Below, one piece after another: positions 1 to 64,000 of a DNA stretch of 64,000 nucleotides (within the stretch, counting starts at the first letter, position 1; each line of letters starts with the position of its first letter). Source of the DNA: a virus. Location: the IMG/VR virus record IMGVR_UViG_3300031576_000038, positions 754 to 64,753 of that record. One strand, given 5' to 3'. The notes under the pieces were generated by a model. The model had not been told where the DNA came from, did no database searches, and was given only the letters and a program-made list of their open reading frames with translations. Position numbers and translations under genes: made by a program.

Positions 1-112
1 TGTACCGTCGATTGATACCGAGCGTGAAGTTCACGACTTTCTTCCCACCATCGGTGGTTTTGATTTCCGGGTCGCGAACGAAGTTACCCAGAAAATGACA
101 CTGATTCATCAT
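1..112 (-). CDS. ssb: single-stranded DNA-binding protein (SSB), N-terminal part; gene continues beyond window start
   Basis: Minus-strand translation from the ATGATG at 107-112 gives MMNQCHFLGNFVRDPEIKTTDGGKKVVNFTLGINRRY, the canonical SSB OB-fold start. A GGAGG sits upstream. The ORF runs off the window edge. Confidence 0.6.
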   Translation of the reverse strand, partial: MMNQCHFLGNFVRDPEIKTTDGGKKVVNFTLGINRRY

Positions 113-179
113 GGCCAATGGCCCTCCGAAAATTGGGTTGAAGTACATTGCGTTGGCCCAACCCATCAATGGCCAACTA

Positions 180-1841
180 TCAACTCGCCTGCCAAACTTT
201 CTTGACTATGAGTGTGTTCGAGTCCTTCTTGTTGTCGCGTTCACCTTGGATGATGACGGTGTTGCCATGTGTCAGCAACCCACCGTATTCGCGCCACGTC
301 TCAGGAAAACAGACCACGTCTTCGAGAGCACAACTGGAGTCTGAGATGGTGAGGAATGCCATCTTCTGGCCAGCACTCTTGCCCTTCTTGGTCTTGACCT
401 CGCGGAACTGCTGGACTTCCACGCCGAACATCAGGAATCCGGCACGGCCGGCAAGGTAGTCTTTGCACGTGACGTTGACCATGCTCTGGTCGCACGAGTC
501 AATTTTCGAGCACGTGATGCTGATGCCGAGAAGCTGTTCTTCGAGCCACGCAATCCAGTGAGGGGTATCGACCTGAGCAGAGGGAGGGTTGTCCAGGACC
601 TGCTTCTGCGACTGGATGAAGCTGATGCGATTCTTGTTTGCCGCGCCGCCGCCTTCCTTCTTGGTTCGAGCGAGCGGCCCGAGCACGAAGCTAAGGTTCC
701 GTTGAGATGGTAGTCTCGATGGGTCCTGATGCCAATTCTGAACCCATTGTTGTTCCTTCTCGGTCAGCTTCGACCAGGCGTGGTACTCGGCGAGCATCCG
801 GCTGCGGGTCATGCTGAACCAGCGTAGGGCTCCCACTTCGATGAGGCGGCACACGACGTTGGTCGAGAGAGAGTTCGAGAGATTGACCAGGAAGTCGAAC
901 CAGTCCATCTTACCGAGGTCTTTGGGCTCTTCTCCAACGGCCTCGATGAGCTTCTTGATTTGTCCGTCACCCACGCCCTTGATGTCTGTCAGACCGAATC
1001 GAATCACCTTCCGGTCTGTTTGAAAGTTAGGCTCCAAAGACCTCAAGTCAGGCGGCTCGACGACAATATCAAAAAGCTTTGCGTCATTCACAAGCTCGTT
1101 GATTTCTTGGAGCGGGTCTTGCTTGAACTGAGCGTTCAGCAACCAACTGGTGAAGAAGGCGACCGGGAAGTGAGCCTTGATGTACGCGGACTTGTAGCCG
1201 GTGATGCCGTAGGAACAAGCGTGGCTCTTGTTGAAGCTGTACCGCTGTGACTTTTCAATCCACCCGAAGACTTCCTCGGCCTGCTCTTTGCTGATGATGC
1301 CCGTCTTCTGGACTCCCTCAATAAACATAGTCTTACACTTGGCCATTTCAGCTGGAAGCTTTTTGCCAATGGCTTTTCGCAGCACGTCAGCTTCTTGGAG
1401 GGAGAACCCGGCCACAGCCTGGGCAATGGCCATCGCCTGTTCCTGGTAAGTGAGCACGTTGTAAGTGGGCCACAAGATGGCGTCGATAGCCGGGTGGTAG
1501 GGGCGGATGTCCGCCTCTTTGTTCTTGCGACGGCAGTAGTGCTGTGTCATGCTGATGCCGTCTTCGTCCACGGCTCGCAAGCAACCTGGTCGGAGCAACG
1601 CTCCCAGCGCGGTGATGTGCTCGTAGCATTCCGGCTTGAGCTTCTTGGTCCACTGTTTGCCTAAATTGGATTCGAGTTGGAAGACACCCTTGGTGAGACC
1701 GCGACCGAGCAGCCCCCAGGTTGCTGGGCAGGCTTCGGGAGCAAGGTCGCAGTCGAAATTCAAAAAGGGCACAACGTCAGGCGGCGGATTCTCTTCGATG
1801 ATGGGCCAGGCGCAGCCACATGGAAACTGATACAGATTCAT
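180..1841 (-). CDS. dnaE: DNA polymerase III alpha (DnaE), C-terminal fragment (fingers, beta-binding, OB fold)
   Basis: The 553 aa ORF carries GVFQLES and FNKSHACSYGITGYKSAYIKAHFP, which are DnaE fingers motifs. It has no PHP or palm domain. The partner ORF is at 3649-5652. Confidence 0.85.
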   Translation of the reverse strand: MNLYQFPCGCAWPIIEENPPPDVVPFLNFDCDLAPEACPATWGLLGRGLTKGVFQLESNLGKQWTKKLKPECYEHITALGALLRPGCLRAVDEDGISMTQHYCRRKNKEADIRPYHPAIDAILWPTYNVLTYQEQAMAIAQAVAGFSLQEADVLRKAIGKKLPAEMAKCKTMFIEGVQKTGIISKEQAEEVFGWIEKSQRYSFNKSHACSYGITGYKSAYIKAHFPVAFFTSWLLNAQFKQDPLQEINELVNDAKLFDIVVEPPDLRSLEPNFQTDRKVIRFGLTDIKGVGDGQIKKLIEAVGEEPKDLGKMDWFDFLVNLSNSLSTNVVCRLIEVGALRWFSMTRSRMLAEYHAWSKLTEKEQQWVQNWHQDPSRLPSQRNLSFVLGPLARTKKEGGGAANKNRISFIQSQKQVLDNPPSAQVDTPHWIAWLEEQLLGISITCSKIDSCDQSMVNVTCKDYLAGRAGFLMFGVEVQQFREVKTKKGKSAGQKMAFLTISDSSCALEDVVCFPETWREYGGLLTHGNTVIIQGERDNKKDSNTLIVKKVWQAS

Positions 1842-2104
1842 CTTTTGCCTCCGAGTGTAACCGCATCAATCTCAAGTGGCATACCGCCAAGCGTAATAAC
1901 GATTGGGGGCTGCGGCCTAACATTGTGAAGAATCATGTGCTCGCCTTCGACCGTGTCGAAGTGCCAGTCACCGTTTGGCAATGCCTCGATGTCACCAGCG
2001 ACCTTTATCTCTCGGTTCCACAAGTCAGGACCGTCATACCAATTGAGGGTTCCTTCAAACTCAAGAACTACTGCTCCGAAGCGCACCTTCATAGGATGCC
2101 CCAC
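1838..2104 (-). CDS. hypothetical protein
   Basis: 88 aa ORF packed between the DnaE C-fragment and the next gene. Confidence 0.35.
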   Translation of the reverse strand: MGHPMKVRFGAVVLEFEGTLNWYDGPDLWNREIKVAGDIEALPNGDWHFDTVEGEHMILHNVRPQPPIVITLGGMPLEIDAVTLGGKR

Positions 2105-2301
2105 ATTTTGTAGTGAGCCAGGACTTCACCCAGGGTCGGGTCGGGGATGGCGTGATGACATTCTTCAATGTAGAAGTGCGTTTCTTGTAACAACGGCTTC
2201 AGCTTCTTCAGCACTGCTTTCGCAGCTTTTGCTGTTGTGAAAGTGGCAACCGTGCCTTCACAGGCGCAGTCCTCTTTGTCTTTCCATCGAAGAATGTGCA
2301 T
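2089..2301 (-). CDS. hypothetical protein
   Basis: 70 aa ORF in the packed minus-strand block. Confidence 0.35.
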   Translation of the reverse strand: MHILRWKDKEDCACEGTVATFTTAKAAKAVLKKLKPLLQETHFYIEECHHAIPDPTLGEVLAHYKMWGIL

Positions 2302-2648
2302 TAGTTGAGACTCGCCGTCATGCCATAGATGATGCGGTAGCCCACGAGTTCGCAGGCTGCCCGCATCGCCAGAGCCCCGGCTGCAAATGTGTCTGCTTCA
2401 GCCTGGGTCTGACCAACAAAGACGAAATAGTCGCTGAGGCTTCGTAGCTCTGGCTCGTTGACGCAAGCCTCAACGACTCTTCCTTCTTCACCTTCGACAC
2501 GTTGCAGTCCCAAATGACGCAAGTTGAGCTTGCCGTCTGGACACACCCAGCCGTTGCCTTGCTTGGTCAGCGGAATGGTCTCCGACAACCAGGACTTGTA
2601 GCTCGGCCGATGGACCCACAAGATGACTGCATATCGTTGCTTTGTCAT
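2301..2648 (-). CDS. hypothetical protein
   Basis: Start chosen at MTKQRY. Its ATG overlaps the stop of the upstream exonuclease gene as ATGA. Confidence 0.45.
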   Translation of the reverse strand: MTKQRYAVILWVHRPSYKSWLSETIPLTKQGNGWVCPDGKLNLRHLGLQRVEGEEGRVVEACVNEPELRSLSDYFVFVGQTQAEADTFAAGALAMRAACELVGYRIIYGMTASLN

Positions 2649-3298
2649 GCGGCACCCTTGAGAGAGCCCTTGAACTTGATGACCTGCTTCTTCTGAAGGT
2701 AACGACACAGCTTCAGAAACTTCATGATGAGCACGCCGGTCTGCCGAGCGTCAATCAGAGCGTTGTGAGCGCCGTCCAGCGTCAGGCCGAACCACGGCCG
2801 GAGGGTGTCCATGTTGAACTTCTCGGGCTCGCGTTCGTTCTCGAACCAGTGGAACATGAAGTCTTCCAGGTCGAGTTGGGTCCGCCGACTGAAGAGAACG
2901 GTCTTCTCCTTCTTCGGTCCATGCAGCAGGTTCAACTGCTCGGCGAACAGCAAGTCGAACGACCTGATGTTCTTGCCGGCCGCGATGGGAGCCATGAACT
3001 GAGTGCCCTTCGGATTGAAGCGGTTCACCCATTCGATGAACTGGTTCCACACAACGGCCTGGTCCGGAGCCTTCTCAAGCTCCTCGCGCGTGATGCGGTT
3101 GATTTTCAACGCCTCATCCTGGAGACGGTCAAAGTGGAGCGGCTTCATGACCGCGTAGAACTCGCCGCCCTTTTCGATGGGGTACGGCTCCAGGCTGCGG
3201 CAGTTGTAAGCTTTGCCGGCGACCGAGATGGCCTCGTGAAACTTCGGGTCGAGACCACCGGTCTCAAAATCAAACACCACAATGTCCACATGATTCAT
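2645..3298 (-). CDS. DnaQ-like 3'-5' exonuclease (DEDDh family, epsilon-like)
   Basis: Motifs VVFDFETGG (Exo I) and HNALIDARQT (Exo III). Start placed at MNHVDIVVFDFETGG, preceded by GGAGG. A longer N-terminus up to 3430 is possible. Confidence 0.7.
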   Translation of the reverse strand: MNHVDIVVFDFETGGLDPKFHEAISVAGKAYNCRSLEPYPIEKGGEFYAVMKPLHFDRLQDEALKINRITREELEKAPDQAVVWNQFIEWVNRFNPKGTQFMAPIAAGKNIRSFDLLFAEQLNLLHGPKKEKTVLFSRRTQLDLEDFMFHWFENEREPEKFNMDTLRPWFGLTLDGAHNALIDARQTGVLIMKFLKLCRYLQKKQVIKFKGSLKGAA

Positions 3299-3638
3299 GT
3301 GGCGGTTCCTCCAACGGTGCCTGTTGAGGTTCGGACTCTTCAACCGGCACCAGGCTGAGAAGAGCGCCGCCGTCTTTTTGGTCAACGCGAATTTCCAAAG
3401 CGGATTCGTGACAAACGTTCGTGATGTCATCAGTCACAAAGATTTCGCCGCCGGCTGCCATGAGCACTGCGGCAATGGTTTCGCGGCCACGGTGGAAGTT
3501 CACTGCGGCCCGCTGGTTCGCTTCGACCAGCGCCATTTCGAGTGACGAGACAAGTTGGTTCTGTAGTTGCAGCAGGTTTTCGAGTTCCTGAATCTGCACT
3601 TCGGCGGGCGTCTTCTTTTTGAAAAACCATCCAAGCAT
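3270..3638 (-). CDS. hypothetical coiled-coil protein
   Basis: Internal start at MLGWFFKKK, immediately after the stop of the DnaE N-fragment. Confidence 0.4.
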   Translation of the reverse strand: MLGWFFKKKTPAEVQIQELENLLQLQNQLVSSLEMALVEANQRAAVNFHRGRETIAAVLMAAGGEIFVTDDITNVCHESALEIRVDQKDGGALLSLVPVEESEPQQAPLEEPPHESCGHCGV

Positions 3639-3648
3639 TGGTGAGTCC

Positions 3649-5652
3649 TTACGCGCGGCCAGTTCTGATAATGTTCTCAGCCCCCATGATGCAGTCGAGA
3701 GTCCTGAGCCCGAGGATGTCGAACTTGACCAGGCCCATCTCTTCTGCGTCACGCATGTCTACGCCGACAATCATGTGGCCGGAGGATTTGTCGAAGACCA
3801 TTGGGACGATGTCAGACAACACCTCTGACGTGATGATGAGTCCGCTCGCGTGCTTGCCCTGGGACCTCTTTGTCCCCTCAAGGCGTATAGCCTGTGCGAA
3901 CTCGATTGCAAGAGGACCTTCGAGGTCCCCCTTGTCGTTGATGAAGCACCACTCCTTCAGTGCCTCAGCGTTGTTCTCCAGTGCCCAGTGAATAATCGAC
4001 GACTCGCCGGTCTCTTCCATCATCTCCTGCAACTCGTCGGCAATGGCCGACTCGTCCGGGATGTGTTCGGTAATGCGATTCATCTCTTCGTAGTTGCAGC
4101 GTTCACGCGCTCGCAACACGTCTTTCATTGCACCGCGCCCTTGCATACGACTGAAGGTCACCATCTGGCAGACCCTGTCCTCGCCGTACTTCTGGCGGAT
4201 GTAGGCGATGACCAGTTCGCGAATGCGAATGGGGAAGTCGGAGTCGATGTCGGGCAGGGCCACGCGGTCTTTGGTGTTACGGCCGGCGTTGTAGAAACGC
4301 TCGAAGATGAGGCCGAAGGCCAGCGGGTCAATCTTGGTGATGCCGATGAGATAGGACACCAGGCAGCCAGCTGCCGAGCCGCGACCTTCGCCAACGCGGG
4401 ACTTCAGTTGCTCAACGGCGAACCGGATGAAGTCTTGCACAATGAGAAAATAGGATGAAAGTCCAGCTTCGGTGAGAACCTGGAGTTCGCTCTTCACACG
4501 CTCGGCGTACTTCGCCTGGTCCTTCTTTGGGACCTTGGTTGTAATCTTCTTGGTCCATCCGTCCCTGGCCAATTGACGCAGGTAGTCGTCAGGAGTCATG
4601 CCCCCGGGACACTGGAAGGTCGGAAGCATGGGCTTGCCAGAAATTTTGATGGGCTCGCACATCTCGCCGATGAGACGAGCATTGCTCAGTTCTTCATCGG
4701 TGTGGAGTTCGAGCATCTCACCTGAAGTCGGAATGTGGTAGCGATTGGACTTGAAGAACGCGCCCAGGCCCACGTCTTCAGCCGCATCGAGCTTGCGCTG
4801 GACCTCCTTGAGGGTGGTTTCAAGGGCTGAGCAGAGGAGGATGCGTTGGTCGGCGGCGTCCTCCATGCGTGGATAGTGAGAGTCGGCCGTGGCGACGGAA
4901 GGCGTGTGCGTTTGGAACGCGGCTTCGCGAAGGCACTCCGCAACGACGACCGATGGCGGCAAGTTCGCGTGGTCAACCAGTTGAATCTCGACCCAAAAGT
5001 TCTTCTCGCCGAACAGCGATTTGTAGCGGGCGATGGTCAGCTTGGCTTGCTCCAACCAGTCGGACCGCAACATGCCCTTTGCCTGCTCATATGTTCGAGC
5101 CCCAAACGCAGCCTTCGGTTCCGCGAACAAGCAGTTCGCCAGGTCCGAGCCCATGTGCCCGCTGAACGTGATGAAGTTGCCCTTGCTGTAACTGGCCAAC
5201 CTCTCCAGGTCTAAGCGTGGCTTGCGATAGAAGACTTCGGGCTTGTTGGACGCGCTGGATGCCTGCACCAGCCCTTTCCATCCGGCCGGGTTCTTGGCGA
5301 GCACGCACAGGTGACTATGGAAGCCGTTCGTCTTGTCGCGAACTGTGGCGTCACGCTGGGCGATGTAGAACTCGCAGCCGGCGATAGCTTTCACGCCAGC
5401 CTTCTCGAACTTCTTGCATCCGCAGCCCTTCTGACATTCCTCGCCGTTGTGATGGATACGCTTAGGATGGCCGCATTTGCAGACGCTGCCCAGGGCTGAG
5501 AGGAACGATGGCACCCCAGCGATGGTGCCGTGGTCGGTGAGAGCGCAGCCGGCGAATCCGTTCTCGATAATGCGTTCAGCAATCTGCTCGGGCTTGGAAA
5601 GCCCGTCAAGCAGAGAGAAATGCGAATGCGTATGCAATGGGAACCAACTCAT
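3649..5652 (-). CDS. dnaE: DNA polymerase III alpha (DnaE), N-terminal fragment (PHP and palm domains)
   Basis: The 667 aa ORF starts MSWFPLHTHSHFSLLDG, a PHP domain. It carries PDIDSDFP and FDILGLRTL palm motifs. It ends where the E. coli alignment reaches about residue 575. No intein motifs are visible. Confidence 0.85.
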   Translation of the reverse strand: MSWFPLHTHSHFSLLDGLSKPEQIAERIIENGFAGCALTDHGTIAGVPSFLSALGSVCKCGHPKRIHHNGEECQKGCGCKKFEKAGVKAIAGCEFYIAQRDATVRDKTNGFHSHLCVLAKNPAGWKGLVQASSASNKPEVFYRKPRLDLERLASYSKGNFITFSGHMGSDLANCLFAEPKAAFGARTYEQAKGMLRSDWLEQAKLTIARYKSLFGEKNFWVEIQLVDHANLPPSVVVAECLREAAFQTHTPSVATADSHYPRMEDAADQRILLCSALETTLKEVQRKLDAAEDVGLGAFFKSNRYHIPTSGEMLELHTDEELSNARLIGEMCEPIKISGKPMLPTFQCPGGMTPDDYLRQLARDGWTKKITTKVPKKDQAKYAERVKSELQVLTEAGLSSYFLIVQDFIRFAVEQLKSRVGEGRGSAAGCLVSYLIGITKIDPLAFGLIFERFYNAGRNTKDRVALPDIDSDFPIRIRELVIAYIRQKYGEDRVCQMVTFSRMQGRGAMKDVLRARERCNYEEMNRITEHIPDESAIADELQEMMEETGESSIIHWALENNAEALKEWCFINDKGDLEGPLAIEFAQAIRLEGTKRSQGKHASGLIITSEVLSDIVPMVFDKSSGHMIVGVDMRDAEEMGLVKFDILGLRTLDCIMGAENIIRTGRA

Positions 5653-5798
5653 GTGCTCTCCTGTTCTTTTTTCAGAAGGCGGCGAAGCCGCTTGCTTGAG
5701 TTTCGTTTTGCTTTGCGGGCCATACCGCGCTTCGACTGGATGGTCCCGGCATCATTACTCTGGGTGATGGTCTTGGCTGTTACTTCTTTGCGTTTCAT
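5649..5798 (-). CDS. small basic protein (49 aa)
   Basis: Reads MKRKEVTAKTITQSNDAGTIQSKRGMARKAKRNSSKRLRRLLKKEQEST. Its TGA stop overlaps the ATG of the DnaE N-fragment. Confidence 0.3.
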   Translation of the reverse strand: MKRKEVTAKTITQSNDAGTIQSKRGMARKAKRNSSKRLRRLLKKEQEST

Positions 5799-5800
5799 GG

Positions 5801-6412
5801 TTAGGCTGCTGCATTTATGTGTCGGTGGTTCAAGGTTACCAGACGGTAGAACTCATAAAATTGCTGCTCAGTAAGTTTGCCTTTCATGAGGTTGATTACT
5901 TTGTGGCACCACACGAGGTTAGGTGCTGAATATGACAAGTTTGAATCAAGCCTATCTAATGAGGCACAATCTGGACGACGCAACTCTCTATTGCTGGCTG
6001 GCATGTGCAAAGGTAGGCGTGTGTAATAACACGCGCGTTCCTGAAGAAGAAACTGTTTCCACAACTCGTCTGGCGTTGCCTCAAACGCAATACTTCGCTT
6101 TTGCGCACTTTTGAGAACCATCTTCATCGTGGCATGAGATAACTCACCAGCGAGAGGAGGCGGCGGTTGCCGCCCAGAGATTAGGTTACATCGGGCACAC
6201 CCGACACTTTGATGCCTGTGAAGTCTACTGCCTAGTCGCACGCTTTCATATCCACAATGGATACACTTACAATCCCAAAGTGCTCCATGAGGACTTGTCT
6301 TGGTGCTTCTCCCAAGCGCTTGTTGTGTCCCAAATATCTGCCCAGCAATATCAAATGCTAGACAAAATTTGCCATCTTCGCGATTTCTGTTTGGTATACT
6401 AGGCATCATCTT
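5801..6412 (-). CDS. hypothetical Cys/His-rich protein
   Basis: Internal start at MMPSIPN. Carries CIHCGYES and GCARC zinc-binding-like motifs. Confidence 0.4.
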   Translation of the reverse strand, partial: KMMPSIPNRNREDGKFCLAFDIAGQIFGTQQALGRSTKTSPHGALWDCKCIHCGYESVRLGSRLHRHQSVGCARCNLISGRQPPPPLAGELSHATMKMVLKSAQKRSIAFEATPDELWKQFLLQERACYYTRLPLHMPASNRELRRPDCASLDRLDSNLSYSAPNLVWCHKVINLMKGKLTEQQFYEFYRLVTLNHRHINAAA

Positions 6413-6860
6413 CTTGAAGTCCTTTCCGAATCTCCATGAGCAGCCGGCCCAGCCAGTTCTCGCCGTGGCCCTTGCAGATGCCCCAATAGACATCGCCCCA
6501 GGTGTTGCCTTCAACCAGCATGACGCTGCCGGTGTCGCGAAGTTGTTTGCCAAGCAAGCTGCCTTGCCTGAACTTCTGCGACAGTAGTCGCCGCATCACA
6601 TCGAGCTTGCGGTCATGCCAGTCAGTCGGCAGCAGGTGCTTGCAGGCTTCGGCAACCTTCTTTGCCTGCCCAGGCGTCTTTGCAGCCTTCACCAACTCGC
6701 GCGGCTCCTTGAGCGTGGGCCAGTGGCCGATGAACTTCTCGTACTGATAGGCGTGCTCGACGGTCGGCAGTTCCATGCCGTCTGCGGCCTTGACCATAGA
6801 CGGCCAGAAGTTGCTCAGGAAACGATTGGGGCCTGTGAAGGAACGAATCACCGGGTCCAT
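6399..6860 (-). CDS. NADAR (YbiA-like) domain protein
   Basis: Reads NRFLSNFWPS, PTVEHAYQYEKF and GNTWGDVYWGICKGHGENWLGRLLMEIRK. This lines up with the E. coli YbiA motifs FSNFAAWP, PTSEHYFQAQKF and DAYWGDGGHGKGKNRLGYLLMELRE. Confidence 0.8.
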   Translation of the reverse strand: MDPVIRSFTGPNRFLSNFWPSMVKAADGMELPTVEHAYQYEKFIGHWPTLKEPRELVKAAKTPGQAKKVAEACKHLLPTDWHDRKLDVMRRLLSQKFRQGSLLGKQLRDTGSVMLVEGNTWGDVYWGICKGHGENWLGRLLMEIRKGLQEDDA

Positions 6861-7297
6861 GTTGCACCTTTTGCTTTGCGGTCGTAGAGCACAATCGAGC
6901 CGGCTACTGCGAAGTTGAGACATTGAGTCGTTGGAATCTGGATGCAAGGGAACTGCTTCAGCAGTGCATCCGGTAGTCCACCACCTTCGCTGCCAAGCAG
7001 ATAGATGGCCTGGGCTGGGTGGACGAACTTCGGCAAGGAGAAGCTTCGCTCTGTCAGTTCAATGCACACCAAGCGCGAGTTCAGCGGCCGATGCGACAGC
7101 ATGTCCTCAAGGTCCTGGTAGTTGTAGCACGGCATATGCTGGGCGCTGTTGACTGTGTCCGATGACTGCCTCTTGTACTTCCTGCCCACCGTAAAGAGAA
7201 AATCGGCCTCGAACGCAAGAGCACTTCGGAACAAGGTCCCAACATTGCATTCCTTCTCCGGATACCAAATGCCAATACCGGCGTAGCCCCTAGACAT
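6848..7297 (-). CDS. SpoU/TrmL-like RNA 2'-O-methyltransferase (SPOUT)
   Basis: Start at MSRGYAGIGIW with GAGGAGG upstream. Carries LLGSEGGGLP and SIVLYD, motifs seen in the TrmH/TrmL family. Confidence 0.6.
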   Translation of the reverse strand: MSRGYAGIGIWYPEKECNVGTLFRSALAFEADFLFTVGRKYKRQSSDTVNSAQHMPCYNYQDLEDMLSHRPLNSRLVCIELTERSFSLPKFVHPAQAIYLLGSEGGGLPDALLKQFPCIQIPTTQCLNFAVAGSIVLYDRKAKGATWTR

Positions 7298-7493
7298 GGC
7301 CAACCTCCTCGTGATGACAGTCGAGACAGCGAAGGACAGGACCTTCGCCAAACTCAGCGTCAGTCAAGGCAAACAATGGAACGTCACACACAGGGCACAA
7401 ATAGTCCCTGACATAGATGCCGTCGTCGTGGTAAATAGACCGCAAGAACTCCTTGCCGTATGAGCATAGCTCACGGTAGCTGACGAGAATCAT
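7290..7493 (-). CDS. small zinc-ribbon protein
   Basis: CPVCD and CLDCHH motifs. Its stop overlaps the methyltransferase start. Confidence 0.4.
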   Translation of the reverse strand: MILVSYRELCSYGKEFLRSIYHDDGIYVRDYLCPVCDVPLFALTDAEFGEGPVLRCLDCHHEEVGHV

Positions 7494-8227
7494 AGCAAGT
7501 TCTCAATGACAAGCTGCGACCAGTTTTCGTAACGGTCGAGCAAGCTCCTGTGCTGTGAGACAGGCAAGAACTTGCCATTCTCCACCGCCGGGTCGCGAAA
7601 AGACAGCGGAGCGAAACCAACTTGAATCTGATGAACGATGCCGAAGTGGACCTTGCCAACGTCATCGCTGTCGTCATTGATGAGGCCGACGATGTTGGAG
7701 CTTCGCATCATACGAAGCGACACTTCCTCGTTCAGTTCTCGCCAGAAGGCAATGTCGTAGGCTTCGCCAGGTTCGCCGTCTGCCGGGTTGATGTGTCCGC
7801 CGACGCCGACTGACCACTTATCGTGCAGGCGGCTCTCGCCGCCCTTCTTCGTGCGCTGATAGCAGAAGACGTGGTTGTTGCGCCGCAAGATGGTATACGG
7901 GATGAGTTGCTTCAACTTCGGGTCCTTCTCAGCGCGGTCGCGGTCCACATAGAACAGGTTCTCCGGCGTGAGAATGGCAGACCGATAACGAAAAATTTCG
8001 GCCGGGTCCGCAATGATACCCTGGAACGTGCCGAGGAAGTCGAGCAGGTTCGCGTAGAAGCACAGCACCTGCTCGCCATTGTACTTCGATACCGGAACCG
8101 GAACTGGCTCAGGCTCAGCAGGAAGAGGCCAGTCAATGGCCGGCGGTTGGATTACCGGCAGCGGCACCGACGCCGGCGCGAGTGGCTTCTTCTTGAACAG
8201 ACCAGCGAAGAATTTGGAAAGGCTCAT
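7490..8227 (-). CDS. Nudix hydrolase with proline-rich N-terminus
   Basis: Nudix-box-like GGHINPADGEPGEAYDIAFWRELNEEVSL. Confidence 0.55.
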   Translation of the reverse strand: MSLSKFFAGLFKKKPLAPASVPLPVIQPPAIDWPLPAEPEPVPVPVSKYNGEQVLCFYANLLDFLGTFQGIIADPAEIFRYRSAILTPENLFYVDRDRAEKDPKLKQLIPYTILRRNNHVFCYQRTKKGGESRLHDKWSVGVGGHINPADGEPGEAYDIAFWRELNEEVSLRMMRSSNIVGLINDDSDDVGKVHFGIVHQIQVGFAPLSFRDPAVENGKFLPVSQHRSLLDRYENWSQLVIENLL

Positions 8228-9252
8228 TATGGCTTCCTTTGCTCTGCGGCTCGCCCGCCGCCGTCTCCGTATGCACGAAGGGCCTCGGGGTCACCATGCT
8301 TCTGAATCACCCGGTCCATTCCGAGTGCGATGGTTTCTTTCTTGATGTGCTGGCATATCGTTTCATCAGTGCCAGGGAACATCGTCTTGCCGAAGTGACA
8401 CAGCCGGTTGCACTTCCAGTCTGGATAGATGAGCTTTGGTCGCGTGCAGTTGCGAATCAGGTTGAAGCGCTTCTCCAGAATCTTCTTGGTGACTTCCAGG
8501 TCACTACGATTGAAGTCGAGCGTATAGGCACCGCCGTCGTTGATGAACACGATGGTGACTATGATTTCGGTTGCTTCCGGACACACCCGACTGAGGGCGT
8601 AGTGATAGAGGCGAAGCTGCGGGTCATTCCGCAAATCCTTCCACTCTTTTACTTTGCCAGTGGCCCAATCTTTGCGTTGGCCAGTCTTCCAGTCCACAAG
8701 CTCGATGACGCCGGGGCAGTCTTCCATTTCGCAGACCAGGTCCACGGTGCCCTTGAGCCCAAGGTAGCCTTCGATTTTGGAACCATCGGCCATCTTGTAG
8801 GAGTAGCGAGCCCAGGGCTCTTCGATGGTGAAGTCGAAATACTTCTCCGGCCACTTCACGATACGGTTGAGCGGATTGAACATGCCCTGAGACATGGTCA
8901 TCGCCTTGTAGGTCCAATCGCGGCAGTCGTCCAGGTCGGCCTCAGTCCAAATGTGCGTCGTCGGCCTGAGCTTCGTGTAACACTTCCATGCGAGGTCAAC
9001 AGCCTGGTCAGTCGTGAACTTCTTCACTGACCACTTCTCGCCAAGCTCTTCGTCCTCGAACACCTTCCTCTTCTGCTGAATCGCCAGCTTCTGTCTGGCC
9101 AGCAACTCCAGTGCCTTGTGGGTAATGGAGCCCTTGTCGGCCTTCTTATTGCCTGGCTCTCTCATGCCCAGCGTGTAGCTGATGAAGAATTTCTGCGGAC
9201 AAAAGTCCCAGGTGTTGTAACTGCTGCTACGAAGATAGAGTAAGGGAATCAT
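8227..9252 (-). CDS. PD-(D/E)XK nuclease, Cas4/RecB-family exonuclease-like
   Basis: Start at MIPLLYL. N-terminal CPQKFF, a DLVCEMEDCPGVIELVDWK nuclease motif, and a C-terminal Cys cluster CNRLCHFGKT...C. Confidence 0.6.
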   Translation of the reverse strand: MIPLLYLRSSSYNTWDFCPQKFFISYTLGMREPGNKKADKGSITHKALELLARQKLAIQQKRKVFEDEELGEKWSVKKFTTDQAVDLAWKCYTKLRPTTHIWTEADLDDCRDWTYKAMTMSQGMFNPLNRIVKWPEKYFDFTIEEPWARYSYKMADGSKIEGYLGLKGTVDLVCEMEDCPGVIELVDWKTGQRKDWATGKVKEWKDLRNDPQLRLYHYALSRVCPEATEIIVTIVFINDGGAYTLDFNRSDLEVTKKILEKRFNLIRNCTRPKLIYPDWKCNRLCHFGKTMFPGTDETICQHIKKETIALGMDRVIQKHGDPEALRAYGDGGGRAAEQRKP

Positions 9253-9476
9253 ACCAGGGGAGTCTCCTGCAAGAGGTCGCAATCCAAGCAGTGGTAATAA
9301 TGGTCTGAACCGCCGCCGTAATCGTAGTGAGTCCAATCTTCTCGGTGTTCGTGAGGACACGACTCTTGCAAGCAACGTAGCTTGGCTTGTAGGATTTTGC
9401 CTTTGGCCTTATGCTCGCGAATCCGCTGCTTGGCCTGCTCGACTTTGTCTTTGATGGTCTTCAAGCCACTTGGCAT
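9249..9476 (-). CDS. hypothetical protein (coiled coil plus zinc finger)
   Basis: Start at MPSGLKTIKDK. Third-position GC is high. An alternative overlapping frame runs 9409-9648. Confidence 0.35.
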   Translation of the reverse strand: MPSGLKTIKDKVEQAKQRIREHKAKGKILQAKLRCLQESCPHEHREDWTHYDYGGGSDHYYHCLDCDLLQETPLV

Positions 9477-9648
9477 AGTGTTCGACTTTCGCTTTTGCCG
9501 CCGCCTCTGACCGGGCTTGACAAATAATGCGGCGGTGAATTTTGTGGTCTGCGTGAAAAGACGTATCAGACACAAGCTCAACATCCCACATACCGTACCA
9601 ATCACGCCGCGAATGACGCATCCGACAGTTCGTGCCGGCACTAGCCAT
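9409..9648 (-). CDS. hypothetical protein (alternative overlapping frame)
   Basis: Starts MASAGTNCRMRHSRRDWYGMWDVEL. It overlaps the previous call, so only one of the two, or a frameshifted fusion, is real. Confidence 0.25.
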   Translation of the reverse strand: MASAGTNCRMRHSRRDWYGMWDVELVSDTSFHADHKIHRRIICQARSEAAAKAKVEHYAKWLEDHQRQSRAGQAADSRA

Positions 9649-9668
9649 TACCAGGAAGTCTTTCTTTG

Positions 9669-10691
9669 TCACTGCACTTCCTCCTTGGGTGCCCAATCGG
9701 TGATGGCACCCTCTGGAGGCTGCTTGGCAAGGCCGTGGTTCACAAGCTTCTCAAGAACCAACTGGTTTTGACGTTCCATCGTCATGCCGTCGTTGAAGGC
9801 GACAATGGCGAACTTCGCCCAATCGAACTTATTGGGGTCAAGAGCGCACTCGCTTTCGTGCTGGTCTTGTCCTTTGAATATGTCCATTGTAAAACGAACC
9901 ACCACGCCGCCGTCGCCTTGAACGGCATCAACTTCGTTGGGAAAGCGGATGTCGTCGATGAACGCCACGTCGCCGCCCCAAGCCTTGATTTCGCGAATGC
10001 ACGCCTGAGCCCAGATGTCGCCCCACATGCGGCGAAAGATGCCTGTACCAACCTCTTGCAGCACTTGCCGCGCTGTCATTTGGTCTGTGGCCCCTGGCAC
10101 CTTCATGTAAGTCGGCAAGTATTCCTTCTCGGGCTGACGAATCGGCTGTTCGCCGTTCGGCGATGGAGGAGCCTGGACTTCTGCCGGCTTGTCTTCCTGC
10201 ATTGTGGATGCGAGCCCGACAATGCCGCCAACAACGCCGCCAACGGCAGCGCCGGTCACACTGACACCGGCTCCAATGGCAGCACCGGCAATCGCGCCAT
10301 GCACGAGGCCGCTGGTTGCATCCTTCCATCGCCAATGCTTCGGAGCGCCCTTCTCGTCACGCTCGTTGTTGTAAGCAGTGATGCGGTTGATAATCTCTTG
10401 GAAGTGCGGCAGGTCACCCCATAGGTATCGCGTGGGCGAGTTCTTGTCTTCGTCGGTGCCGTAGACTTGGCGTGGCTCCAGCCCGAGAACCTCGACGGCG
10501 AAGCGCTTGAGTGGCCCGGCCATCGAGAAGCGTTTCACGTTGGTATGCGTGGGAGGAAAGACTTTGTAACCGTCTATCCTCGCCTCACATTGCGGCTGCG
10601 GAAGAATCAGGTCAGCGTAGTTCATCAGGAACCGCACGCTTGTGTTCTTGCCGCTTTGTTTCTTACCGCTGAATCCGATGATTAGAGTCAT
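9669..10691 (-). CDS. deoxynucleoside monophosphate kinase (T4 gp1-like) with glycine-rich hydrophobic insert
   Basis: MTLIIGFSGKKQSGKNT is a P-loop. FSMAGPLKRFA and DDIRFPNE match dNMP kinase. There is an unusual GAIAGAAIGAGVSVTGAAVGGVVGGIVGLAS insert. Confidence 0.6.
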   Translation of the reverse strand: MTLIIGFSGKKQSGKNTSVRFLMNYADLILPQPQCEARIDGYKVFPPTHTNVKRFSMAGPLKRFAVEVLGLEPRQVYGTDEDKNSPTRYLWGDLPHFQEIINRITAYNNERDEKGAPKHWRWKDATSGLVHGAIAGAAIGAGVSVTGAAVGGVVGGIVGLASTMQEDKPAEVQAPPSPNGEQPIRQPEKEYLPTYMKVPGATDQMTARQVLQEVGTGIFRRMWGDIWAQACIREIKAWGGDVAFIDDIRFPNEVDAVQGDGGVVVRFTMDIFKGQDQHESECALDPNKFDWAKFAIVAFNDGMTMERQNQLVLEKLVNHGLAKQPPEGAITDWAPKEEVQ

Positions 10692-10692
10692 G

Positions 10693-11865
10693 TTATCTCC
10701 TGGCCTTTTCTAAGAGCGGCGAGAGCAGTTCCTTGACAGCCGAAGGCTGCATTTCGCCAAGGTCCTTCTTGGGTAGTTCCGGGCGGAAGATTCGATACAG
10801 ACGATGAAGCTGCTTGGTCAATGCTTCAGCGGCTTCGTTGCCTGGTTCGTCGCTATTGGTCAAGATGACGACAGAAATGGCACCTGAAGCTTCCAGGATA
10901 CATTGCTGCTGGTCACTAAGAGACGTGCCAAGCATTCCAACGCCTTGCCCAAAGCCCGACTCTTCGAGTCGCCACACATCCCCTGGGCCTTCACACAACA
11001 GGACTACGCCTGTTGTTTTGATAGTTCGCTGTGCGAACCAAAAATTGTACAGATGGCTTTCACGAGCGAAGCCATCGCTATTCCGCCACTTGGAGCACGC
11101 CTGCGGCGGATACTTGTTACAAAACGTCTCCTGGTCATGCCAGAGCTTGCATCCGTTGCATTGTGGATAGATACTACGAGCAGTGAAGCCGACACAGCAC
11201 GTGTAGTTGTTGTCGTAAATGGGCACAACAACTCTGTTGTAAAACGGTTTTGTTGGGTCCTTGCATAAGCCGGCGTCATATCTGTCGAGCACTTCAGCGG
11301 ACCATCCGCGAAGCTTGAAGTATTCAGCAGGTATGTGAAGGCGGTCGCGAACGTGGGCTCGGGTAACGCTACTCACTGGTACAGCCGGCGCTCTTGTCAC
11401 TACTGAAACAGTAGACGCGAAGGCTCTCTTTTCCAGTTCCTCGTCGTCCACCTTGATAGCCCATAGCTTTTGACCAATGAAGTTGCAACACCAGTCCACG
11501 GCTTCTTTGAAGCTGGCGCTGCGATTGCTGTCGGGGTTCATCCAGTCATACTTCTGATGCGACAGTATACCGCGCACGAAACCAACGATGGTCTTTTTGA
11601 AGAAGGCTTCGCAGTGATGCGTGTTGCATCGCCATTTCCCCGGGAGGTCCCCACTGTGATACAGGTTTAGACCACTTGGATTATCGCCGCCGTGAATTGG
11701 ACAAGCGCCAACGTAAAGCTTGTTTGTCTTGTGCAGGGAAAGGCCCAGTTTGTCGAACAGGTCGTCAAGCCGGCTGCACAGTATGAACTGAAGGGTCTGA
11801 ATACGACCCTGGTCATAATAGATTGAATCTGGCTTCATTCGTCCTCGCATGTATCCAAGGGGCAA
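10693..11865 (-). CDS. dnaG: DNA primase (DnaG-type: zinc finger plus TOPRIM)
   Basis: CPIHGGDNPSGL...CNTHHC zinc finger. TOPRIM motifs LCEGPGD and ILTNSDEPGNEAA. Confidence 0.8.
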   Translation of the reverse strand: MPLGYMRGRMKPDSIYYDQGRIQTLQFILCSRLDDLFDKLGLSLHKTNKLYVGACPIHGGDNPSGLNLYHSGDLPGKWRCNTHHCEAFFKKTIVGFVRGILSHQKYDWMNPDSNRSASFKEAVDWCCNFIGQKLWAIKVDDEELEKRAFASTVSVVTRAPAVPVSSVTRAHVRDRLHIPAEYFKLRGWSAEVLDRYDAGLCKDPTKPFYNRVVVPIYDNNYTCCVGFTARSIYPQCNGCKLWHDQETFCNKYPPQACSKWRNSDGFARESHLYNFWFAQRTIKTTGVVLLCEGPGDVWRLEESGFGQGVGMLGTSLSDQQQCILEASGAISVVILTNSDEPGNEAAEALTKQLHRLYRIFRPELPKKDLGEMQPSAVKELLSPLLEKARR

Positions 11866-12143
11866 TGGCGTCCGCTTCGCGTTGGCTCATCGTCGCGAAG
11901 TTGTGGACAGTGTTCACAGTCGCAATAGTCGTCGCTGTCAGCCTGACAGAGCGTGATAAGACGCTGTTGAAGATGGAGTCGTGGCTTTGGCAGGTTCAAT
12001 TCCGACTCAACGTAGCGCAGCGCCTCATTCGTCAGCCTTGTCAGTTCGGAAACTTCAGCGGCCTTTATCGTCAGGCGGCGAAGCTTTCTCTTGAGAGCTT
12101 TCCTCTGTTTCTCCAAATCCAATTTGTCCTTGTTTTGTGTCAT
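11835..12143 (-). CDS. hypothetical coiled-coil/Cys-rich protein
   Basis: Internal start at MTQNKDK. It overlaps the DnaB 3' end, so the start is uncertain. Confidence 0.3.
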   Translation of the reverse strand: MTQNKDKLDLEKQRKALKRKLRRLTIKAAEVSELTRLTNEALRYVESELNLPKPRLHLQQRLITLCQADSDDYCDCEHCPQLRDDEPTRSGRHCPLDTCEDE

Positions 12144-13569
12144 TGACCACGAATCCTTTCTGAGTGGCCGCAGAGCCTGCTGCCATCTCGCTTTTCGTTG
12201 GCCCTTCAGCAATCTTGGCTCGTTCGTAGGTCGCCCGCATGTTGATGTAGTCGCCGTCTCGGAGACCAGGTCCGTGCCGGCAAATCAGCGGCATCAACTT
12301 GTGAGTATAGGTTCGGGACTCGCCAGACTCGCTGGCTCGTTCCTCGTCGGCCTTCCACTTGTAAATGCTAAAGCTCGTCACATCATCGAGGATACCGTCA
12401 GAGCCACGAATGACTCGGGTGTCTTCGTAGTCAATGCCGTCGCGATTCAATTGCGCGAAGGCCAGGCAGCTGACGCCGTACCGCCCCATGAAGTTCTTCA
12501 GCCCGCTCGTCATAAAGCGGAGTAGTTGGTGCTCGGCGATGTTGTTCTTGATGGCCGTCGCACTGATGAGCTTCAGGTAGTCGAATATGATGACGCACGG
12601 ATTCGCCTTGCCGTTGCCGGCGAGCCCAACGGTTCGCATGACCCAACGGCGCATCCGTGCCAGGATGTCCTCGAACTCCATTCCAATGACAGAATCGTAG
12701 AAATACGGAAACGTAGAAAGACGCTCCGATGCCTCCATCAGCCGCTTCTTCTCTTCCCTGCTAAGTTTGCCCCTCTCGATACTTTCGCTAGGGATGTCCG
12801 CGAGACAGGCCCCCACGCGAATCTGGTGCTCTTCCTTCGTCATCTCACGGTCGATGTTGAGTACCGGGACCTTCACCACGCCCGCGATGTGCAGGCCGAT
12901 GTTGTCCACCAGGAACGTCTTGCCAGACTTCTGGCGGGCTCCGATGAGGTCAACGCCATTGCCCCTCAAGCCGCCGCCAATGGCCCTGTTGTAGCGTGTG
13001 TAGGGCGTTGGAACGCCCATCATCTGGCGCGGGTTGTCAATCAGGTACTGGTAGTATTCGGCGGCACCTTCACCCATCAGGCCAGGTCCGGACGAGTTCC
13101 CGCCAGCCAGCCGCGTAGCGAACTCGCAAATCGGGTTCTCAGCCAGGCCGACGATTTCTTCGAGCGGCTCGTCGCCGGTGACCGCTTCCAGCCTGGGCTC
13201 GATGGCCTTGACCTCACCCTTGAGGTCGCGGGTGATTTCCAGCTTACGAACGCGAGCCGCCAGGTGTCGAACTGTCGGCGGCTCAACCACCATCTTCATG
13301 ACGCCGCGCAAGTGAGCGGCGTCTTCTGTCTTGTCGAAGGCGCTGCTCAGGCCAAGCGAGTTGGCTGCGGAGAGCACCGAAGGGAAGTCAACCTTGTCCA
13401 CCTGGCGGTCTCGAAGTATGTGTTCGAGGCACGCGAATAAAATCTGATTGGTCCTGATGGCGAAGCTTTCCGTCCTGACGATGTCGGCCACGTCCATGTA
13501 GGCGTTCGAGCCAAACAGGAAGAGGCCGGCGAGCACGCCGCGTTCTGCGGCCGGGTCCACGAGAATCAT
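12055..13569 (-). CDS. dnaB: replicative DNA helicase (DnaB family)
   Basis: DnaB N-domain ERGVLAGLFL, Walker A GARQKSGKT and RecA-like core motifs. Start at MILVDPAAERG overlaps the upstream stop as ATGA. Confidence 0.85.
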   Translation of the reverse strand: MILVDPAAERGVLAGLFLFGSNAYMDVADIVRTESFAIRTNQILFACLEHILRDRQVDKVDFPSVLSAANSLGLSSAFDKTEDAAHLRGVMKMVVEPPTVRHLAARVRKLEITRDLKGEVKAIEPRLEAVTGDEPLEEIVGLAENPICEFATRLAGGNSSGPGLMGEGAAEYYQYLIDNPRQMMGVPTPYTRYNRAIGGGLRGNGVDLIGARQKSGKTFLVDNIGLHIAGVVKVPVLNIDREMTKEEHQIRVGACLADIPSESIERGKLSREEKKRLMEASERLSTFPYFYDSVIGMEFEDILARMRRWVMRTVGLAGNGKANPCVIIFDYLKLISATAIKNNIAEHQLLRFMTSGLKNFMGRYGVSCLAFAQLNRDGIDYEDTRVIRGSDGILDDVTSFSIYKWKADEERASESGESRTYTHKLMPLICRHGPGLRDGDYINMRATYERAKIAEGPTKSEMAAGSAATQKGFVVNDTKQGQIGFGETEESSQEKASPPDDKGR

Positions 13570-14270
13570 TTCACTGCCCTCGCGATGCAACTGTTGCAGA
13601 TGTATGAGCCGCGTTCGTCGTCTTTGCTGAGCCGGCGCGGAGCAGCGTTCGGATTCACTTCCTCCGTGCGGTCGCATTTGCTGCATTTCAGCGTCACCAT
13701 CTTCACTGGCGGACGCCTCGGACTCGGTGCCTTGGGCAGCACCTTCTTGTCGAACTCAGATTCCGCTGCGGCCAGTTGGCCGTCATCCACAAATGTGTTC
13801 GTCATGCCAGGCTTGAACGGTAGTTTGCGGGCCTCCCTCTTCCCGTCTTCACGCACCTGCTGGGCTGGCTCGTTGTGTTGAACTCGGAACTTCGCGTATT
13901 CATCTTCCGGTTCGGGTTCTGGTTCCGGCTCTAAGTCAGGCAGCTTCGTACCGGCCGGAGCGCCGGCGAGTTGGCCGTTCTCGGCAAACCGTTGAGCGAG
14001 CTTGTGAGCAACCTCTTTTGCCTTGCTCTTCTTCTTTGGCTTCACCGCTTCGGTCTTGGCCGCTTCGCGTTCTTGGTAAGCCTTCTCAGCCGGCTCAAGC
14101 ATCGAGTTGCACTTGTCACGCAGTTCCATGACAAGCGCGTGCCAACTGCCGCCAGCGTGAGCATGTGGGACAATGGCTTCCCCGGTCAGTGCCGTGTAGC
14201 CATCGCATACCAGTTGCCAGTTTGCCGATTTGATGCCTTTGCGAATCAGGTCCAGGGGGGTAGCCATCAT
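13566..14270 (-). CDS. hypothetical protein with C-terminal zinc ribbon
   Basis: 234 aa with CSKC...CNSC at the C-terminus and an acidic EPEPEPEPE linker. Confidence 0.45.
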   Translation of the reverse strand: MMATPLDLIRKGIKSANWQLVCDGYTALTGEAIVPHAHAGGSWHALVMELRDKCNSMLEPAEKAYQEREAAKTEAVKPKKKSKAKEVAHKLAQRFAENGQLAGAPAGTKLPDLEPEPEPEPEDEYAKFRVQHNEPAQQVREDGKREARKLPFKPGMTNTFVDDGQLAAAESEFDKKVLPKAPSPRRPPVKMVTLKCSKCDRTEEVNPNAAPRRLSKDDERGSYICNSCIARAVK

Positions 14271-14596
14271 TGGCCTCTCTTTGCTTGTCTGAGCCCGTCG
14301 AGCGCTTTGGCCAGGGCTTCCACTTTGGCAGCCAGGAAGCTGATGCGGTCTTGCCGAATCAGCGCGTGAACACGAATACGTTCGAGCTTCTGAGCGGCCT
14401 GGTTCTGGCTGATTGCTCCAAGACGCCGCTCTTCATAGCCGTAGCCCTTCTGATGTCCGAGTTTCGCACCGATGAGTCGTTTGATGGACTCGTCGGCCCA
14501 CCGCACCCGAGATGATTCCACGTTGACGGCTCGTTGCAAATGAGCAGAGAAGAAGAGGAGCACCACGGCGGCTTCGCCACACTCGACCGCCGACAT
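14267..14596 (-). CDS. hypothetical protein
   Basis: Start trimmed to MSAVECGE so it does not overlap the DUF559 gene. The long Ser/Thr-rich N-extension is doubtful. Confidence 0.3.
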   Translation of the reverse strand: MSAVECGEAAVVLLFFSAHLQRAVNVESSRVRWADESIKRLIGAKLGHQKGYGYEERRLGAISQNQAAQKLERIRVHALIRQDRISFLAAKVEALAKALDGLRQAKRGQ

Positions 14597-14687
14597 GCGC
14601 GGAAGCTGTGAATGGTCAAGCGCAAGCAGTCGCGTTGCTTCGCTGGCCGTATTCGGATTGATGTTCGCCGGCAGGCCCAGGCTCAAC

Positions 14688-15020
14688 TCATACTGGTTCA
14701 GAATCCTGTCCAGATGGGCCAAGGACTCTTCCGGTCCATTGCTCGTCGGTTTCGTCGTGGGGCAGTTCGACGTGGGTGATGCCGTTGAGTTCGCACCAGC
14801 GCCGCTTTCGATTGTCGCGTCCGCGCCCCTTGAGGAATCCGAGTTTGTGTCGGTGGAAGTGGGGGACGAATTGATAATGCTGTTCGCCATGTACTTCTAC
14901 CAATAGTTTGCGCGGCGGGATGTAAAAATCGGCTTCGAGCCCGCCTGTTCCTGGAAGCCATACCTCTTCGAGACGCTGGTCAAACGGAAAAATCTTTTCG
15001 AGAAGCTGACGAGCCCGCAT
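14688..15020 (-). CDS. DUF559 (Vsr-like) endonuclease-domain protein
   Basis: ADFYIPPRKLLVEVHGEQHY and RDNRKRRWCELNGITHVEL fit the DUF559 pattern aDFy..klviEvDG..H...D..R...L...G..vlR. Confidence 0.5.
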   Translation of the reverse strand: MRARQLLEKIFPFDQRLEEVWLPGTGGLEADFYIPPRKLLVEVHGEQHYQFVPHFHRHKLGFLKGRGRDNRKRRWCELNGITHVELPHDETDEQWTGRVLGPSGQDSEPV

Positions 15021-15097
15021 ATGGTTAGCTGATGGCTTCTCGCTTGGGTTGGTCCTTGGTCGCCATGCGTATTCCTGACCGTCCAGTCCTACAATTT

Positions 15098-16186
15098 TCA
15101 CTCGCTGTCTCCACTCGTTGGGGTGCCGACAATGCCGCGAAGCTTGTCCTCCAGGAGCTTGACCCATTCCGGGTTCTCAAGCAGGGCCTGGTAGACCTTC
15201 TCGCCGCCCTGATACTTTGGCGGCTTCTTCTCGTCCACGAACTTCAGGACGAACCATGAGCCGCTAAGCTCGACCAGGCCCGCGTCCATGCCCAGCACGA
15301 TAGCCTCATAGAGCTTGTCGATGCCGGTGCCGAAGCGAATGTGTGACACAGCCGTCATGCCGGGAATCATCAACTTGCTGGTGTTGCAGGCCCAATTTAT
15401 CTTGAGCCCGATTTGCTCTTCGCCGGCCTTCCACGCTTCCTTGCCGATGGTGCGGAGCATGTAGTCGTACTGGTACTGCACAGCCCTGGCTGACCGCTCC
15501 GATAGACGCTGCGTCTTGATGTCGGAAATCAGATGCGAAATGACCAGCATGATGGTTCGGTTGACGGGAACCACCTGGCTCATCTGACGCACGAACTGCG
15601 AGAACAGACGAGCGCCACCGGCAATGCCGCCGCTCTCGCCAATCTCGGCGTTGAGTTCTCCTTGGTCACATAGGGCCGAGGCCGAATCCAGGATGACGCA
15701 ACAGCCCGGGATGTCCTTGACACAACGGGCGACAATCCGCAGATGCTCGTGAGCCGGCAGAATGTGGCCTGGGCGCGACTGAATGATGCGGAACTTGTCC
15801 TTACTCAGGTCGAGTCCCTTGATGCCAGACAGCACGTTCCGGGCAAGCCGGCCTTCGACCTTGGCGTAGATGACCACTCGATTGCCGTTCTCCGGCTGCT
15901 GGCAGGCTGCCGCAATGCACAGAGCCAGCGTGGTCTTACCAGTCTTCGGATTGCCTGTAATGCCCACCCAGCTGCCTTCCTCGATGCCGCCAGTGATGGA
16001 GTCGATGGCCGGGCTGGTGGGGACAATTTGCGGAGTCGCGCTCAGTGCATCGGAGCCCGGAACGAAGACGCCGGCCCCGTATTCCTTGTCCAAGTCTTTG
16101 ACGATGCGGGCCATCACTGCCCCAACATCGACAACGTCGTCGGGCGGCTCGATAATCTCTTGTTCTTGTTTTGGTTTCTTAGCCAT
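15098..16186 (-). CDS. RecA/UvsX-like recombinase
   Basis: Walker A GNPKTGKTTLAL. Blocks YGAGV...GGIEEG and ILDSASAL are RecA-like. Confidence 0.75.
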   Translation of the reverse strand: MAKKPKQEQEIIEPPDDVVDVGAVMARIVKDLDKEYGAGVFVPGSDALSATPQIVPTSPAIDSITGGIEEGSWVGITGNPKTGKTTLALCIAAACQQPENGNRVVIYAKVEGRLARNVLSGIKGLDLSKDKFRIIQSRPGHILPAHEHLRIVARCVKDIPGCCVILDSASALCDQGELNAEIGESGGIAGGARLFSQFVRQMSQVVPVNRTIMLVISHLISDIKTQRLSERSARAVQYQYDYMLRTIGKEAWKAGEEQIGLKINWACNTSKLMIPGMTAVSHIRFGTGIDKLYEAIVLGMDAGLVELSGSWFVLKFVDEKKPPKYQGGEKVYQALLENPEWVKLLEDKLRGIVGTPTSGDSE

Positions 16187-16758
16187 TAGAGACCCTTCAG
16201 TGTTGACGCTGTTGATTGCTTGGGAACAAACGGCTTTCGCGGTTCCTCCACAACTTCCTCAGCAGGAAGAGGAGGGGGCGGCGGCGCTTGTTCCGCTAGT
16301 TCCTTGGCTCTATTCATTCTTTCCTGCTCAGCGTGAATGAGCGGAGTGAACCAAGCTGCTGAGAAGCTCATTACCTTCTTCCCCTTCGGCGAGCGAAGAG
16401 CGGCGATGATTGCTTCGAGGCTGTATGACTTGAGCAACGTGTAAGCCTGCGTTCGCTGCAAGGCGTACAATTGCTTCCACTGGTCTTGCTCCCAAAAACG
16501 GTCCGGCAGCCGGAGTCCATTGGCCCTGGCATTGCGGTCCATCATGTTCTCTGCCAGGTACTGGCCGGCGTCTAAATCGCGGCTGGACCCAAACCGCGAC
16601 TTGTAGATTTGCTTGCGCGAGTGCGTATCCTCAGCCTTGACACGACTCATGTTGAAGCACTGACGATTACAACTCTTCCGTTTCGCAAACGCTGATGGAG
16701 CTTCGCCATCGCGCTTGACCAAAGGTTGGCCGCAGCCAACACAAATGCGAGCTTCCAT
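16186..16758 (-). CDS. hypothetical protein with N-terminal zinc finger
   Basis: CVGCGQP...C..C motif. Proline-rich C-terminus. Confidence 0.45.
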   Translation of the reverse strand: MEARICVGCGQPLVKRDGEAPSAFAKRKSCNRQCFNMSRVKAEDTHSRKQIYKSRFGSSRDLDAGQYLAENMMDRNARANGLRLPDRFWEQDQWKQLYALQRTQAYTLLKSYSLEAIIAALRSPKGKKVMSFSAAWFTPLIHAEQERMNRAKELAEQAPPPPPLPAEEVVEEPRKPFVPKQSTASTLKGL

Positions 16759-16760
16759 GT

Positions 16761-17510
16761 TTAGTCCTCGAACAGTTGATGGTAACGCTTCTTGAACTCC
16801 ATCTCGGCCCGGTCGGGCAGCCAGAACTCCTCGATGCGCATGTCACCAGGGACTCGCGCGAGGCGGTCAACAGTTCGGAGGTAGCCGGTTGTGGTTACGT
16901 CACGGATTTCTGTGCAGAGCATCACGTCGTCAATGTGTTTGACGGCCTTGTGCGTCTGTTCGTCGAGCGGCAGATTGAAGTGTTGGTAGACGACTTGCAT
17001 CATGCGAGCTTCCAGCGATTTGTACACGTCGCCGAGAATGCGCTTGAGGGGCGTGATGACATCCGACAGATATGTCTCAGTCGCATCGTGAACCAAGAAC
17101 GCCTTTTTGTAAGGCTCGCTAATGAGCCAACTACCGATGACGCTATGTTGGGCCACGCTATAGAACTTCTTAGCTTGCCCGCCATACCGACAGAGGTTAG
17201 CGAGGGCATGAGCAATGTCTTCGATGCGAATGTCTTGCGGGCGCGGGTCCTCAAGCCAAATGCGATAGCCTGAGTAAAGCGGAATCCAGGTGCCCTTGCG
17301 GTCCGCGTTGTGTTCCGCGTCCCATGTCGCCATCTCACGAAGGCGATTGGCGATGGCCTCTTGGTTGCCCGTCATTTCTTCTTCGACCCAAAGCTTCTCT
17401 CGTTCGCAGAGCTTGGGGTCTTCAAGACAGGACTGTAGTTTGATGACCGCCTGTTGGTCACGAGTATTGGCCGCAGCCAGGGCCACATAGTCGCGTTCGT
17501 TCGTAATCAT
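16761..17510 (-). CDS. HD-domain phosphohydrolase (YfbR-like 5'-deoxynucleotidase family)
   Basis: YSVAQHS and HDATETYLSD are HD motifs. Start MITNER overlaps the upstream stop as ATGA. Confidence 0.55.
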   Translation of the reverse strand: MITNERDYVALAAANTRDQQAVIKLQSCLEDPKLCEREKLWVEEEMTGNQEAIANRLREMATWDAEHNADRKGTWIPLYSGYRIWLEDPRPQDIRIEDIAHALANLCRYGGQAKKFYSVAQHSVIGSWLISEPYKKAFLVHDATETYLSDVITPLKRILGDVYKSLEARMMQVVYQHFNLPLDEQTHKAVKHIDDVMLCTEIRDVTTTGYLRTVDRLARVPGDMRIEEFWLPDRAEMEFKKRYHQLFED

Positions 17511-17830
17511 TTGTCGCTCCTTTGCGGGACATACTGGCAGCCCCAGCCGAGCTTGCGACATCGCCGCTCGTCCTGAGACCAGCCAAACTCTTCTAAGAAG
17601 CGCCTGAGCTTCAGCGCGCCGGCTTCGATGGTGTTCTTGTCGAACAGGAGCGTCTCTGGCTCACTGCGACAGTCCTTGAAGTCGAAACGCTTCACGCCCT
17701 TCTCGTCGGACTTGACGACGAGAGCGATGCCGAACAAATGCAGGATGGTGCGATTGATTTCAAACAACAAACCTGAATCAATAAGGTACTCGATGGATAA
17801 CTTGTCTTTTGCCCAATTCGTCTTGGCCAT
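17507..17830 (-). CDS. hypothetical protein
   Basis: 107 aa ORF. Confidence 0.4.
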   Translation of the reverse strand: MAKTNWAKDKLSIEYLIDSGLLFEINRTILHLFGIALVVKSDEKGVKRFDFKDCRSEPETLLFDKNTIEAGALKLRRFLEEFGWSQDERRCRKLGWGCQYVPQRSDK

Positions 17831-17878
17831 AGTCGCGCTCCTTTTCGGGGTGACGCGACCATATAGCCAAAGAGTGGC

Positions 17879-18253
17879 CTAGTTGAAAGGCTCGTTTGGA
17901 CGAATTTTGTGAAGATTTTTTTCGTGCTCTTTGAAGAAAGCGTCGTTGCGTTTGGGCTTGCCAGGCTTCGTGATGAACGGACTTGTGCCTTCAGCGGCGT
18001 CGTCGTCCATCGCCTGGTCCCCGGTCATCGCTACGATGCCCTTGCCGGTCTCGAAGTTGGCGAGCTTCTTCTTCTTTGGCTTCGGCTTCTTCTGCGATTC
18101 AGGGAGCTTGTCCAGGACCTCCTGAACCAGGTCCTGGGCGAGCCCGAGGTCCGTTGCCAGTTCTTCGGCCGTCTTCTGGCCGGCGTGCTCTTCGATGTAA
18201 AAGACCTCAGCCTTGTTGGGATGGGTCTCAATCTTCTTCTTTGCCTTGGCCAT
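17879..18253 (-). CDS. hypothetical lysine-rich protein
   Basis: Start at MAKAKKKIETHP. Carries a KKPKPKKKK tract. Confidence 0.4.
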   Translation of the reverse strand: MAKAKKKIETHPNKAEVFYIEEHAGQKTAEELATDLGLAQDLVQEVLDKLPESQKKPKPKKKKLANFETGKGIVAMTGDQAMDDDAAEGTSPFITKPGKPKRNDAFFKEHEKNLHKIRPNEPFN

Positions 18254-18254
18254 A

Positions 18255-18614
18255 TTAGGCCCTTTCCGCTTGGTGAAGGAACAGCGGATTGTCTGTTTCA
18301 AGGAAGCGCACGTAAGAATCGAACGCCTCCTTGGTCGCCTTCACGAAGGCGTACTCCGCTTTGCTGTCATGGATTGGCCAGTTCGGGTTGTAGAGCTTGC
18401 CGGCGTTGTTGCCGGTGGTTGCCCGCTTCAGCCAGTATCGTTCGATGCTTGTCGCGCAATCTTTTGCACGCTTGGCAAGACAGTTTGCCGCGTCAGGCTC
18501 GACGCGCTTGCCGCCAAGAGCGAAGCCATCGACTGTGACCGCTCCCTGCACAACGTCAGGTTCGGCCGGCTTGATGGTGTGGACGACGTAGTCATCTTGT
18601 AAGAGGCTTGGCAT
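18255..18614 (-). CDS. hypothetical protein
   Basis: Internal start at MPSLLQDDYV. Confidence 0.3.
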   Translation of the reverse strand: MPSLLQDDYVVHTIKPAEPDVVQGAVTVDGFALGGKRVEPDAANCLAKRAKDCATSIERYWLKRATTGNNAGKLYNPNWPIHDSKAEYAFVKATKEAFDSYVRFLETDNPLFLHQAERA

Positions 18615-18984
18615 CGGGATTCGCTTTCTTGATGGTGAAATTGAACGTGTCGCCGTCGCATTGAAACTCTTCAACGACGGTCGATGGAATATCATCTTCG
18701 GCGTCATCCTCTTTGATTTCGCCGTAGCCGCCGATGTGAAAGCCGCCCTGCACTTCGATAACAAAACTGCTATCGCCGCAGAACGGGCACGTCGCGCGAA
18801 TCTTCCAGGTTTCGGTTTCGTGTGGTCGGGTACGCCAGATGTCCATGAGGATGGCGTTGCAATTGGAACAGGCAGGATAGATGTGGTTGCCGTCTTGGAG
18901 GTTGCCAGCAATCTTCTCAGCCACTTCTTCTTCGCGGACTTTGCGGCCATGCTTCAATGCAGCGAGACTTTGATTCGGATTCAT
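18592..18984 (-). CDS. hypothetical zinc-ribbon protein
   Basis: Start at MNPNQS. CSNC...CPFC motifs. Confidence 0.4.
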   Translation of the reverse strand: MNPNQSLAALKHGRKVREEEVAEKIAGNLQDGNHIYPACSNCNAILMDIWRTRPHETETWKIRATCPFCGDSSFVIEVQGGFHIGGYGEIKEDDAEDDIPSTVVEEFQCDGDTFNFTIKKANPDAKPLTR

Positions 18985-19181
18985 CGAGCTTTCAACTCCT
19001 TGAGAAGCTGTTCGAGCTTCTGTATTGCCTCTTCTCTGTTTGAGCCGTCGATGACAATCGGAAACTGTCTGACCTTGTGAACTGGTGAGCCAGAACACTC
19101 TCCGGTTTTCAGCATCTCATGCACTTCAGCGTAGAGCCAGATGACCGCGCGGTGCGGTGCGTCGGGGTTGCTCTGTATCAT
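18981..19181 (-). CDS. hypothetical protein
   Basis: 66 aa ORF. Confidence 0.35.
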   Translation of the reverse strand: MIQSNPDAPHRAVIWLYAEVHEMLKTGECSGSPVHKVRQFPIVIDGSNREEAIQKLEQLLKELKAR

Positions 19182-19612
19182 GACTTTTGCCCCGTCTCAA
19201 CGAACTTCGTTACGTCCTTCACAGTGCTCATGTCGAGCGGCTTGTCACTGCGCGGCAGACCTGGGACTTCACCCGACCTGAACCAGGGCGGGTCGTCATC
19301 AGACCGTGCAATACGGGAGGCTCCCTTGGGGAGCTTTCCTTTCGCCTTGCTGACACGTTCCTTTTCTTTCTCGGCCATCTCTTCGAGCTTGGCCTTGCCG
19401 ACACGCTTCGCGTTCTGTTCGGCTTGCTGACCGATGGTCTTTGGATTGCCGTAGACCAGGCAGACAACGTTGTGATTGGTGAACACCTGGCTGAATTTTT
19501 CGCCAGCCTTTTGGCCACACGTCGGGCATTTTTTGGGGTGCGGCGCGTGAATGCTTCGCGACTCTTCGTGAGTCGTGTCGCAGGTATCACAGTGGTATTC
19601 ATAAGTCGGCAT
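19178..19612 (-). CDS. FmdB-family zinc-ribbon protein
   Basis: MPTYEYHCDTCDTTHE...CPTCG matches the FmdB signature. Confidence 0.5.
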   Translation of the reverse strand: MPTYEYHCDTCDTTHEESRSIHAPHPKKCPTCGQKAGEKFSQVFTNHNVVCLVYGNPKTIGQQAEQNAKRVGKAKLEEMAEKEKERVSKAKGKLPKGASRIARSDDDPPWFRSGEVPGLPRSDKPLDMSTVKDVTKFVETGQKS

Positions 19613-19622
19613 GTTGTCTTAC

Positions 19623-19937
19623 CTATTCCGAATACACCAACGGCAGCAAATTGTTTGTCCAATCAATCGTACCCTTATCAGATTCCACATGAGCCCCACG
19701 TCCACCTGGAGTGAACAGAAGGAGGGCCTTGGACGACATGATGGCGTTGATTTGGATTCGCGATAAATTATCGGGAATCTCGATAAAGCCAGCGACCGCC
19801 TTCTCAGCCAGGCTCGCCCAATCGTGAGAGATAACCAGGCCGCGACTGATGAGCTTGTTCTGAATTTCCTTGACCTTTGGCCAGTTCTCCAAGCGACTAG
19901 CCACATACACCTTCGGTAATGATTGTGAAGCGTTCAT
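19623..19937 (-). CDS. nucleoside 2-deoxyribosyltransferase-like (DNPH1/Rcl-like) protein
   Basis: KVYVASRL...HDW...LLLFTPGGRGAHVE fits the N-deoxyribosyltransferase-family fold pattern. This is tentative. Confidence 0.35.
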   Translation of the reverse strand: MNASQSLPKVYVASRLENWPKVKEIQNKLISRGLVISHDWASLAEKAVAGFIEIPDNLSRIQINAIMSSKALLLFTPGGRGAHVESDKGTIDWTNNLLPLVYSE

Positions 19938-20334
19938 CCAACAAGTCCTCCAAATAGGGTTTCACAAAGTCCCAGGTCAAGCCGCCGTTGCCACAGCCCG
20001 GTCGCGGCAGCACGATTGAATGAAGCTTGTACTTGTCGGCAATGGCGACAATTTTTTCGGCACTGCTGCGGATGAGCATCACGTTGGAGTTGTGCTTGTA
20101 GTGTTGCTTGGTCGGGAAGGTGATGATGCCTTCATCGCGACACAGGAAGGGACGGTTGCCATACTTCTCGACCCACTGCCCGAGCTTCTTCGGTAGGTCC
20201 GGGTATTGCTTCTTGGCTTCGAGAGCGACACCGGCCCCCATGACAAGCTCGCCATTGTCCTTGACGATGCCGTTGGTGGTCACGCATCGCCAACTTGCAG
20301 GGACTGTCCAGAGATTGCCTGTGGCTTCCTTCAT
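19897..20334 (-). CDS. macro domain protein (ADP-ribose binding/processing)
   Basis: TTNGIVKDNGELVMGAGVALEAKKQYP and PRPGCGNGGL resemble macrodomain Gly-rich loops. Confidence 0.5.
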   Translation of the reverse strand: MKEATGNLWTVPASWRCVTTNGIVKDNGELVMGAGVALEAKKQYPDLPKKLGQWVEKYGNRPFLCRDEGIITFPTKQHYKHNSNVMLIRSSAEKIVAIADKYKLHSIVLPRPGCGNGGLTWDFVKPYLEDLLDERFTIITEGVCG

Positions 20335-20344
20335 CGCTTCTCCT

Positions 20345-20400
20345 CGGCCTTCTCTAAAAGACTGGCACCGGACTGAGTCTGGTCCGTAGACATTGCCGCA
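20345..20400 (-). terminator. rho-independent terminator after the RNR gene
   Basis: Minus-strand near-perfect 12-bp stem GGCACTCGGACTG...CAGTCCGGTGCC followed by AGTCTTTTAG. Confidence 0.4.
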
Positions 20401-20433
20401 CAGTCCGAGTGCCGGTGACCCTCCTTGCGGAGA

Positions 20434-22692
20434 TTACAGTTCGCAGGCCCCGCCTGCACAAGCGAGTTCTGCTCCGAGCTTGGTGCCGTTAGTTTCCTCG
20501 TGCATTTGCGAGTAGTCCACAGGCTTGTAGGACTTTTTGAGGTTCTTCCAGAGCCCATTGTTGTAGATGTCCTTCATGCAGTAGGTCGCCTTGGTGACAT
20601 CGCCATCGAACATCTGGTCGGCAAAGTTTTTCGATTGCTTCAGCCAGGCCGCTTGCTCGTCATTGGGCTGCTGGATGGTTCGTTGTCCGAGAAGGATTTC
20701 GCAAGCCGTCCATAGGTGACCAAAATACTCCTCGCCACACAAGCCGAGAGTGAAGCCGGACAACCAAGCTTCGTGCCCATACATCTCTTCGATTTCATGG
20801 TCTTCATAGACCGTAGTGAACGGGGCCTGGGCGAAATCGCGGTCTCCATACGTGGATATTAGGCTGACACCGGCGAAGAAATCCTGATTGTCGAAGATGA
20901 ACCGCGCGACCGTCTCCCATTCATCGGGTCGGACCCGGACAGTGTTCGAGACGTTGTGAGAGAGCCACTCCTTGGTGCATAGCTCGCGGACCTTCCCCTC
21001 GCACACCCAATTGATGTAGGTGGACTTGACAGCCTTCAGCATGTCCACCGCTGACAGGTCGTCTTCGAGGATGCCTTCGTATTCCACGCAGAAACGAATC
21101 ACGTCCGTGTTCTTGCCGCCGTGCTCGTGTAGCACCGGCTCGCAAGCTTGGGGATTGATGCTCTTGAAATGCTGGTATGGGGCCTCATTCACGCCTGCCC
21201 GGGCAATGCGAAAGCCTCGCCGGAACTTGCCAGGCCCGATGCCGCTGTAGGAACCGAGCAGGGAAGCGCTGTTGCCATCCGGCTTGATACAGGTGCCACG
21301 TGCCGCTACGTTGACGCCAATCTTCGCCGAGTAAACCCGGTCAACGTCTTTGACCAGGCGAACGCCTTCGCGCTGGATGTCCGGGTCGAGCAGGATTTCG
21401 GGATGGTGCATGATGCCGGCAATGCTCACGCCAAGCAGGGCCTCGCGTTCGGCAATGAGTTCGCTCACACGGCCCAGGTATGGGAACTTGGTGAAGGTCT
21501 TCTGCAACACGCCGATGAACGCGGCCTTCTGACACCGCTCGTAGAAGTCCAGGGTGTTACGAATCGTCTTGCCGTTGATGGTGCTGAGGTTGCAGAACTG
21601 CCAACCGGACAATTCGCAGACTTTGTGTCGTGGCCCCTGGTAGTCGCGGAGAATGGCTTCCCATTCCGGATGGTCAGGCGTCAGAGCCAGCTTTGCCCAG
21701 AAGCCGATTTCGACGCATGGATTGGGCAGCATGTCGGGATGACTGGTCCAATAAAACCCAGGCTCGCCGAACTCGCGCGTGGACTGAACGAGCTTCCAAA
21801 AGCTCTCGAAGGAAACATGGCCCCTGAGCAGAGAAGAGGAGATGTTCGCTCGCTGACGCTGCGGGTTTGTCTCCAGCCAGTTCCCCGTTTTCGACGTGGC
21901 CATCAACTGGTCCCACAGGTCAAAGACACAGATGGTTGCTGCTCGTCGGACGCCGCCGGACACGACCGCGTCGGCCATGTGCATTGCGTAATCGAAAGCG
22001 TAGATGGAGTTGAATTTCTCCAACCCCTCGCTGATAGCGCGCAGCAGCAGTTTGCGGTTGCGGCTTAGCGATAGCGACAGCGGCTTTGGTCCGGGAGCCA
22101 CACCAATCCCGAAGGAGAGATTGGCACCCTCTGGCCTAATCTTGTCGAAGACGAAGTCCACGTTGCAGTCGTGATATTCCTCGAAGCCGCGAATGGGCTC
22201 TTCATGGAAGCTGCTGAGGAGGACCGCGTGAGCATCAGCCCACCCCTCGATGGTGTCGGGGATGACATATTGCTTCCAGGGCAACCCGACGCCGGCCAAC
22301 CTCTTCCTGCTGAATCGCGGAAGGTGTTGGATGTGATGTTCCTGGACACTGAAGCCGACTCCGCAGCCGCACAGCAAGAGGTAGAAGGCTTCAGGGAAGA
22401 AGCGTAGCCTGTCGCAGTAGCTGCCCGAGCAGTTGTAGATGCGGGCGTTGTGTTGATTGATTGGGTGACCAGAGAACTGTAGGGCTCGTTGAGAGCCCAG
22501 CACTTCGAGCTTGTCAACACCATCGAATGCCCAATCAATTTCCGTCTTCAGTCCCGGGAATCGCTCCAGCATCATGCCGCGAAAGCGGCCCGTTGTTTCC
22601 AGCCAGGTTTCTCGTCGTTGTTTATCTTCGAGCCAGCGCGCATACTTCGACACAGCTGTGAATTTTTGAAGCTCAAGCAGACCAGATGACAT
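20434..22692 (-). CDS. nrdJ: ribonucleotide reductase, class II (adenosylcobalamin-dependent, monomeric RTPR-like)
   Basis: 752 aa. NPCVEIG radical-Cys loop. C-terminal CAGGACEL redox tail. Confidence 0.75.
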   Translation of the reverse strand: MSSGLLELQKFTAVSKYARWLEDKQRRETWLETTGRFRGMMLERFPGLKTEIDWAFDGVDKLEVLGSQRALQFSGHPINQHNARIYNCSGSYCDRLRFFPEAFYLLLCGCGVGFSVQEHHIQHLPRFSRKRLAGVGLPWKQYVIPDTIEGWADAHAVLLSSFHEEPIRGFEEYHDCNVDFVFDKIRPEGANLSFGIGVAPGPKPLSLSLSRNRKLLLRAISEGLEKFNSIYAFDYAMHMADAVVSGGVRRAATICVFDLWDQLMATSKTGNWLETNPQRQRANISSSLLRGHVSFESFWKLVQSTREFGEPGFYWTSHPDMLPNPCVEIGFWAKLALTPDHPEWEAILRDYQGPRHKVCELSGWQFCNLSTINGKTIRNTLDFYERCQKAAFIGVLQKTFTKFPYLGRVSELIAEREALLGVSIAGIMHHPEILLDPDIQREGVRLVKDVDRVYSAKIGVNVAARGTCIKPDGNSASLLGSYSGIGPGKFRRGFRIARAGVNEAPYQHFKSINPQACEPVLHEHGGKNTDVIRFCVEYEGILEDDLSAVDMLKAVKSTYINWVCEGKVRELCTKEWLSHNVSNTVRVRPDEWETVARFIFDNQDFFAGVSLISTYGDRDFAQAPFTTVYEDHEIEEMYGHEAWLSGFTLGLCGEEYFGHLWTACEILLGQRTIQQPNDEQAAWLKQSKNFADQMFDGDVTKATYCMKDIYNNGLWKNLKKSYKPVDYSQMHEETNGTKLGAELACAGGACEL

Positions 22693-22705
22693 ACCGATTC
22701 TCCCC

Positions 22706-23227
22706 TTAGTGGTGACGACTTGATGAACTAACCAGGGAAGAGCTTGATTGAATCTTTTCCCGACCTCCTACGCCGTAACAAATCCGGCATCCTATTGCTT
22801 CACAGATTTGCAACTCGGCTGGCGAGAGACACTCCGGTGAGGAGCGGTCACCGCCCTTCGTGAAGAAGTCGGGTCGAAGAGTGGCAAGGGCGCGGTCAAC
22901 ATATTGCGACCCGTCGTCCCAGGCGACCACGTGGATTACGCCCGCAATGCCGTCGATGAGTTCCATCCGTTCGGCGAGCGGCATGAACACATAACCCTTC
23001 TTCCGTTGCAGGAAGCTGTCGCCGTTGACGATGACAACGAGAAGCTGCCCGAAGCGGCGACTCTCTTGAATACACCGCAGATGACCGACGTGAAGTGGGT
23101 CAAAACCGCCTGACGTGCAAACGATTTTGCGGCCGTGCTCGGGCCCAAATCGAGTCTCCAGGGTGTACCCAAGTGAGCGCTCGGCGTCAAGAACCTGAGC
23201 GAGATGGTCGATGTTCTGCCATATCAT
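22706..23227 (-). CDS. cytidylyl/adenylyltransferase (HxGH nucleotidyltransferase, RfaE-II/NMNAT-like)
   Basis: CTSGGFDPLHVGHL is the HxGH motif. VVIVNGDSFL and KGGD follow. Confidence 0.55.
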   Translation of the reverse strand: MIWQNIDHLAQVLDAERSLGYTLETRFGPEHGRKIVCTSGGFDPLHVGHLRCIQESRRFGQLLVVIVNGDSFLQRKKGYVFMPLAERMELIDGIAGVIHVVAWDDGSQYVDRALATLRPDFFTKGGDRSSPECLSPAELQICEAIGCRICYGVGGREKIQSSSSLVSSSSRHH

Positions 23228-23826
23228 AGTTTCACCAGTTGAAGGGGAATCCCAGCCTCCTGAAGCTGCATCTCGGACAGCTTGAACTCTTCGCCCCAGC
23301 GTCCTAGCAAATGCTTGGGGCATACGGGCGCTACGATGCGGCAGATGCCTTCCTGAATGGCTCGGCCGGCACACGCCGAGCAAGGCTGGAACGGCCAGGT
23401 GTAGAGCGTGCAGCCTTCGTTGAACTTGGCGAACGTCATGGCGTTGTCTTCGCCGTGGCGGATGAGCTTGATTTTGAGGTCTCGGTTCTCATAGCGAGCC
23501 GGCTCATCGTTGATACCGCAGGCGAATCCGTTGAATCCGAGCCCGACAACGCGGCGAATCTTGCCATAGCGGTCCGGGCCAACGACGACCGCTCCAACCT
23601 TCGTCGATGGGTCATTGGACCATTGCGAGACAAACTTGGCCAATTCGAGAAATCGCCGGTCCCACTTCTCAATCTTGGGCTGCTTGGCAGCTTCGATGAG
23701 TATGTGGTTCTTGGTCAACTTGCCGCCGCAGCGGACACAGAAGTTGGTCGCATCAGCCTCTTCGACCGAGTCAATCATGTATTCCTTGCAGCATTCGACG
23801 CAGATGATGAAGTAGCGTTGCTTCAC
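23224..23826 (-). CDS. dCMP deaminase with N-terminal zinc ribbon
   Basis: HGEDNAM and PCSACA are the zinc-binding deaminase motifs. Confidence 0.7.
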   Translation of the reverse strand: MKQRYFIICVECCKEYMIDSVEEADATNFCVRCGGKLTKNHILIEAAKQPKIEKWDRRFLELAKFVSQWSNDPSTKVGAVVVGPDRYGKIRRVVGLGFNGFACGINDEPARYENRDLKIKLIRHGEDNAMTFAKFNEGCTLYTWPFQPCSACAGRAIQEGICRIVAPVCPKHLLGRWGEEFKLSEMQLQEAGIPLQLVKL

Positions 23827-24299
23827 TTGAACTTCCTTTCGAGGAGCAGGTCAAGGAACTCCTTGATTTCAATCGCTATGCGGGACCGCTTGCTGAAGCC
23901 AAATCGCTTTGGGGCTTTGCCACGAGCCCATTCGCACAGGTCTGTTCCCTGCTCAGAACTTCTCGCGTGCCAGTCGCACACCATCTCGGCAAGATAGAGT
24001 GGAGGCATCGACTTGATTCCACCAGGCCAATACTCTGGATGGTGGGGATTGGTTACCACGTGTTGTTTGAGAGCCGCCGCGAACAACTCCTTTTTCGAGT
24101 CGTCGTCATACGGCCAGGCTCCGTCGTTGAGATACTCCCACTCCAGCCCATAGAATTTCGAGTTGTCGTGGATGTGTCCGTTGGCGATTAGTTGAAGGCC
24201 AATTGCCGCATCGCCTCTTGCTATCAGTCTTTCGCCGAGCAATTCGCAATTTTCTCTGACGTGCGAAACGTGTCGTAAGAGGTTCTCTAACCTCTCCAT
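23823..24299 (-). CDS. putative HD-like metal-dependent phosphohydrolase
   Basis: Start at MERLEN. His/Asp clusters GHIHDNSK, NPHHPEYW and CDWHA. Weak call. Confidence 0.3.
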   Translation of the reverse strand: MERLENLLRHVSHVRENCELLGERLIARGDAAIGLQLIANGHIHDNSKFYGLEWEYLNDGAWPYDDDSKKELFAAALKQHVVTNPHHPEYWPGGIKSMPPLYLAEMVCDWHARSSEQGTDLCEWARGKAPKRFGFSKRSRIAIEIKEFLDLLLERKFK

Positions 24300-24368
24300 A
24301 TGTGTCACTCCAAGAGATATAAAGAAGCGCAGAGGCACAAGCCCCTGCGCTTTTGCAGACAGATTTGG

Positions 24369-25283
24369 TTATCGGTTGTCGCCGCTCGAACGAGAGGAGC
24401 CCGGGGGCTGAGGAAGCGGAATGATGAACGGACGAGGAGGCGCATTCGGCGTGCCACATTCCGGGATGGCACACGCCGGCTCAGGAGATTCCAGCGGGTC
24501 GCACGTAATCGGCTCCCTGTCCGTCTCAGGAATGGGGACAGAATCGTCCACAGCCCATTCGCACTTGTAGGTCTTCGCGAACTCGCGGATGCGTCGGGTC
24601 GGCGTCATCATGGTACAGCCGAACGTGAGAGGATTCCCAGCCATCCATTCAGTAAACAGGCCGAGACACTCGCCGTTGTCCTTGCGGAAGATGCCGCCGC
24701 CGGAATTGCCGTGGGCAACCGCGCATGTAAATTGGTCGTAGATGAATGGAGAATCCGTGTCTGTGGAAACGCCATCGCGCCTGAGACGGCCTACGGCCGA
24801 GACAACGCCATCGGAGAGGGACATTGTTCCAGCGTTGCCGCGAGCACAGCCCACGTTCCACACCCCGGTGCCCTGCTTAGGAATGGCGGCGGCGAACTTG
24901 GCGCTCTTGCCGAAGTTGGCCTTGTAGACGCGCAGCAATGCGATGTCGTGGCTCTCGCTGTATCGAACCACTTTTGCCAGCACGCTGATGCGGCCGACTT
25001 TGCGGCCATCTTCGACCAGGTCCTGATGACACCAGTGGTCCTTGTAGGTCACGACGGTGATTGGTCGCCCTGTTTTCGGGCAAGCCTTCTTGGTTACCGA
25101 TTGCGAGTCGTCGATGACATGCGCATCGGTCCACACAAACGAGACAGTCTTGTTGCGGTAGATGACGCCTGAGCCAACGTCGTTGACCTGAACGGACGCG
25201 GCGATGATGTCTTCGGGAACGTCGGCACGAGCCGGCATTGCGAAGATAAAGACGGCCGCAAAGCACGCGATGAGTTGTTTCAT
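24369..25283 (-). CDS. secreted trypsin-like serine protease (S1 family)
   Basis: Signal peptide MKQLIACFAAVFIFAMPARA. Catalytic triad context TDAHV, HDIALL and GNSGGG. Confidence 0.65.
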   Translation of the reverse strand: MKQLIACFAAVFIFAMPARADVPEDIIAASVQVNDVGSGVIYRNKTVSFVWTDAHVIDDSQSVTKKACPKTGRPITVVTYKDHWCHQDLVEDGRKVGRISVLAKVVRYSESHDIALLRVYKANFGKSAKFAAAIPKQGTGVWNVGCARGNAGTMSLSDGVVSAVGRLRRDGVSTDTDSPFIYDQFTCAVAHGNSGGGIFRKDNGECLGLFTEWMAGNPLTFGCTMMTPTRRIREFAKTYKCEWAVDDSVPIPETDREPITCDPLESPEPACAIPECGTPNAPPRPFIIPLPQPPGSSRSSGDNR

Positions 25284-25678
25284 CCTTGAACTTCTCCTTG
25301 GCGAACTAGAATTTGTGAAACCTGGCCTTGAAGGTCGGTTATCTCTTGCTCGTGATAGAGCGCCGCCACGTCCGCCACTGTCAGCGTCGTTCCAACCGCG
25401 CGCAAGGCAAGCTCAGCTTCGTTTTGCGACACGCCTTCCGGAAGATGTTCGGCGATGAGCTTGCGCAGCCGCCGAGTCCGCAGAAAGCCTGGGCGATTCA
25501 ACACGGTCCTACCCGCTGCTGGGTCCTTCGAGCACTCCCTAACAAACTTGATAGCCTGAAAGACCACGCTAACCAAAGCAAGAATCAGCATCGGGTCAAA
25601 CGTCGTGGCAACGGGGTGCTTATAGCGTTCGACCATAAGCTTTGCAACCTCGAATGTTTTGTCACTTGTTGTGGACAT
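25280..25678 (-). CDS. hypothetical protein
   Basis: 132 aa ORF. Confidence 0.4.
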   Translation of the reverse strand: MSTTSDKTFEVAKLMVERYKHPVATTFDPMLILALVSVVFQAIKFVRECSKDPAAGRTVLNRPGFLRTRRLRKLIAEHLPEGVSQNEAELALRAVGTTLTVADVAALYHEQEITDLQGQVSQILVRQGEVQG

Positions 25679-25759
25679 GGACTGTCTCCTAAAAACTGAA
25701 AGCCACAGATAACTGTGGCTTTCGTGGGCGATGGTCGCAACTACGACCTGTAGTTAGTT

Positions 25760-26143
25760 TCAGCGGCCCGAAGAACAACCGCCGGGGCCGCAGGACGGGC
25801 CGGCGTTTCGGAACAGGCTGAAGCCGATGCTGGAACTGCGCTGTTGCGGATACGCGTAGTAGGTGTAAGTCGGAGCCGGCGCGTGGTAGTATTGGACCAC
25901 AGGCTGCGGTTGTTGCACGTACTGGTACTGCTGCGGTTGGTTGACCGGAACGAGGTAGCGCTGGCCATTGGAACATTGATACTGGTACTGAACAGGCTGC
26001 GCCTGTTGCCAGACCACCGGCGGCGACTGCTGAATCAGGTTGAACTGAATGCGTCGAGCTTGCGCTTGTGCCTGCGGCGGGTCGCACGCGAGCACGAAGA
26101 GCGGTGCCATGAGTAGAGCAGCGATTGCAATGAGATTCTTCAT
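25760..26143 (-). CDS. putative lipoprotein, Gln/Tyr-rich
   Basis: Signal with lipobox FVLAC. QQ/YQ repeats. Confidence 0.45.
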   Translation of the reverse strand: MKNLIAIAALLMAPLFVLACDPPQAQAQARRIQFNLIQQSPPVVWQQAQPVQYQYQCSNGQRYLVPVNQPQQYQYVQQPQPVVQYYHAPAPTYTYYAYPQQRSSSIGFSLFRNAGPSCGPGGCSSGR

Positions 26144-26355
26144 CGGTTCTCCTTGAACGTGATGGTTGCCGAACCAGGTCCAGTATGGACTCGCACTTCG
26201 ACAGCCCTCGGTTGAGCAGGAAGGGGTTGTGGCCGTGGCCTGTTCTCGTCCTGCAACGTGTGATTGGTTGTTATGAGACCGAGGCTGTACGCTGTGAAGG
26301 CAAGCCCGATTGCGGCGATGATGGCCAAAACCAACGCGCCTCGGTTCGTATTCAT
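26140..26355 (-). CDS. small membrane-anchored protein
   Basis: Start at MNTNRGALVLAIIAAIGLAF, a transmembrane helix. Confidence 0.3.
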   Translation of the reverse strand: MNTNRGALVLAIIAAIGLAFTAYSLGLITTNHTLQDENRPRPQPLPAQPRAVEVRVHTGPGSATITFKENR

Positions 26356-26356
26356 A

Positions 26357-27391
26357 TTACACCAGCATGAAGAGGGCCTTATCAAGCCCTTGTTCCGGGA
26401 ACCCGTCGAAGGCAGAGTACGCGAACGTCTCTTGTGCCTGGATGTGCTTCTCGGCGTCACGTCGGCGGACGCGGAGAACACCAACGGGTAGGTCCTCGCC
26501 GCTCTCGAAATCTTTCAGGTGACCATGAACGTCACCCCAGGAGTTCACAATCAGGGCGTAGGGGTCCTTGTCGTTGTCGTCGGCCCCAATGAAGCACATT
26601 TGGTGCCCCCATTGGGTGTTCTGGACATGGAAGCCATCGCGACCAGGCTCCATGCCGTAGCCGATGTTGCTCGCTGTCGGGCACGGATAGCCGTTGCACA
26701 AAGCGGCAACCAGGTCGTCCCACGACCGGATGAGGGCCGCGCCCTTCACCAGGTACTGCTTGGCAACGTCCTTGAAGTTGTCCAGGTCGTTGCGGGGATT
26801 CGGGTCGCCCCACGCCTTGGCGATGCGTCCGGAGTAGGCCGGCACGTTCGAGTCATCAGAGAACAACGCGCCGTACTTCTGAACAGCTGCCGCCATCCAA
26901 CTGCCCAGCGAACCATCCTCATTGCCAAGCCGACCACCACCAACGTAGACGCGGCCGGTGCCGTAAAACCACGGTGGGAAGATGGACCGGAACTTGATGC
27001 GAGCGTTGGCCAGGTAGCTCTGGTAGTCCCCGCCGCTCTCATAAAGAGATTGGGCCACGGATGCAATCTGAGTACAGGTCAAATACTCAGTGCCATTCTT
27101 AGCCCCGAAGGAGACACAGTCGCCGATTTCTTGCGGGTAGTTCTTGGTGTCCTGTCCCAGGATTTTGCGAACAACCTGGTAGAGGAACATCTTGCGGCCG
27201 GCGGTGACCTTGGTTTGTTGGCGGATGTGGAATGGCAGGAACCCGCTCTCAAGAAGGTTGAACTGCGCTTTCACGATACCAGGCTGGCGAATCTCACCCC
27301 AGCCGCAGAGTGTGCCCTTTTCGTAGTCTCGGGCGAGTTGGAATCCGATGCTCACCGTACTGCCTCCAGGCCGGTTGCGATTTCGAGCCAT
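26357..27391 (-). CDS. papain-like (C1 family-like) cysteine peptidase
   Basis: QEIGDCVSFG is candidate Gln/Cys. HQMCFIGADDNDKDPYALIVNSWGDVHG gives a His...NSWG block like C1 peptidases. Confidence 0.4.
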   Translation of the reverse strand: MARNRNRPGGSTVSIGFQLARDYEKGTLCGWGEIRQPGIVKAQFNLLESGFLPFHIRQQTKVTAGRKMFLYQVVRKILGQDTKNYPQEIGDCVSFGAKNGTEYLTCTQIASVAQSLYESGGDYQSYLANARIKFRSIFPPWFYGTGRVYVGGGRLGNEDGSLGSWMAAAVQKYGALFSDDSNVPAYSGRIAKAWGDPNPRNDLDNFKDVAKQYLVKGAALIRSWDDLVAALCNGYPCPTASNIGYGMEPGRDGFHVQNTQWGHQMCFIGADDNDKDPYALIVNSWGDVHGHLKDFESGEDLPVGVLRVRRRDAEKHIQAQETFAYSAFDGFPEQGLDKALFMLV

Positions 27392-28185
27392 GCCGCGCGG
27401 AAGTCGTCAGCGGTGCTCAGTGTCCGGCTTTCATACAGAGCGAACAGGACATCCTGCAAGCCACGGAAAGTGGACTCCCACTCCGTTCGTTGCAGGCCGG
27501 CTCGTTGCAAAGCCGCCTGGTTGCTCTGGGTCGTTTGTTGAAGTATTTGCTGCGGGTCGCGCAGAGTCCCGGCCGCAATAGCCGAGGCGATGCCACGGAA
27601 GGACTGTGCCACAGCCTGTGCTCCCTGCTGACGGTTGCCAGCCGGCACGTTCTTCGTAGTCAGGTTGAAAATTTGCTGCCCCAGCCTGAAGCGACCATCC
27701 GGAATCGGCGACGGGTTTGGACCAGGCGGTGGAGGGTTTGGACCCGGGGGCGGATTAGGTCCAGGCGGCGGGGGCGGTGCTGGCCCGCCTCCAATGGTCA
27801 CAGGCGTGAGCAGGAAGACGGTCCGTGATGCGACCTCAGTCACCTTGTTCTCTGCGTCACGAACAACATACAGATGCGTAACGGCACACATCGCGAGGAA
27901 GGTCGTGTTCTGAATGCCGCTGCCGAAGAAGACGCCGCCGTCATGTTCGAGGACGCGCTTCTCCTGACCCTGAGCGTTGATAACTCGCCAACGATAGGAC
28001 GTGGCAATGAGATGGGGCGGTGCTTTTTCGACCGGAGACACGTTGAGAACGACCATGTCCCCGAGGGGGATGGGGTTCTCTGCTCCGAGGATGCGCTGCG
28101 TTGGCACCACGAAGTCTGTGGCTCCCGCAAATCCAGTGAAGCAAAAAAGCAAAGCGAGACAGGCGATGGCGAGACGGGTCCTCAT
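27352..28185 (-). CDS. secreted protein with proline-rich linker
   Basis: Start at MRTRLAIACLALLFCFTGFAGA, a signal peptide. Carries a PAPPPPPGPNPPPGPNPPPPGPNPSP tract. Confidence 0.45.
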   Translation of the reverse strand: MRTRLAIACLALLFCFTGFAGATDFVVPTQRILGAENPIPLGDMVVLNVSPVEKAPPHLIATSYRWRVINAQGQEKRVLEHDGGVFFGSGIQNTTFLAMCAVTHLYVVRDAENKVTEVASRTVFLLTPVTIGGGPAPPPPPGPNPPPGPNPPPPGPNPSPIPDGRFRLGQQIFNLTTKNVPAGNRQQGAQAVAQSFRGIASAIAAGTLRDPQQILQQTTQSNQAALQRAGLQRTEWESTFRGLQDVLFALYESRTLSTADDFRAAWLEIATGLEAVR

Positions 28186-28360
28186 GTTCTTGTCCTTTCG
28201 TGGTTGTCCCAAAACCAAGGCGGCAGTAGGGCTTGCGTCACCGCCGCTTTCGCGGCTTTGACCACGCATCCCAGGGCTTCCGGAACTGCCGCCTGCCCGA
28301 CCACAGCGAAGTGTGGTATCAGGAGTTTTCCTTCTGCGTACTGGGCGCGTGTTTTTTTGG

Positions 28361-28675
28361 TTAGGCCGGGCGCGTCATGTGACGAACGACGGCTGCGTGA
28401 ATTTCTTCTTCGGAAGCGTTCTTCTCAAACAGAGTCAGCACTTCCATCAGCAGGTCCACGAACCAGTCCTTCGTCAGCAACTGCTCCAGGGCCACTGAGA
28501 TTTTCTTCAGCCACTCGTTGTTGCTGAACATCGCTGCGCCCGCGAGCACCTTCGTCAGAATCGACAGCGCCTTCTCGACCGTTGCTCGGTCGATTGCTGC
28601 CGCCACTGGCTGCGGGCTTGGGTTTGGCTGGCTTGGTTCCTGCGGGTCGATGACCACTGTGTTGTCTTGGCTCAC
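28361..28675 (-). CDS. hypothetical helical protein
   Basis: 104 aa. An overlapping upstream frame starts at 28838 (see findings). Confidence 0.4.
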   Translation of the reverse strand: MSQDNTVVIDPQEPSQPNPSPQPVAAAIDRATVEKALSILTKVLAGAAMFSNNEWLKKISVALEQLLTKDWFVDLLMEVLTLFEKNASEEEIHAAVVRHMTRPA

Positions 28676-28834
28676 TTTCGGAGTCTCCTTCTTGTACTGG
28701 TTCTTGCGGTTTGGGTTCCACTGATACTACCGGTGCCGGCTTCGGCTTGGCAAAGCGAGTTCCAAAGGCGTTGCCGTTTTGAATGACGACGCCTTCACCG
28801 GTGGGCTGGTCGGGGATTGCTTTGGCTGTTCTGC

Positions 28835-29416
28835 TCATGCTTCGAGTCCTACTTCGCATAGACGACGCAGACAGGTCAGAGCTTTGTTGATTTTCTGCCG
28901 GGCTGCCTCTTTGGAGTAGCCGTTCGCACGGCCAATCTGCTCCATCGTCATGTGCTTGAAATAATACTGCTCGACAACCTGGCGCTGCCAATCGAATGGG
29001 AGTTGCCCCATGCGTTCTCTGACATGCTCAAGCTCTTCGTTGAGCGGGTTGTACAGGTTATTGCCGAGGAAGTCTTGATTTTCATGAAGCGTTTCGACGC
29101 TCTGTTCGTAGAGCGGCACAATCACAACAGCACGCTTGGTTTTGCCGCCGCGTTGCTTTCTCAGTTCCCGCTTGCATTCCCAATCGGTGAAGCGATGGAG
29201 CGACGTGGTGAATTTTTGGCCGTAGCTGGGGTCGTGATATTGCAAGCATCGCCATAGGGCATGAAGGCCACAAGCGCGAAGGTCATCGCTAGACAATACC
29301 CCACAGTATCGTTGCGTAACCGCTTTTATGATGTTCGCGTTGTCGGAGTTAGCCAGGGCTTCGTTGAACTCTGTGTCCGAAATTGCTCTACGGGGACGGG
29401 GCGTCCTTTTTGTCAT
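28835..29416 (-). CDS. RNA polymerase sigma factor (sigma-70 family)
   Basis: Region 4 HTH MTMEQIGRANGYSKEAARQKINKAL. Start at MTKRTPRP. Confidence 0.6.
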   Translation of the reverse strand: MTKRTPRPRRAISDTEFNEALANSDNANIIKAVTQRYCGVLSSDDLRACGLHALWRCLQYHDPSYGQKFTTSLHRFTDWECKRELRKQRGGKTKRAVVIVPLYEQSVETLHENQDFLGNNLYNPLNEELEHVRERMGQLPFDWQRQVVEQYYFKHMTMEQIGRANGYSKEAARQKINKALTCLRRLCEVGLEA

Positions 29417-30053
29417 TACTAAGCTCCCAGGACAAGACCATCCGTGTCGCACGCGGCTCGAAGCGTTTCATTTTCATGGTCACTTCCTCAACTGTTTCGC
29501 CGCCGGCTACCTCGATGATGCCACTTGGCATCACGCCTATAGCCCAAGCTTTGAACTTCTTTTTCAATAGTGCCTGTGTTCGTTCGAGTGGAGAAGATGG
29601 CTTCTTGGTTTCCTTCTTTTCTTCTTTTGGTTTCGGCCTCAACAGGTCGTCGATAGCTTTTCTAACTGCGTGTTGGTTGAAGGCTTTGCCGACGCCTATG
29701 CGAAAACGGTAGCGCGTGAATACATCAAGCGTCTCGACGCCTGGTGTTCGCGAGATGGCCTTGGCGATTTCACGAGTGATGCCAAAATTGGTGTGGCCGA
29801 GCCAGAAATTGAAGATGCGACTTGGCAGGTTACTTTCATGAATCGGGATGACGCCTTGCGGACTGATGATGGCCGGTCCTGTGCCGTTGCGGTCTGGGCC
29901 GTGTTTTGGCCCAGGCTGGTCATCGTCGTCGTAGAAGGAATCGCGAGCCGCCCTGAAGTCGATGTTGTCTTCGTCTTCATCCTTCTCGTCGCGTACCATG
30001 TGGGCGAATGGGTCCACCCACTTCAACCAGATGATTCGACGTTCTTGTTCCAT
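29388..30053 (-). CDS. hypothetical protein
   Basis: 221 aa with an acidic N-terminus. Confidence 0.4.
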   Translation of the reverse strand: MEQERRIIWLKWVDPFAHMVRDEKDEDEDNIDFRAARDSFYDDDDQPGPKHGPDRNGTGPAIISPQGVIPIHESNLPSRIFNFWLGHTNFGITREIAKAISRTPGVETLDVFTRYRFRIGVGKAFNQHAVRKAIDDLLRPKPKEEKKETKKPSSPLERTQALLKKKFKAWAIGVMPSGIIEVAGGETVEEVTMKMKRFEPRATRMVLSWELSNDKKDAPSP

Positions 30054-30898
30054 TGAGCAATCCTTGCGGCTAATATGGCATTTGCATCGAGCGTTGACCG
30101 ATTCTCAGTAGCAATGGTTTTGCGATACTGAAACCAACCCTTGAAGTTGCTGAGCGGCACTGCGGAACTCGGCGCTGCCTGAGCCGCGTGCTCGAATGGG
30201 CTCATGTGGCCCTGTTCCAGAAGCCTGTCGTGAAGGTCATAATCCTTCTGATGGTCGATGTCACCCTCGAAGTTCAAGTAGCTGACGCGAGCACACCTGG
30301 CCACGGTAATCTTCAGCAGTTGGTCGTTGGTCAACCCTTCGCCGATGTATTTGTCTGCGAACGGCAGATGCCATTCGCCAAACACCAGTCGCTTGGGCGT
30401 GCTGGCAGTGTACGCTTCGAGCATCTTGAACGCGAGTTCTTGAAACTCAGGCTGTGCGTCCTTGTGACAGCGGAGATTGAAGAAGTTCGCCCATTCAGTA
30501 GCCGTGGCAATCGTGGTCATGTGAGCCCACGGCTCAATCAGGCGATTCGCGAGTTGCTCGTGGACGCCAAGCTTAGATAGCAGCCAGGCGAATAAGCAGG
30601 CAAAGTAAGATGCCGCAATCCACAACGCACGCGCGAATAATCTTCGCACGTAACCAAGCTCTTGCTTGGCTTGCATCCCCTTGCCATTCATACCCCAGGT
30701 GACTGGCTCGGCCGGCGTTTTCAGTACGTTCCCGAGCATGGTCAGAATGGGAATGTCGCGGCTGGAAGCTGCGTTCCTGGAGATGACGCGGTGCGTCATG
30801 AACTCGGAATGGATGAAGCGTGGATAGGTGAGCACGAATGTTGTGATACGGTTGCCGTTCACATTCACGCTGTCAGCGATGATTTTGACTTGTATCAT
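30023..30898 (-). CDS. ThyX-like (flavin-dependent thymidylate synthase family) protein, atypical
   Basis: C-terminal half ARCARVSY...LLEQGHMSPFEH aligns to the ThyX N-terminal RVSFD...LMKHGHETPFEH. Two RHR-like segments PRFIHSEFMTHRVISRNAASSR and FQYRKTIATENRST. A hydrophobic insert. Confidence 0.4.
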   Translation of the reverse strand: MIQVKIIADSVNVNGNRITTFVLTYPRFIHSEFMTHRVISRNAASSRDIPILTMLGNVLKTPAEPVTWGMNGKGMQAKQELGYVRRLFARALWIAASYFACLFAWLLSKLGVHEQLANRLIEPWAHMTTIATATEWANFFNLRCHKDAQPEFQELAFKMLEAYTASTPKRLVFGEWHLPFADKYIGEGLTNDQLLKITVARCARVSYLNFEGDIDHQKDYDLHDRLLEQGHMSPFEHAAQAAPSSAVPLSNFKGWFQYRKTIATENRSTLDANAILAARIAQWNKNVESSG

Positions 30899-31266
30899 GG
30901 CACCTTGAAAGCATCTTCTGGAGTCACCACCAACTCGCTGTCGCGGTCCGCTTTGGCCAGAGCCGTCATCGCTTTTTGAGTCATGTCGATGGCGTTGTTG
31001 GCAATGCCGTCCATTTCCACTTGGTTACCATTGACCGCGACTGCTTGAAACATCGTGCTGAGGAGTTCGCCGGTGCTGGCCATGTACATGAGGTTGGCCA
31101 GTTCCCTGGCGATGATGACGGCGTGCTGCGGGCTGACCGGCTTCGGCCACTCGCACTTGATGAAACAGTTGCCGTCCATCAAACCTTCGATGGTAAAGAC
31201 GGGCACGTCCGGAAAAGGAGACACCGGTTCTTCAACGGGCTTACGCTGCCAGAACTTCCAATTCAT
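30895..31266 (-). CDS. hypothetical protein
   Basis: 123 aa ORF. Confidence 0.4.
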   Translation of the reverse strand: MNWKFWQRKPVEEPVSPFPDVPVFTIEGLMDGNCFIKCEWPKPVSPQHAVIIARELANLMYMASTGELLSTMFQAVAVNGNQVEMDGIANNAIDMTQKAMTALAKADRDSELVVTPEDAFKVP

Positions 31267-31700
31267 AGTTGCCGCCCCACTCCCGCGATGATTTGTAGAT
31301 GGTCCATGAACATCTTCCTCTCCTGCTCAGCCTTCAGCAGGTCCTGAGCAGACAACCAGGACAACTGGTGAACCGGTTGCGGCCGGAGCTTGATGAGCCC
31401 TTTGGGAATCATGCCGCCATAGGACACGGTTATTTGCCGCTCGCCCTCGAAGAGTCGTTCTGGTTTGTCGTACAGCCCGCACTGGCTCAGTTCCACCCAG
31501 CCGGCGTTGCCGCGTCTGACCTTGTGTTCGATGAGGGTTTCTACGAGGCGAGCAGCCGCATCGAAACTCGACTCGCTCGCTTCCATGAACGTCGTAGGCA
31601 GTTGCCATTGACCATTTGCGTAGACCATCATGTAGTGCGGAATCTTCTCGCCCGACAGGTCAATCGACAGAAGGACGACGGCTACTTCGATGTCAAACAT
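31263..31700 (-). CDS. hypothetical protein
   Basis: 145 aa ORF. Confidence 0.4.
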   Translation of the reverse strand: MFDIEVAVVLLSIDLSGEKIPHYMMVYANGQWQLPTTFMEASESSFDAAARLVETLIEHKVRRGNAGWVELSQCGLYDKPERLFEGERQITVSYGGMIPKGLIKLRPQPVHQLSWLSAQDLLKAEQERKMFMDHLQIIAGVGRQL

Positions 31701-32182
31701 GGCAACATGCCTCGGATGGTGTCTGTCAATTCTGCCGGATGAAGCTCGTCAACCATCGTGAAGACCGCAGGCAAAATGATGTCGCGGCAATAGAGCTTGA
31801 GCGCGGCGTTGTCGTCGCCAGCGTTGACCACTTCACGATATGGTTTGTTCCGCTGGAGGAACTCGCGCAGGTCCGGCACCTGGCAAATCCAGATAGTGAC
31901 CGGGTCCTGAAGAACTACGCACCACAAGTCGGCGGTAGTTGCCATGATGCCGCTGGGCTTGCATTGTTTCGTGTTGTAATACTCGACCGCGATGTTGCCA
32001 GTTTTGGCTTCCATCTGGTCAAACTTCGCTTCGGCCGTGAAGTCCAAGTCGTCAAGTTTGCAGTGAAGGTCATACTCGATGCCATCGTGTGGCACGCAGA
32101 GGAAACCTGCTCGACGGAGACATTTTGCCAGGGCGACCTCACCGAATTTGCCACTGCTCAGGCTCTCTCGGAAGTTTCGCAC
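31682..32182 (-). CDS. PD-(D/E)XK nuclease, Hjc/restriction-endonuclease-like
   Basis: GKFGEVALAKCLRRAGF and DDLDFTAEAKFD fit a G..E...L..G / D...EAK pattern. No in-frame ATG exists, so a GTG start near 32182 is assumed. Confidence 0.35.
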   Translation of the reverse strand: MRNFRESLSSGKFGEVALAKCLRRAGFLCVPHDGIEYDLHCKLDDLDFTAEAKFDQMEAKTGNIAVEYYNTKQCKPSGIMATTADLWCVVLQDPVTIWICQVPDLREFLQRNKPYREVVNAGDDNAALKLYCRDIILPAVFTMVDELHPAELTDTIRGMLPCLTSK

Positions 32183-32619
32183 GCCAGGTCCAGTCTCATC
32201 CCCGACTCGTATTTTTTGAAACCAAATGAGTTGTAGTAGGAGACAAGTTCTTCTCGGCAATCGAGGATGACCTTGTAACAGCCGAGAGATTTGCAATAGT
32301 CGAGTGCGTGATGTACCAATTGTTTGCCGACGCGTTTGCCGTGCCAGTCTTTGCGGACCGACACATCTTCGATGTGGCCTACCAGTCCTCCTTTGTGGAT
32401 GAACTTCTGCTCCGCGATGACAGTCACGGTGCCGACGCATTCGGTGGTAGTCCAATTGACTTCGGCGATGGCCACAAAAATCCTGATATTGGGCGAAGCC
32501 TTGATGCGCTGAAAGATTTGAATGGCTTCGGGTATCAGAAGCTTGGTCTCAGCGAGCGGCTCCAGGCATTGCAGGTAGCCACGATAGAGGTCGTCAACAA
32601 CCATCTCTCGAATAATCAT
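32158..32619 (-). CDS. GNAT family N-acetyltransferase
   Basis: Motif A GHIEDVSVRKDWHGKRVGKQLVHHAL. Confidence 0.6.
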   Translation of the reverse strand: MIIREMVVDDLYRGYLQCLEPLAETKLLIPEAIQIFQRIKASPNIRIFVAIAEVNWTTTECVGTVTVIAEQKFIHKGGLVGHIEDVSVRKDWHGKRVGKQLVHHALDYCKSLGCYKVILDCREELVSYYNSFGFKKYESGMRLDLACETSERA

Positions 32620-33710
32620 GGCTTCCTCTGGAGTGCCGAGGACAATGTCTGGACCGTATGGTCCCAGGTAAATTCCTTCATCATGTCGATGCCGGCCTGG
32701 TTGCGCATACTCTTGCCAGCCTGTTTCTGTGCGTGAACGTCACGCATATGAACAACCAACTGCTCCAGTTGGTCGTCGCCCATCTCGTACCATTTGCCCT
32801 GACCGAAGAACCAGACGCCGTCATAGGCGTCTTCGAGCGTGGTGGTCTCGATGAGCTTGCAGTTGTAATCTCGCACGAACTGCGTGTGCGCGGAACAGTT
32901 GCTGGCGATGCAGGTCTTGCCCATCGCGAGCATCTCGCCAAGTTCAAGGTTCCAGCCCTCGGCCCGGGTCGGGAAGACGCCGCAGTCAGCGGCAGCCATG
33001 ATTTCAGCCACGTGTTCTTGCGTGGGCAGCCGGCTTTCAGCGACCTGAATCTTCTCGGCCAGAGCGGAGCGGCGATAGAGATTCGCCCACTGCTCGTTGT
33101 AGCGACGAAGTTTTTCGGGGTCCGCGAAGCATGGGTTGTAGCAGAGCATGACCAGCTTGACATTGTCGCTGGGCGCGAATGCCTTGTTGAAGGCTTTGAC
33201 AATCAGGTCGTGACCCTTGCGAAGCTCCCACTTACCAACATTCAAGAAGATGGTAGGTTGTTCCGGGGCGGTATCAACGTCACGTGGAAAAAAGATGTCG
33301 TGGTCCACGCCAAAGGGCGCGATGGAGATGTTGTCGATTCCGTTGGCTTTGAGGATGTCAGCGGCCCAGGCGGACGCGACGATGACCAGGTCCTGTTGTT
33401 TCAGGTGGTGAAGCTCGACGGGACGAAAGCGGTCAAGCTCGAAGATGGGGAGGGCGGCGTGCAATCCTTTGCCCACGTGCTGGGCCAAATCGAACTGGTG
33501 CCAAATGCGCAGGGAAGGGGCCAGGCGGTCGAAGGTGCTGGTCCTGGCGATTGCCTCGTTGACCAGGTCCCGGTGCTGCTCAGGGACCTCTGGGAGCCCC
33601 AGAACCCATAGCGCCGGGCTGTGCCCCTGGCGTCGGAGCCCGGCCAGCACGTTGAGACCTACGATGCCGTATCCAAGCTGGTTGACAGGCGCTGAGAGAT
33701 TCACTTCCAT
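32616..33710 (-). CDS. glycosyltransferase, GT-B fold (GT4-like)
   Basis: GHDLIVKAF and RAEGWNLELGEMLAMGKTCIAS match the EX7E region. Start at MEVNLS. Confidence 0.65.
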   Translation of the reverse strand: MEVNLSAPVNQLGYGIVGLNVLAGLRRQGHSPALWVLGLPEVPEQHRDLVNEAIARTSTFDRLAPSLRIWHQFDLAQHVGKGLHAALPIFELDRFRPVELHHLKQQDLVIVASAWAADILKANGIDNISIAPFGVDHDIFFPRDVDTAPEQPTIFLNVGKWELRKGHDLIVKAFNKAFAPSDNVKLVMLCYNPCFADPEKLRRYNEQWANLYRRSALAEKIQVAESRLPTQEHVAEIMAAADCGVFPTRAEGWNLELGEMLAMGKTCIASNCSAHTQFVRDYNCKLIETTTLEDAYDGVWFFGQGKWYEMGDDQLEQLVVHMRDVHAQKQAGKSMRNQAGIDMMKEFTWDHTVQTLSSALQRKP

Positions 33711-33812
33711 ACTGCGAGTCCTTGAAAAATACGAGTGGCCGACACAAGTAGGTGAAAGATGAGCACTTGCGCCGGCCAACTCGTCAACTTATGCCGAAAG
33801 TTTTGCGAAAAC

Positions 33813-35192
33813 TTAGCCCTGAATTTCCTTCTCCCAGGGGTCGCCAGTGGAAGTCGTCATGACGGCCTCTGGCGCGGCAGCTTCATCAACAACGACCGGG
33901 TTGGCTTGCTGGCCACGGACGGCCTCATCCAGCGCCTCGGTCGTAACCTCTGGTTCGTCAGCCGGTTGGCCTGCCTGAGCGGGCTCCTGAAGGGAGGCGG
34001 CAGGTTCTTGAGACTCCGGCTGCTCCGGCTCCTCCGTGTCGTCGGCAGAAGCCTGGGGAAGTCTGGTGATAGCGAAGGTGGACGCGGACAGCTTCTCGAC
34101 GAGTTCTGTCGGGATGCCTTCGTGAAGGTTGTCTTTCTTCTTGAAGTACGCCTGCGCGAACTTCCGCAGGTAGGCGCGCTTGGTCGGCCCGGAGAAGTTC
34201 CCGGCCAGGTCCTCGTTGAGTTCCTGGGCGGCTTCGATGAGCGGCGTCAGGTCCTTCGGACGGCCGGCGAAGACGTAGCACGTGGCCACGCCGATGAGCA
34301 TCGTGGCGGAACCCTTGGTCCCCCCATTGGCGATGGTAGTCAGCGGTTTGCCCGATTCAAGTACCGCCGGCGCGGATTTCTTCAGGGCCTTGTAGACGGT
34401 GGTGATGGCCGACGCCAGGTCCTCTGCCTTGAGCGTCTCGCCGACCCGGGCCAGGCCGAGGAGCGACGTGCCGATGTCGCTACTGCCCTTGGCAACCAGC
34501 GTGCTCAGCGGAAGCGGAGCGATACCGCGCGAATCGAAACGAATCTGCCCGAAGTAGGGGGACTCTTCGTCCTTGGCCAGCGTCTTCGCGGTCTCGAACG
34601 CGAGCTTGTAGCTCGGGTCATCGTATCTCTTCTGCTGAATGTTCAGACTCAGCATGTGGGCTCGGTCAACCGGACGCCCCTGTTGGAGATTGACGAAGTC
34701 CCATTGGGTGTCGCCGTCGATGTGAAGAGTCGCGCTGATGGGAAGGCTTTCGATGGCCTTGACCGCCGCGTCGTACTTCTTCTTGTCCTCGTCCGTCTTG
34801 GACCTCTTGAGGTTCTCTTTGGCCTCCTTGTAGAGCTTGTGGATGCCGGCCAAGCGATGGTCGCCGTCCGTCAACGGCAACGGGTCCTCGCTGTTCACTT
34901 CGAGCGTGAAGCTCCTGTTGTCCTTGGAGAAGACGAGCGACTCGCGATGCTTCTTCGAGAGGCCGACCGAGATGGGCGTCGGCGTGTAAACGCCGTCCCA
35001 CATGGCCACGGCGAGCTTACGGGCGTGCGGCTCCATGTTCTGCCGTTGTTCGCCCTTGCCGGTCAGGGCGTTGTAGCGGCGGGCCTGGTACAGTTCCTTC
35101 GCGATGGCGTAGGTCGTGACGACCTGCGCGAATCGCCGGCTGTGCCCGTTGAGTTCCCACGTGTAAATTGGGGCTTGCAGTTTCTCAATCAT
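33813..35192 (-). CDS. ParB/sulfiredoxin-like (DGQHR-type) domain protein with acidic C-terminus
   Basis: LTDGDHRLAGI matches the DGQHR/ParB-nuclease signature. Confidence 0.4.
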   Translation of the reverse strand: MIEKLQAPIYTWELNGHSRRFAQVVTTYAIAKELYQARRYNALTGKGEQRQNMEPHARKLAVAMWDGVYTPTPISVGLSKKHRESLVFSKDNRSFTLEVNSEDPLPLTDGDHRLAGIHKLYKEAKENLKRSKTDEDKKKYDAAVKAIESLPISATLHIDGDTQWDFVNLQQGRPVDRAHMLSLNIQQKRYDDPSYKLAFETAKTLAKDEESPYFGQIRFDSRGIAPLPLSTLVAKGSSDIGTSLLGLARVGETLKAEDLASAITTVYKALKKSAPAVLESGKPLTTIANGGTKGSATMLIGVATCYVFAGRPKDLTPLIEAAQELNEDLAGNFSGPTKRAYLRKFAQAYFKKKDNLHEGIPTELVEKLSASTFAITRLPQASADDTEEPEQPESQEPAASLQEPAQAGQPADEPEVTTEALDEAVRGQQANPVVVDEAAAPEAVMTTSTGDPWEKEIQG

Positions 35193-36133
35193 GACTGACG
35201 TACCTCCACATCCTCAACGATAGGTTCACGCTGAGGAGAGTCAAACAAATGTCGGGTCCCCATGAGCACCGCATCAATGTCCCGCAGTGCCACGTATGCA
35301 GCATCCGGCCGCATAACGACCCGGCTCAGGCTTCCGTAGTGGTGCTCAAGGCACTGTAGCAGAAGCTCGCGGACCTTGCTGTGGTCCGGTTTCTCTGGCA
35401 ACGCTGACTGGTGGTAGACTTTCTCGATGCCTTCTCGACGTGCATAGAACTCTCGCTCCAGCACTTCAAGCGGCCACTCACCCTTGCGGATGGCCTTGTA
35501 CTCTTCGTTCCCTCGATAGAGGTCAAGGTCGCCCTCGGTGAGAATCATTTCGCATTCGCGGAGCAGCCGTAAACAGTGATACGCAAATTTCACATCGTAC
35601 CCGAACGTCTCCACCAGTTCCTTGCGTTTGCCCTCGGGTTGTTTTTCCTTGAGCTTGTGGAACTGGTCACTTGCGTAACCGCGAAAGCGTTTCCAACACA
35701 GCTTGCTCAAAAACAGCCTTCGACTGTCTAATAGCATTCGGCCCACTTGCGTGCAATGCTTGATTTGAGATTCGTGCGCGAATAGCAAATCAATCTGATT
35801 AGGATTGTTGGCCTCGGCAAGATAGAGAAACTTGGTGATGTTGTGAATGTCGAAATCGTACTCGCGCTTGCCGTCCTGGTCCTTGATGTGGCTCTCGTTC
35901 CAGTGGCCGCACTCGGGAATCTGGTCGTAGCCAACGACGAGGCCGTCTGTGGCTGGGAACGCCATCACCTTGGGCGGGGTGAAGACGCCGCGAATGTCGT
36001 AATCGGATTTTTCTGGGTCGTTGCAGCCGTAGGCTCGGCTGCCCATGATGACTTCGAGATGAAGGTTGGACTCTAACCAGTATGGCGGTGTGATTTTTCC
36101 CTGGTTCAAGAGCCGCTTGACGGCGCTTGCCAT
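35189..36133 (-). CDS. nucleotidyltransferase (DNA polymerase beta superfamily)
   Basis: GSRAYGCNDPEKSDYDIRGVF is the GS...[DE]x[DE] motif. Confidence 0.5.
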   Translation of the reverse strand: MASAVKRLLNQGKITPPYWLESNLHLEVIMGSRAYGCNDPEKSDYDIRGVFTPPKVMAFPATDGLVVGYDQIPECGHWNESHIKDQDGKREYDFDIHNITKFLYLAEANNPNQIDLLFAHESQIKHCTQVGRMLLDSRRLFLSKLCWKRFRGYASDQFHKLKEKQPEGKRKELVETFGYDVKFAYHCLRLLRECEMILTEGDLDLYRGNEEYKAIRKGEWPLEVLEREFYARREGIEKVYHQSALPEKPDHSKVRELLLQCLEHHYGSLSRVVMRPDAAYVALRDIDAVLMGTRHLFDSPQREPIVEDVEVRQS

Positions 36134-36160
36134 GCTATCCTCCTGTTGGGTCAGATTCTT

Positions 36161-36268
36161 TTACATTTCGGTCTGTGCCTGCTTGAGTTCGTGATAGATG
36201 CCCAGCCACGCTGCGCGAATCACGACGCCGACACAAAAACTGATAGGCATAAGCTCGATGATAGTCAT
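36161..36268 (-). CDS. small hydrophobic peptide (35 aa)
   Basis: Reads MTIIELMPISFCVGVVIRAAWLGIYHELKQAQTEM. It starts 2 nt after the upstream stop. Confidence 0.2.
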   Translation of the reverse strand: MTIIELMPISFCVGVVIRAAWLGIYHELKQAQTEM

Positions 36269-36269
36269 G

Positions 36270-36758
36270 TTATTTTTGCCTTTCGATAGCGGCGGGTCGC
36301 TGCTGCTGTTGGTCATTGCGAACCGCGTTGGACTCTCTTGCGAGAAAGAAACCCACGACGCTGATACCGACAACACAAAGGATGTAGCAAAGGAGACGCC
36401 ATCGCACCGCCGGCATGAACTGGAAGGGACGATGGGAATGGAACGGACACTCAACGCGCTGGCATTCCAAAATTCGTTGTGGGCTACCGGCGCAGTGTGT
36501 GCAGGAGAGGCAGTGTTGCTTGATGGACTTTTCATACTGCACCGTGGCAGGCGTGTTCCAGAGAAGCTCGAACATGACGGCGAACAGAATGAAGATGCTG
36601 AGCGTCATTGTGTAGCCGTCATTGAACACCATGTCTGACACGAACATAGACACAGCAACGCCAATGGTATAGCAGAAGATGCGACCAACGACACCAAGCA
36701 TTCCTGGATGCGAAGCCGCGTGAGTCTTCAGGGCAGCGAAAAAGTCTTTACGGCTCAT
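36270..36758 (-). CDS. membrane protein with Cys cluster
   Basis: Start at MSRKDFF. Three hydrophobic segments. CLSCTHC...CPFH. Confidence 0.4.
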   Translation of the reverse strand: MSRKDFFAALKTHAASHPGMLGVVGRIFCYTIGVAVSMFVSDMVFNDGYTMTLSIFILFAVMFELLWNTPATVQYEKSIKQHCLSCTHCAGSPQRILECQRVECPFHSHRPFQFMPAVRWRLLCYILCVVGISVVGFFLARESNAVRNDQQQQRPAAIERQK

Positions 36759-37098
36759 TTTTCTTCTCCGTGTTGTCTGGGAGTTCAACACTCTTGCCGT
36801 CGTTGCCGACTTTGATAGAGAACCCCCCTTTGCGGATGGCGGTTAGAACGAAGTCCACAGTGGTCATGCCGCCGAGACCAGCGAGAACACAGATGCCAAT
36901 CAAGAAATAAATGTTGTCTTGGAATTTCGTATACCACAGCAAGCTGATGCCAAGCCCCATCAGGCCGCTGTTGAGAATGGCGCTGATGACAGCGAGCACG
37001 GTGAGTTTGTTGGTAGACCGCAACAGCGCCGCTAGACCAGCCAAAGCAGAAACAGCGAAGGCGCTGAGGAACACTCCGGTTGGGCTAATCGCATCCAT
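36748..37098 (-). CDS. multi-pass membrane protein (holin-like)
   Basis: 116 aa with three predicted transmembrane helices and a charged C-terminus. Confidence 0.35.
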   Translation of the reverse strand: MDAISPTGVFLSAFAVSALAGLAALLRSTNKLTVLAVISAILNSGLMGLGISLLWYTKFQDNIYFLIGICVLAGLGGMTTVDFVLTAIRKGGFSIKVGNDGKSVELPDNTEKKNEP

Positions 37099-37235
37099 TG
37101 TTTCTTCCCTTCGATGTCACTTCACAGAGGCGTAGTTCAATACGAGTGTGTTCCCGGTCTTCCAAATAGGCAACAAGTTTCATAGCCCATTGCCATCTGT
37201 TGATGGTAAATGCTGCCAGGAAAACCTGTCCCGTA

Positions 37236-37751
37236 TTATTTGGTGGGTTTGCCCACACTTGATATTCGTGATTCACGCCATTCATTCCATAGGTTGGTCA
37301 CAGGTTTGCCAACTGAGACGGCATAGTCAATCGTTTGCTTGGTGCCGCTCCGCTCGCCAGTGTCGTCGCACAAGGCCAACACCTGGTCAGCGTTGTCAAC
37401 CATCCAGCGGTCGCGAGCAATGAATTTCGCAGCGGCATAGCCGCCTTCGCTCACAACTTCAACTCGCTTCGCTCGTTTCAGTAGCGTAGCGTAATCAAGT
37501 TGCGCACTTGATGGCCACTTGCTCTCTTGCCCCTTGAACGGAATCGCCGCCCACAACTCAACCCCGAGCGCAAGCGCAGCTTGCGCGAGTGCCTGGTCCC
37601 ACCCCTGGGCGAACCCAGAGATGACCACGGTCGGCGACAGCCGCTTCAGATGGCTTATGACGAAGTCGCATAAAATATCACGACTCGTTATATCGTAGCC
37701 AAGCCCAAGTCGCGGCGGGCGATGTCCAGTCCCTGCAATGATGAGTCCCAT
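37236..37751 (-). CDS. SLOG/DUF1273 (YpsA/DprA-like Rossmann) protein
   Basis: Start at MGLIIAGTGHRP after GGAGG. VISGFAQGWDQALAQAAL. Confidence 0.4.
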   Translation of the reverse strand: MGLIIAGTGHRPPRLGLGYDITSRDILCDFVISHLKRLSPTVVISGFAQGWDQALAQAALALGVELWAAIPFKGQESKWPSSAQLDYATLLKRAKRVEVVSEGGYAAAKFIARDRWMVDNADQVLALCDDTGERSGTKQTIDYAVSVGKPVTNLWNEWRESRISSVGKPTK

Positions 37752-37772
37752 ATCATCCTCCAAGAAAAAAAC

Positions 37773-37800
37773 CCGCGCATGATACGCGGGTCAGGTTCGG
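37773..37800 (-). terminator. rho-independent terminator
   Basis: Minus strand CCCGCGTATCATGCGCGGG followed by TTTTTTT. It sits just downstream of the Cys-rich peptide gene. Confidence 0.55.
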
Positions 37801-37816
37801 GTTCGTCATCGAATGC

Positions 37817-38023
37817 CTATCGCTTGTGACACCGCGTCTTGCAATCGCACACGCCGGTTTCGGCACAGCCGCATGGACATGGGCAACAGCCCGAGGACAC
37901 GCAACAGGGAGCCTGGGTGCCGACTGCTTGCTGCACGTAAGGGCAATGCTTGTGGGCCATTGCGCCGCCCGCGAAGGCCAAGAGTAGCAAAAAGAACACG
38001 TTGAGGAATCGGTTGAACATCAC
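37817..38023 (-). CDS. secreted cysteine-rich small protein (68 aa)
   Basis: Signal peptide MMFNRFLNVFFLLLLAFAGGAMA. Mature part has 11 Cys (CCVSSGCCPCPCGC...CDC..C). Confidence 0.5.
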   Translation of the reverse strand: MMFNRFLNVFFLLLLAFAGGAMAHKHCPYVQQAVGTQAPCCVSSGCCPCPCGCAETGVCDCKTRCHKR

Positions 38024-38055
38024 ATTCTCCTAACAGGTAGATACACCGGAGCGTC

Positions 38056-38934
38056 CTACGGTAGATACGACCCCGGCTTTGGTGGTGAAGGACTGAAGAA
38101 TTCTTTGCCAAGCACTTCGACGCCGAACGGCGGCGTCTTGCGTCCCGACCAGTTGGCTCCCATCTCATCGGCCACGGCCGGCATCTTTGTCTCCAGATGC
38201 ACACACACGATTTCAGCCAGCATGTGTCGGTGGGAGCGGTCAAACTGTAGCGTGAACAGCACGTCAGAACGCGCAGCGTCCGTGTGCTTCTCGGGATACG
38301 ACATCTGCTTTTTCCCCTGGTTCCACATCTGGAAGAATCCTATGGGCATCCAGCCGCCATAGAAGGCTTCTTTGTTGGCGATGCGAACGCCTACGGGGAA
38401 CGGACGAAGGTGGACGAAGATTTCGTTTTCATACTGCGCCGGCGGCGCATACAGGAACTTGAGCCACTCCAAAAAATCAGAGCACATCAGGCGGTCGATG
38501 GTGTACAGACCATCTTGGTCGAGGACCAGGTCGTTGATGAGTTCGCGAAAGCGCGGCGGCAACCAGATGTCTGCGTCCATATGGACAACCCAACCGTCGC
38601 CGTCCAGGGCCTTGAGCCCTTCGTTTATCATCGCGCCCTTGTTGAAGTCGGCACCTTCTTTGTAACAGGCATCCGTTACTACGCACTTTACGTGCCAGTA
38701 GCTGCATAGCTCCTGAGTGCGAATGTCTTTGGGCGTCGTGACAACTACGAGCCTATCGAATTGACAGCGATTAGCAGGAAGTGTCCACGCCAGGAAGTCG
38801 GAATAGTTCACGCAGACCACCACGGCCTCGATTTTCATTTTGCCGACCCTTCGTGCGAACATGGAGTAGATAGCTGCCGTGAGCAAGGGGACAACCCCTA
38901 TCAGCAGTGTCAGAATAGGCCACTCCACCATCAT
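38056..38934 (-). CDS. glycosyltransferase, GT-A fold, N-terminal membrane anchor
   Basis: DADIWLPP is a DxD motif. Paralogous to 58101-58907 (shared VCV.Y.D, HMDAD...LPP, YFQM blocks). Confidence 0.55.
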   Translation of the reverse strand: MMVEWPILTLLIGVVPLLTAAIYSMFARRVGKMKIEAVVVCVNYSDFLAWTLPANRCQFDRLVVVTTPKDIRTQELCSYWHVKCVVTDACYKEGADFNKGAMINEGLKALDGDGWVVHMDADIWLPPRFRELINDLVLDQDGLYTIDRLMCSDFLEWLKFLYAPPAQYENEIFVHLRPFPVGVRIANKEAFYGGWMPIGFFQMWNQGKKQMSYPEKHTDAARSDVLFTLQFDRSHRHMLAEIVCVHLETKMPAVADEMGANWSGRKTPPFGVEVLGKEFFSPSPPKPGSYLP

Positions 38935-38951
38935 GCCTTACCCCAAACGAA

Positions 38952-39024
38952 TGGCTCAGGTGGGATTTGAACCCACAGCATCACCCCGTCTCAGGGGGTG
39001 TGGTCTGCCGTTGCCTACCGAGCC
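38952..39024 (-). tRNA. tRNA-like gene (anticodon loop CTGAGAC, GAG; irregular D-arm)
   Basis: Perfect T-arm GTGGG-TTCAAAT-CCCAC and acceptor GGCTCGG/CTGAGCC with one G-U pair. Class I length. The D-arm pairs poorly, so this may be a pseudo-tRNA. Confidence 0.4.
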
Positions 39025-39170
39025 AAAATTGAGGGCCCAGACCGCCGGTACGCTGCCGTCAGTCGCGTCCGCTTATCCTACCACGTTCGTAGTTCTACGG
39101 ACGCTTCGCAGTCTCGCTCCACCTGGCAAGGGGACTCGAACCCAGCCGAGACTGTTCATGGGCCTTTGTT

Positions 39171-39788
39171 CTACAGGAACTCGTACTTGAGTATCTCGAT
39201 GTTGTCCATGATGGCACCCCACCCACACTCAGAGTGCGACGACGATTGTGAGCATGAACTGGATACGCTCACGGACGACTCATCATCCTTCCCCTTCTGC
39301 TCACGTTTGAACTGTCCGCATTGGCAGCCCTTTGCCATCAAGGTGTTGATGTCGCACGTGCAGCCCTTGGCCACAGGCTCCGGTTCTGGTGCCAAAAACT
39401 CACTGAGTTGGCCGGACCAACAGACCTTGAAGTCGTGATTGGGCTCGATGGCGAAAACCAGGTGGGTGCCTTCAATGCTTATCTGCGACAGGTCCGGCTT
39501 GGGACGCCCGTTTTTCGTGGTCATCCGCATTCCCAGCGCGACGAACTGCGAACTCATCTGCGCGACCTGCTTGGACGACAACGGCTGGCCATACAGTTCT
39601 TCGAGTTGGTGAACGGCGTGCGCCAGCACGTCCCATCGACTATCGCGAACATACTTCGCCGGCACTTCGCGCTTGGGCGGAAACAGCAAGTGCGGAAACT
39701 CGCCGCATTTGTTGCAGCGATTCAACCACCAGGGAAAGTGGCAGTTGCCGTGAATGTGTTTGCAGTTGGCGCAGTAGCAGTAGCTCAT
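39171..39788 (-). CDS. hypothetical Cys-rich protein
   Basis: Start at MSYCYCANCKHIHGNCHF overlaps the upstream stop as ATGA. Ser-rich C-terminus. Confidence 0.4.
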   Translation of the reverse strand: MSYCYCANCKHIHGNCHFPWWLNRCNKCGEFPHLLFPPKREVPAKYVRDSRWDVLAHAVHQLEELYGQPLSSKQVAQMSSQFVALGMRMTTKNGRPKPDLSQISIEGTHLVFAIEPNHDFKVCWSGQLSEFLAPEPEPVAKGCTCDINTLMAKGCQCGQFKREQKGKDDESSVSVSSSCSQSSSHSECGWGAIMDNIEILKYEFL

Positions 39789-40066
39789 CGCATTCGCTCC
39801 GGGATGCCATGATACATAGCTGCGTTCATGCCGATGCTGAGCACGCATCGCAGCCGGTCAAGAGCCAATGGCCTGTTGAAGCCGGAGGTCATCGCGCGGC
39901 GAGCGTCGGCGATGTATTGCTCCATCCACAGCAGCCACAATTCCAACGGCTTATCCTTGTCGGCCAGGGCGTCTGGCGCGTGCGAGACGCCGCAATCGAA
40001 CTGCTTGGCGAACTCTTGTTCGTGGCGGACAACCTTGCACACTTGCTCGAACGTCATCTTCGGCAT
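39785..40066 (-). CDS. hypothetical protein
   Basis: 93 aa ORF. Confidence 0.4.
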   Translation of the reverse strand: MPKMTFEQVCKVVRHEQEFAKQFDCGVSHAPDALADKDKPLELWLLWMEQYIADARRAMTSGFNRPLALDRLRCVLSIGMNAAMYHGIPERMR

Positions 40067-40069
40067 AGC

Positions 40070-40696
40070 TCATCCTTCCGTTTCAGGTTTGTGGTGGTCA
40101 ACAGGGACGAACTTTTTCTTTGTGTCCATGATGTGGACGACCTCGTCGAGAGAGTATGGAGTGTACCGCTCGTGGCCGAATAGGTTCGTGTCCACGCCAA
40201 TGTCCATCGACAGCGCATCCAAATTGTCGGCCAGGTGTCCGTGACTATGGCCATAGAGCATGATGCTGTTTTGGTTCTGCCAGGGCCAGGTCCTCATGGA
40301 GTAGTGGCACATCACGAACAACCGGTTGCTGAGCTTCTTATAGCTCAGTTCGCGAACATCTTTGAACAAGGCGCGATACTCGGCCGCGTCCTTGTTCTTC
40401 ATGGAGAAGATGTGGTCGTGATTACCGAGAATGAGATAGACGCTCTCACACGCTATCGCGGCCCGGACCTCTTTGAATCGTTCACGCCAGGCGAAGCCGA
40501 GACCAAAATCTCCCAGGTGGTAGAGGGTGTCGCACGCACGCACACGCTTGTTGATTTGTTCAATCAAGTAGGCGTCGTGGTCTGCAACCGATGGGAAGTC
40601 GCGGCAGGCCGTGGCTTTGTTCGGCCAGTCCGAGCAGGCGAGCACAATGTTCTTGTGACTGAAATGCGTATCACTCGTAAACCAAATGCGGCTCAT
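40070..40696 (-). CDS. calcineurin-like metallophosphoesterase
   Basis: FTSDTHFSH, GDFG, GNHD and GHSHG motifs. Confidence 0.7.
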   Translation of the reverse strand: MSRIWFTSDTHFSHKNIVLACSDWPNKATACRDFPSVADHDAYLIEQINKRVRACDTLYHLGDFGLGFAWRERFKEVRAAIACESVYLILGNHDHIFSMKNKDAAEYRALFKDVRELSYKKLSNRLFVMCHYSMRTWPWQNQNSIMLYGHSHGHLADNLDALSMDIGVDTNLFGHERYTPYSLDEVVHIMDTKKKFVPVDHHKPETEG

Positions 40697-40937
40697 CCCT
40701 GGCCTCCTTCGGCAGTACCGTTATTACGGTCTGCCGTTCCTTGTCGTAAACCACCCTGAGCATCTCGCCCTTGTAAACCACATCCCAATGGCTCACTCGG
40801 CGGCTTTGTTTCCAGACGAAGATTGCATCCTGGCCGGTCTGTATCTGACGGACCAGGGACTCCGTATTCATCGTTATCCCGTACCGTTCCATTGCCCGGC
40901 GTTTCGCATGGCGTGTCTGTGCTTTGGCCTTCGTCAT
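40671..40937 (-). CDS. hypothetical protein
   Basis: 88 aa ORF. Confidence 0.35.
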   Translation of the reverse strand: MTKAKAQTRHAKRRAMERYGITMNTESLVRQIQTGQDAIFVWKQSRRVSHWDVVYKGEMLRVVYDKERQTVITVLPKEARDEPHLVYE

Positions 40938-41093
40938 GTGACACCCTCAATCTGTCACCCCAGGCCCGCCAGCACTTCTGACACAGGTCATGACCAGGGA
41001 TGGAGTATGGCTGACGCGCTCTGGCCTTGCGGCTCCGCTTCTTGCCATAGCGCGGGAACGACACAGCTGGTCGGCCGCACTGCGAGCGCATCA

Positions 41094-42095
41094 TTAGACG
41101 GGCTCGAAAAGAGCGTCTTCGTTGCGCTGAGCGAAGTATTGACGAAGGTCGTCACGGAGCCGTGGCTTTTGCTCAGTCAACTGATAGAGGCCCTGGGTGT
41201 CACGATAGATGTCTGTGTATGGGTCGTACTCATTCTGGACGAGGATTTGCCAGCGGTCCACGTAGCGACGATTCTTCTTGTTGCCGTGCCAGTGGTGAAG
41301 GATGAGGCCCGGGACGTAGCCGACGTTGTACTTCAGCTTGAGGGCTCGATTCTCCCAGATGTCCAGGGCTTGCAAAAATGCCGGCGACATCTTCGGGTGA
41401 ACCGAATTGCGAATCTTGCCAAAGAGCCCGAAGGCCATATGGCGGTCATTGGCTCCGCAGATGCTTTGGTCAAATAGTCCGCCGAGCTTGTCGAGCGCGG
41501 ACCGACGCGCGGCCCAGGCGTAACCTGGATGCCCTACGGCCTGGTTGTAATACTCCAAGTCGGCCACGTCGAACTTCTTGTCCCAGCCGGCCCCGTTGAC
41601 CAAGTGGTAGCACATGGACTCTTGCACGCGGCAAGTGCCGCCGCCGAGGAGTTCGTAGTTGTGCGTCAAGTCCTGAGCATGGCTCCAGGGCTGGACCAGG
41701 TCGTAGTGCTGGAGCGCGTGAAGTGTGTCTTGAGCCCAGCGCGGGTTGACGAAGGTGATGTCGGCATCAATCCAAGCAATGTACTTGGCGTCGAGCGGCA
41801 GGCGATTGATGAGAAGATTCAGCCCGTTCTCTTTGTGCCAGAGAACATGGTCGGTACGAAGCTGAATGTCGTGAGAATTGTTCGGGTCGGTGATTTCAAA
41901 GCATCGACCACCGTTCTGGATTTCGCACGTGTACAGTTCGACGCCGGAGTCACGCATGTGCTTCTTGAAGCCTCGATACAATTCGTATCGCGTCCAGTAG
42001 CGGCGTGGGTTGACGATGACGGTAACAACATGCAGGCGGTCGGGGAAGGGCTTGAGCCCCTCGGTCGCCTGGGAGACATGGTCGATGGCATTCAT
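41094..42095 (-). CDS. glycosyltransferase, GT-A fold
   Basis: VVTVIVNPRRY and WIDADITFVNP carry a DxD motif. Start at MNAIDH. Confidence 0.5.
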   Translation of the reverse strand: MNAIDHVSQATEGLKPFPDRLHVVTVIVNPRRYWTRYELYRGFKKHMRDSGVELYTCEIQNGGRCFEITDPNNSHDIQLRTDHVLWHKENGLNLLINRLPLDAKYIAWIDADITFVNPRWAQDTLHALQHYDLVQPWSHAQDLTHNYELLGGGTCRVQESMCYHLVNGAGWDKKFDVADLEYYNQAVGHPGYAWAARRSALDKLGGLFDQSICGANDRHMAFGLFGKIRNSVHPKMSPAFLQALDIWENRALKLKYNVGYVPGLILHHWHGNKKNRRYVDRWQILVQNEYDPYTDIYRDTQGLYQLTEQKPRLRDDLRQYFAQRNEDALFEPV

Positions 42096-42301
42096 ACTTC
42101 CCTCTCTCTGTATTGTTTGGGGCGAAGCCGCTTCCAACTTTCGTGGTTAGGAAAGTATGGTAGCGTGATGTCATCGTAAATCGTGGGAAGACGGCGTCTC
42201 TTTCCTCGTGTGAACTGGTACTCCTCGGGTCGCGAGTTGCGACGACGCTCCTGAGTGGTTCGCGGGTTGCGCAACCAATGGTAGTTCCATTTGTGTCTCA
42301 T
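42092..42301 (-). CDS. hypothetical basic protein
   Basis: 69 aa ORF. Confidence 0.35.
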   Translation of the reverse strand: MRHKWNYHWLRNPRTTQERRRNSRPEEYQFTRGKRRRLPTIYDDITLPYFPNHESWKRLRPKQYREREV

Positions 42302-42382
42302 CGAATCTCCTTGTAAAGGCTAAAGCCCTTACAAGAAGACGGTAGCGAATGTGTTCATCTCTTATCATACCCTCGGAAGCAG

Positions 42383-42455
42383 TGTCCCCGGCAGGAATCG
42401 AACCCGCATCGCGACATTCGTAGTGTCGCATGTTCTCCGTTACACTACAAGGACA
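42383..42455 (-). tRNA. tRNA-Arg (anticodon ACG)
   Basis: Hand fold: acceptor GTCCTTG/CGGGGAC, D-arm GTGT-AACGGAGA-ACAT, anticodon stem CGACA/TGTCG with loop CTACGAA, T-arm GCGGG-TTCGATT-CCTGC. Confidence 0.65.
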
Positions 42456-42457
42456 TG

Positions 42458-42529
42458 AGCCCCCGCTGAGGCTCGAACTCAGCTATCCGGTTTACAGGAC
42501 CGGGACATCGCCATCAATGCTTCAGGGGC
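42458..42529 (-). tRNA. tRNA-Thr (anticodon TGT)
   Basis: Acceptor GCCCCTG/CGGGGGC, anticodon stem CCGGT/ACCGG with loop CCTGTAA, T-arm CTGAG-TTCGAGC-CTCAG. Position 33 is C, which is unusual. Confidence 0.5.
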
Positions 42530-42825
42530 GAACTTGGCATTGGTTGCTGCAATAAATACTCTCGGGACGCTTGCAGCGCTTGGCACAATGCCGACACTGC
42601 GATAAGTTCTGGTTTGACGTTTTCCTCAATCTCATCGTTGCTCAGTTCCGGCCCACACTGCTGGTGCTTGCACTTCACACCTTGCGTCCAGTATGGCCTA
42701 TCAATTGTCGCCGGAGTCTTGACGACCGGGCGACCGACGAAGCCGGCCATGTAAGCCGGCGGACACCACACCCGGCCGATGCCGGGAATCTGAATGTCCA
42801 CAGCGCCTGCGATGATGGTAATCAT
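42514..42825 (-). CDS. hypothetical protein
   Basis: 103 aa ORF. Its 3' end overlaps the tRNA 5' end by about 16 nt. Confidence 0.3.
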   Translation of the reverse strand: MITIIAGAVDIQIPGIGRVWCPPAYMAGFVGRPVVKTPATIDRPYWTQGVKCKHQQCGPELSNDEIEENVKPELIAVSALCQALQASREYLLQQPMPSSPLKH

Positions 42826-43013
42826 GTCTTCTCTTTTTCTTCAACTGGTTCTGGCACGACCGGCGGCTCCCATTGTGCGAAGGACCAGTCGCCGTACTTG
42901 ATGAACGTGTCCTCGTTGTGCCACACATGCCAACCAATGAAGTTGATGATGTAGGCTGCCAACAGCAACGGACCAATCAGCAGGAAGAAAGGCACAGTCA
43001 AGAGACGGTTCAT
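42822..43013 (-). CDS. small membrane protein
   Basis: Transmembrane helix FFLLIGPLLLAAYIINFIGW. Confidence 0.35.
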   Translation of the reverse strand: MNRLLTVPFFLLIGPLLLAAYIINFIGWHVWHNEDTFIKYGDWSFAQWEPPVVPEPVEEKEKT

Positions 43014-43022
43014 GTCGCTCTC

Positions 43023-43370
43023 CTAAAAATTGGGGTGACCGGTCGGGGTCGAACCGACACACTCCGGATTCACAGTCCGGCGCTCTACCATTGAGGCTAC
43101 GGTCACACGGTTATCATCGTACTTGGGCAAAGAGTCTATGTAGTCGTCAATGTCCTGGTCGGTTATCGGACTGCCTGCGTCGAACTTCAAAGACGTGTCA
43201 TCAGCGGTGAAGTCATAGAGCCGAAGCATTCTGCGGTTGCCAATCGCGAGCGTCGTATGAATGCTTTTCAGAACAGCAATCAACCAAAACAACTGGAACA
43301 CCAGGATGACCGGACACATCAAGATAAACAAGAGCCAGCCAAGAACAATCAGGTCGATGAGGTCATTCAT
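43023..43370 (-). CDS. membrane protein (ORF reads through the tRNA-His)
   Basis: Start at MNDLIDLIVLGWLLFILM. The last 27 codons overlap the tRNA, so the real C-terminus is uncertain. Confidence 0.3.
   Translation of the reverse strand: MNDLIDLIVLGWLLFILMCPVILVFQLFWLIAVLKSIHTTLAIGNRRMLRLYDFTADDTSLKFDAGSPITDQDIDDYIDSLPKYDDNRVTVASMVERRTVNPECVGSTPTGHPNF
43031..43106 (-). tRNA. tRNA-His (anticodon GTG), CCA encoded
   Basis: Acceptor GTGACCG/CGGTCAC followed by C and CCA. Anticodon stem CCGGA/TCCGG with loop CTGTGAA. T-arm GTCGG-TTCGACC-CCGAC. Confidence 0.6.
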
Positions 43371-43409
43371 AATAGGCCCGGTAGGATTTGCACCTACAAA
43401 CCACACGTT

Positions 43410-43880
43410 CTAAGCGTGTGAGGTATGCTGATTCCCTTCACGAGCCCGTTCTTGTTGGCTATGACAATTTGGGCACAGAAAACGAATGTTACTTGGCGAG
43501 TCATCTAGCCAGTTTCCATCTCTATGGTCTATCTCCAATGTCAGCGCTCTCTCTTGCCATAGGTGACCAAGTCCACATAGTTCACATTCGTAAAGTCGGC
43601 CACTCTCCAATAGCGCTCGTCGCAGTCTGTATGATTTCTCTCTGTGGCCAGTCTTTCGTTTCACTAGAAGCTTACGCCAAGGCACACGCTGATTACTGAT
43701 GCGACCCTTATTGTGGCCCTGGCCACTAAAATGCGACGTATCAATGCCGAAGTATTTTAGTCTCCTAGAGATGTGCGAATGGTTGCCGCCATTTTGCCTC
43801 AAGCCAAGATTACGCAATACCTGAGCAACCGAAAACGCCTCATCTGCCGCGCTTTGAAGTCTCTCTTTCGTATGTCTCAT
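43410..43880 (-). CDS. HNH endonuclease
   Basis: CELCG...HLWQ...LEIDHRDGN...LCPNCH. Confidence 0.65.
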   Translation of the reverse strand: MRHTKERLQSAADEAFSVAQVLRNLGLRQNGGNHSHISRRLKYFGIDTSHFSGQGHNKGRISNQRVPWRKLLVKRKTGHREKSYRLRRALLESGRLYECELCGLGHLWQERALTLEIDHRDGNWLDDSPSNIRFLCPNCHSQQERAREGNQHTSHA

Positions 43881-44461
43881 AGTTATCAGTGGAGGCGTCC
43901 GGTACTGCCCCGGAGTGTTGAGTGCCGTCAGAAATCGCGTCTACTATCATAGCCGGCTGTTTGAATCGTGTCGCCTTCCGCCTAACAATCCGGCAAGAAC
44001 TGTCGGTCGGCCAGCCTCATACTTACTTCCTGCTTACAGAGGCAGCAGGCTCGCACAGAACATCGTGGCCATAACCTTCGGGTACTTAGTCCTGACGCCT
44101 TCCCGAAGGCCAGGCGGCTAAGCCGCCATTGCAAACTGAGGAGCTTTGTCGGTTGACATTGCTGTCGAGTATTTACGTGGCCGCTCGACAAACCACGGAT
44201 AGCTGCGAGTAACCTATGTCACTCAGTCGAATCTGTTTCGCCCCCTATGAATGTGTGCCGGAATGCCCGGCACTTCACGCACCAATGTTCGACGAGCGGC
44301 TTGCCGTCGTCGGTGAACTGTCGAGCAACGTGCATCACACGCCAATGCGCACGATGACGCCACATGCACCAAAAGGTCCAAAGAAACTCAATCACGCTTC
44401 GCCTCCCAAATCAATGTAGAGGTCTTCAATGTCTTCATCTTTCATCCGGTTCCTTTCACAG

Positions 44462-44534
44462 TGGACTCGAAGGGAATCGAACCCTTCACACCAGGCTTGC
44501 AAAGCTCAGTCGCCCCCTTGGAACATGCGAGCCC
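44462..44534 (-). tRNA. tRNA-Ala (anticodon TGC)
   Basis: Acceptor GGGCTCG/CGAGTCC with a G3-U70 pair. Anticodon loop TTTGCAA. T-arm AAGGG-TTCGATT-CCCTT. The D and anticodon stems are weak. Confidence 0.5.
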
Positions 44535-44535
44535 A

Positions 44536-45378
44536 TTACTTCAGCCAATCGGCAATGTAGTCTTTCAGACTTCGCACTGGCGTCCAACCGAAGTCGTTTG
44601 TCGCCATTGAAAAGTCAGCGAGTGTTTCCCATGCCTCACCAGGCCGGCGAGGAATGAACTCGATTGGTCCGCCAAACATCTGTGCGACTTCCAGAATGGA
44701 ATAGTTCACACCGGTGCCAAGGTTGTATACTTGACCGCTGCCGCGCTGTTCGCTCATGGCAATCAAGCCACGAACAATGTCACTCACGTGGGTAAAGTCT
44801 CGACGCTGCTGGCCATTGCCGGTCACCGTCAGTGACTTGCTCTCACGCATCTGTTTTTCAAAGACGCCGATGACTGTGCTGTAGGCTCCAGCTTCAATCT
44901 GGCGCTTGCCATAGACATTGAAGAAGCGAGCAATCGTGGTGCTGACGCCGAACACCTTCGAGTACAGCCGACAGAGTTCTTCACCCTGCCACTTCGCGAA
45001 CGCATAGGGGTTCGCATAGATGTCGTGGTAGAAGGTTGACGACCCCGCATATACGACTCGGGCTCCCCATCCCCTGGCCATCTCCAGCACGTTGAGCGTG
45101 CCGTTGTTGTTGACGAAGAGTGTGCCCCAGGGGTCCGTGAAAGACATCTGGATGCGTGGTTGCGCGGCCAGGTGAAAGATTACATCTGGCACAAAGCCGG
45201 TCGAAGGCCAGACCCAATCAGTGACACAGCCCAGGTGGAACTCTGCCTTGCCATTCACATTGTCGAACTTACCCGTCGAGAGGTCGTCCAGGATGACAAC
45301 CTGGTCGCCTCGGTCGAGAAGCGCGTCCACCAAATGGCTACCAATGAAGCCCGCCCCACCAGTCACCAGAGCCTTCAT
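44536..45378 (-). CDS. NAD-dependent sugar epimerase/dehydratase (extended SDR)
   Basis: Start at MKALVTGGAGFIGSHL. Catalytic YAFAK is the YxxxK motif. Confidence 0.7.
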   Translation of the reverse strand: MKALVTGGAGFIGSHLVDALLDRGDQVVILDDLSTGKFDNVNGKAEFHLGCVTDWVWPSTGFVPDVIFHLAAQPRIQMSFTDPWGTLFVNNNGTLNVLEMARGWGARVVYAGSSTFYHDIYANPYAFAKWQGEELCRLYSKVFGVSTTIARFFNVYGKRQIEAGAYSTVIGVFEKQMRESKSLTVTGNGQQRRDFTHVSDIVRGLIAMSEQRGSGQVYNLGTGVNYSILEVAQMFGGPIEFIPRRPGEAWETLADFSMATNDFGWTPVRSLKDYIADWLK

Positions 45379-45485
45379 ACCTGTCCTCCTATCACAATTT
45401 GGCGAGCCGCTTGCACTCCGCACAGCAGCGAGCGGCCCTGGATATGCGGTCCAGGGTGGGTCTCCGTCTGCCCACCACGCCAAAG

Positions 45486-45560
45486 TAAGGGATGCAGGAT
45501 TTGAACCTGCGTTCTCGACCGTCCGAGGGTCGCGACCACTCCTGGCTGGTCCAATCCCTT
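45486..45560 (-). tRNA. tRNA-Pro (anticodon CGG)
   Basis: Acceptor AAGGGAT/ATCCCTT. D-arm GACC...GGTC. Anticodon stem CGACC/GGTCG with loop CTCGGAC. T-arm GCAGG-TTCAAAT-CCTGC. Confidence 0.6.
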
Positions 45561-45607
45561 GTCACACCAGGCTTATAGCCAGGTCCTGCCCTTTTGCAAG
45601 GGCATAT

Positions 45608-45678
45608 TCGGAGAAGGTGGAGTTGAACCACCGACCGATGCTTCCAAGGCACCGATGATACCGTTTCAACATTCTCCG
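45608..45678 (-). tRNA. tRNA-Pro (anticodon TGG)
   Basis: Acceptor CGGAGAA/TTCTCCG. Anticodon stem GGTGC/GCATC with loop CTTGGAA. T-arm GGTGG-TTCAACT-CCACC. The D-arm is weak. Confidence 0.5.
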
Positions 45679-45682
45679 TTTG

Positions 45683-45910
45683 TCATCCAAGCTGGTCTTC
45701 ATTGAACCAGTTCGCCGCCAGCACTTTCTCAGCACCATATCCGTCCGGATGGATGTACCAGACGTAGTGACTCAACGCTCCCGGGTGACAGTCAAGTAGG
45801 TAACGCGGTTTGCCATCATTGCCATACAGGTCAATGAGCACAATCGTGCCAGTAAAACCTGGATGAGGCAGCACATCAACTTCTTGACGAAGAGCAAACT
45901 TGTGAGTCAC
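45683..45910 (-). CDS. hypothetical protein
   Basis: 75 aa ORF between tRNA genes. Confidence 0.4.
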   Translation of the reverse strand: MTHKFALRQEVDVLPHPGFTGTIVLIDLYGNDGKPRYLLDCHPGALSHYVWYIHPDGYGAEKVLAANWFNEDQLG

Positions 45911-46006
45911 GCATCACCGTCTTTCACAAAGCACCGGGCCAGTGAGTCGAACACTGATAGCGAGGTTCAAAGCCTCGCGTCCTGCCGTTGAACGAGCCCG
46001 GAGTGA

Positions 46007-46126
46007 TTACTTTTCTCCAGTGTACCGAGCCTCACATGCGTTGCAACGATACTTCAAGTCGCCAACCTTGGTGAACACATTGCATCCGCATTCACAGCGG
46101 AAGCTCTTGCCGTTTATGAAACACAT
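46007..46126 (-). CDS. small zinc-ribbon peptide (39 aa)
   Basis: Reads MCFINGKSFRCECGCNVF...CNACE. The longer ORF form would overlap tRNA-Gln. Confidence 0.2.
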   Translation of the reverse strand: MCFINGKSFRCECGCNVFTKVGDLKYRCNACEARYTGEK

Positions 46127-46137
46127 CACTTGCTCAG

Positions 46138-46209
46138 CAGAGGCAGCCGGAATCGAACCAGGCTTCTCATCGTTCAGAGCGATGGGTCCTGCCATTGGAC
46201 GATACCTCC
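46138..46209 (-). tRNA. tRNA-Gln (anticodon CTG)
   Basis: Acceptor GGAGGTA/TGCCTCT. D-arm GTCC-AATGGCA-GGAC. Anticodon stem CATCG/CGATG with loop CTCTGAA. T-arm CCTGG-TTCGATT-CCGG. Confidence 0.6.
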
Positions 46210-46212
46210 AAT

Positions 46213-46245
46213 AAAAAAAGCGGCCTTTGAGGGGCCGCTTTGTAT
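46213..46245 (-). terminator. rho-independent terminator
   Basis: Minus strand AGCGGCC-cctcaa-GGCCGCT followed by TTTTTTT. An A-run on the other side makes it potentially bidirectional. Confidence 0.55.
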
Positions 46246-46347
46246 GCAGTTACGCGCGTACCTCTCACTTGTCCTTGATTGTCGCAGGGCGTTGGTGCAG
46301 GCGCGGGAGTGGCAGAGATAGCTTGCTCATGACTGATATTACACCGA

Positions 46348-46674
46348 CTACTGTCGTTCTTCCCAATGTTTCTTGCGATGGCAGTTCGCACATAACGTGT
46401 CGCATTTACCAATCTCGGCCAGGATGACCGACCAAGGTCTTCCGTCTGTTGCTAAGTCGCTGACTTCAGCAATCTTTGTCGCTGGGTCGCGATGATGAAA
46501 GTCGATACACGCCTCATGGCTTTCGCCGCATACAACACAAGGATGTGTTCGACGATACTCTCGAACTTTCTCTCGCAACCCATCGCGGCGAGCGCAGACC
46601 TGGGCTATCTTACGTTCCTTATTGCTCGCGTAATGCTCTTTGAAGTAGAGCGTTCGTTCTCTTCGTTTTGTCAT
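46348..46674 (-). CDS. HNH endonuclease
   Basis: CVVCGESHEACIDFHHRD...CANCHRKKH. Confidence 0.6.
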   Translation of the reverse strand: MTKRRERTLYFKEHYASNKERKIAQVCARRDGLREKVREYRRTHPCVVCGESHEACIDFHHRDPATKIAEVSDLATDGRPWSVILAEIGKCDTLCANCHRKKHWEERQ

Positions 46675-46833
46675 GAATGGTTGGCGATGTCACTCTCTTG
46701 GGTCATAATCGTCTGGCTTCCACCAGTCTGCTGGGTCTCGCTGCTGAGCAGGAGAAGGTTCCTTCATCCACCTTGCAATCAGGTGGTGAACAATGACGCC
46801 GGTCAAAAGGCCAATGAGGAAGTTCGCCATAAG

Positions 46834-46909
46834 AGCACCCGGAGGAAGTTGAATCCTCACCTTCGGTTTGGAAGACCGACATGCTGAGACCGTTGAACAC
46901 CACGGGCGC
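46834..46909 (-). tRNA. tRNA-Gly (anticodon TCC)
   Basis: Acceptor GCGCCCG/CGGGTGC. Anticodon stem TCGGT/ACCGA with loop CTTCCAA. T-arm GAGGA-TTCAACT-TCCTC. The D region is slightly long. Confidence 0.45.
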
Positions 46910-55381: not shown

Positions 55382-56434
55382 TTACTTGGCTGCCCCGGCC
55401 GTATGGTCCCAGGTCGGTGCCAAGTCTTTTGTCTGCGTTGTGTCCACGAGCACCTTGGTTCCGCGAGGCAGCTTGCGATTCACGGACGTGCTCTGAATGA
55501 AGATGTCGAAGTTGCTGTGGTTGCCGGGCTCGCACTTCACCGTATCGCCGTCAGGCAGACCGATGAGATGACGGGCGTCTCGACCACCCCACACAGCCTT
55601 CTTGCCCTTCTCCATGATGAGGATGGACTTCTGAGGCTGAATCTTTTCTGTCTTCATCAGTTGATAATATGCGCTGCCAATCACATAAGGCTTGCGCGTT
55701 TTCAACTCGACGAAGTCCTTGACGGAGGCTTCCTTTGCGACCTCGAACTGCTTGAACTGGTTCGAGATGTCGTCGAGGTTTTTGCGGACCTCTTGCGAGT
55801 CCAGCTTGGACAGGTCGGTCTGGAAAAACTTCGTGACCTTCTTCTGTCCTCGGGCTCGTGCCGCGAAGTAGCCGCCGAGTCCGGAGACCGTAGCAACCTG
55901 CGTCTCGACCATGCCCTGGCTGGTGGTTTCCCACTCGCGGATGTTGTCACTCGGAATCTTGAAGTCGCGGGCCAGCGCTGCGCCATTCCCAGGCGGAACC
56001 TGGAAGACGAAAGACCAGCGGTCCGTCGCCTGTGTGTCCTTCAGGAGCTTGGCAATCTGCGTGGCATTGAACCTCGTGCTCTGATTCTCAAGGCCATCGG
56101 TGACCACGATGACCAGGTAGGACGTGTCCTCGTCGTCCTTCAGAGTTTGCAGCGTCGTCACTGCCAGCCCGATGCCGTCGAGCATCGCGGTCATCCCATC
56201 GGGATGATAGGCTGTCAGCGGCTTGAGTGTGTCCGCTTGTGCGTTGAAAAATTCCATCACCGCGCGATTCGCGAAGGTGAAGTAGGACACGGTGGTTTCT
56301 TGGTCGCGGCTCTTCTCGGCCACAGTCTTGACGATGGCGTTGAAGGCGTTCATGGTCTCGGTACGAATCGACGACATGGAGCCGGAACGGTCCAGCACGA
56401 TGGCGATACGATTCTTCAACTTGCTTTTCGGCAT
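55382..56434 (-). CDS. von Willebrand factor A (vWA) domain protein
   Basis: MIDAS motif IAIVLDRSGSMSS. VIVVTDGLEN. Confidence 0.65.
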   Translation of the reverse strand: MPKSKLKNRIAIVLDRSGSMSSIRTETMNAFNAIVKTVAEKSRDQETTVSYFTFANRAVMEFFNAQADTLKPLTAYHPDGMTAMLDGIGLAVTTLQTLKDDEDTSYLVIVVTDGLENQSTRFNATQIAKLLKDTQATDRWSFVFQVPPGNGAALARDFKIPSDNIREWETTSQGMVETQVATVSGLGGYFAARARGQKKVTKFFQTDLSKLDSQEVRKNLDDISNQFKQFEVAKEASVKDFVELKTRKPYVIGSAYYQLMKTEKIQPQKSILIMEKGKKAVWGGRDARHLIGLPDGDTVKCEPGNHSNFDIFIQSTSVNRKLPRGTKVLVDTTQTKDLAPTWDHTAGAAK

Positions 56435-56976
56435 AAGCCTTCTTCCTTTCTCAAGCGGACCAGAGCCCGCTGTTCAATTTGCTCGACACGCTGTCGAGAT
56501 ACTTGCAACTTCTGTGCGACCTCTTTCGTTTCCAGCCCCTGGACGTACAACAGGTCCAGTACGTCCGCATACTTCTTGGGCAGGCAACGCAGGAGAGTGG
56601 CAACCTCCTCCTTGTTCTCGTAGACTGCTCCGACGCGCTCTTGGTTGGCGGCGTAGTAGTCAAGTCCACCGGCTTGGCCGCGCACCCGCTTCATGGGCGG
56701 ATGCTTCGGCGTGAAGCCAATCATCGGCAGAATGTACCTGGCCGCATGACGCATGTAGTATGCGACCCAATACTCAGCATAGGTCCTGAAGGTCGCCCCG
56801 CCGTCCGACTTCCATTTGTCGGCAGCGATGACGAGACCAATGTTGCCGTAGCCGATAGCGTCTTCCTTACCGAGCTTGGTCAACGCGAACAATCCGTCGT
56901 GGACCAAGTCCCAATAGACGTGCTCTGGCAAGTCCAGATTCGCCGTCACCAACTCGTTCCGCTTTTGAACATCCAT
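56416..56976 (-). CDS. RNA polymerase sigma factor (sigma-70 family)
   Basis: Region 2 YAEYWVAYYMRHA. Region 4 LETKEVAQKLQVSRQRVEQIEQRAL. Confidence 0.6.
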   Translation of the reverse strand: MDVQKRNELVTANLDLPEHVYWDLVHDGLFALTKLGKEDAIGYGNIGLVIAADKWKSDGGATFRTYAEYWVAYYMRHAARYILPMIGFTPKHPPMKRVRGQAGGLDYYAANQERVGAVYENKEEVATLLRCLPKKYADVLDLLYVQGLETKEVAQKLQVSRQRVEQIEQRALVRLRKEEGLCRKAS

Positions 56977-56988
56977 GTTCCCAACTCC

Positions 56989-57354
56989 TCAGCGTATGGC
57001 GAAAAACCGTGCCGCCCGTTCACACATGGCGAGCACATCCAATTCGAGACTGTTTGGCACGTCGCCGGCAACTCCGGCGTCACCGTTGCGCTTGGTCAAG
57101 TATTCGACCAGGCGATTCACTGGTGCGGCCCGCTTCACTGCCTTCGCGATACCGATGTCGCGGTCGAACTCATCCATGCCGATGTGACACTTCGAGTAGC
57201 CGACCAGGACCTGGCCATCGGGCTGCTTGTAGGCCAGCACCACACCAATCTTGCGGCGGTGCCGGTCACGCTTGTATTCGAGCAGCACGTGAGTGGACTG
57301 TAGCAGCGACTTGTTTTCCTCCTGACATGCAGCAACGTACTCTTGCCTTGTCAT
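56989..57354 (-). CDS. hypothetical protein
   Basis: Start at MTRQEYVAAC. Confidence 0.4.
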   Translation of the reverse strand: MTRQEYVAACQEENKSLLQSTHVLLEYKRDRHRRKIGVVLAYKQPDGQVLVGYSKCHIGMDEFDRDIGIAKAVKRAAPVNRLVEYLTKRNGDAGVAGDVPNSLELDVLAMCERAARFFAIR

Positions 57355-57540
57355 GATTAGGCTCCTGTGTTTGTTGACTGTCGAGAGGCTTATAGCGGCG
57401 AGAGATGATTCTGCAACACAACTTCTCAACTTTTCTACTTCGAGGTCTCAGCCGGCGGGGATTCCAAATTCTGCCTGTGGTTGCTCATTGGACCGGGTTT
57501 TGGGACTCTCCCACAGTCTCCGGCCCGCCAGCTGATATTA

Positions 57541-57612
57541 GTACCGGGGGCTGGATTCGCACCAGCGTCTCCAGCTTATGAGGCTGGCAAGGTAGCTTCT
57601 CCTCCACCCCGG
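57541..57612 (-). tRNA. tRNA-Met (anticodon CAT; could be elongator or a lysidine-modified Ile type)
   Basis: Acceptor GCCGGGG/CCCCGGT. D-arm GAGG-AGAAGCTA-CCTT. Anticodon stem CCAGC/GCTGG with loop CTCATAA. T-arm GCTGG-TGCGAAT-CCAGC. Confidence 0.55.
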
Positions 57613-57702
57613 CAACAGGATATTACACCCGAGTGCGTCGTCGGACATAGTCTTTCAGCAGGAAAGGATACATCGTCAGCACCGCGCTCAACATCAAAAA
57701 CT

Positions 57703-58104
57703 CTAGCATGTCTCCTCCGTAGTGCAAACGGGGCAAAGCGTAGGAAGGATGCTCTCAGCGAAGATTTTCGCGGACGGTGTAAGTGGGAGCCAGGCGCGCT
57801 GCTTGTCGGGCTCGGTCAACTGAGGCTCGCCATCCCAGGCCGGCCACATCAAGAGCAGGTCGGTGAACTTCTTCTTGGGGTCGCGCATCCCGGGGCCATC
57901 CGCGTAGCCAACGAGCCGTGGGATGCCCTGAAGCGTCATGCCTGTCTCCTCTTTCTGCTCACGCAGAGCGGCATCCAAAACGTATTCATCGTCCACCTTG
58001 CCGCCTGGTAGCTCCCATAGGTTCACATCGGCCCGTAGGCCCAGGAGAAGGCGGTCCTGCTTGTCAATCAGAACGTTGCGAACAACGAGTATGGGACGCC
58101 TCAT
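57703..58104 (-). CDS. Nudix hydrolase (MutT-like)
   Basis: Nudix box GGKVDDEYVLDAALREQKEETG. Confidence 0.7.
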   Translation of the reverse strand: MRRPILVVRNVLIDKQDRLLLGLRADVNLWELPGGKVDDEYVLDAALREQKEETGMTLQGIPRLVGYADGPGMRDPKKKFTDLLLMWPAWDGEPQLTEPDKQRAWLPLTPSAKIFAESILPTLCPVCTTEETC

Positions 58105-58907
58105 GAGGTCTCCAGTATTGGTTGGGGGCGATACATCCTAATGGGCTCGAAGCGTCTGGTCTTGCGACCATGCCAGTTGACACCCATCTCGCCCGCGTCT
58201 TCGGTTGCTAGGTGAATGCCAATGAGTTCCGGAATCAGATGCCTATGCGTTCTCGGCCAGCGTGCTGCAAACAGCATGTCGGAGACAGCTGCCGACTCGG
58301 ACTTGGTTGGGTATGCTCGGAAGCATGAAGCCTCACGGTGGAACATCTGGAAGTATCCGAGTGGCACATAGCCGCCAATCTCCCTACGGTTGAGCCTGAT
58401 GCCAAGTGGAAAAGGCCCAACATAAACATAGGCCAGGTCGTGCTGGGGCACCGGTCTCGCAAGAAAGTTTTCCCATGCCTCGTAGGACGGACACATCATG
58501 CGGTCTATGCCGTAGATGAACTGCTCATTGAGTGGCAATGTTTCCAGAATGCTCCGTGTCTTTGGTGGTAACACCATGTCGGCGTCCAGGTGAACGGCCC
58601 ACTCGCGAAAACAAAGCTTCTCCAATCCAATGTTGATAGCCACGCCCTTGTTCACGACCTGGTCGGTTATCATTTCATCTGTGGCAACGCACTCGACATT
58701 GTAGTAGTGACATAGATTGCGCGTTTCCGTATCCCCAAGCGAAGTCACTACGACACTTCGGTTGAAGTGTGACTTGAAGAGTGGGAGCGTGTGTCTGAGG
58801 TAGTCGCCGTAGCGAACACAGACTGTGACAGATTCCATAATAAACATGACGGGACCGAGAGGTAAATGAGGAACTCCCCAATGCCAAAGAACAGCCCCGC
58901 TGTCCAC
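58101..58907 (-). CDS. glycosyltransferase, GT-A fold (paralogue of 38056-38934)
   Basis: HLDADMVLPP is a DxD motif. YVPLGYFQMF. The shared blocks align with the 38 kb gene. Confidence 0.55.
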   Translation of the reverse strand: MDSGAVLWHWGVPHLPLGPVMFIMESVTVCVRYGDYLRHTLPLFKSHFNRSVVVTSLGDTETRNLCHYYNVECVATDEMITDQVVNKGVAINIGLEKLCFREWAVHLDADMVLPPKTRSILETLPLNEQFIYGIDRMMCPSYEAWENFLARPVPQHDLAYVYVGPFPLGIRLNRREIGGYVPLGYFQMFHREASCFRAYPTKSESAAVSDMLFAARWPRTHRHLIPELIGIHLATEDAGEMGVNWHGRKTRRFEPIRMYRPQPILETS

Positions 58908-58922
58908 AATCCGATAAGAACG

Positions 58923-59429
58923 CTACGAGAAATCAGGCTGCGATGTCGGCTCAGTAAAATCGAAATGCAGGAGCCCGCGTAGATGAGCAATCTCATGCTG
59001 CGCCACGACAGCGTGGTAAATGAGAAGGTCATCCTTGCACTCCCTGTCGCCAATGAGCCGGCGACCAATGTTCAGAGTTTCGACTTCGACCCAGGGCCAG
59101 CGATAGGTCTTCACGCTTTGGCCTGGGAAGCTAAGGCATCCTTCGGTGAAGGCTATCTTGTGGTCGGCGTGGGCAACAATCACTGGATTGATAAGGGCCA
59201 TGCGAAACCGATTCACTGCAACCACGCACACCTGTTTCAGGATGCCAATCTGCGGCGCGGATAAGCCAGCAGCAAAGCGACCCGTCTCACCTTTCTTCTC
59301 AGCCTTGATAGCCCGAACGTTGATGTGGTTCAACGCATAGTTCAGCTTGCGAGCAAGAGCTATACCCTCGTCCTTTGTTACGGGCTCAGACCGCTGCCGC
59401 AAGAAGACTTCGTCTTTGACAATTTCCAT
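58923..59429 (-). CDS. def: peptide deformylase
   Basis: GLSAPQIG, EGCLSFPG and QHEIAHLRG are Def motifs 1, 2 and 3. Confidence 0.75.
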   Translation of the reverse strand: MEIVKDEVFLRQRSEPVTKDEGIALARKLNYALNHINVRAIKAEKKGETGRFAAGLSAPQIGILKQVCVVAVNRFRMALINPVIVAHADHKIAFTEGCLSFPGQSVKTYRWPWVEVETLNIGRRLIGDRECKDDLLIYHAVVAQHEIAHLRGLLHFDFTEPTSQPDFS

Positions 59430-59566
59430 AGGTCACCAAAGCATTTTCAATAGGGCGTAGCCCACAACAACGATGACCACTACGCGCAGCCATCGAAACC
59501 GTTTCGGCGGCAGACTGCCGCGAACTTGGGAACATCCAGTGAGACCGCCAGGGAAAATAATCATAG

Positions 59567-59700
59567 TAGCCCGGGTAGGAGTCGAACCTACATTACCTTT
59601 CTCCATCAGCCGACCAGGTCGTGAGATGGCGTCACCAGCCGAAGGCAGGAGATACATCCGGTATCATTCCAGGCATGTTGCCGGCTCAGGGGTTTCCGGC
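59567..59700 (-). ncRNA. tRNA-like 3' module (T-arm plus acceptor 3' strand); 5' partner not resolved
   Basis: GTAGG-TTCGACT-CCTAC then CCGGGCT-A. Upstream structured region with a GCCTTCGGC tetraloop hairpin. No clean cloverleaf found. Confidence 0.25.
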
Positions 59701-59715
59701 TCCCCACTTCAACTG

Positions 59716-60054
59716 CTACTGACGCTTCTCTTTGAGCCCGAGGACGCGAAGAACCTTCTGACGCAGCTTGAAGAGCGTCGGCTCGTCTTCTTCGTTAGGG
59801 ATGCAGTCCGAGACGTGCGCGATGTTACAGGCGAATCGAACATCCAGGCCAATGTCGGCAGCGGCCGTTTCGTGACCGACCTGTTCGTAGCTTTCTTTGG
59901 GATTGCCAGCAACAAACCGAGCCACGGCAACCACCAGGCAGTCGTGCGTATAGCGTTGCCGAATTTGGTCTGCCTTGCTGATGCAGAATGGTCGCTGCTC
60001 AGCGCAGAGCTTCGCTTTCTTCCAGAACGTTGCCTCTGACATCTTTTTTGCCAT
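59716..60054 (-). CDS. hypothetical protein
   Basis: Start at MAKKMSEATFW. Confidence 0.4.
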   Translation of the reverse strand: MAKKMSEATFWKKAKLCAEQRPFCISKADQIRQRYTHDCLVVAVARFVAGNPKESYEQVGHETAAADIGLDVRFACNIAHVSDCIPNEEDEPTLFKLRQKVLRVLGLKEKRQ

Positions 60055-60496
60055 GATACCAAACCTCCAACGGAGACAAGTCACGAGCGTAGCGACGTTG
60101 CATACGCTCTATGATGTCGCGGCCGACGCCGTGAGTATTCCGCTTGACCAACTCGTCGATGTCCCACGCCCAGGGCGTGGTTGGTTCCTGGTACTGGACT
60201 TCGTATCCGTGGTCGCCGGCTATCTGCACATACGGCTTGATGTCACGCAAGCGCACGTTGGTGTTGTCAACAATCACCACCGGCACCTTGTTGAGACACG
60301 CACACGTAAACTCTGTCCAGCACTTCATGTGGGCCTGGTGAAGTAGCTTTACGTCGAACTTGTAGGTGCCATCTGCCTGCTTGAAGAAGTCATCAGCAGA
60401 GAAGATGAGGGCACCGGGATACTTGGCCACAATCTCACGAGCGAGCGTTGACTTGCCGGACCCAGGCAGGCCACGCATGATGATGCAGAGCTTCAT
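59999..60496 (-). CDS. P-loop kinase, polynucleotide-kinase-like (kinase domain only)
   Basis: Walker A IMRGLPGSGKSTLA. FSADDFF. The layout resembles Pnk or zeta-toxin-like kinase domains. Confidence 0.5.
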   Translation of the reverse strand: MKLCIIMRGLPGSGKSTLAREIVAKYPGALIFSADDFFKQADGTYKFDVKLLHQAHMKCWTEFTCACLNKVPVVIVDNTNVRLRDIKPYVQIAGDHGYEVQYQEPTTPWAWDIDELVKRNTHGVGRDIIERMQRRYARDLSPLEVWYHGKKDVRGNVLEESEALR

Positions 60497-60960
60497 GACG
60501 GACCGGACTCCTCTTCGTCAGTTTCGCTGGACGTGCTCGACTCGCTGGACTCTTCCTCTTCATCGCCGAGCATCTCAGACAGTTGCTTGTCCGTCAGTCG
60601 CCACTTGCGACACTCGGCCAACGCTGTTTGAACATCGCCATCATTGGTGACGCGCGACACGTTATGGATATGGGTCAACGTCTCGCGGAGCTTGCGGGTT
60701 TCGAGGTAGGCAAGTTGTGTGCGGTCGTTGGCCTTGTCTACCTCGCATTGAACTTCAGCTATCTCTCGCTCTAATCGCTCAATGGCACGCTCCAGGCCGG
60801 CCACTCGGCGACGGTCGCATGAGTTGATGTCTTTCTTCAGTTGTTCGATTGTGGCCAGGTGCGCGGAATTTTCTGCGTACAACGTGGCAATCGCCTTGCG
60901 GTGATGCTCGCGGAAAAACCACGGCGGGGCAGCAATCAAACTTTCGATGGTGTTGTCCAT
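60493..60960 (-). CDS. hypothetical protein with acidic Ser/Glu tail
   Basis: 155 aa ORF. Confidence 0.4.
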   Translation of the reverse strand: MDNTIESLIAAPPWFFREHHRKAIATLYAENSAHLATIEQLKKDINSCDRRRVAGLERAIERLEREIAEVQCEVDKANDRTQLAYLETRKLRETLTHIHNVSRVTNDGDVQTALAECRKWRLTDKQLSEMLGDEEEESSESSTSSETDEEESGPS

Positions 60961-61274
60961 TGTTCTCTACCTCCTCGAAGCATCCACCACTCCCAGGCAG
61001 ACGCAACCACGTCCCCATGACACGCTTGTGGTTTGCACCAGCAGCCCAGGACGCTTTCGTTCGTAAGCGACTCGATTGCGGCAACCACAACCTTGTTGCC
61101 AGAAGTGAGAGCCTGATACAGCCAACGGCGATAGTTGTCAATAGCAGCTTCGCGAGAAAGCTCGGCTGAAATCCGATAGGGATTTCCAAGCGGGCTGGGG
61201 CGACCAATGTAGACCACGCCCTTGGCCTGCGCCTCCGTGATGCTGCCGAATTCTCGCACGTTGAGTATCTGCAT
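60936..61274 (-). CDS. DUF4326-like protein
   Basis: VYIGRPSPLGNPY...LGCWCKPQACHGDV. Confidence 0.4.
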   Translation of the reverse strand: MQILNVREFGSITEAQAKGVVYIGRPSPLGNPYRISAELSREAAIDNYRRWLYQALTSGNKVVVAAIESLTNESVLGCWCKPQACHGDVVASAWEWWMLRGGREQWTTPSKV

Positions 61275-61277
61275 GGC

Positions 61278-61586
61278 TCACCCGCTGATACTTGGTTTCT
61301 TTTCGTCTGCCGGCACACCACTGGCAGCGCCACGACCGAAGCCAAAGAAGTCGCGGACCCCCTCGATGTAATGGTTGGCACCGACCCGCTCGTTGCGGAA
61401 CTCGGCCTTGGCTTCTTCAATCTCAGCGATGGAAGCGCCATCGGCCTCTTCGTCGGGAAGCTCGCCCTCATTCTCGGCGAGACCTTGTTTGATTGCCTTT
61501 TTCTTGGCGTTGGGGCCGGAGTAGCACTGGCCCTTCTCACCCCATCGCCATCCCTTGTTTCCTTCACCGCACCGCTGTAGAGGCAT
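61278..61586 (-). CDS. hypothetical protein
   Basis: 102 aa ORF. Confidence 0.35.
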   Translation of the reverse strand: MPLQRCGEGNKGWRWGEKGQCYSGPNAKKKAIKQGLAENEGELPDEEADGASIAEIEEAKAEFRNERVGANHYIEGVRDFFGFGRGAASGVPADEKKPSISG

Positions 61587-62016
61587 CGTCGCTCCTATGT
61601 TTGATGAAGACCTTTTCGGTCACTAGGTAATAGAACACAGCTTCCTGGTCGTAATAGACCAGTGTCATGTCCGCAATGTGGTGCATCTTTTCTTCAGAGC
61701 ACGAAATGCGGACCGGAATCATTCGTTCGGCAAAGAGCGTTCCGCTTGGCGAAAGCCACTGCCCCTTGGCAGGAGGAAGCACAGTCAAGCCGCCGGAGAT
61801 AGCCCGGACCTTTTCATCCCAGACCTTATGGAACCTGAGACGGATAGGCTTCCCGTCTCGGTGCAGAGTCGGCACCAGGATTTCCCACACCTGGCTCATG
61901 TAGTTCTCCAAACGCTGTCCCACATCGCGGACATACGTGCATTGGAACTTCGCGCATCTCCTGGCCTGTGCCAGGCGACCAACGAAGTGGCGGTCGTTCA
62001 ACAGTATGGGTGCCAT
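61564..62016 (-). CDS. hypothetical protein
   Basis: 150 aa ORF. Start uncertain (62016 or 61902). Confidence 0.35.
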   Translation of the reverse strand: MAPILLNDRHFVGRLAQARRCAKFQCTYVRDVGQRLENYMSQVWEILVPTLHRDGKPIRLRFHKVWDEKVRAISGGLTVLPPAKGQWLSPSGTLFAERMIPVRISCSEEKMHHIADMTLVYYDQEAVFYYLVTEKVFIKHRSDDASTAVR

Positions 62017-62221
62017 CTTCCTCGAAGCGGATAATCATACAGGGGCCGCGAGCTTTGATGGCAGCAATAATGCTTGCCGCTCGACGCCGAGAGAAGTGCA
62101 ATGCAGTAGCGATGATAAGACAAAGACCGCCAACCAACACAACGCTGAAAGACATCAGGAACAGAGCGTCGTCAGTCGTCATCGTCATCATCTCCACACG
62201 CGCACGGCTCACAGCCACAGA

Positions 62222-63154
62222 TTAGACAAGGGCCTTGAATCGGTCTCTCCAATATGACAGCTTGAGCGTGCTGTAGTCGAACTCTTGTTGCTGGGCGTGC
62301 TCCCATACCGCGCCGAGGAACCGGTCATCGAGTCCGTGAAGCCGGTCCACTACGAGCACAGGGAGATTCGCTTCCTGCATGTACTCAGCCATGCGGCAGC
62401 GCTGAATGATTGGGATGCACCCGAGGTAGAGGGCCTCGTATGTGCGGTAGCAGTCTAGGCCATTCCCGGTCGGGCACAGCACGAACTTGTGAGTGGCCAC
62501 GCTTTCCAGGTACTGCTCGATGGTCAGATTGGTATCGAGTTGAGTCGTCGCCCAGGGCAGTTGACTGTAGTGCTGCTTGAGAGCGAGCCGCTCCATCGTT
62601 CGATGCTGGAAGTTGACGTAGAGCAGGCCGGCCTTCGGTCGCTCCATGTAGTTGGGTAGCAGTTGATAGCCAGGCGGGTCCGAACTGAGGCCGAACGGCA
62701 ACCACTCGGCTCGCGCAACGTCCGCATTCAGGTTGGCAACGAACCATCGCTTGATGTTGGGCGGCACATAGTCGAACGTTGCACACGTGCCACGGTCAAT
62801 CTTGATGCTGTAGCGGTGCGACAGGTCACATTGCCCTGGGTCACACGTCGGACCAACCTGGAACGCAAAGTATCGGTCGCGGATGCCGGCGATTTCATCC
62901 CATCGAACAGCCTGGGCGAGCTTCACCAGGTCACCGTTTGGATGTGCCTTCTCCTGCTCATGAATCCCATAGTCTGAACAGGCGCTGACAAGAACTTTGT
63001 CGGCCAGAACGTCAGCGTTGCTGGCTGCCTCGATGTCTCGAAACAGTTGCTTTATGCCTTCGTTCGCACAGAAGGTCGCGCCAACTTCCTTGGCGAGTTG
63101 CTCGTAGGATGTGCATAGGATATGTTCAGACGGCTCAACACGTTGCAGCCCCAT
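62222..63154 (-). CDS. glycosyltransferase (exostosin/GT47-like C-terminal motif)
   Basis: HKFVLCPTGNGLDCYRTYEALYLGCIPII. Start at MGLQRVEP. Confidence 0.45.
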   Translation of the reverse strand: MGLQRVEPSEHILCTSYEQLAKEVGATFCANEGIKQLFRDIEAASNADVLADKVLVSACSDYGIHEQEKAHPNGDLVKLAQAVRWDEIAGIRDRYFAFQVGPTCDPGQCDLSHRYSIKIDRGTCATFDYVPPNIKRWFVANLNADVARAEWLPFGLSSDPPGYQLLPNYMERPKAGLLYVNFQHRTMERLALKQHYSQLPWATTQLDTNLTIEQYLESVATHKFVLCPTGNGLDCYRTYEALYLGCIPIIQRCRMAEYMQEANLPVLVVDRLHGLDDRFLGAVWEHAQQQEFDYSTLKLSYWRDRFKALV

Positions 63155-63338
63155 TCGGATTCTCCTTTGGCGGACGGATGGTGAACCAGACGCGGTTCGT
63201 TTGAAGCAGCGGGTTGAGTTGCTGAAACAGTTCCTCAACATGCTGCTGACACATCTCAGCTTCTTGGCGAATGTTGTCCGTGCCCCAGGAGCAGTGGGCT
63301 ACTACTCCGCGACCACAGGGAGTCAATTCACACGTCAT
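63135..63338 (-). CDS. hypothetical protein
   Basis: Start at MTCELTPCG overlaps the upstream stop as ATGA. Confidence 0.3.
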   Translation of the reverse strand: MTCELTPCGRGVVAHCSWGTDNIRQEAEMCQQHVEELFQQLNPLLQTNRVWFTIRPPKENPNGAATC

Positions 63339-63610
63339 GGCTTGGCCTCCAAGACGGCTTCCATTTCCTCTTGGTCCCACGACATCAAGAGGATAGTCCT
63401 GCAATGCTCGCACTCAAATTCGACGACGTGGCCCGAGTAGATATTCTCGTGGTCGAACCAGCCGTCGCCGTAGTCGTTGCCGTGGCGATGACAGGCCGGG
63501 CACTCGTACTCAACATAGCCGAGGCCACAGCCTTCTTCGCAATGCTGAACGAACCTAGCGATACTTTTCAAGGTAGGCTCCGCTGACACACTTGAAGCAT
63601 ATGCGGCCAA
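63335..63610 (-). CDS. hypothetical zinc-binding protein
   Basis: CEEGCG...CPACHRHG...CEHC. Confidence 0.4.
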   Translation of the reverse strand: MAAYASSVSAEPTLKSIARFVQHCEEGCGLGYVEYECPACHRHGNDYGDGWFDHENIYSGHVVEFECEHCRTILLMSWDQEEMEAVLEAKP

Positions 63611-64000
63611 TGTGCGAGTCGAAGCGCTCTTTCACCGGCTTGATGACCACGCCTTCGCGGATGGTCCCGGCCTTGGCATCGGGAACAAGACTTTGTCCCT
63701 CAGCCAGGGCACACGCCTCCTCGAAGTTGTATTTGCCGGTGTTGGGGATGTGAGGCACCCAAGGGAAATCGTCGCTCTTGCAACAGTCTGCCGTGCGACA
63801 GCGAGCTTCGTAGGCGTCGAGCCACTTGCCTTCGTACATCAGGTCGAAGGCCGCGAACCGATTGCCATCGGGTAGCCCGTACTTGATGCAGTTGACATTG
63901 CCGAAGACTTCGCCATAGACGATGACGCCGGGGCAGGCGCGACAGAACTCTTCGATGATGGGATACTTGTCGAGCATCTCCCACCAGAGGTTCTTCCGCT
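63555..64000 (-). CDS. ATP-dependent RNA/DNA ligase-like protein, C-terminal part (continues beyond window end)
   Basis: IVYGEVFG is nucleotidyltransferase motif-III-like. TIREGVVIKPVKE is motif-IV/V-like. The KxDG motif I would lie upstream, outside the window. Confidence 0.4.
   Translation of the reverse strand, partial: RKNLWWEMLDKYPIIEEFCRACPGVIVYGEVFGNVNCIKYGLPDGNRFAAFDLMYEGKWLDAYEARCRTADCCKSDDFPWVPHIPNTGKYNFEEACALAEGQSLVPDAKAGTIREGVVIKPVKERFDSHIGRICFKCVSGAYLEKYR

What the first reader, a model, noticed from the sequence alone, without database searches (positions are those of the whole stretch)
180..5652. DnaE catalytic subunit encoded as two separate ORFs with five intervening genes
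The PHP and palm half (3649-5652) and the fingers, beta-binding and OB half (180-1841) together make one full DnaE. They are separated by about 1.8 kb on the same strand. That gap holds a DnaQ-like proofreading exonuclease and four small genes. The break falls between LGLRTL and the GVFQLES region. Neither junction shows intein blocks: there is no Cys/Ser-initiated N-block and no HN-terminated C-block, so the halves are probably not intein-spliced. The likely explanations are two non-covalently assembling polypeptides or an ancestral insertion of a gene cassette.
Basis: partly seen in the sequence, partly recalled or inferred. Interest (0 to 1): 0.7.

Follow-up and report, generated by a model that had tools for sequence, protein, structure and literature searches.

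The report
Two-piece phage DnaE with nested proofreader
This large uncultured phage encodes its replicative DNA polymerase as two separate proteins, cut between the catalytic palm and the fingers, with a proofreading exonuclease gene between them; hundreds of related metagenomic phages share this intein-free layout, so it is a conserved design and not a broken gene.

Summary
On the minus strand, 3649-5652 encodes PHP + palm/thumb with all three catalytic Asp. 180-1841 encodes fingers + HhH + OB. The two ORFs tile single DnaE profiles without overlap (PRK05673: 55-576 and 592-1061). The 1.8-kb gap holds five tightly coupled cistrons, one of them a DEDDh exonuclease. No intein, intron or minus-strand terminator was found.

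The new result is scale. About 120 of the closest homologues of each half are stand-alone halves. In 69 of 69 IMG/VR loci that hold both halves, the gene is split at the same place and the exonuclease ORF always lies in the gap. In most loci the exonuclease is the only gene there. The three genes co-diverge (r about 0.88). Unsplit relatives in the same synteny keep the orthologous exonuclease outside dnaE.

Most lineages, including this one, carry a conserved Cys-x-Cys...Cys head on the C-half. Unsplit relatives lack it. A fused AlphaFold model is confident (pLDDT 89.9) and matches full-length Pol III alpha, but the head is not modelled.

Best reading: a non-covalently assembled two-piece C-family polymerase co-expressed with its proofreader. 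It is a new variant of the "genes-in-pieces" kind.

The parts
3649..5652 (-). dnaE-N: PHP domain plus palm/thumb of a DnaE-type Pol III alpha (667 aa). It carries the catalytic Asp triad (D468, D470 in PDIDSD; D645 in FDILG) and all nine PHP metal-ligand positions.
   Evidence: Pfam. NCBIfam PRK05673 positions 55-576. D468, D470 and D645 are invariant in 31 homologues. PHP His ligands are conserved. GGAG RBS 8 nt before the ATG.
3652..3705 (-). C-terminal tail of the N-half (residues 650-667, LDCIMGAENIIRTGRA). This is the native post-palm helix. The protein stops 3 residues after a subclade-typical RTG.
   Evidence: All 120 closest homologues end about 24-27 residues after FDILG. The helix 650-664 is confidently modelled.
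3270..3638 (-). orfA, 122 aa, function unknown. A weakly conserved small protein directly upstream of the exonuclease in this subclade only.
   Evidence: blastp to L005 (43% identity), L006, L001 and L009. Alignment. TAAGGA-N7-ATG junction with the dnaE-N stop. No Pfam, PHROG or NCBIfam hit.
2645..3298 (-). DnaQ/epsilon-like DEDDh 3'-5' exonuclease (217 aa from Met45 of the longest ORF). This is the one gene always found between the two dnaE halves.
   Evidence: Pfam RNase_T 1.4e-13. phrog_192 'DNA polymerase exonuclease subunit'. Weak dnaQ and PolC-exo matches. Present in the gap in 69 of 69 loci. DEDDh invariant in 76 orthologues. GGAGGA RBS.
2301..2648 (-). orfB, 115 aa, unknown. Its ATG overlaps the exonuclease stop (ATGA).
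   Evidence: Homologue only in L005 (59% identity).
2089..2301 (-). orfC, 70 aa, unknown. TAATG overlap with orfB.
   Evidence: No homologue in the compared loci.
1838..2092 (-). orfD, 84 aa, unknown. ATGA overlaps with orfC and with dnaE-C.
   Evidence: No homologue in the compared loci.
180..1841 (-). dnaE-C: fingers, HhH and OB domains of the same DnaE (553 aa).
   Evidence: Pfam. PRK05673 positions 592-1061. 120 stand-alone homologues. GGAGG RBS and ATGA overlap with orfD.
1716..1841 (-). Clade-specific N-terminal head of the C-half (residues 1-42: MNLYQFPCGCAWP...DLAPEACPATW). Cys8, Cys10 and Cys38 are conserved. Unsplit relatives lack it.
   Evidence: Conservation is 0.95, 0.95 and 1.00 in 85 sequences. 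Absent from unsplit P0154, P0168 and P0244. The third Cys co-occurs with CxC (56 of 57 against 3 of 13). It is the only stretch of the fused model with pLDDT below 50.

Best explanation
The region is a seven-cistron replication operon. It encodes a C-family (DnaE-type) replicative polymerase as two polypeptides. One carries the PHP domain and the palm/thumb with the catalytic aspartates. The other carries the fingers (dNTP and template binding), HhH and OB domains. A DEDDh proofreading exonuclease gene lies between them. The two halves are not joined at the DNA, RNA or protein level. They are translated separately and assemble non-covalently into the normal Pol III alpha fold, probably together with the co-expressed exonuclease. 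The cut lies in the loop after the post-palm helix, at a domain boundary, so each piece can fold on its own and no residues are lost.

Shown: domain complementarity, conservation of the split and of the nested exonuclease across the clade, co-divergence of the three genes, absence of intein, intron and terminator, and tight translational coupling.

Inferred: physical assembly, activity, participation of the exonuclease in the complex, and a metal-binding or docking role for the conserved Cys-x-Cys...Cys head of the C-half.

Origin (inferred): the orthologous exonuclease gene lies beside an intact dnaE in related phages and came to lie inside dnaE. The window's subclade later added four small genes to the gap.
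For: 1. Complementary halves. The halves tile phrog_405 at 42-614 and 631-1078 and PRK05673 at 55-576 and 592-1061. The catalytic Asp are invariant in the N-half.

2. Conservation. The 120 best hits to each half are stand-alone halves at 50-76% identity. 144 of the best 150 cluster representatives lack a fingers motif, so they are N-half-only, some with inteins. N-halves all stop about 24-27 residues after FDILG.

3. Locus survey. 69 of 69 IMG/VR loci with both halves are split into separate ORFs. The exonuclease ORF is always in the gap and never fused. The modal gap is about 870-900 bp.

4. Co-divergence over 64 loci. N against C r=0.89, N against exonuclease 0.88, C against exonuclease 0.87. 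DEDDh is invariant in 76 exonucleases.

5. Unsplit relatives. L010, L011 and L012 have the same synteny: DnaB-primase-DNMK-PDDEXK...SSB-glycosyltransferases in L010 and L011, and SSB directly downstream on the short L012 contig. In L010 and L011 the orthologous exonuclease lies outside dnaE.

6. No splicing signal. No Hint or intein hit. No Rfam hit at E<=1 in 1-8000. No minus-strand terminator in 1-6800. Stop/start overlaps are ATGA or TAATG and RBSs are present.

7. Structure. A fused N+C AlphaFold model has pLDDT 89.9 and pTM 0.85. It matches full-length Pol III alpha: 2hpi at E 2e-58, and Mtb DnaE1 7pu7_A at TM 0.74/0.82.

8. Precedent. Aeh1 NrdA is split by mobE and works as two chains, with its new terminal tails essential for activity (PMC3045599). 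T4-related phages have a split gp43A/43B (PMC2988022).
Against: No experiment or proteomic data exists, so assembly and activity are inferred.

The AlphaFold model was made from an artificial fusion. The network knows the DnaE fold, so the model is weak evidence for docking.

The conserved head, fused residues 674-698, is not placed (pLDDT below 50). Its role is unknown.

13-15 split lineages lack the head (13, 15 of 69 loci), so it is not required for the split state.

In NJ bootstraps of the N-half the split state is never monophyletic (0 of 100). Unsplit L012 and L011 group with headless split lineages at 67% and 55%. A single clean origin is therefore not established.

No evidence bears on whether the exonuclease binds either half.
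Confidence: 0.75

Rival explanations
1. The halves are covalently joined after translation by an unrecognised, very short or atypical split intein at the junction.
For: Split DnaE with split inteins exists in cyanobacteria and in metagenomic 'fractured genes' (PMC2677866). The N-half tail contains a Cys (LDC) in this subclade. Inteins are common elsewhere in this family.
Against: No Hint or intein hit on either half.

The tail aligns to the native post-palm helix of unsplit relatives and is modelled as that helix.

Only about 3 extra residues on the N side and about 22 on the C side are not DnaE. That is too little for a Hint fold. The split inteins reported in PMC2677866 have N-parts of 88-105 residues and C-parts of 33-54 residues.

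The tail Cys is Lys in most of the clade.

Headless lineages have essentially no extra residues at all.

The cyanobacterial intein site maps about 200 residues downstream, at C-half residues 201/202 (PRK09532 and PRK07373 boundaries).
Confidence: 0.03
2. The interruption is removed or skipped at the RNA level (group I or II intron, trans-splicing, or ribosomal bypass), giving one polypeptide.
For: Phage polymerase genes are known to host introns, and T4 gene 60 is bypassed. This rests on general knowledge; a bioRxiv paper on the gene 60 bypass was listed.
Against: Rfam with permissive filters found nothing in 1-8000.

The gap is fully occupied by coupled protein-coding cistrons, one of them under strong purifying selection.

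Gap length and content vary from 0.65 to 6.8 kb between relatives.

Each half has its own start codon and RBS.
Confidence: 0.02
3. The split gene is a decaying or non-functional remnant, or the halves have separate new jobs (for example the N-half as a PHP nuclease and the C-half as a DNA or clamp binder) and do not re-form a polymerase.
For: Neither half reaches NCBIfam equivalog cut-offs on its own. The PHP ligands are intact, so the N-half could be a nuclease by itself. P0197 fuses an N-half to an unrelated SLOG domain at the same breakpoint.
Against: Both halves are kept, adjacent, in the same order and co-diverging in every locus examined. Catalytic Asp and fingers motifs (GVFQLES, RPG, FNKSH) are conserved. 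No other DNA polymerase was seen in the replication module of the window or of relatives. The rest of the 194-kb genome was not examined.
Confidence: 0.07
4. Origin rival: the exonuclease-bearing insert (tail-exo-head) is or was a mobile cassette. It enters dnaE repeatedly or spreads between co-infecting phages by recombination or homing, so there was no single ancient split.
For: The split state is not monophyletic in N-half NJ bootstraps (0 of 100). Unsplit L011 and L012 nest with split lineages (55-67%). Homing-endonuclease-like genes occur in or beside the gap: L006 HNH-like, L007 LAGLIDADG, window 5801-6553 HNH. The gap is a hot spot for extra genes.
Against: The exonuclease co-diverges with both halves. 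It is orthologous to the exonuclease of unsplit genomes, as expected for vertical descent. The breakpoint is identical everywhere. The NJ trees are star-like with weak deep support. No repeats or target-site signatures were looked for.
Confidence: 0.2

Closest known systems
Genes-in-pieces in T4-related phages: Aeh1 nrdA split by mobE (NrdA-a/NrdA-b), and gene 43 split into 43A/43B in Aeromonas phages 25 and 44RR
   Same: An essential replication or nucleotide-metabolism enzyme that is contiguous in relatives is encoded as two same-strand ORFs separated by inserted DNA. There are no inteins or introns. The function is restored by non-covalent assembly. New terminal sequences at the split can be essential (PMC3045599, PMC2988022).
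   Different: Here the polymerase is C-family, not PolB or RNR. The conserved intervening gene is the polymerase's own proofreading exonuclease, not a homing endonuclease. The state is fixed across a very large, deep clade, not a few phages. Assembly has not been tested.
Cyanobacterial split DnaE and metagenomic 'fractured' DnaE genes with split inteins (Dassa et al. 2009)
   Same: DnaE is encoded in two ORFs. In fractured genes the halves are adjacent with a gene in between (PMC2677866).
   Different: Those carry split-intein halves and are trans-spliced. The intervening gene is a homing endonuclease. The split sites differ: the cyanobacterial site maps to C-half residues 201/202 here. This locus has no intein.
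Minimal split Pol III alpha of T4-like jumbo phages (Iyer et al. 2021)
   Same: A phage C-family catalytic module is divided into two stand-alone proteins predicted to reconstitute an enzyme (PMC7824862).
   Different: That version lacks PHP, HhH and OB. Its genes are far apart. It accompanies a PolB replicase. It is divided into an N-terminal NTP-binding subdomain and a C-terminal Mg2+- and template-binding subdomain. Here a full-length DnaE is cut at the palm/fingers boundary, the halves are in one operon, and no other polymerase is seen in the module.
Bacterial Pol III core (alpha + epsilon) and PolC (exonuclease domain inserted in PHP)
   Same: A C-family polymerase is paired with a DEDDh exonuclease. 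The fold of the fused model matches Taq, Mtb and E. coli alpha.
   Different: The alpha chain is in two pieces. The exonuclease gene is nested in the polymerase gene at the palm/fingers boundary. In bacteria it is elsewhere in the genome (E. coli) or fused inside PHP (PolC). The exonuclease is far below the dnaQ and PolC family cut-offs.

Membership tests
C-family DNA polymerase, DnaE type (Pol III alpha) | N-terminal PHP domain | tested here: met
   Pfam PHP 2.3e-29, residues 6-224. The nine metal-ligand positions are occupied and the His ligands are conserved in the clade.
C-family DNA polymerase, DnaE type (Pol III alpha) | Pol-beta-like palm with three catalytic aspartates | tested here: met
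   DNA_pol3_alpha, full profile, 3.5e-67. D468, D470 and D645 are invariant in 31 homologues. Equivalence to E. coli D401, D403 and D555 rests on established knowledge.
C-family DNA polymerase, DnaE type (Pol III alpha) | Fingers, HhH and OB domains following the palm | tested here: met
   DNA_pol3_finger 4.8e-39 and HHH_6 3.9e-10. OB is at 1.6e-5, 25.2 bits, just under Pfam's 27-bit cut-off. The model matches full-length alpha.
C-family DNA polymerase, DnaE type (Pol III alpha) | All domains on one polypeptide; reaches the curated family score | tested here: not met
   There are two ORFs 1.8 kb apart. PRK05673 scores are 416.7 and 295.6 bits against a cut-off of 1002. On TIGR00594 the N-half scores 417.7 against 434.35.
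Split-intein 'fractured gene' / trans-spliced DnaE | N-intein fragment (Cys/Ser1, blocks A/B) at the end of ORF 1 and C-intein fragment (His-Asn plus a Cys/Ser/Thr nucleophile) at the start of ORF 2 | tested here: not met
   No Hint or intein family at E<=0.01. Only about 3 and about 22 non-DnaE residues are present. Headless lineages have none.
Split-intein 'fractured gene' / trans-spliced DnaE | Free-standing homing endonuclease gene between the halves | tested here: not met
   The window gap holds the exonuclease and four unknown small ORFs with no nuclease-family hit. HNH or LAGLIDADG genes occur in the gap only in some relatives.
Genes-in-pieces (insertion-split gene reassembled non-covalently) | The gene is contiguous in related genomes and split at a discrete point here, with both pieces intact and on the same strand | tested here: met
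   Unsplit P0168, P0154 and P0244 occur in syntenic loci L010-L012. The split is at one point in 69 of 69 loci.
Genes-in-pieces (insertion-split gene reassembled non-covalently) | The pieces assemble into an active enzyme | not testable with these tools
   Only a fused-chain AlphaFold model is available. Co-expression and an activity assay are needed.
Self-splicing intron (group I or II) interrupting the gene | Conserved intron RNA structure at the interruption | tested here: not met
   Rfam E-value-mode scan of 1-8000, both strands, gave 0 matches at E<=1. The gap is densely coding.
DnaQ/epsilon-like DEDDh 3'-5' exonuclease (for the nested gene) | Exo I (DxE), Exo II (D) and Exo III (Hx4D) motifs in an RNase T-fold domain | tested here: met
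   Pfam RNase_T 1.4e-13. D10, E12, D115, H178 and D183 are invariant in 76 orthologues. Scores are far below the dnaQ and PolC equivalog cut-offs, so it is a member of the superfamily, not of epsilon proper.
Minimal split Pol III alpha of T4-like jumbo phages | Catalytic core only (no PHP, HhH or OB), halves encoded far apart, alongside a PolB | tested here: not met
   PHP, HhH and OB are present and the halves are in one operon. No PolB was seen in the window's replication module.

The most novel reading that the evidence does not exclude
The exonuclease may be more than a neighbour. It could be an obligate third piece of the enzyme that clamps the palm-bearing and fingers-bearing chains together. 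That would be a gene-level equivalent of inserting a proofreading domain between palm and fingers. In this reading the conserved Cys8, Cys10 and Cys38 head of the C-half, possibly completed by N-half His317, forms an inter-subunit metal site that locks the assembly. A linked possibility is that the tail-exo-head segment moves between phage dnaE genes as a cassette, which would explain why the split state is not monophyletic.
Probability: 0.15. Interest if true: 0.8.

Novelty: new variant of a known kind. Interest (0 to 1): 0.6.

Why it matters
Replicative C-family polymerases are treated as single large chains. The known natural splits either rely on inteins or involve a minimal accessory enzyme.

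Here a whole, widespread clade of large aquatic phages appears to run its genome replication on a polymerase whose catalytic aspartates and nucleotide-binding fingers sit on different polypeptides. The proofreader is encoded between them.

If the pieces assemble as predicted, the system would give:
- a natural, evolution-tested split site for Pol III alpha, of interest for enzymology and for engineering split polymerases without inteins;
- a test case for how an essential gene tolerates and then fixes an insertion;
- a simple synteny marker (dnaE-N | exo | dnaE-C) for an uncultured phage lineage that annotation pipelines currently label as two 'DNA polymerase III alpha' fragments.

Tried and rejected
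1. Close cultured relatives. blastn and tblastn against 50,697 GenBank phage records found at best about 33% identity. The loci spot-checked were contiguous dnaE. No cultured representative exists there.

2. Intron search. The Rfam scan found nothing.

3. PDB sequence search with the exonuclease found no hit at E<=0.01.

4. AlphaFold on a 109-residue junction peptide was uninformative (pLDDT 36). It used one of the two jobs.

5. Fused alignments. Two MAFFT runs misaligned one half or the other. A4 worked.

Distances between the three Cys and candidate fourth ligands could not be measured.

7. Tail/head co-variation. The 'RTG' tail is confined to the window's subclade (14 of 57 CxC-head lineages). 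The association is not significant (Fisher p=0.057, and the samples are not phylogenetically independent). I dropped the idea that tail and head co-evolve as a pair.

8. Head-state-specific Cys or His. None was found in the exonuclease. One was found in the N-half (His317). This is a lead only.

9. Rooted NJ trees. I expected unsplit forms to be basal. Only L010 was basal in the point tree, and bootstraps do not support a monophyletic split clade. The number of split and fusion events is unresolved.

10. Genome-collection scan. Hits were only in MAGs of unrelated phyla, which are probably mis-binned phage contigs. It gave no host clue.

11. Literature. Searches for an intein-free split DnaE in phages found only split-intein work, the minimal split Pol III of jumbo phages, and genes-in-pieces precedents.

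Full report
**1. What is in the window**

Nearly all genes in the 64-kb window lie on the minus strand. There are 16 tRNA genes between 38.9 and 57.6 kb. The first 16 kb is a replication module:
- RecA, 15098-16186
- DnaB, 12055-13686
- Toprim primase, 10693-11865
- dNMP kinase, 9669-10691
- PD-(D/E)XK nuclease, 8227-9375
- a NADAR protein
- an HNH-like ORF, 5801-6553
- the region in question

The exact N-half protein is on record on a 194,118-bp metagenomic contig. This is a large uncultured phage. The best tblastn matches among 50,697 GenBank phage records are only about 33% identical.

**2.

ORF 3649-5652 (667 aa) contains a PHP domain and the complete Pol III alpha palm/NTPase domain. ORF 180-1841 (553 aa) starts 26 profile positions into the fingers domain and continues through HhH and OB. 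Against full-length DnaE profiles the two ORFs are complementary and do not overlap. On phrog_405 they cover 42-614 and 631-1078. On NCBIfam PRK05673 they cover 55-576 and 592-1061.

The N-half carries PDIDSD (D468, D470) and FDILG (D645). These residues are invariant in homologues. By established knowledge they correspond to the E. coli catalytic triad D401, D403 and D555.

The N-half stops 22 residues after D645, at the end of the post-palm helix. The C-half begins about 50 residues before GVFQLES. The cut is therefore at the palm/fingers domain boundary and no DnaE sequence is missing.

The cyanobacterial split-intein site is elsewhere. The NCBIfam models for the two cyanobacterial pieces (PRK09532 and PRK07373) meet at C-half residues 201/202, next to FNKSH.

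**3. The gap**

Gene starts were corrected from homologue lengths, RBSs and stop/start overlaps. The 1,807-nt gap then contains five genes:

| Gene | Coordinates | Size | Note |
|---|---|---|---|
| orfA | 3270-3638 | 122 aa | unknown |
| exonuclease | 2645-3298 | 217 aa | Pfam RNase_T 1.4e-13; phrog_192 'DNA polymerase exonuclease subunit' |
| orfB | 2301-2648 | 115 aa | unknown |
| orfC | 2089-2301 | 70 aa | unknown |
| orfD | 1838-2092 | 84 aa | unknown |

The junctions are TAAGGA-N7-ATG, GGAGGA-N8-ATG, ATGA, TAATG, ATGA and ATGA. No terminator-like site lies on the minus strand in 1-6800, and promoter-like hits are at chance level. From dnaE-N to dnaE-C this is one translationally coupled operon.

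Rfam finds nothing in 1-8000 even at E<=1. Pfam finds no Hint or intein domain in either half. The same searches detect inteins at other positions in relatives, for example P0083 and P0122 in the N-half and P0274 in the C-half.

**4. The split is a conserved clade character**

The 120 best database hits to the N-half (50-76% identity) are all PHP+palm proteins without fingers. Most are 594-698 aa, one is a 543-aa fragment, and a few are longer. The 120 best hits to the C-half are all stand-alone fingers-to-OB proteins. Longer ones contain inteins.

In an exhaustive search of 1.84 billion cluster representatives, 144 of the best 150 lack a fingers motif, so they are N-half-only or N-half plus intein. 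Six are unsplit, two of them truncated at about 880-890 aa.

Every N-half ends about 24-27 residues after FDILG.

Gene context in seven loci shows the same order: DnaB - primase - ... - PDDEXK - ... - dnaE-N - [variable genes + RNase_T exonuclease] - dnaE-C - SSB - glycosyltransferases.

I then fetched 80 IMG/VR loci. At least 595 stretches in that collection encode a relative, on contigs up to 244 kb. I located the three genes with HMMs. In all 69 loci that contain both halves:
- the halves are separate ORFs;
- an exonuclease ORF lies in the gap;
- the exonuclease is never fused to either half.

The modal gap is about 870-900 bp, which is the exonuclease gene alone. Larger gaps, up to 6.8 kb, hold additional genes such as UDG, cupin-like, LAGLIDADG and HNH-like genes. 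The window's orfA has weak homologues directly upstream of the exonuclease in its own subclade. orfB has a homologue only in the nearest relative. orfC and orfD have none.

Identity to the window co-varies between the three genes over 64 loci. Pearson r is 0.89 for N against C, 0.88 for N against exonuclease and 0.87 for C against exonuclease. The DEDDh residues are invariant in 76 distinct exonucleases. These are not paralogous fragments or decaying remnants.

**5. Unsplit relatives and origin**

Full-length DnaEs at 43-48% identity occur in the same kind of phage genome: P0168 (1133 aa), P0154 (1151 aa) and P0244 (1102 aa). L010 and L011 have the full synteny. The 4.8-kb L012 contig shows only SSB directly downstream.

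In L011 the orthologous exonuclease lies two genes upstream of dnaE. In L010 it lies about 4 kb downstream. The difference between the two states is therefore the position of the exonuclease gene.

With distant unsplit DnaEs (L002-L004) as outgroup, an NJ tree of the N-half puts L010 basal. It nests L011 and L012 among split lineages. In 100 bootstraps the split sequences are never monophyletic. L012 groups with split L084, L087, L089, L091 and L092 in 67% of replicates, and L011 joins that group in 55%.

Deep branches are short and the method is simple. I therefore leave the number of split, re-fusion or recombination events open. This is the main unexplained point.

**6. New termini**

In 54 of 69 loci, and in the window, the C-half starts with a conserved head of about 22 residues that unsplit relatives lack. 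The consensus is M-x-x-Y-x-F-P-C-G-C-x-W-P..., followed by ...P-L-L-D-F-D...D-C-P-A-T-W.

Cys8, Cys10 and Cys38 are 95%, 95% and 100% conserved. The third Cys accompanies the CxC pair in 56 of 57 lineages, against 3 of 13 lineages without the pair.

Fifteen of the 69 loci are 'headless'. Their C-half starts directly at the FD...TWDL segment and their N-half stops right after the helix. The head is therefore an elaboration, not a prerequisite.

The window's 'IIRTG' tail is subclade-specific and does not significantly co-vary with the head. The only Cys or His position that tracks the head outside the C-half is N-half His317, at 93% against 23%. None tracks it in the exonuclease. This is a lead for a fourth metal ligand and nothing more.

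**7. Structure**

A fusion of N(1-667) and C(1-533) was modelled with a 96-row alignment of stand-alone halves plus natural unsplit relatives. It gives mean pLDDT 89.9 and pTM 0.85. The only stretch below 50 is fused residues 674-698, which is the Cys-x-Cys head.

Foldseek matches it over its whole length to Taq Pol III alpha (2hpi, E 2e-58), M. tuberculosis DnaE1 (7pu7_A, TM 0.74/0.82) and E. coli alpha.

This shows that the two sequences together are compatible with one canonical alpha fold. It does not prove docking of separate chains.

**8. Mechanism proposed**

Shown:
- two complementary, conserved, co-evolving ORFs with a nested conserved exonuclease;
- one operon;
- no splicing element.

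Inferred:
- the chains fold separately and associate through the large palm/fingers interface;
- the active site forms from Asp residues of one chain and fingers of the other;
- the exonuclease, made from the same mRNA between them, joins the complex as proofreader. The PHP domain also keeps all metal ligands and could proofread as in M. tuberculosis DnaE1 (PMC11348249);
- the Cys-rich head stabilises the new N-terminus or docks a partner.

**9. Comparison with known systems**

The closest analogues are the 'genes-in-pieces' of T4-related phages. One is Aeh1 NrdA, split by mobE, with terminal tails essential for activity (PMC3045599). The other is gene 43, split into 43A and 43B (PMC2988022).

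Split DnaE is known with split inteins in cyanobacteria and in metagenomic fractured genes (PMC2677866). A minimal Pol III alpha split into two distant genes was described in T4-like jumbo phages (PMC7824862).

PHROG families that match only parts of DnaE (phrog_7513, 11165, 12219, 13169) are consistent with other dnaE fragmentations existing in sequenced phages.

I found no description of an intein-free, full-length DnaE cut at the palm/fingers boundary with the proofreader gene nested in it. The search covers only the held open-access library.

**10. Verdict**

The feature is real and conserved, and it is very probably functional. It is a new variant of a known kind (insertion-split essential genes), not a new category.

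Interest is 0.6. A polymerase specialist would be surprised by a natural two-chain alpha with the proofreader gene inside it, fixed across a big clade. The system is directly testable by co-expression.

Noticed in passing
window 5801-6553 (-): An HNH/endonuclease VII-like ORF (phrog_3322, 3118 and 1035) lies immediately upstream of dnaE-N, in a low-GC patch (0.48-0.51 against about 0.56). It is probably a free-standing homing endonuclease. Separately, three mutually related Cys-rich ORFs lie next to dnaE in L010 and L011 and inside the gap in L006. The window ORF was not compared with them.
   Followed up: partly
window 52265-53500 (-), within the tRNA cluster 38951-57613: A Ro60/TROVE + vWA protein (Pfam vWA_Ro60 1.6e-67, TROVE 4.8e-35) is encoded among 16 phage tRNA genes. 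No Y-RNA-like partner was searched for.
   Followed up: no
window about 5401-5484 (-), N-half residues 57-84: A Cys/His-rich insert (CKCGHPKRIHHNGEECQKGCGCKKF) lies in the PHP domain. It is present in roughly 45% of clade members and absent in the rest. It looks like a zinc-finger insertion and its role is unknown.
   Followed up: partly
L007 12804-14463: In this relative the C-half is split again, into a 392-aa fingers+HhH protein and a 171-aa OB protein. The locus therefore encodes DnaE in three pieces.
   Followed up: no
relatives P0083, P0122, P0127 (N-half); P0274, P0321, P0332, P0373 (C-half); L006 13160-15748: Many clade members carry bona fide inteins, some with LAGLIDADG domains, at other sites in either half. 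None is at the split point. DnaB and a glycosyltransferase in neighbouring genes also carry inteins (L005, L007).
   Followed up: partly
protein P0197 (762 aa): An N-half is fused, exactly at the clade's breakpoint, to a circularly permuted YpsA/SLOG domain (Pfam 1.6e-35).
   Followed up: no
window N-half residue His317 (about 4702-4704): His at this position is 93% conserved in lineages whose C-half has the Cys-x-Cys head, but 23% in headless lineages. It is a candidate fourth ligand of a putative metal site. This could not be tested without model coordinates.
   Followed up: partly
L093-L101 (genome contigs): Contigs with this split polymerase are binned into MAGs of unrelated phyla (Chitinophagia, Flavobacteriales, Terriglobia, SAR202, Alphaproteobacteria and even 'Promethearchaeota'). 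These are almost certainly phage contigs mis-binned into cellular MAGs.
   Followed up: no
window 6399-6947 (-) and 49409-50767 (-): A NADAR-domain protein (9.2e-23) lies in the replication module, and an SPFH/Band-7 protein (4.7e-16) lies in the tRNA region.
   Followed up: no

Follow-up and report, generated by a model that had tools for sequence, protein, structure and literature searches.

Orphan NADAR and DarG-like macrodomain proteins of a large metagenomic phage as probable enzymes against DNA ADP-ribosylation

The 64,000-nucleotide stretch of DNA analysed here (the window) comes from a metagenomic phage of ~194 kb that carries 16 tRNAs. Judged from active-site conservation, predicted folds and analogy with characterised phage enzymes, this phage probably encodes two orphan antitoxin-like ADP-ribosylglycohydrolases, a NADAR protein and a macrodomain protein, which would counter DNA ADP-ribosylation. 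Phage NADARs (AdfN, 2025; PMC11825919) reverse the guanine DNA ADP-ribosylation made by DarT1, and phage macrodomains (AdfM, 2026; PMC13309987) reverse the thymine DNA ADP-ribosylation made by DarT2, with PhiKZ gp104/AdfM stripping the DarT2 marks and rescuing cells (PMC13309987). Because AdfN and AdfM have already been shown to reverse DarT marks, a counter-defence role is plausible but not new, and the phage would be a new example of a known strategy, the erasing of DarT-toxin ADP-ribose marks from viral DNA.

The first-pass annotation had grouped the NADAR and macrodomain genes with two Nudix hydrolase genes as one ADP-ribose-processing gene set. All four ORFs were found on the minus strand at the positions that it gave, an independent gene call on the source contig (ENA ERZ27247320 k141_3047316, 194,118 bp) yielded the same genes, and the domain calls stand. 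However, they do not form one cluster but are spread across 51 kb: NADAR and Nudix1 lie in one operon, the macro gene is 13 kb from them, and Nudix2 is 51 kb distant, beyond the range assigned to the set (6399-20334). Three other genes of the NAD/ADP-ribose type had been overlooked, and the features are therefore as follows.

6399..6860, minus strand: orphan NADAR protein of the YbiA subfamily, 153 aa (PF08719, TIGR02464, PHROG 1017, PDB YbiA, AF2 model)
7490..8227, minus strand: Nudix1, TM1382-type with a Pro-rich N-terminus, 245 aa (PDB 3e57, PHROG 8902)
19623..19937, minus strand: nucleoside 2-deoxyribosyltransferase-like (DrHyd) ORF, C-terminally truncated, 104 aa (distant homologues)
19897..20334, minus strand: stand-alone macrodomain protein of the DarG/TARG1 clade, 145 aa (PADLOC DarG, NCBIfam antitoxin_DarG, PDB DarG, AF2 model)
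37236..37751, minus strand: YpsA-like SLOG protein, 171 aa (PF06908 YpsA, 43.8 bits, cut-off 27.7)
57703..58104, minus strand: Nudix2, generic MutT-like, 133 aa (PF00293, 51 bits, canonical Nudix box)
60936..61274, minus strand: DUF4326 protein, 112 aa (PF14216, 81.3 bits)

The Pfam lists spanning the whole window contained no ART/DarT domain, so the NADAR and macro proteins are orphans. In the HMM search that the first-pass annotation had proposed, NADAR matched PF08719 with 82.5 bits (E 5e-23); it also matched TIGR02464 (81.2 bits, cut-off 73.7), PHROG 1017 (E 1.5e-37) and the PDB entries of E. coli YbiA (2b3w, E 3.6e-13) and PnNADAR (8bau, E 1.4e-5). These two are the closest solved structures, and the AF2 model (pLDDT 96.5) had the same core fold, with TM 0.82 to YbiA and 0.79 to 8bau at 34% and 23% identity. 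The alignment placed E35, K42, W81, K85, E117, D123 and W126 at PnNADAR E43, K50, W89, R93, E125, D130 and W133, all of them kept except R93, so the catalytic Glu and Lys are intact. Against the proposed activity stands PnNADAR R79, a pyrophosphate contact, which is Glu71 in the window protein. A Glu at the E125 position and a score above the TIGR02464 cut-off placed NADAR in the YbiA subfamily, which was found in 463 phage records; unlike E. coli YbiA and PnNADAR, the window protein is phage-encoded and lies inside a replisome operon.

NADAR is a candidate guanine-ADP-ribose glycohydrolase of the AdfN kind. Like AdfN (T4 gp30.3, Bas32, Bas60; Johannesman et al. 2025, PMC11825919), it is an orphan single-domain NADAR of a lytic-type phage with the catalytic Glu and Lys (T4 E36, K43), and it consists of the core domain alone, lacking the N-terminal extension of the DarT1-associated NADARs (DarG1). 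However, the class-defining position is Glu in the window protein and His in the T4-type proteins, and the window protein scores as YbiA-type. All NADAR subtypes tested so far, YbiA included, hydrolyse G-ADPr, yet E. coli YbiA, which cleaves G-ADPr in vitro, did not protect cells from DarT1, and T4 gp30.3 likewise failed to rescue DarT1 toxicity in vivo (PMC11125620). DarTG1 was countered by three different phage NADARs in the work of Johannesman et al. (PMC11825919). The same authors view YbiA-like NADARs as housekeeping enzymes, which counts against the proposed role. The NADAR copy of one related phage (L027) is degenerate, with VEH changed to VAH and the C-terminal motif lost, which is compatible with fluctuating selection on an accessory gene.

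The macro protein is specifically DarG-like and not a generic macro domain. The proposed search with PF01661 did give a match, but with just 27.2 bits and a partial one, and the DarG-specific profiles were stronger: PADLOC DarG gave E 1.3e-20 and NCBIfam antitoxin_DarG gave 74.6 bits over its macro part only (positions 24-137 of 338). The DarG2 macrodomain (T. aquaticus, M. tuberculosis; PDB 5m31, 5m3e, 5m3i) was the best match by sequence, profile and structure: the protein itself matched 5m31 with E 2.6e-12, its family profile scored 84, 79 and 71 bits with DarG entries of the PDB, 56 with TARG1 and 21 with the next match, and the top four Foldseek matches of the AF2 model (pLDDT 95.7) were all DarG (TM 0.77-0.81). 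N21, K76, H78, Y79 and G113-G117 correspond to TaqDarG N22, K80, H82, W83 and G117-G121, T79 is also kept, and 12 of the 15 listed active-site residues of TaqDarG are identical, K80 and N22 included. Mutation of DarG active-site residues, these two among them, abolishes or reduces DNA de-ADP-ribosylation (PMC5179494). Where TaqDarG has W83, the window protein has Tyr79, the family consensus Trp and TARG1 Ala; K29 and Q34 are replaced by Ala and Glu, which counts against a DarG-like activity. Unlike DarG2, the protein has neither the C-terminal DarT-binding domain nor an adjoining darT.

We regard it as a candidate thymidine-ADP-ribose DNA glycohydrolase like AdfM (PhiKZ gp104; Morgan et al. 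2026, PMC13309987), to which it is 27% identical (E 8e-12). Both are stand-alone DarG2-like macrodomains of ~145-160 aa from large phages, free of the DarT-binding domain, and both keep the Asn (N23/N21), the Lys (K76) and the MGAG and GC(G/A)NGG loops. They differ in that the window protein has a putative activity read from its sequence, belongs to another phage lineage, with no chimallin or phage-nucleus genes apparent in the window, and is encoded directly 3' of the RNR gene.

Both genes lie within the DNA replication/nucleotide-metabolism module of the phage and are read in the same direction as it. We propose that the macro protein would most likely strip thymidine in single-stranded phage DNA of its ADP-ribose, with the conserved Lys76 (DarG K80) and Asn21 at work as in DarG2 and phage AdfM. 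The NADAR protein would most likely cleave the N-glycosidic bond between ADP-ribose and guanine with Glu35, Lys42 and Glu117, in the manner of DarG1 and phage AdfN. Acting side by side, the two would let replication proceed in hosts with DarTG2-type, DarTG1-type or related DNA-ADP-ribosylating systems.

In this phage lineage NADAR is part of the replisome operon, and four related phages share the order PD-(D/E)XK nuclease, Nudix1, NADAR, PolIII alpha. The position of Nudix1 relative to NADAR is kept in L024, L026 and L027, with the NADAR stop overlapping the start of PolIII alpha in L024. The macro gene directly follows the RNR gene, an order kept in L021 and L022, and in Listeria phage LIS04 it comes immediately after the DNA polymerase gene. 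The synteny was seen in related phages only; it reflects vertical inheritance and does not count as separate support for a functional link between the genes. Among 17 unrelated viral contigs with a NADAR gene, no other member of the set lay within 10 kb of it.

The two Nudix genes that had been grouped with NADAR and macro probably do other jobs, and the counter-defence role proposed for the whole set is plausible for NADAR and macro, given their catalytic residues, folds, orphan status and validated phage counterparts, but is not supported for the Nudix pair. Nudix1 sits between the PD-(D/E)XK nuclease gene and NADAR. It scored slightly below the Pfam NUDIX cut-off (20.7 against 21.1 bits), but its matches to TM1382 (PDB 3e57, E 5e-21) and PHROG 8902 (E 1e-36) and its retained E-x7-REUxEE motif indicate a real Nudix fold, to which a Pro-rich N-terminal region of ~90 aa is added relative to TM1382-type proteins. 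No ADP-ribose signature was found in Nudix1. Many of its 5,442 homologues are labelled "predicted NUDIX family phosphoesterase". In other phages its homologues adjoin primase, among them the one in SP-15 (SP15_092, 40% identical), which is annotated as similar to BSU17400. BSU17400 is presumably B. subtilis ymaB. The sole reported activity that we found is a preliminary dNTP pyrophosphohydrolase activity of YmaB (PMC5960316). For Nudix1, dNTP pyrophosphohydrolase activity is more likely than ADP-ribose pyrophosphatase activity, and the protein more likely serves the replication module by house-cleaning of (d)NTPs. Nudix2 adjoins tRNA-Met in a tRNA/RNA-handling region; its best PDB matches were MutT/Nudix proteins (E ~3e-5), with ADPRase 3o8s at merely 6.5e-4, and its NCBIfam matches were all far under their cut-offs.

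It is also conceivable, but unlikely, that macro, NADAR, SLOG, DUF4326 and Nudix proteins together act on soluble molecules, breaking down immune signals or toxins derived from NAD (cyclic ADPR variants, ADPr-1''-phosphate or ADPr>P from host TIR, sirtuin or RES-type defences), and not on modified DNA. The window does hold the full repertoire of Iyer et al. 2022 (PMC9503650), that is Macro, NADAR, YpsA-SLOG, DUF4326, two Nudix and the DrHyd-like ORF, and such domains were found to co-occur in DNA viruses above chance expectation. Since large phages often carry these combinations (Iyer et al. 2022), their co-occurrence here is not statistically remarkable. The genes are scattered across 55 kb with no common operon, NADAR and macro are located amid replisome genes, the macro protein is of the DarG clade with an aromatic side chain where W83 stacks on the base, and the phage homologues characterised to date (AdfM, AdfN) act on DNA.

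Service to the large tRNA and RNA-repair apparatus of the phage, in which NADAR would reverse the guanosine ADP-ribosylation that RNA-targeting ART toxins place on tRNA, rRNA or mRNA and macro would remove the ADP-ribose-phosphate that RNA repair leaves behind, seems quite improbable. The 16 tRNAs agree with it, as do the RlaP nucleotidyltransferase, AAA_33 kinase and TROVE/Ro60-like proteins, two RNA ligases at or just past the window end, the RNA ligase gene 3' of macro in L022, and the YarT antitoxin, a YbiA-like NADAR whose partner resembles an RNA-targeting ART (PMC11125620). A SpoU RNA 2'-O-methyltransferase gene also shares 13 nt with the start of NADAR, but this gene and a 67-aa gene are lineage-specific insertions, since Nudix1 adjoins NADAR in L024 and the slot holds different genes in L026. 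Moreover, the gene lists contained no gene for Tpt1/KptA, from which ADPr>P would derive, DarG-type macrodomains have known DNA substrates only, and NADAR is lodged between nuclease and polymerase genes. We give very little credence to a purely metabolic role, with NADAR as a YbiA-type N-glycosidase destroying reactive riboflavin-pathway intermediates and macro as a generic O-acetyl-ADP-ribose deacetylase/phosphatase. The TIGR02464 equivalog-domain model that NADAR passes is named "riboflavin biosynthesis intermediates N-glycosidase", its homologues are labelled ribA/ribD-fused or YbiA, and macro matches PHROG 335, labelled "phosphatase". However, riboflavin genes were absent from the window gene lists, both genes are in the replisome module, it is not obvious why the phages carrying the subfamily should need riboflavin damage control, and YbiA itself cleaves G-ADPr.

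The DrHyd-like ORF directly follows the macro gene and overlaps its end by 41 nt; this placement is not conserved in relatives (it is absent from L021-L023). It has 101 distant homologues, and 30 of 39 match PF05014. W40, G81 and E85 are kept, and the HVELGxA motif and ~45 C-terminal residues are lost. Compared with the Macro-NADAR-SLOG-Nudix-DUF4326 network of Iyer et al. 2022 (PMC9503650), the same domains occur here as stand-alone proteins in one large phage genome, but the genes are dispersed, neither fused nor adjacent except for macro/DrHyd-like ORF and Nudix1/NADAR. That study connected DUF4326 with SLOG, Macro and NADAR in how viruses process ADP-ribose, and the YpsA-SLOG protein of the window is another member of this NAD/ADP-ribose domain network.

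The four genes that the first-pass annotation had joined into one ADP-ribose gene set are all present at exactly its coordinates, and gene calling on the source contig gave the same genes independently. Every long ORF of the window is on the minus strand, and the features that matter here are as follows:

5801-6409, minus strand: HNH / endonuclease VII-like ORF (PHROG E ~1e-13 to 1e-14)
6399-6860, minus strand: NADAR protein
6848-7297, minus strand: SpoU-family RNA 2'-O-methyltransferase (Pfam 64.8 bits)
7290-7493, minus strand: zinc-ribbon-like ORF, 67 aa
7490-8227, minus strand: Nudix protein 1 (Nudix1)
19897-20334, minus strand: macro domain protein
overlapping the end of the macro gene: truncated nucleoside-2-deoxyribosyltransferase-like ORF
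37236-37751: YpsA-type SLOG protein (43.8 bits)
57703-58104, minus strand: Nudix protein 2 (Nudix2)
60936-61274: DUF4326 protein (81.3 bits)

Profile searches bore out the NADAR call, with 82.5 bits against PF08719 (curated cut-off 35.1 bits), 81.2 bits against TIGR02464 (cut-off 73.7) and a match to PHROG 1017 (E 1.5e-37), and the AF2 model (pLDDT 96.5) had the alpha+beta NADAR fold. The closest solved structures were E. coli YbiA (E 3.6e-13; TM 0.82) and the Phytophthora NADAR 8bau (PnNADAR; TM 0.79), and Foldseek with the model returned these two only. In the residue numbering of Schuller et al. 2023, E43, K50, W89, R93, E125, D130 and W133 of PnNADAR correspond to E35, K42, W81, K85, E117, D123 and W126 of the window protein, and one PnNADAR site is lost (R79, replaced by E71). 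The position of E125 separates the classes, with Asp in BC4488/DarG1 and His in T4-like proteins. Because the window protein has Glu at this position and passed TIGR02464, it is assigned by sequence to the YbiA subfamily, and to neither the DarT1-associated (Asp) nor the T4-like (His) type. Identity with the antitoxin DarG1 was rejected, since the 153-aa protein matches the profile from residue ~11, lacks the basic N-terminal extension of DarG1, has Glu instead of Asp at the E125 position and has no adjacent darT1; it is flanked by the SpoU and HNH genes, and Pfam gave no DarT match there. It shares with AdfN, the phage anti-DarT1 NADAR, the features of an orphan phage NADAR with the catalytic Glu and Lys intact, and homologues were found in 463 GenBank phage records. 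A link to the AdfN of phage Bas32 was sought through the T5-like proxy gene UTK0009, which has no near-identical copies: the search returned two records, both of the query phage itself.

For the macro protein, the PF01661 match on which the first-pass call could be checked was weak and partial (27.2 bits), but DarG models and structures supplied the identity. The protein matched PADLOC DarG (E 1.3e-20), the DarG structure 5m31 in the PDB (E 2.6e-12) and the macro part only of the NCBIfam DarG model (74.6 bits, positions 24-137 of 338). A family profile built from 38 members scored DarG structures at 84, 79 and 71 bits, above TARG1 at 56, and the remaining macro structures at 21 or less. With the AlphaFold model (pLDDT 95.7), the best four Foldseek hits were DarG (TM 0.77-0.81), followed by TARG1 and Poa1p, so that profiles and predicted structure both place the protein in the DarG/TARG1 macrodomain clade. 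Taking the T. aquaticus DarG residues as defined by Jankevicius et al. 2016 (PMC5179494), N7, L8, T19/T20, N21, V36, T75 and K76 of the window protein correspond to N8, L9, T20, N22, V31, T79 and K80, and H78, Y79, G113, G115, N116 and G117 to H82, W83, G117, G119, N120 and G121; the only mapped sites without a match are K29 (Ala) and Q34 (Glu). K76, the equivalent of the catalytic Lys of DarG (K80) and TARG1 (K84), is invariant across the 38 family members, and N21 is kept in at least 90%. The W83 position, proposed to stack on thymine, is aromatic in the macro protein and Ala in TARG1. Thus the catalytic residues whose loss would have spoken against the first-pass reading are kept on alignment in both enzymes (E35, K42 and E117 in NADAR; K76 and N21 in macro).

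The macro protein has 145 aa and stands between an RNR gene and a DrHyd-like ORF. A full-length DarG2 antitoxin was rejected as its identity, because it has neither a C-terminal DarT-binding domain nor an adjacent darT2. It is 27% identical to PhiKZ gp104 (AdfM, the phage anti-DarT2 macrodomain; E 8e-12), with N21 aligned to the AdfM active-site N23, and thus shares with AdfM the features of a stand-alone phage DarG2-like macrodomain in which the active-site Asn is kept. Homologues were found in 366 GenBank phage records. The backbone of this phage is shared by four related contigs. The order RNR then macro is kept in L021 (macro 66% identical) and L022 (56%), and the next gene varies: the window has the DrHyd-like ORF, L021 codes for a 249-aa protein and L022 for an RNA ligase.

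The NADAR gene lies in the order PD-(D/E)XK nuclease, Nudix1, NADAR, PolIII alpha, which is common to the window and the related contigs L024, L026 and L027 (ERZ27247828 k141_513195), with zero to two variable genes on each side of NADAR. In L024, Nudix1 is directly beside NADAR, which at its stop overlaps the start of PolIII alpha. In the window, the SpoU gene and the 67-aa ORF are inserted between Nudix1 and NADAR, with a 13-nt overlap between the end of SpoU and the start of NADAR. Neither gene occupies this slot in L024, L026 or L027 (in L026 it is filled by unrelated genes), so both seem to have been inserted in this lineage specifically, in a phage rich in tRNA genes (16 in the window), and the SpoU-NADAR overlap is a local insertion, not a conserved pairing. 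Functional coupling of SpoU to NADAR was rejected on the same ground. The HNH / endonuclease VII-like ORF between NADAR and PolIII alpha was not called by the metagenome gene caller, is missing in L024 and is probably a homing endonuclease insertion. NADAR is an accessory gene within the replisome operon. In L027, the NADAR orthologue (8767-9174, 135 aa) is degenerate, with the catalytic Glu replaced (VAH for VEH) and the C-terminal D..W motif gone, which suggests that part of the lineage is losing this gene. Among 17 unrelated NADAR-bearing IMG/VR viral contigs, none had a Nudix1, SpoU or macro gene within 10 kb of NADAR. The Nudix1-NADAR adjacency is therefore kept among related phages only, these loci gave no independent support for coupling of the two genes, and the conserved synteny of the NADAR locus is vertical inheritance. 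The gene set proposed by the first-pass annotation overstates the linkage: NADAR and Nudix1 do share an operon, but macro is 13 kb off and Nudix2 51 kb off.

Nudix1 fell 0.4 bits short of the Pfam threshold. It has full-length similarity to the TM1382 structure 3e57 (E 5e-21), matches PHROG 8902 (E 1e-36) and keeps the E-x7-REUxEE motif, and on these matches it is placed in the TM1382-type Nudix family. This family is very large (5,442 matches in bacteria and phages, TM1382 included) and carries the label "predicted NUDIX family phosphoesterase". Nudix1 is 40% identical to SP15_092 of Bacillus phage SP-15, a protein annotated for its similarity to BSU17400; we take this tag to be ymaB, with which the nrd operon of B. 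subtilis ends. The only reported activity that we found is a preliminary dNTP pyrophosphohydrolase activity of YmaB (PMC5960316). Literature searches found nothing relevant on TM1382 and no paper with the tag BSU17400. Nudix2 had a canonical box (Nudix Pfam, 51 bits) and was MutT-like, with weak, non-specific matches in NCBIfam and the PDB. The signature of ADPRase Nudix enzymes is a Nudix box with a Pro about 15-16 residues after it. By this general criterion, Nudix1, whose nearest relatives are TM1382-type, has no Pro in the signature region, and Nudix2 has a Pro at +15 followed by Gly, its best matches being MutT-type. No ADP-ribose-specific feature was found in Nudix1, and on present evidence neither protein can be given a part in ADP-ribose processing. 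A similar layout occurs in Listeria phage LIS04, which is unrelated: it has a TM1382-type Nudix after its primase and a macro gene after its DNA polymerase, with an HD protein and a deoxyribosyltransferase. This suggests that such enzymes recur as accessories in the replication modules of phages.

Phage counter-defence by such enzymes is already established knowledge. The AdfN NADARs of T4, Bas32 and Bas60 remove G-ADPr and beat DarTG1 but not DarTG2 (PMC11825919), and AdfM strips DarT2-made ADP-ribose from DNA, neutralises DarT2 and counters DarTG2 (PMC13309987). We consider it rather probable that macro and NADAR are likewise orphan antitoxin-type glycohydrolases, predicted from their residues and relatives to de-ADP-ribosylate DNA in counter-defence. 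Macro would clear thymine-linked and NADAR guanine-linked ADP-ribose from replicating phage DNA, and cleaning the DNA in this way would counter DarTG2-like and DarTG1-like defences. The first-pass finding was right in outline and too broad in its gene set, which took in the two Nudix genes. In vitro, G-ADPr is hydrolysed by every NADAR subtype tested, but in cells YbiA and T4 gp30.3 gave no rescue of DarT1 toxicity (PMC11125620). Our confidence in a DNA glycohydrolase role is higher for macro than for the YbiA-type NADAR.

Other substrates were weighed against DNA. Iyer et al. 2022 (PMC9503650) proposed small-molecule substrates for these domains, and with the SLOG protein, the DUF4326 protein and the truncated deoxyribosyltransferase-like ORF, which the first-pass annotation did not mention, beside NADAR, macro and Nudix, the whole repertoire of that study is in the window, the genes being scattered along one transcriptional direction. 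Set beside the DarG-type residues of macro, degradation of a small-molecule signal seems unlikely. Guanosine ADP-ribosylation of RNA is likewise reversed by NADARs, and the RNA methyltransferase gene next to NADAR is a local insertion; RNA-directed reversal or repair is less likely still. Metabolic housekeeping is very improbable. Self-immunity against an ART or DarT of the phage itself was rejected at the level of Pfam matches, since the precomputed lists spanning the window contain neither domain.

For the preferred counter-defence reading, a stronger version can be stated, namely that this phage lineage built a two-enzyme "pan-DarT" DNA de-ADP-ribosylation, NADAR for guanine and macro for thymine, into its replisome operons. 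In this version, which we hold to be doubtful, NADAR would be translationally coupled to PolIII alpha in relatives, and macro follows RNR. If NADAR is a replication-coupled enzyme of DNA repair or counter-defence, the conserved TM1382-type Nudix upstream might dispose of released ADP-ribose. If the counter-defence reading is true, one phage would carry both enzymatic answers to DarT toxins among its replication genes, AdfN- and AdfM-type counter-defence would extend to an uncultivated ~194-kb phage lineage, and the lineage would be a natural test of YbiA-type NADAR action on DNA in vivo, with no new principle added. In bacteria, the YbiA gene is in a LexA-controlled operon with dinG; action of a YbiA-subfamily NADAR in replication-coupled DNA repair or counter-defence, if shown, could also explain the physiological role of bacterial YbiA.

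Two contigs matched the window in part of their length at 100% identity, a 194,118-bp contig from an ENA metagenome (ERZ27247320 k141_3047316) and a Logan contig of 123 kb. Megablast of a 15-kb region found no relative among GenBank phages, so we take the source to be a large uncultivated phage. A scan of viral contigs with the macro protein gave no match, and its homologue P0006 had only two distant MAG matches among genome contigs, with no pointer to the host. The window has a full module for replication and nucleotide metabolism. The replication genes are a split PolIII alpha, a DnaQ-like exonuclease, SSB, DnaB, primase and a RecA-like protein, and those of nucleotide metabolism are class II RNR, dCMP deaminase, ThyX, dNMP kinase and an HD-type dNMP phosphatase. 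PolIII alpha is in two genes within 180-5652 (minus), one with PHP and pol3_alpha (667 aa, 3649-5652) and one with finger/HHH/OB (553 aa, 180-1841), and ~5 small genes between them include the DnaQ-like RNase_T exonuclease; the split is also found in L026 and L027. The dNMP kinase-like protein (PF21448; 9669-10691, minus) has an internal glycine-zipper, membrane-like insertion (GAIAGAAIGAGVSVTGAAVGGVVGGIVGLAS) with weak C19orf12 and Gly-zipper matches, which is odd for a nucleotide kinase.

TROVE and Ro60-vWA domains are on two adjoining ORFs (52265-53867, minus), which indicates a Ro60-like RNA quality-control protein, apparently split or frameshifted; a VWA protein, Cpn10 and a Band_7 protein are nearby. 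An apparent RNA-repair kit comprises an RlaP nucleotidyltransferase, an AAA_33 kinase and a PHA02142-type RNA ligase that runs off the window (35189-36133, 59999-60496 and 63555-64000, all minus), with a T4 Rnl1-like ligase just past the window end (L031, 640-1785), and no Tpt1/KptA gene was seen in the gene lists. Glycosyltransferase genes of GT4 (including weak "GT4-conflict" matches), GT2 and GT47-like types are at 32616-33779, 38056-38934 and 62222-63154 (all minus), and before the window start at L002 18042-20462. Together with ThyX, dCMP deaminase, dNMP kinase and the HD dNMP phosphatase, they hint that the DNA bases are hypermodified and possibly glycosylated. A cytidylyltransferase-like protein (22706-23227, minus; PF01467, 42 bits), encoded between dCMP deaminase and RNR and kept in L022, could be an NMN/NaMN adenylyltransferase-type enzyme tied to NAD metabolism.

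Follow-up and report, generated by a model that had tools for sequence, protein, structure and literature searches.

The DNA analysed here is a stretch of 64,000 nucleotides, the window; the phage-like genome to which it belongs is large, with contigs of 123 and 194 kb. In it, and just past its end, we identified the following genes and RNA features.

6848..7351, minus strand: SPOUT (SpoU-family) 2'-O-methyltransferase (Pfam SpoU_methylase, 1.1e-17)
35189..36133, minus strand: RlaP (RNA-ligase-associated Pol-beta) nucleotidyltransferase (Pfam PF10127, E 1.9e-16)
38951..57613, minus strand: cluster of 16 tRNA genes (ARAGORN; Rfam tRNA matches)
40070..40696, minus strand: calcineurin-type metallophosphoesterase (Pfam Metallophos and Metallophos_2, ~1e-9)
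43887-44245: tmRNA (Rfam, 67.1 bits)
52265..53867, minus strand: Ro60/Rsr gene, frameshifted (TROVE and vWA_Ro60, E 1.6e-67)
53957..55380, minus strand: nine Y-RNA-like modules upstream of Ro60 (motif GCCG-N10-11-RTTATC)
54438-54567, 54806-54950 and 55088-55221, minus strand: tRNA-shaped RNAs within the Y-RNA-like array (Rfam tRNA, 47-52 bits)
58923..59429, minus strand: peptide deformylase (Pfam Pep_deformylase, 8.6e-23)
59999..60496, minus strand: stand-alone 5'-polynucleotide-kinase-like P-loop protein of 165 aa, without a phosphatase domain
63555..64000, minus strand: Rnl5/DRB0094-like ATP-dependent RNA ligase, C-terminal 148 codons, the frame open to the window end
66320-67465 (extended coordinates), just outside the window: T4 Rnl1-type ligase (PDB match T4 Rnl1)

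The initial annotation described the 59999-60496 product as a kinase-only, Pnk-like P-loop protein, and our searches bear this out. Since AAA_33 was the sole Pfam domain matched (E 1.4e-15, no second domain), we regard the protein as kinase-only. It matched PHROG 2071 'ATPase' (6e-25) and 505 'polynucleotide kinase' (7.5e-18), and T4 Pnk ranked first in a PDB sequence search (1.3e-9), with K15, S16, D35 and the lid residue R119 (aligned with T4 R126) conserved in the alignment. When an AlphaFold model of the kinase (pLDDT 93.9) was searched with Foldseek, T4 Pnk accounted for the top 16 matches (best E 9e-9), followed by fungal kinases, PSTK, mammalian PNKP, Clostridium thermocellum Pnkp (CthPnkp) and Pnkp1. 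Homologues of 40-54% identity carry the names NEDD4-binding protein 2(-like) or CNPase, and every family invariant taken from a 40-sequence alignment (R8, G9, G12, S13, G14, K15, S16, D35, D77, N78, H122 and V124) is present in the window kinase. On the basis of its sequence we assign the protein to the N4BP2 / CNPase-N-terminal clade, with a polynucleotide-kinase fold. In T4 Pnk, R38 touches the 3' phosphate of the acceptor; F38 stands at this site in the window kinase, and its acceptor recognition should therefore be unlike that of T4. A dNMP or thymidylate kinase paralogue was considered and rejected, T4 Pnk being the best match by both sequence and fold; a distinct dNMP-kinase-like gene is found in the window at 9669-10691.

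The segment at 63555-64000 had been read as a partial ATP-dependent ligase-like gene, and it does match the Pfam RNA_ligase profile over its C-terminal two thirds (PF09414, positions 63-171 of 171, E 3.4e-12), in a frame that leaves the window. Using the sequence of a metagenomic contig that is 100% identical (L001), we extended the gene to 64682 (extended coordinates), giving a protein of 375 aa with an N-terminal PF21189 OB domain (residues 18-97) and a C-terminal PF09414 nucleotidyltransferase domain (162-366). TIGR02306 (DRB0094 type) spans this protein (E 9.3e-34, profile 11-341 of 341), its best PDB match is the Naegleria RNA ligase, Rnl5 (1.5e-7), and its translation contains the motifs KLDGAN, YGEVFG, FAAFDL, EGVVIKP and FKCVS. 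A second ligase gene, of the Rnl1 type, follows after 2.3 kb, at a distance of 5.8 kb from the kinase, and a sigma-factor gene sits between the two ligase genes. Its only PDB matches are to T4 Rnl1 (2.4e-7), with which it aligns at the ECRG, KxDGS, FE, EG and KxK motifs. We class the 63555-64682 product, by its domains and motifs, as an RNA ligase, Rnl5/DRB0094-like, and the second as Rnl1-like, the scores of both being below the NCBIfam equivalog cut-offs. The domain pair, the TIGR02306 match and the Naegleria Rnl5 match also led us to reject a replicative DNA ligase as the identity of 63555-64682.

The product of 40070-40696 can be aligned along its entire length with a phosphoesterase of Vibrio phage VnaP (29% identity, E 2e-18), the gene of which heads a phosphoesterase-Rnl1-kinase cassette. 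Its best PDB match is a hypothetical Aquifex protein, and there is no close characterised relative. Dinuclear metallophosphoesterases include, in the account given in PMC2190708, known RNA 2',3'-cyclic phosphodiesterases.

Within the window, 3 kb and seven genes that are unrelated or of unknown function separate the Rnl5-like ligase from the kinase, the metallophosphoesterase is 20 kb away, and the repair genes are scattered. The proximity of kinase and ligase here proves little by itself; the kinase family, on the other hand, repeatedly adjoins RNA ligases in unrelated viral contigs. We surveyed 80 viral contigs bearing a kinase homologue and found an Rnl1- or Rnl5-type ligase near it in 22, with kinase-ligase distances of 1.7 kb or less in 18 of 23, all on the same strand. 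A metallophosphoesterase homologue lay no further than 10 kb from the kinase homologue at 24 of the 80 loci (~2 kb or less in 20 of these), an RlaP homologue near it at 8/80 (within 1 kb in 5 of 8) and a CCA-adding enzyme also at 8/80. The comparison families were rarer (NAPRTase 3/80, DNA ligase 4/80), although these were searched with single sequences and the repair genes with iterated, more sensitive profiles. In JG004 an Rnl1 gene adjoins the kinase homologue, and in one contig (L006) an Rnl5-like ligase, a kinase 54% identical to that of the window and an Rnl1 all fall inside 4 kb. Because of the linkage at 24 of 80 loci, the metallophosphoesterase is the likely missing 3'-end healing partner of the kinase, a candidate for action on 2',3'-cyclic-phosphate or 3'-phosphate ends.

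Taken together, we think it probable that the window genome encodes, as unfused proteins, a pathway to "heal and seal" broken RNA, the most likely substrate being tRNA cut by host anticodon nucleases, and we infer counter-defence as its purpose. The metallophosphoesterase (40070-40696) would open and then remove the 3' phosphate, and the 165-aa kinase, whose family and active site are read from sequence and model, would place a phosphate on the 5'-OH. Judging from the known properties of the two ligase families, the Rnl1-type enzyme (66320-67465) would then seal breaks in loops, and the Rnl5-type enzyme (63555-64682) nicks in duplex regions; RlaP (35189-36133) may restore lost nucleotides. We see the Ro60/Y-RNA module, the tmRNA and the set of tRNAs as parallel means of upkeep for translation and RNA quality, not as components of a single machine. 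Our searches support the RNA-repair reading of the initial annotation, and the Rnl1-type ligase, the candidate phosphatase and RlaP strengthen it. The annotation had named a kinase and a ligase as the two activities needed, and genes of both families are present, but healing also requires a 3'-end phosphoesterase.

These genes could instead be mere neighbours with no common pathway, the kinase acting on a DNA 5'-OH or on a small molecule, such as nicotinamide riboside in NAD+ salvage, and the ligases having separate roles, such as tail-fibre attachment, in which T4 Rnl1 has a known role, or the sealing of nicks in RNA:DNA hybrids. We consider this unlikely. The seven intervening genes are in keeping with it, as are the neighbours of two kinase homologues, namely PRPP synthetase and nicotinamide phosphoribosyltransferase in JG004, and NAPRTase, NMNAT, NUDIX and NADAR genes in L006; however, both of these kinases also have RNA ligases alongside. 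Nicotinamide riboside kinase is among the weak PDB matches of the window kinase (E 0.016, P-loop only), but PNK enzymes rank above all nucleoside kinases in sequence and fold searches, and at the 80 loci linkage of the kinase to RNA ligases (22) and to the phosphoesterase (24) is much commoner than linkage to NAPRTase (3) or DNA ligase (4).

The proposed repair pathway resembles that of T4, in which Pnkp and Rnl1 counter the anticodon nuclease PrrC, in the phosphorylation of 5'-OH ends by a PNK-fold P-loop kinase followed by ATP-dependent sealing, and in having an Rnl1-family ligase in which every nucleotidyltransferase motif is present. This parallel had been drawn in the initial annotation, and it holds for the Rnl1-type ligase just outside the window but not for the ligase within it, which is of the nick-sealing Rnl5 type and is additional to the T4 set. 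Unlike T4 Pnkp, the window kinase is a separate N4BP2-like protein in which RNxHGV replaces the RxxxR lid, no HAD (DxDxT) phosphatase is fused to it, and the candidate for 3' healing is the unlinked metallophosphoesterase. The C-terminal part of the Rnl1-like ligase, past approximately residue 300, does not align with the tRNA-specificity domain of T4 Rnl1. The combination of PNK-type kinase, dinuclear metallophosphoesterase for the 3' end and ATP-dependent ligase is also that of CthPnkp and of the bacterial RNA repair system Pnkp1/Rnl/Hen1, and the kinase domains of CthPnkp and Pnkp1 are among the fold matches noted above. In the phage, however, the three activities are on separate genes, Hen1 methyltransferase is lacking, and membership of the phosphoesterase in the lambda-phosphatase/CthPnkp clade was not demonstrable by NCBIfam and PDB searches.

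RNA repair systems are reportedly treated by Burroughs and Aravind (2016), beside Iyer et al. 2021. The latter (PMC7824862, section 3.4.9) describes the same gene logic for jumbo phages, and the inventory in that section comprises many tRNAs, combined Rnl1- and Rnl2-superfamily ligases, polynucleotide kinases, RlaP, calcineurin-like phosphatases in some, and ROT/TROVE with a tRNA-like partner. The window genome, from an uncultured phage, shares this inventory, and relative to that section nothing in it is categorically different, the variations being the stand-alone N4BP2-like kinase and the pairing of Rnl1 with an Rnl5-like ligase. Since the theme is already described there, we regard the gene set as one more, and a good new, example of the known jumbo-phage tRNA-repair toolkit, not a new type of system.

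Of the accompanying genes that had been listed, the large tRNA complement and the peptide deformylase were recovered as such. The supposed TrmL-like 2'-O-methyltransferase belongs to the SpoU family but has no assignable target, and the TrmL label lacks specific support (it scores 18.7 bits where the cut-off is 190.6; NCBIfam RlmB 3e-4 and TrmL 1.2e-3, both far under cut-offs). We found no tie of the deformylase or the SpoU gene, the latter 53 kb away, to RNA repair.

Ro60 with tRNA-like RNAs was likewise present as annotated, except that the Ro60 gene is frameshifted. A G5 run (53424-53428) carries one surplus G, which splits the gene into two ORFs covering positions 4-148 and 145-528 of the Rsr profile, and in silico removal of one G restores an ORF of 533 aa. 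The same sequence is found in two other assemblies, and a 52% identical relative has a single intact ORF. The motif GCCG-N10-11-RTTATC occurs nine times (0.17 expected), always within 53957-55380 and on one strand, and five copies fold into one common two-helix stem-bulge shape. The three tRNA-shaped RNAs hold inserts of 58-87 nt; in the one at 54438-54567 the loop starts with UUGUAA and the insert comes next, at the canonical 37/38 position.

These RNAs, 5 kb from the kinase, raise an improbable alternative, in which the enzymes that heal and seal would serve the making of the phage's own RNAs and not counter-defence, by maturing or re-joining insert-bearing tRNA-like and Y-like RNAs or recycling phage tRNA fragments. 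An Rnl1-type ligase with a PNK-type kinase is, in the account of PMC10946426, the chemistry by which fungi and plants splice tRNA. Among the window ORFs scanned, however, none was identified as a splicing endonuclease, the Ro60-binding motif inside the inserts suggests functional Y-like RNA parts and not introns, kinase-ligase-phosphoesterase linkage is widespread in phages, and the one Ro60-encoding relative examined (L089) has neither the motif nor a tRNA-like RNA near its Ro60 gene.

The module can be compared with Ro60/Rsr and YrlA-type Y RNAs (Chen et al. 2014, PMC4201824) and with the Ro60 of Thermus phage phiLo (PMC12135203). It shares with these systems same-strand RNAs upstream of Ro60, a GNCGAA-type motif and tRNA-like D and T arms, and differs in its frameshifted Ro60 ORF and in having nine motif copies instead of one or two. 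Whereas YrlA has a closed acceptor with the Ro helix at its ends, the three window RNAs are tRNAs in topology: their acceptor ends are free, and an expanded anticodon-arm region houses the motif. The most unusual item in the window, nine Y-RNA-like modules of which three are embedded in tRNA-shaped RNAs, falls outside the interval 59999-64000 that had originally been flagged.

Two metagenomic contigs, one of 123 kb and one of 194 kb, encode the identical kinase protein, and both match the window with 100% identity across 12-14 kb. The 123-kb contig (L001) reaches 6,496 bases past the window end, and positions there were converted to extended coordinates as 70497 minus the L001 position. Across the 70.5 kb available, the kinase, each of the two ligases, the phosphoesterase and the RNA-ligase-associated Pol-beta nucleotidyltransferase (RlaP) are present in single copy:

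35189-36133, minus strand: RlaP, confirmed in the window
40070-40696, minus strand: metallophosphoesterase
59999-60496, minus strand: kinase, 165 aa
63555-64682 (extended), minus strand: Rnl5-like ligase, whole gene, 375 aa
66320-67465 (extended; L001:3032-4177), minus strand: Rnl1-like ligase, 381 aa, outside the window

The initial annotation described the kinase as a kinase-only, Pnk-like P-loop protein, and this was borne out: the ORF, its start overlapping the preceding gene's stop, encodes a product with a single AAA_33 domain (E 1.4e-15). Its best solved relative by sequence was T4 polynucleotide kinase (E 1.3e-9), and a Foldseek search with the AlphaFold model (pLDDT 93.9) returned T4 Pnk at ranks 1-16 and 18 (best E 9e-9), with fungal kinases, O-phosphoseryl-tRNA kinase (PSTK), mammalian PNKP, Clostridium thermocellum Pnkp and Pnkp1 among the lower matches. 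It was placed in PHROG families 2071 ("ATPase", 6e-25) and 505 ("polynucleotide kinase", 7.5e-18). Of 941 homologues retrieved by a database search, those nearest to the kinase are 40-54% identical to it and mostly stand-alone proteins of 135-180 aa; the named ones among them are labelled NEDD4-binding protein 2, N4BP2-like 2, CNPase or "predicted kinase". The family signature is RGLPGSGKS ... SxDD ... DNTN ... RNxHGV, and all residues invariant in a 40-sequence family alignment are found in the window kinase. No match to dNMP or thymidylate kinase families was returned, and the reading of the protein as a paralogue of such kinases was dropped; a separate dNMP-kinase-like gene lies at 9669-10691.

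Comparison with T4 Pnk placed the P-loop GLPGSGKS (residues 9-16) against GCPGSGKS of the T4 enzyme. It fits the pattern GxxGxGK[ST], with Lys15 and Ser16 kept, and is invariant across the family alignments. D35 aligned with T4 D35, the catalytic Asp by which the acceptor 5'-OH is activated; none of 40 homologues deviates at this position. R119 aligned in phmmer with T4 R126, the lid Arg contacting the NTP beta-phosphate. At the site of T4 R38, the Arg that contacts the acceptor 3' phosphate, the kinase has F38 (with K39 adjacent), and its clade carries instead an invariant H122 and V124 in the RNxHGV motif. The fused DxDxT (HAD) 3'-phosphatase domain of bifunctional T4-type Pnkp is absent from the 165-aa protein. 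Judged by alignment and predicted structure, the protein has the PNK fold, consists of a kinase alone and belongs to the N4BP2-like clade and not to the T4 clade. We found no literature linking N4BP2, polynucleotide kinase and phage. Another P-loop protein with AAA_33, 197 aa long, was noted among glycosyltransferase and PhoH genes about 6 kb outside the window start (18050-18643 of contig L090); its sequence is unrelated to that of the 165-aa kinase and it had no PDB match.

The partial ligase-like gene at 63555-64000(-) that the initial annotation reported is an open frame leaving the window, and its match to Pfam RNA_ligase covers the final two thirds of the profile. The full gene, which had been proposed for recovery and classification, encodes an RNA ligase with Rnl5 architecture: an N-terminal OB domain (PF21189, residues 18-97) and a PF09414 domain (162-366 of 375) that ends the protein. 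Against TIGR02306 (DRB0094 type) it aligned over profile positions 11-341 of 341 (E 9.3e-34) with 116.8 bits, short of the 151.15 bits needed for the NCBIfam equivalog, and on this profile evidence it is best described as a divergent TIGR02306 member. Its best solved relative, the Naegleria gruberi Rnl5 ligase (NgrRnl), aligns with both parts and shares the protein end ...YLEK(Y/H)(R/K). Motifs I, III, IIIa, IV and V are present in the translation as KLDGAN, YGEVFG, FAAFDL, EGVVIKP and FKCVS.

The second ligase lies 2.3 kb past the first and belongs to Pfam RNA_lig_T4_1 (PF09511, E 9.1e-16). Its PDB matches were to T4 Rnl1 only (E 2.4e-7), with which ECRG, EKCDGSL, FELCSP, FEGMV and MKIKS align, the lysine nucleophile included. 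Its 381 aa are similar to the length of T4 Rnl1; its score against TIGR02308 was 63 bits for a cut-off of 242, and its C-terminal third has no alignment to the T4 tRNA-specificity domain, the alignments ending at about 299-301 of T4's 374 residues. The possibility that the ligase was a replicative DNA ligase was rejected, as neither protein matched DNA-ligase families in Pfam or NCBIfam, judged by DNA_ligase_A_M plus OB, and RNA-ligase families were matched instead. A sigma-70-family gene (L001:4645-5502) separates the two ligases, and a weak RNase HI-like ORF (L001:2538-3026) precedes the Rnl1-like one. The 162-aa protein upstream of the Rnl1-like ligase was considered as a conserved healing enzyme and discarded: it is unrelated to the 162-aa protein at the matching position of the metagenomic contig L006 and is a weak RNase HI match, so that no hidden conserved healing enzyme is placed there.

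A partner phosphatase encoded elsewhere had also been suggested as something to look for, and a candidate emerged in the window metallophosphoesterase, which is linked to kinase homologues in viral loci. It aligned over its full length with the phosphoesterase of the ligase-kinase cassette of Vibrio phage VnaP (VnaP_010; 29% identity, E 2e-18), and in that alignment the metal-binding motifs SDTHFSH, LGDFG, LGNHDH and YGHSHG are kept. The protein falls in Pfam Metallophos with the dinuclear metallophosphoesterase motifs (DxH, GD, GNH[DE], H, GH); other relatives were a weak YfcE-like match and a hypothetical Aquifex protein in PDB. From gene linkage we infer that it is a candidate end-healing enzyme, perhaps of the lambda-phosphatase/CthPnkp clade. 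Among about 50 window ORFs scanned, we detected no RtcB, 2H phosphoesterase, HD protein, CCA-adding enzyme, Tpt1 or splicing endonuclease.

Linkage of these genes is conserved in other viral genomes. In phage VnaP, a calcineurin-like phosphoesterase, Rnl1 and the kinase homologue are three consecutive genes, and in Pseudomonas phage JG004 Rnl1 lies directly before the kinase homologue, with phosphoesterases upstream. On L006 the kinase homologue (54% identical) is flanked by Rnl5-like (37%) and Rnl1-like (40%) ligases, all within 4 kb, and two further contigs have a CCA-adding enzyme near the kinase. We surveyed 80 IMG/VR loci with kinase homologues by scanning their ORFs with local profiles.

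Genes near kinase homologues in 80 IMG/VR loci. The first three counts are from iterated profiles and the others from single-sequence queries, which are less sensitive.
Rnl1- or Rnl5-type ligase: 22/80 loci; 18 of 23 distances at most 1.7 kb, all on the same strand
Homologue of the window phosphoesterase (40070-40696): 24/80 loci; 20 within about 2 kb
RlaP: 8/80 loci; 5 within 1 kb
CCA-adding enzyme: 8/80 loci
NAPRTase: 3/80 loci
DNA ligase: 4/80 loci
NADAR: 1/80 loci

Direct observation covers the family assignments, the intact motifs of the active sites and the conserved linkage of the genes. By the precedents of T4 Pnkp/Rnl1 and CthPnkp, and by the comparative genomics of RNA repair in jumbo phages (PMC7824862; PMC2190708), the substrate is probably RNA, specifically tRNA. 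By the same analogies the phosphoesterase would heal 3' ends, the two ligases would divide the labour of sealing, and the presumed purpose would be counter-defence. The system would be an unfused form of heal-and-seal repair, with a separate kinase, a separate phosphoesterase and ligases of two types. The earlier tRNA-repair interpretation holds within the reach of sequence analysis. The gene set exemplifies a phage strategy that has been documented before; it fits the current picture of phage counter-defence and leaves that picture unchanged. Its value lies in a clean and fully unfused RNA heal-and-seal gene set whose genome, that of an uncultured virus, is jumbo-phage-like. What the phage records examined (VnaP, and the JG004 group) annotate as a small "ATPase" belongs to a PNK clade that eukaryotic N4BP2 and CNPase share, and the genetic tie of this kinase family to RNA ligases and a metallophosphoesterase in viral contigs provides a concrete, testable annotation for both the kinase family and the phosphoesterase.

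Nearly all window genes are on the minus strand and G+C is about 56%. A megablast search of 59400-64000 against 50,697 phage records gave zero matches, and therefore no close sequenced relative is present among the deposited phage genomes. An exact 40-mer search of IMG/VR was likewise without a match. Many PHROG and phage-record matches, an IMG/VR relative and the gene content make a phage origin likely, which falls short of proof because the readable sequence is without a structural gene. The replication genes of the window are:

180-1841 and 3649-5652, minus strand: DnaE (DNA polymerase III alpha), split into two separate ORFs
further genes: DnaB, DnaG, RecA, ThyX and class II RNR

An RNase_T-type exonuclease ORF (2645-3430; 261 aa, but called as 217 aa on the matching contig) lies between the DnaE ORFs together with several small ORFs. 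The window encodes 16 tRNAs and a tmRNA; the latter (43887-44245(-), full length, Rfam 67 bits) lies inside the tRNA cluster and is adjoined by an HNH endonuclease gene (43410-43880). A scan of 57400-64000 for promoters and terminators remained at background level. The 280-nt non-coding stretch 59433-59715(-), between peptide deformylase and the ORF after the kinase, holds a perfect T-arm-like hairpin, GTAGGTTCGACTCCTAC, then CCGGGCTA; it gave no tRNA or Rfam call and its fold was no better than that of shuffled sequence.

The Ro60 gene, 52265-53867(-), strongly matches bacterial Rsr in both halves, which are split by a +1 frameshift. An extra G in the G5 run at 53424-53428 parts residues 1-148 from the remainder, and removal of one G gives a 533-aa ORF. 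The frameshifted sequence is identical in two other assemblies, the gene of a relative at 52% identity is intact, and the frameshift could reflect a pseudogene, slippage or programmed frameshifting. Genes with vWA domains flank Ro60 (region listed as 49409-50767, 51480-52106 and 55382-56434(-)); that at 55382-56434 is upstream of an RNA array, and that at 51480-52106 is a weak vWA match downstream of Ro60, after which come GroES-like and Band_7/SPFH genes.

The array occupies the following positions:

53957-55380, minus strand: non-coding region between the vWA gene and Ro60, with nine copies of GCCG-N10-11-RTTATC
54438-54567, minus strand: tRNA-shaped RNA
54806-54950, minus strand: tRNA-shaped RNA
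55088-55221, minus strand: tRNA-shaped RNA

The nine copies (0.17 expected) are all on the coding strand, and there are none elsewhere in the window. The motif contains the GNCGAA-type Ro60-binding element of bacterial and phage Y RNAs (PMC4201824; PMC12135203). As in a Ro60/Y RNA module, the RNA is adjacent to Ro60 on the same strand and carries the GNCGAA motif within a helix interrupted by a bulge. Five copies fold alike, as stem-bulge hairpins about 70-100 nt long. In these, a lower stem of 6 bp and an upper stem of 8-9 bp enclose an internal loop that starts with CG(A), and the paired positions vary between copies in compensatory fashion. Since MAFFT misaligned the Y-like copies, folds of trimmed constructs were compared in place of a formal covariation count. 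One copy had a weak Rfam match, under the gathering score, to the nematode sRNA family ceN72-3_ceN74-2 (E 0.019); the stem-bulge RNAs of nematodes are considered homologous to Y RNAs. Described bacterial and phage Y RNAs number one or two, far fewer than the nine motif copies here.

All three tRNA-shaped RNAs align with the full length of the tRNA model (47-52 bits), including the acceptor, D and T arms, and hold 58-87-nt inserts bearing the Ro60 motif. They resemble a circularly permuted YrlA that is opened in the acceptor stem, so that its acceptor ends are free. The apical loops CUUUUAA (twice), GUGAAGA, CUCAUAA and UUGUAAU are similar to the anticodon loops of Lys, Phe, Met and Tyr tRNAs, and ARAGORN called part of one of these RNAs tRNA-Phe. 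The evidence for the array comes from inspection and folding, with one Ro60 relative (contig L089) for comparison, near whose Ro60 gene no Y motif or tRNA-like RNA was found. It is an outside chance that the array represents a new class of Y RNA with real tRNA topology, a circularly permuted YrlA with free acceptor ends. The Ro60-binding motif would then sit inside an expanded anticodon-arm region whose apical loops copy anticodon loops, and the RNAs might decoy or sense the anticodon nucleases of the host, or form platforms from which broken tRNA is passed on to the phage kinase and ligases. If true, the Ro60 module and the heal-and-seal enzymes would belong to a single system. The array beside Ro60 is the part of the genome that could teach something new.

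The co-occurrence of Ro60, a methyltransferase, peptide deformylase and tRNAs had been remarked upon at the outset, and every gene named is present in the window. The methyltransferase (SpoU), called a TrmL-like 2'-O-methyltransferase, does belong to the SPOUT family; its specific assignment as TrmL was dropped, as TIGR00185 gave 18.7 bits for a cut-off of 190.6 and the RlmB model scored slightly better. Peptide deformylase is likewise a real gene, and any link of it to the repair genes would be conjecture. Three other window genes point to ADP-ribose-related counter-defence:

6399-6860, minus strand: NADAR domain gene, directly after SpoU
19897-20334, minus strand: DarG-like macro domain gene (E 8e-21)
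60936-61274, minus strand: DUF4326 gene, one gene upstream of the kinase

The kinase homologue on L006 has a NADAR gene as its immediate neighbour.
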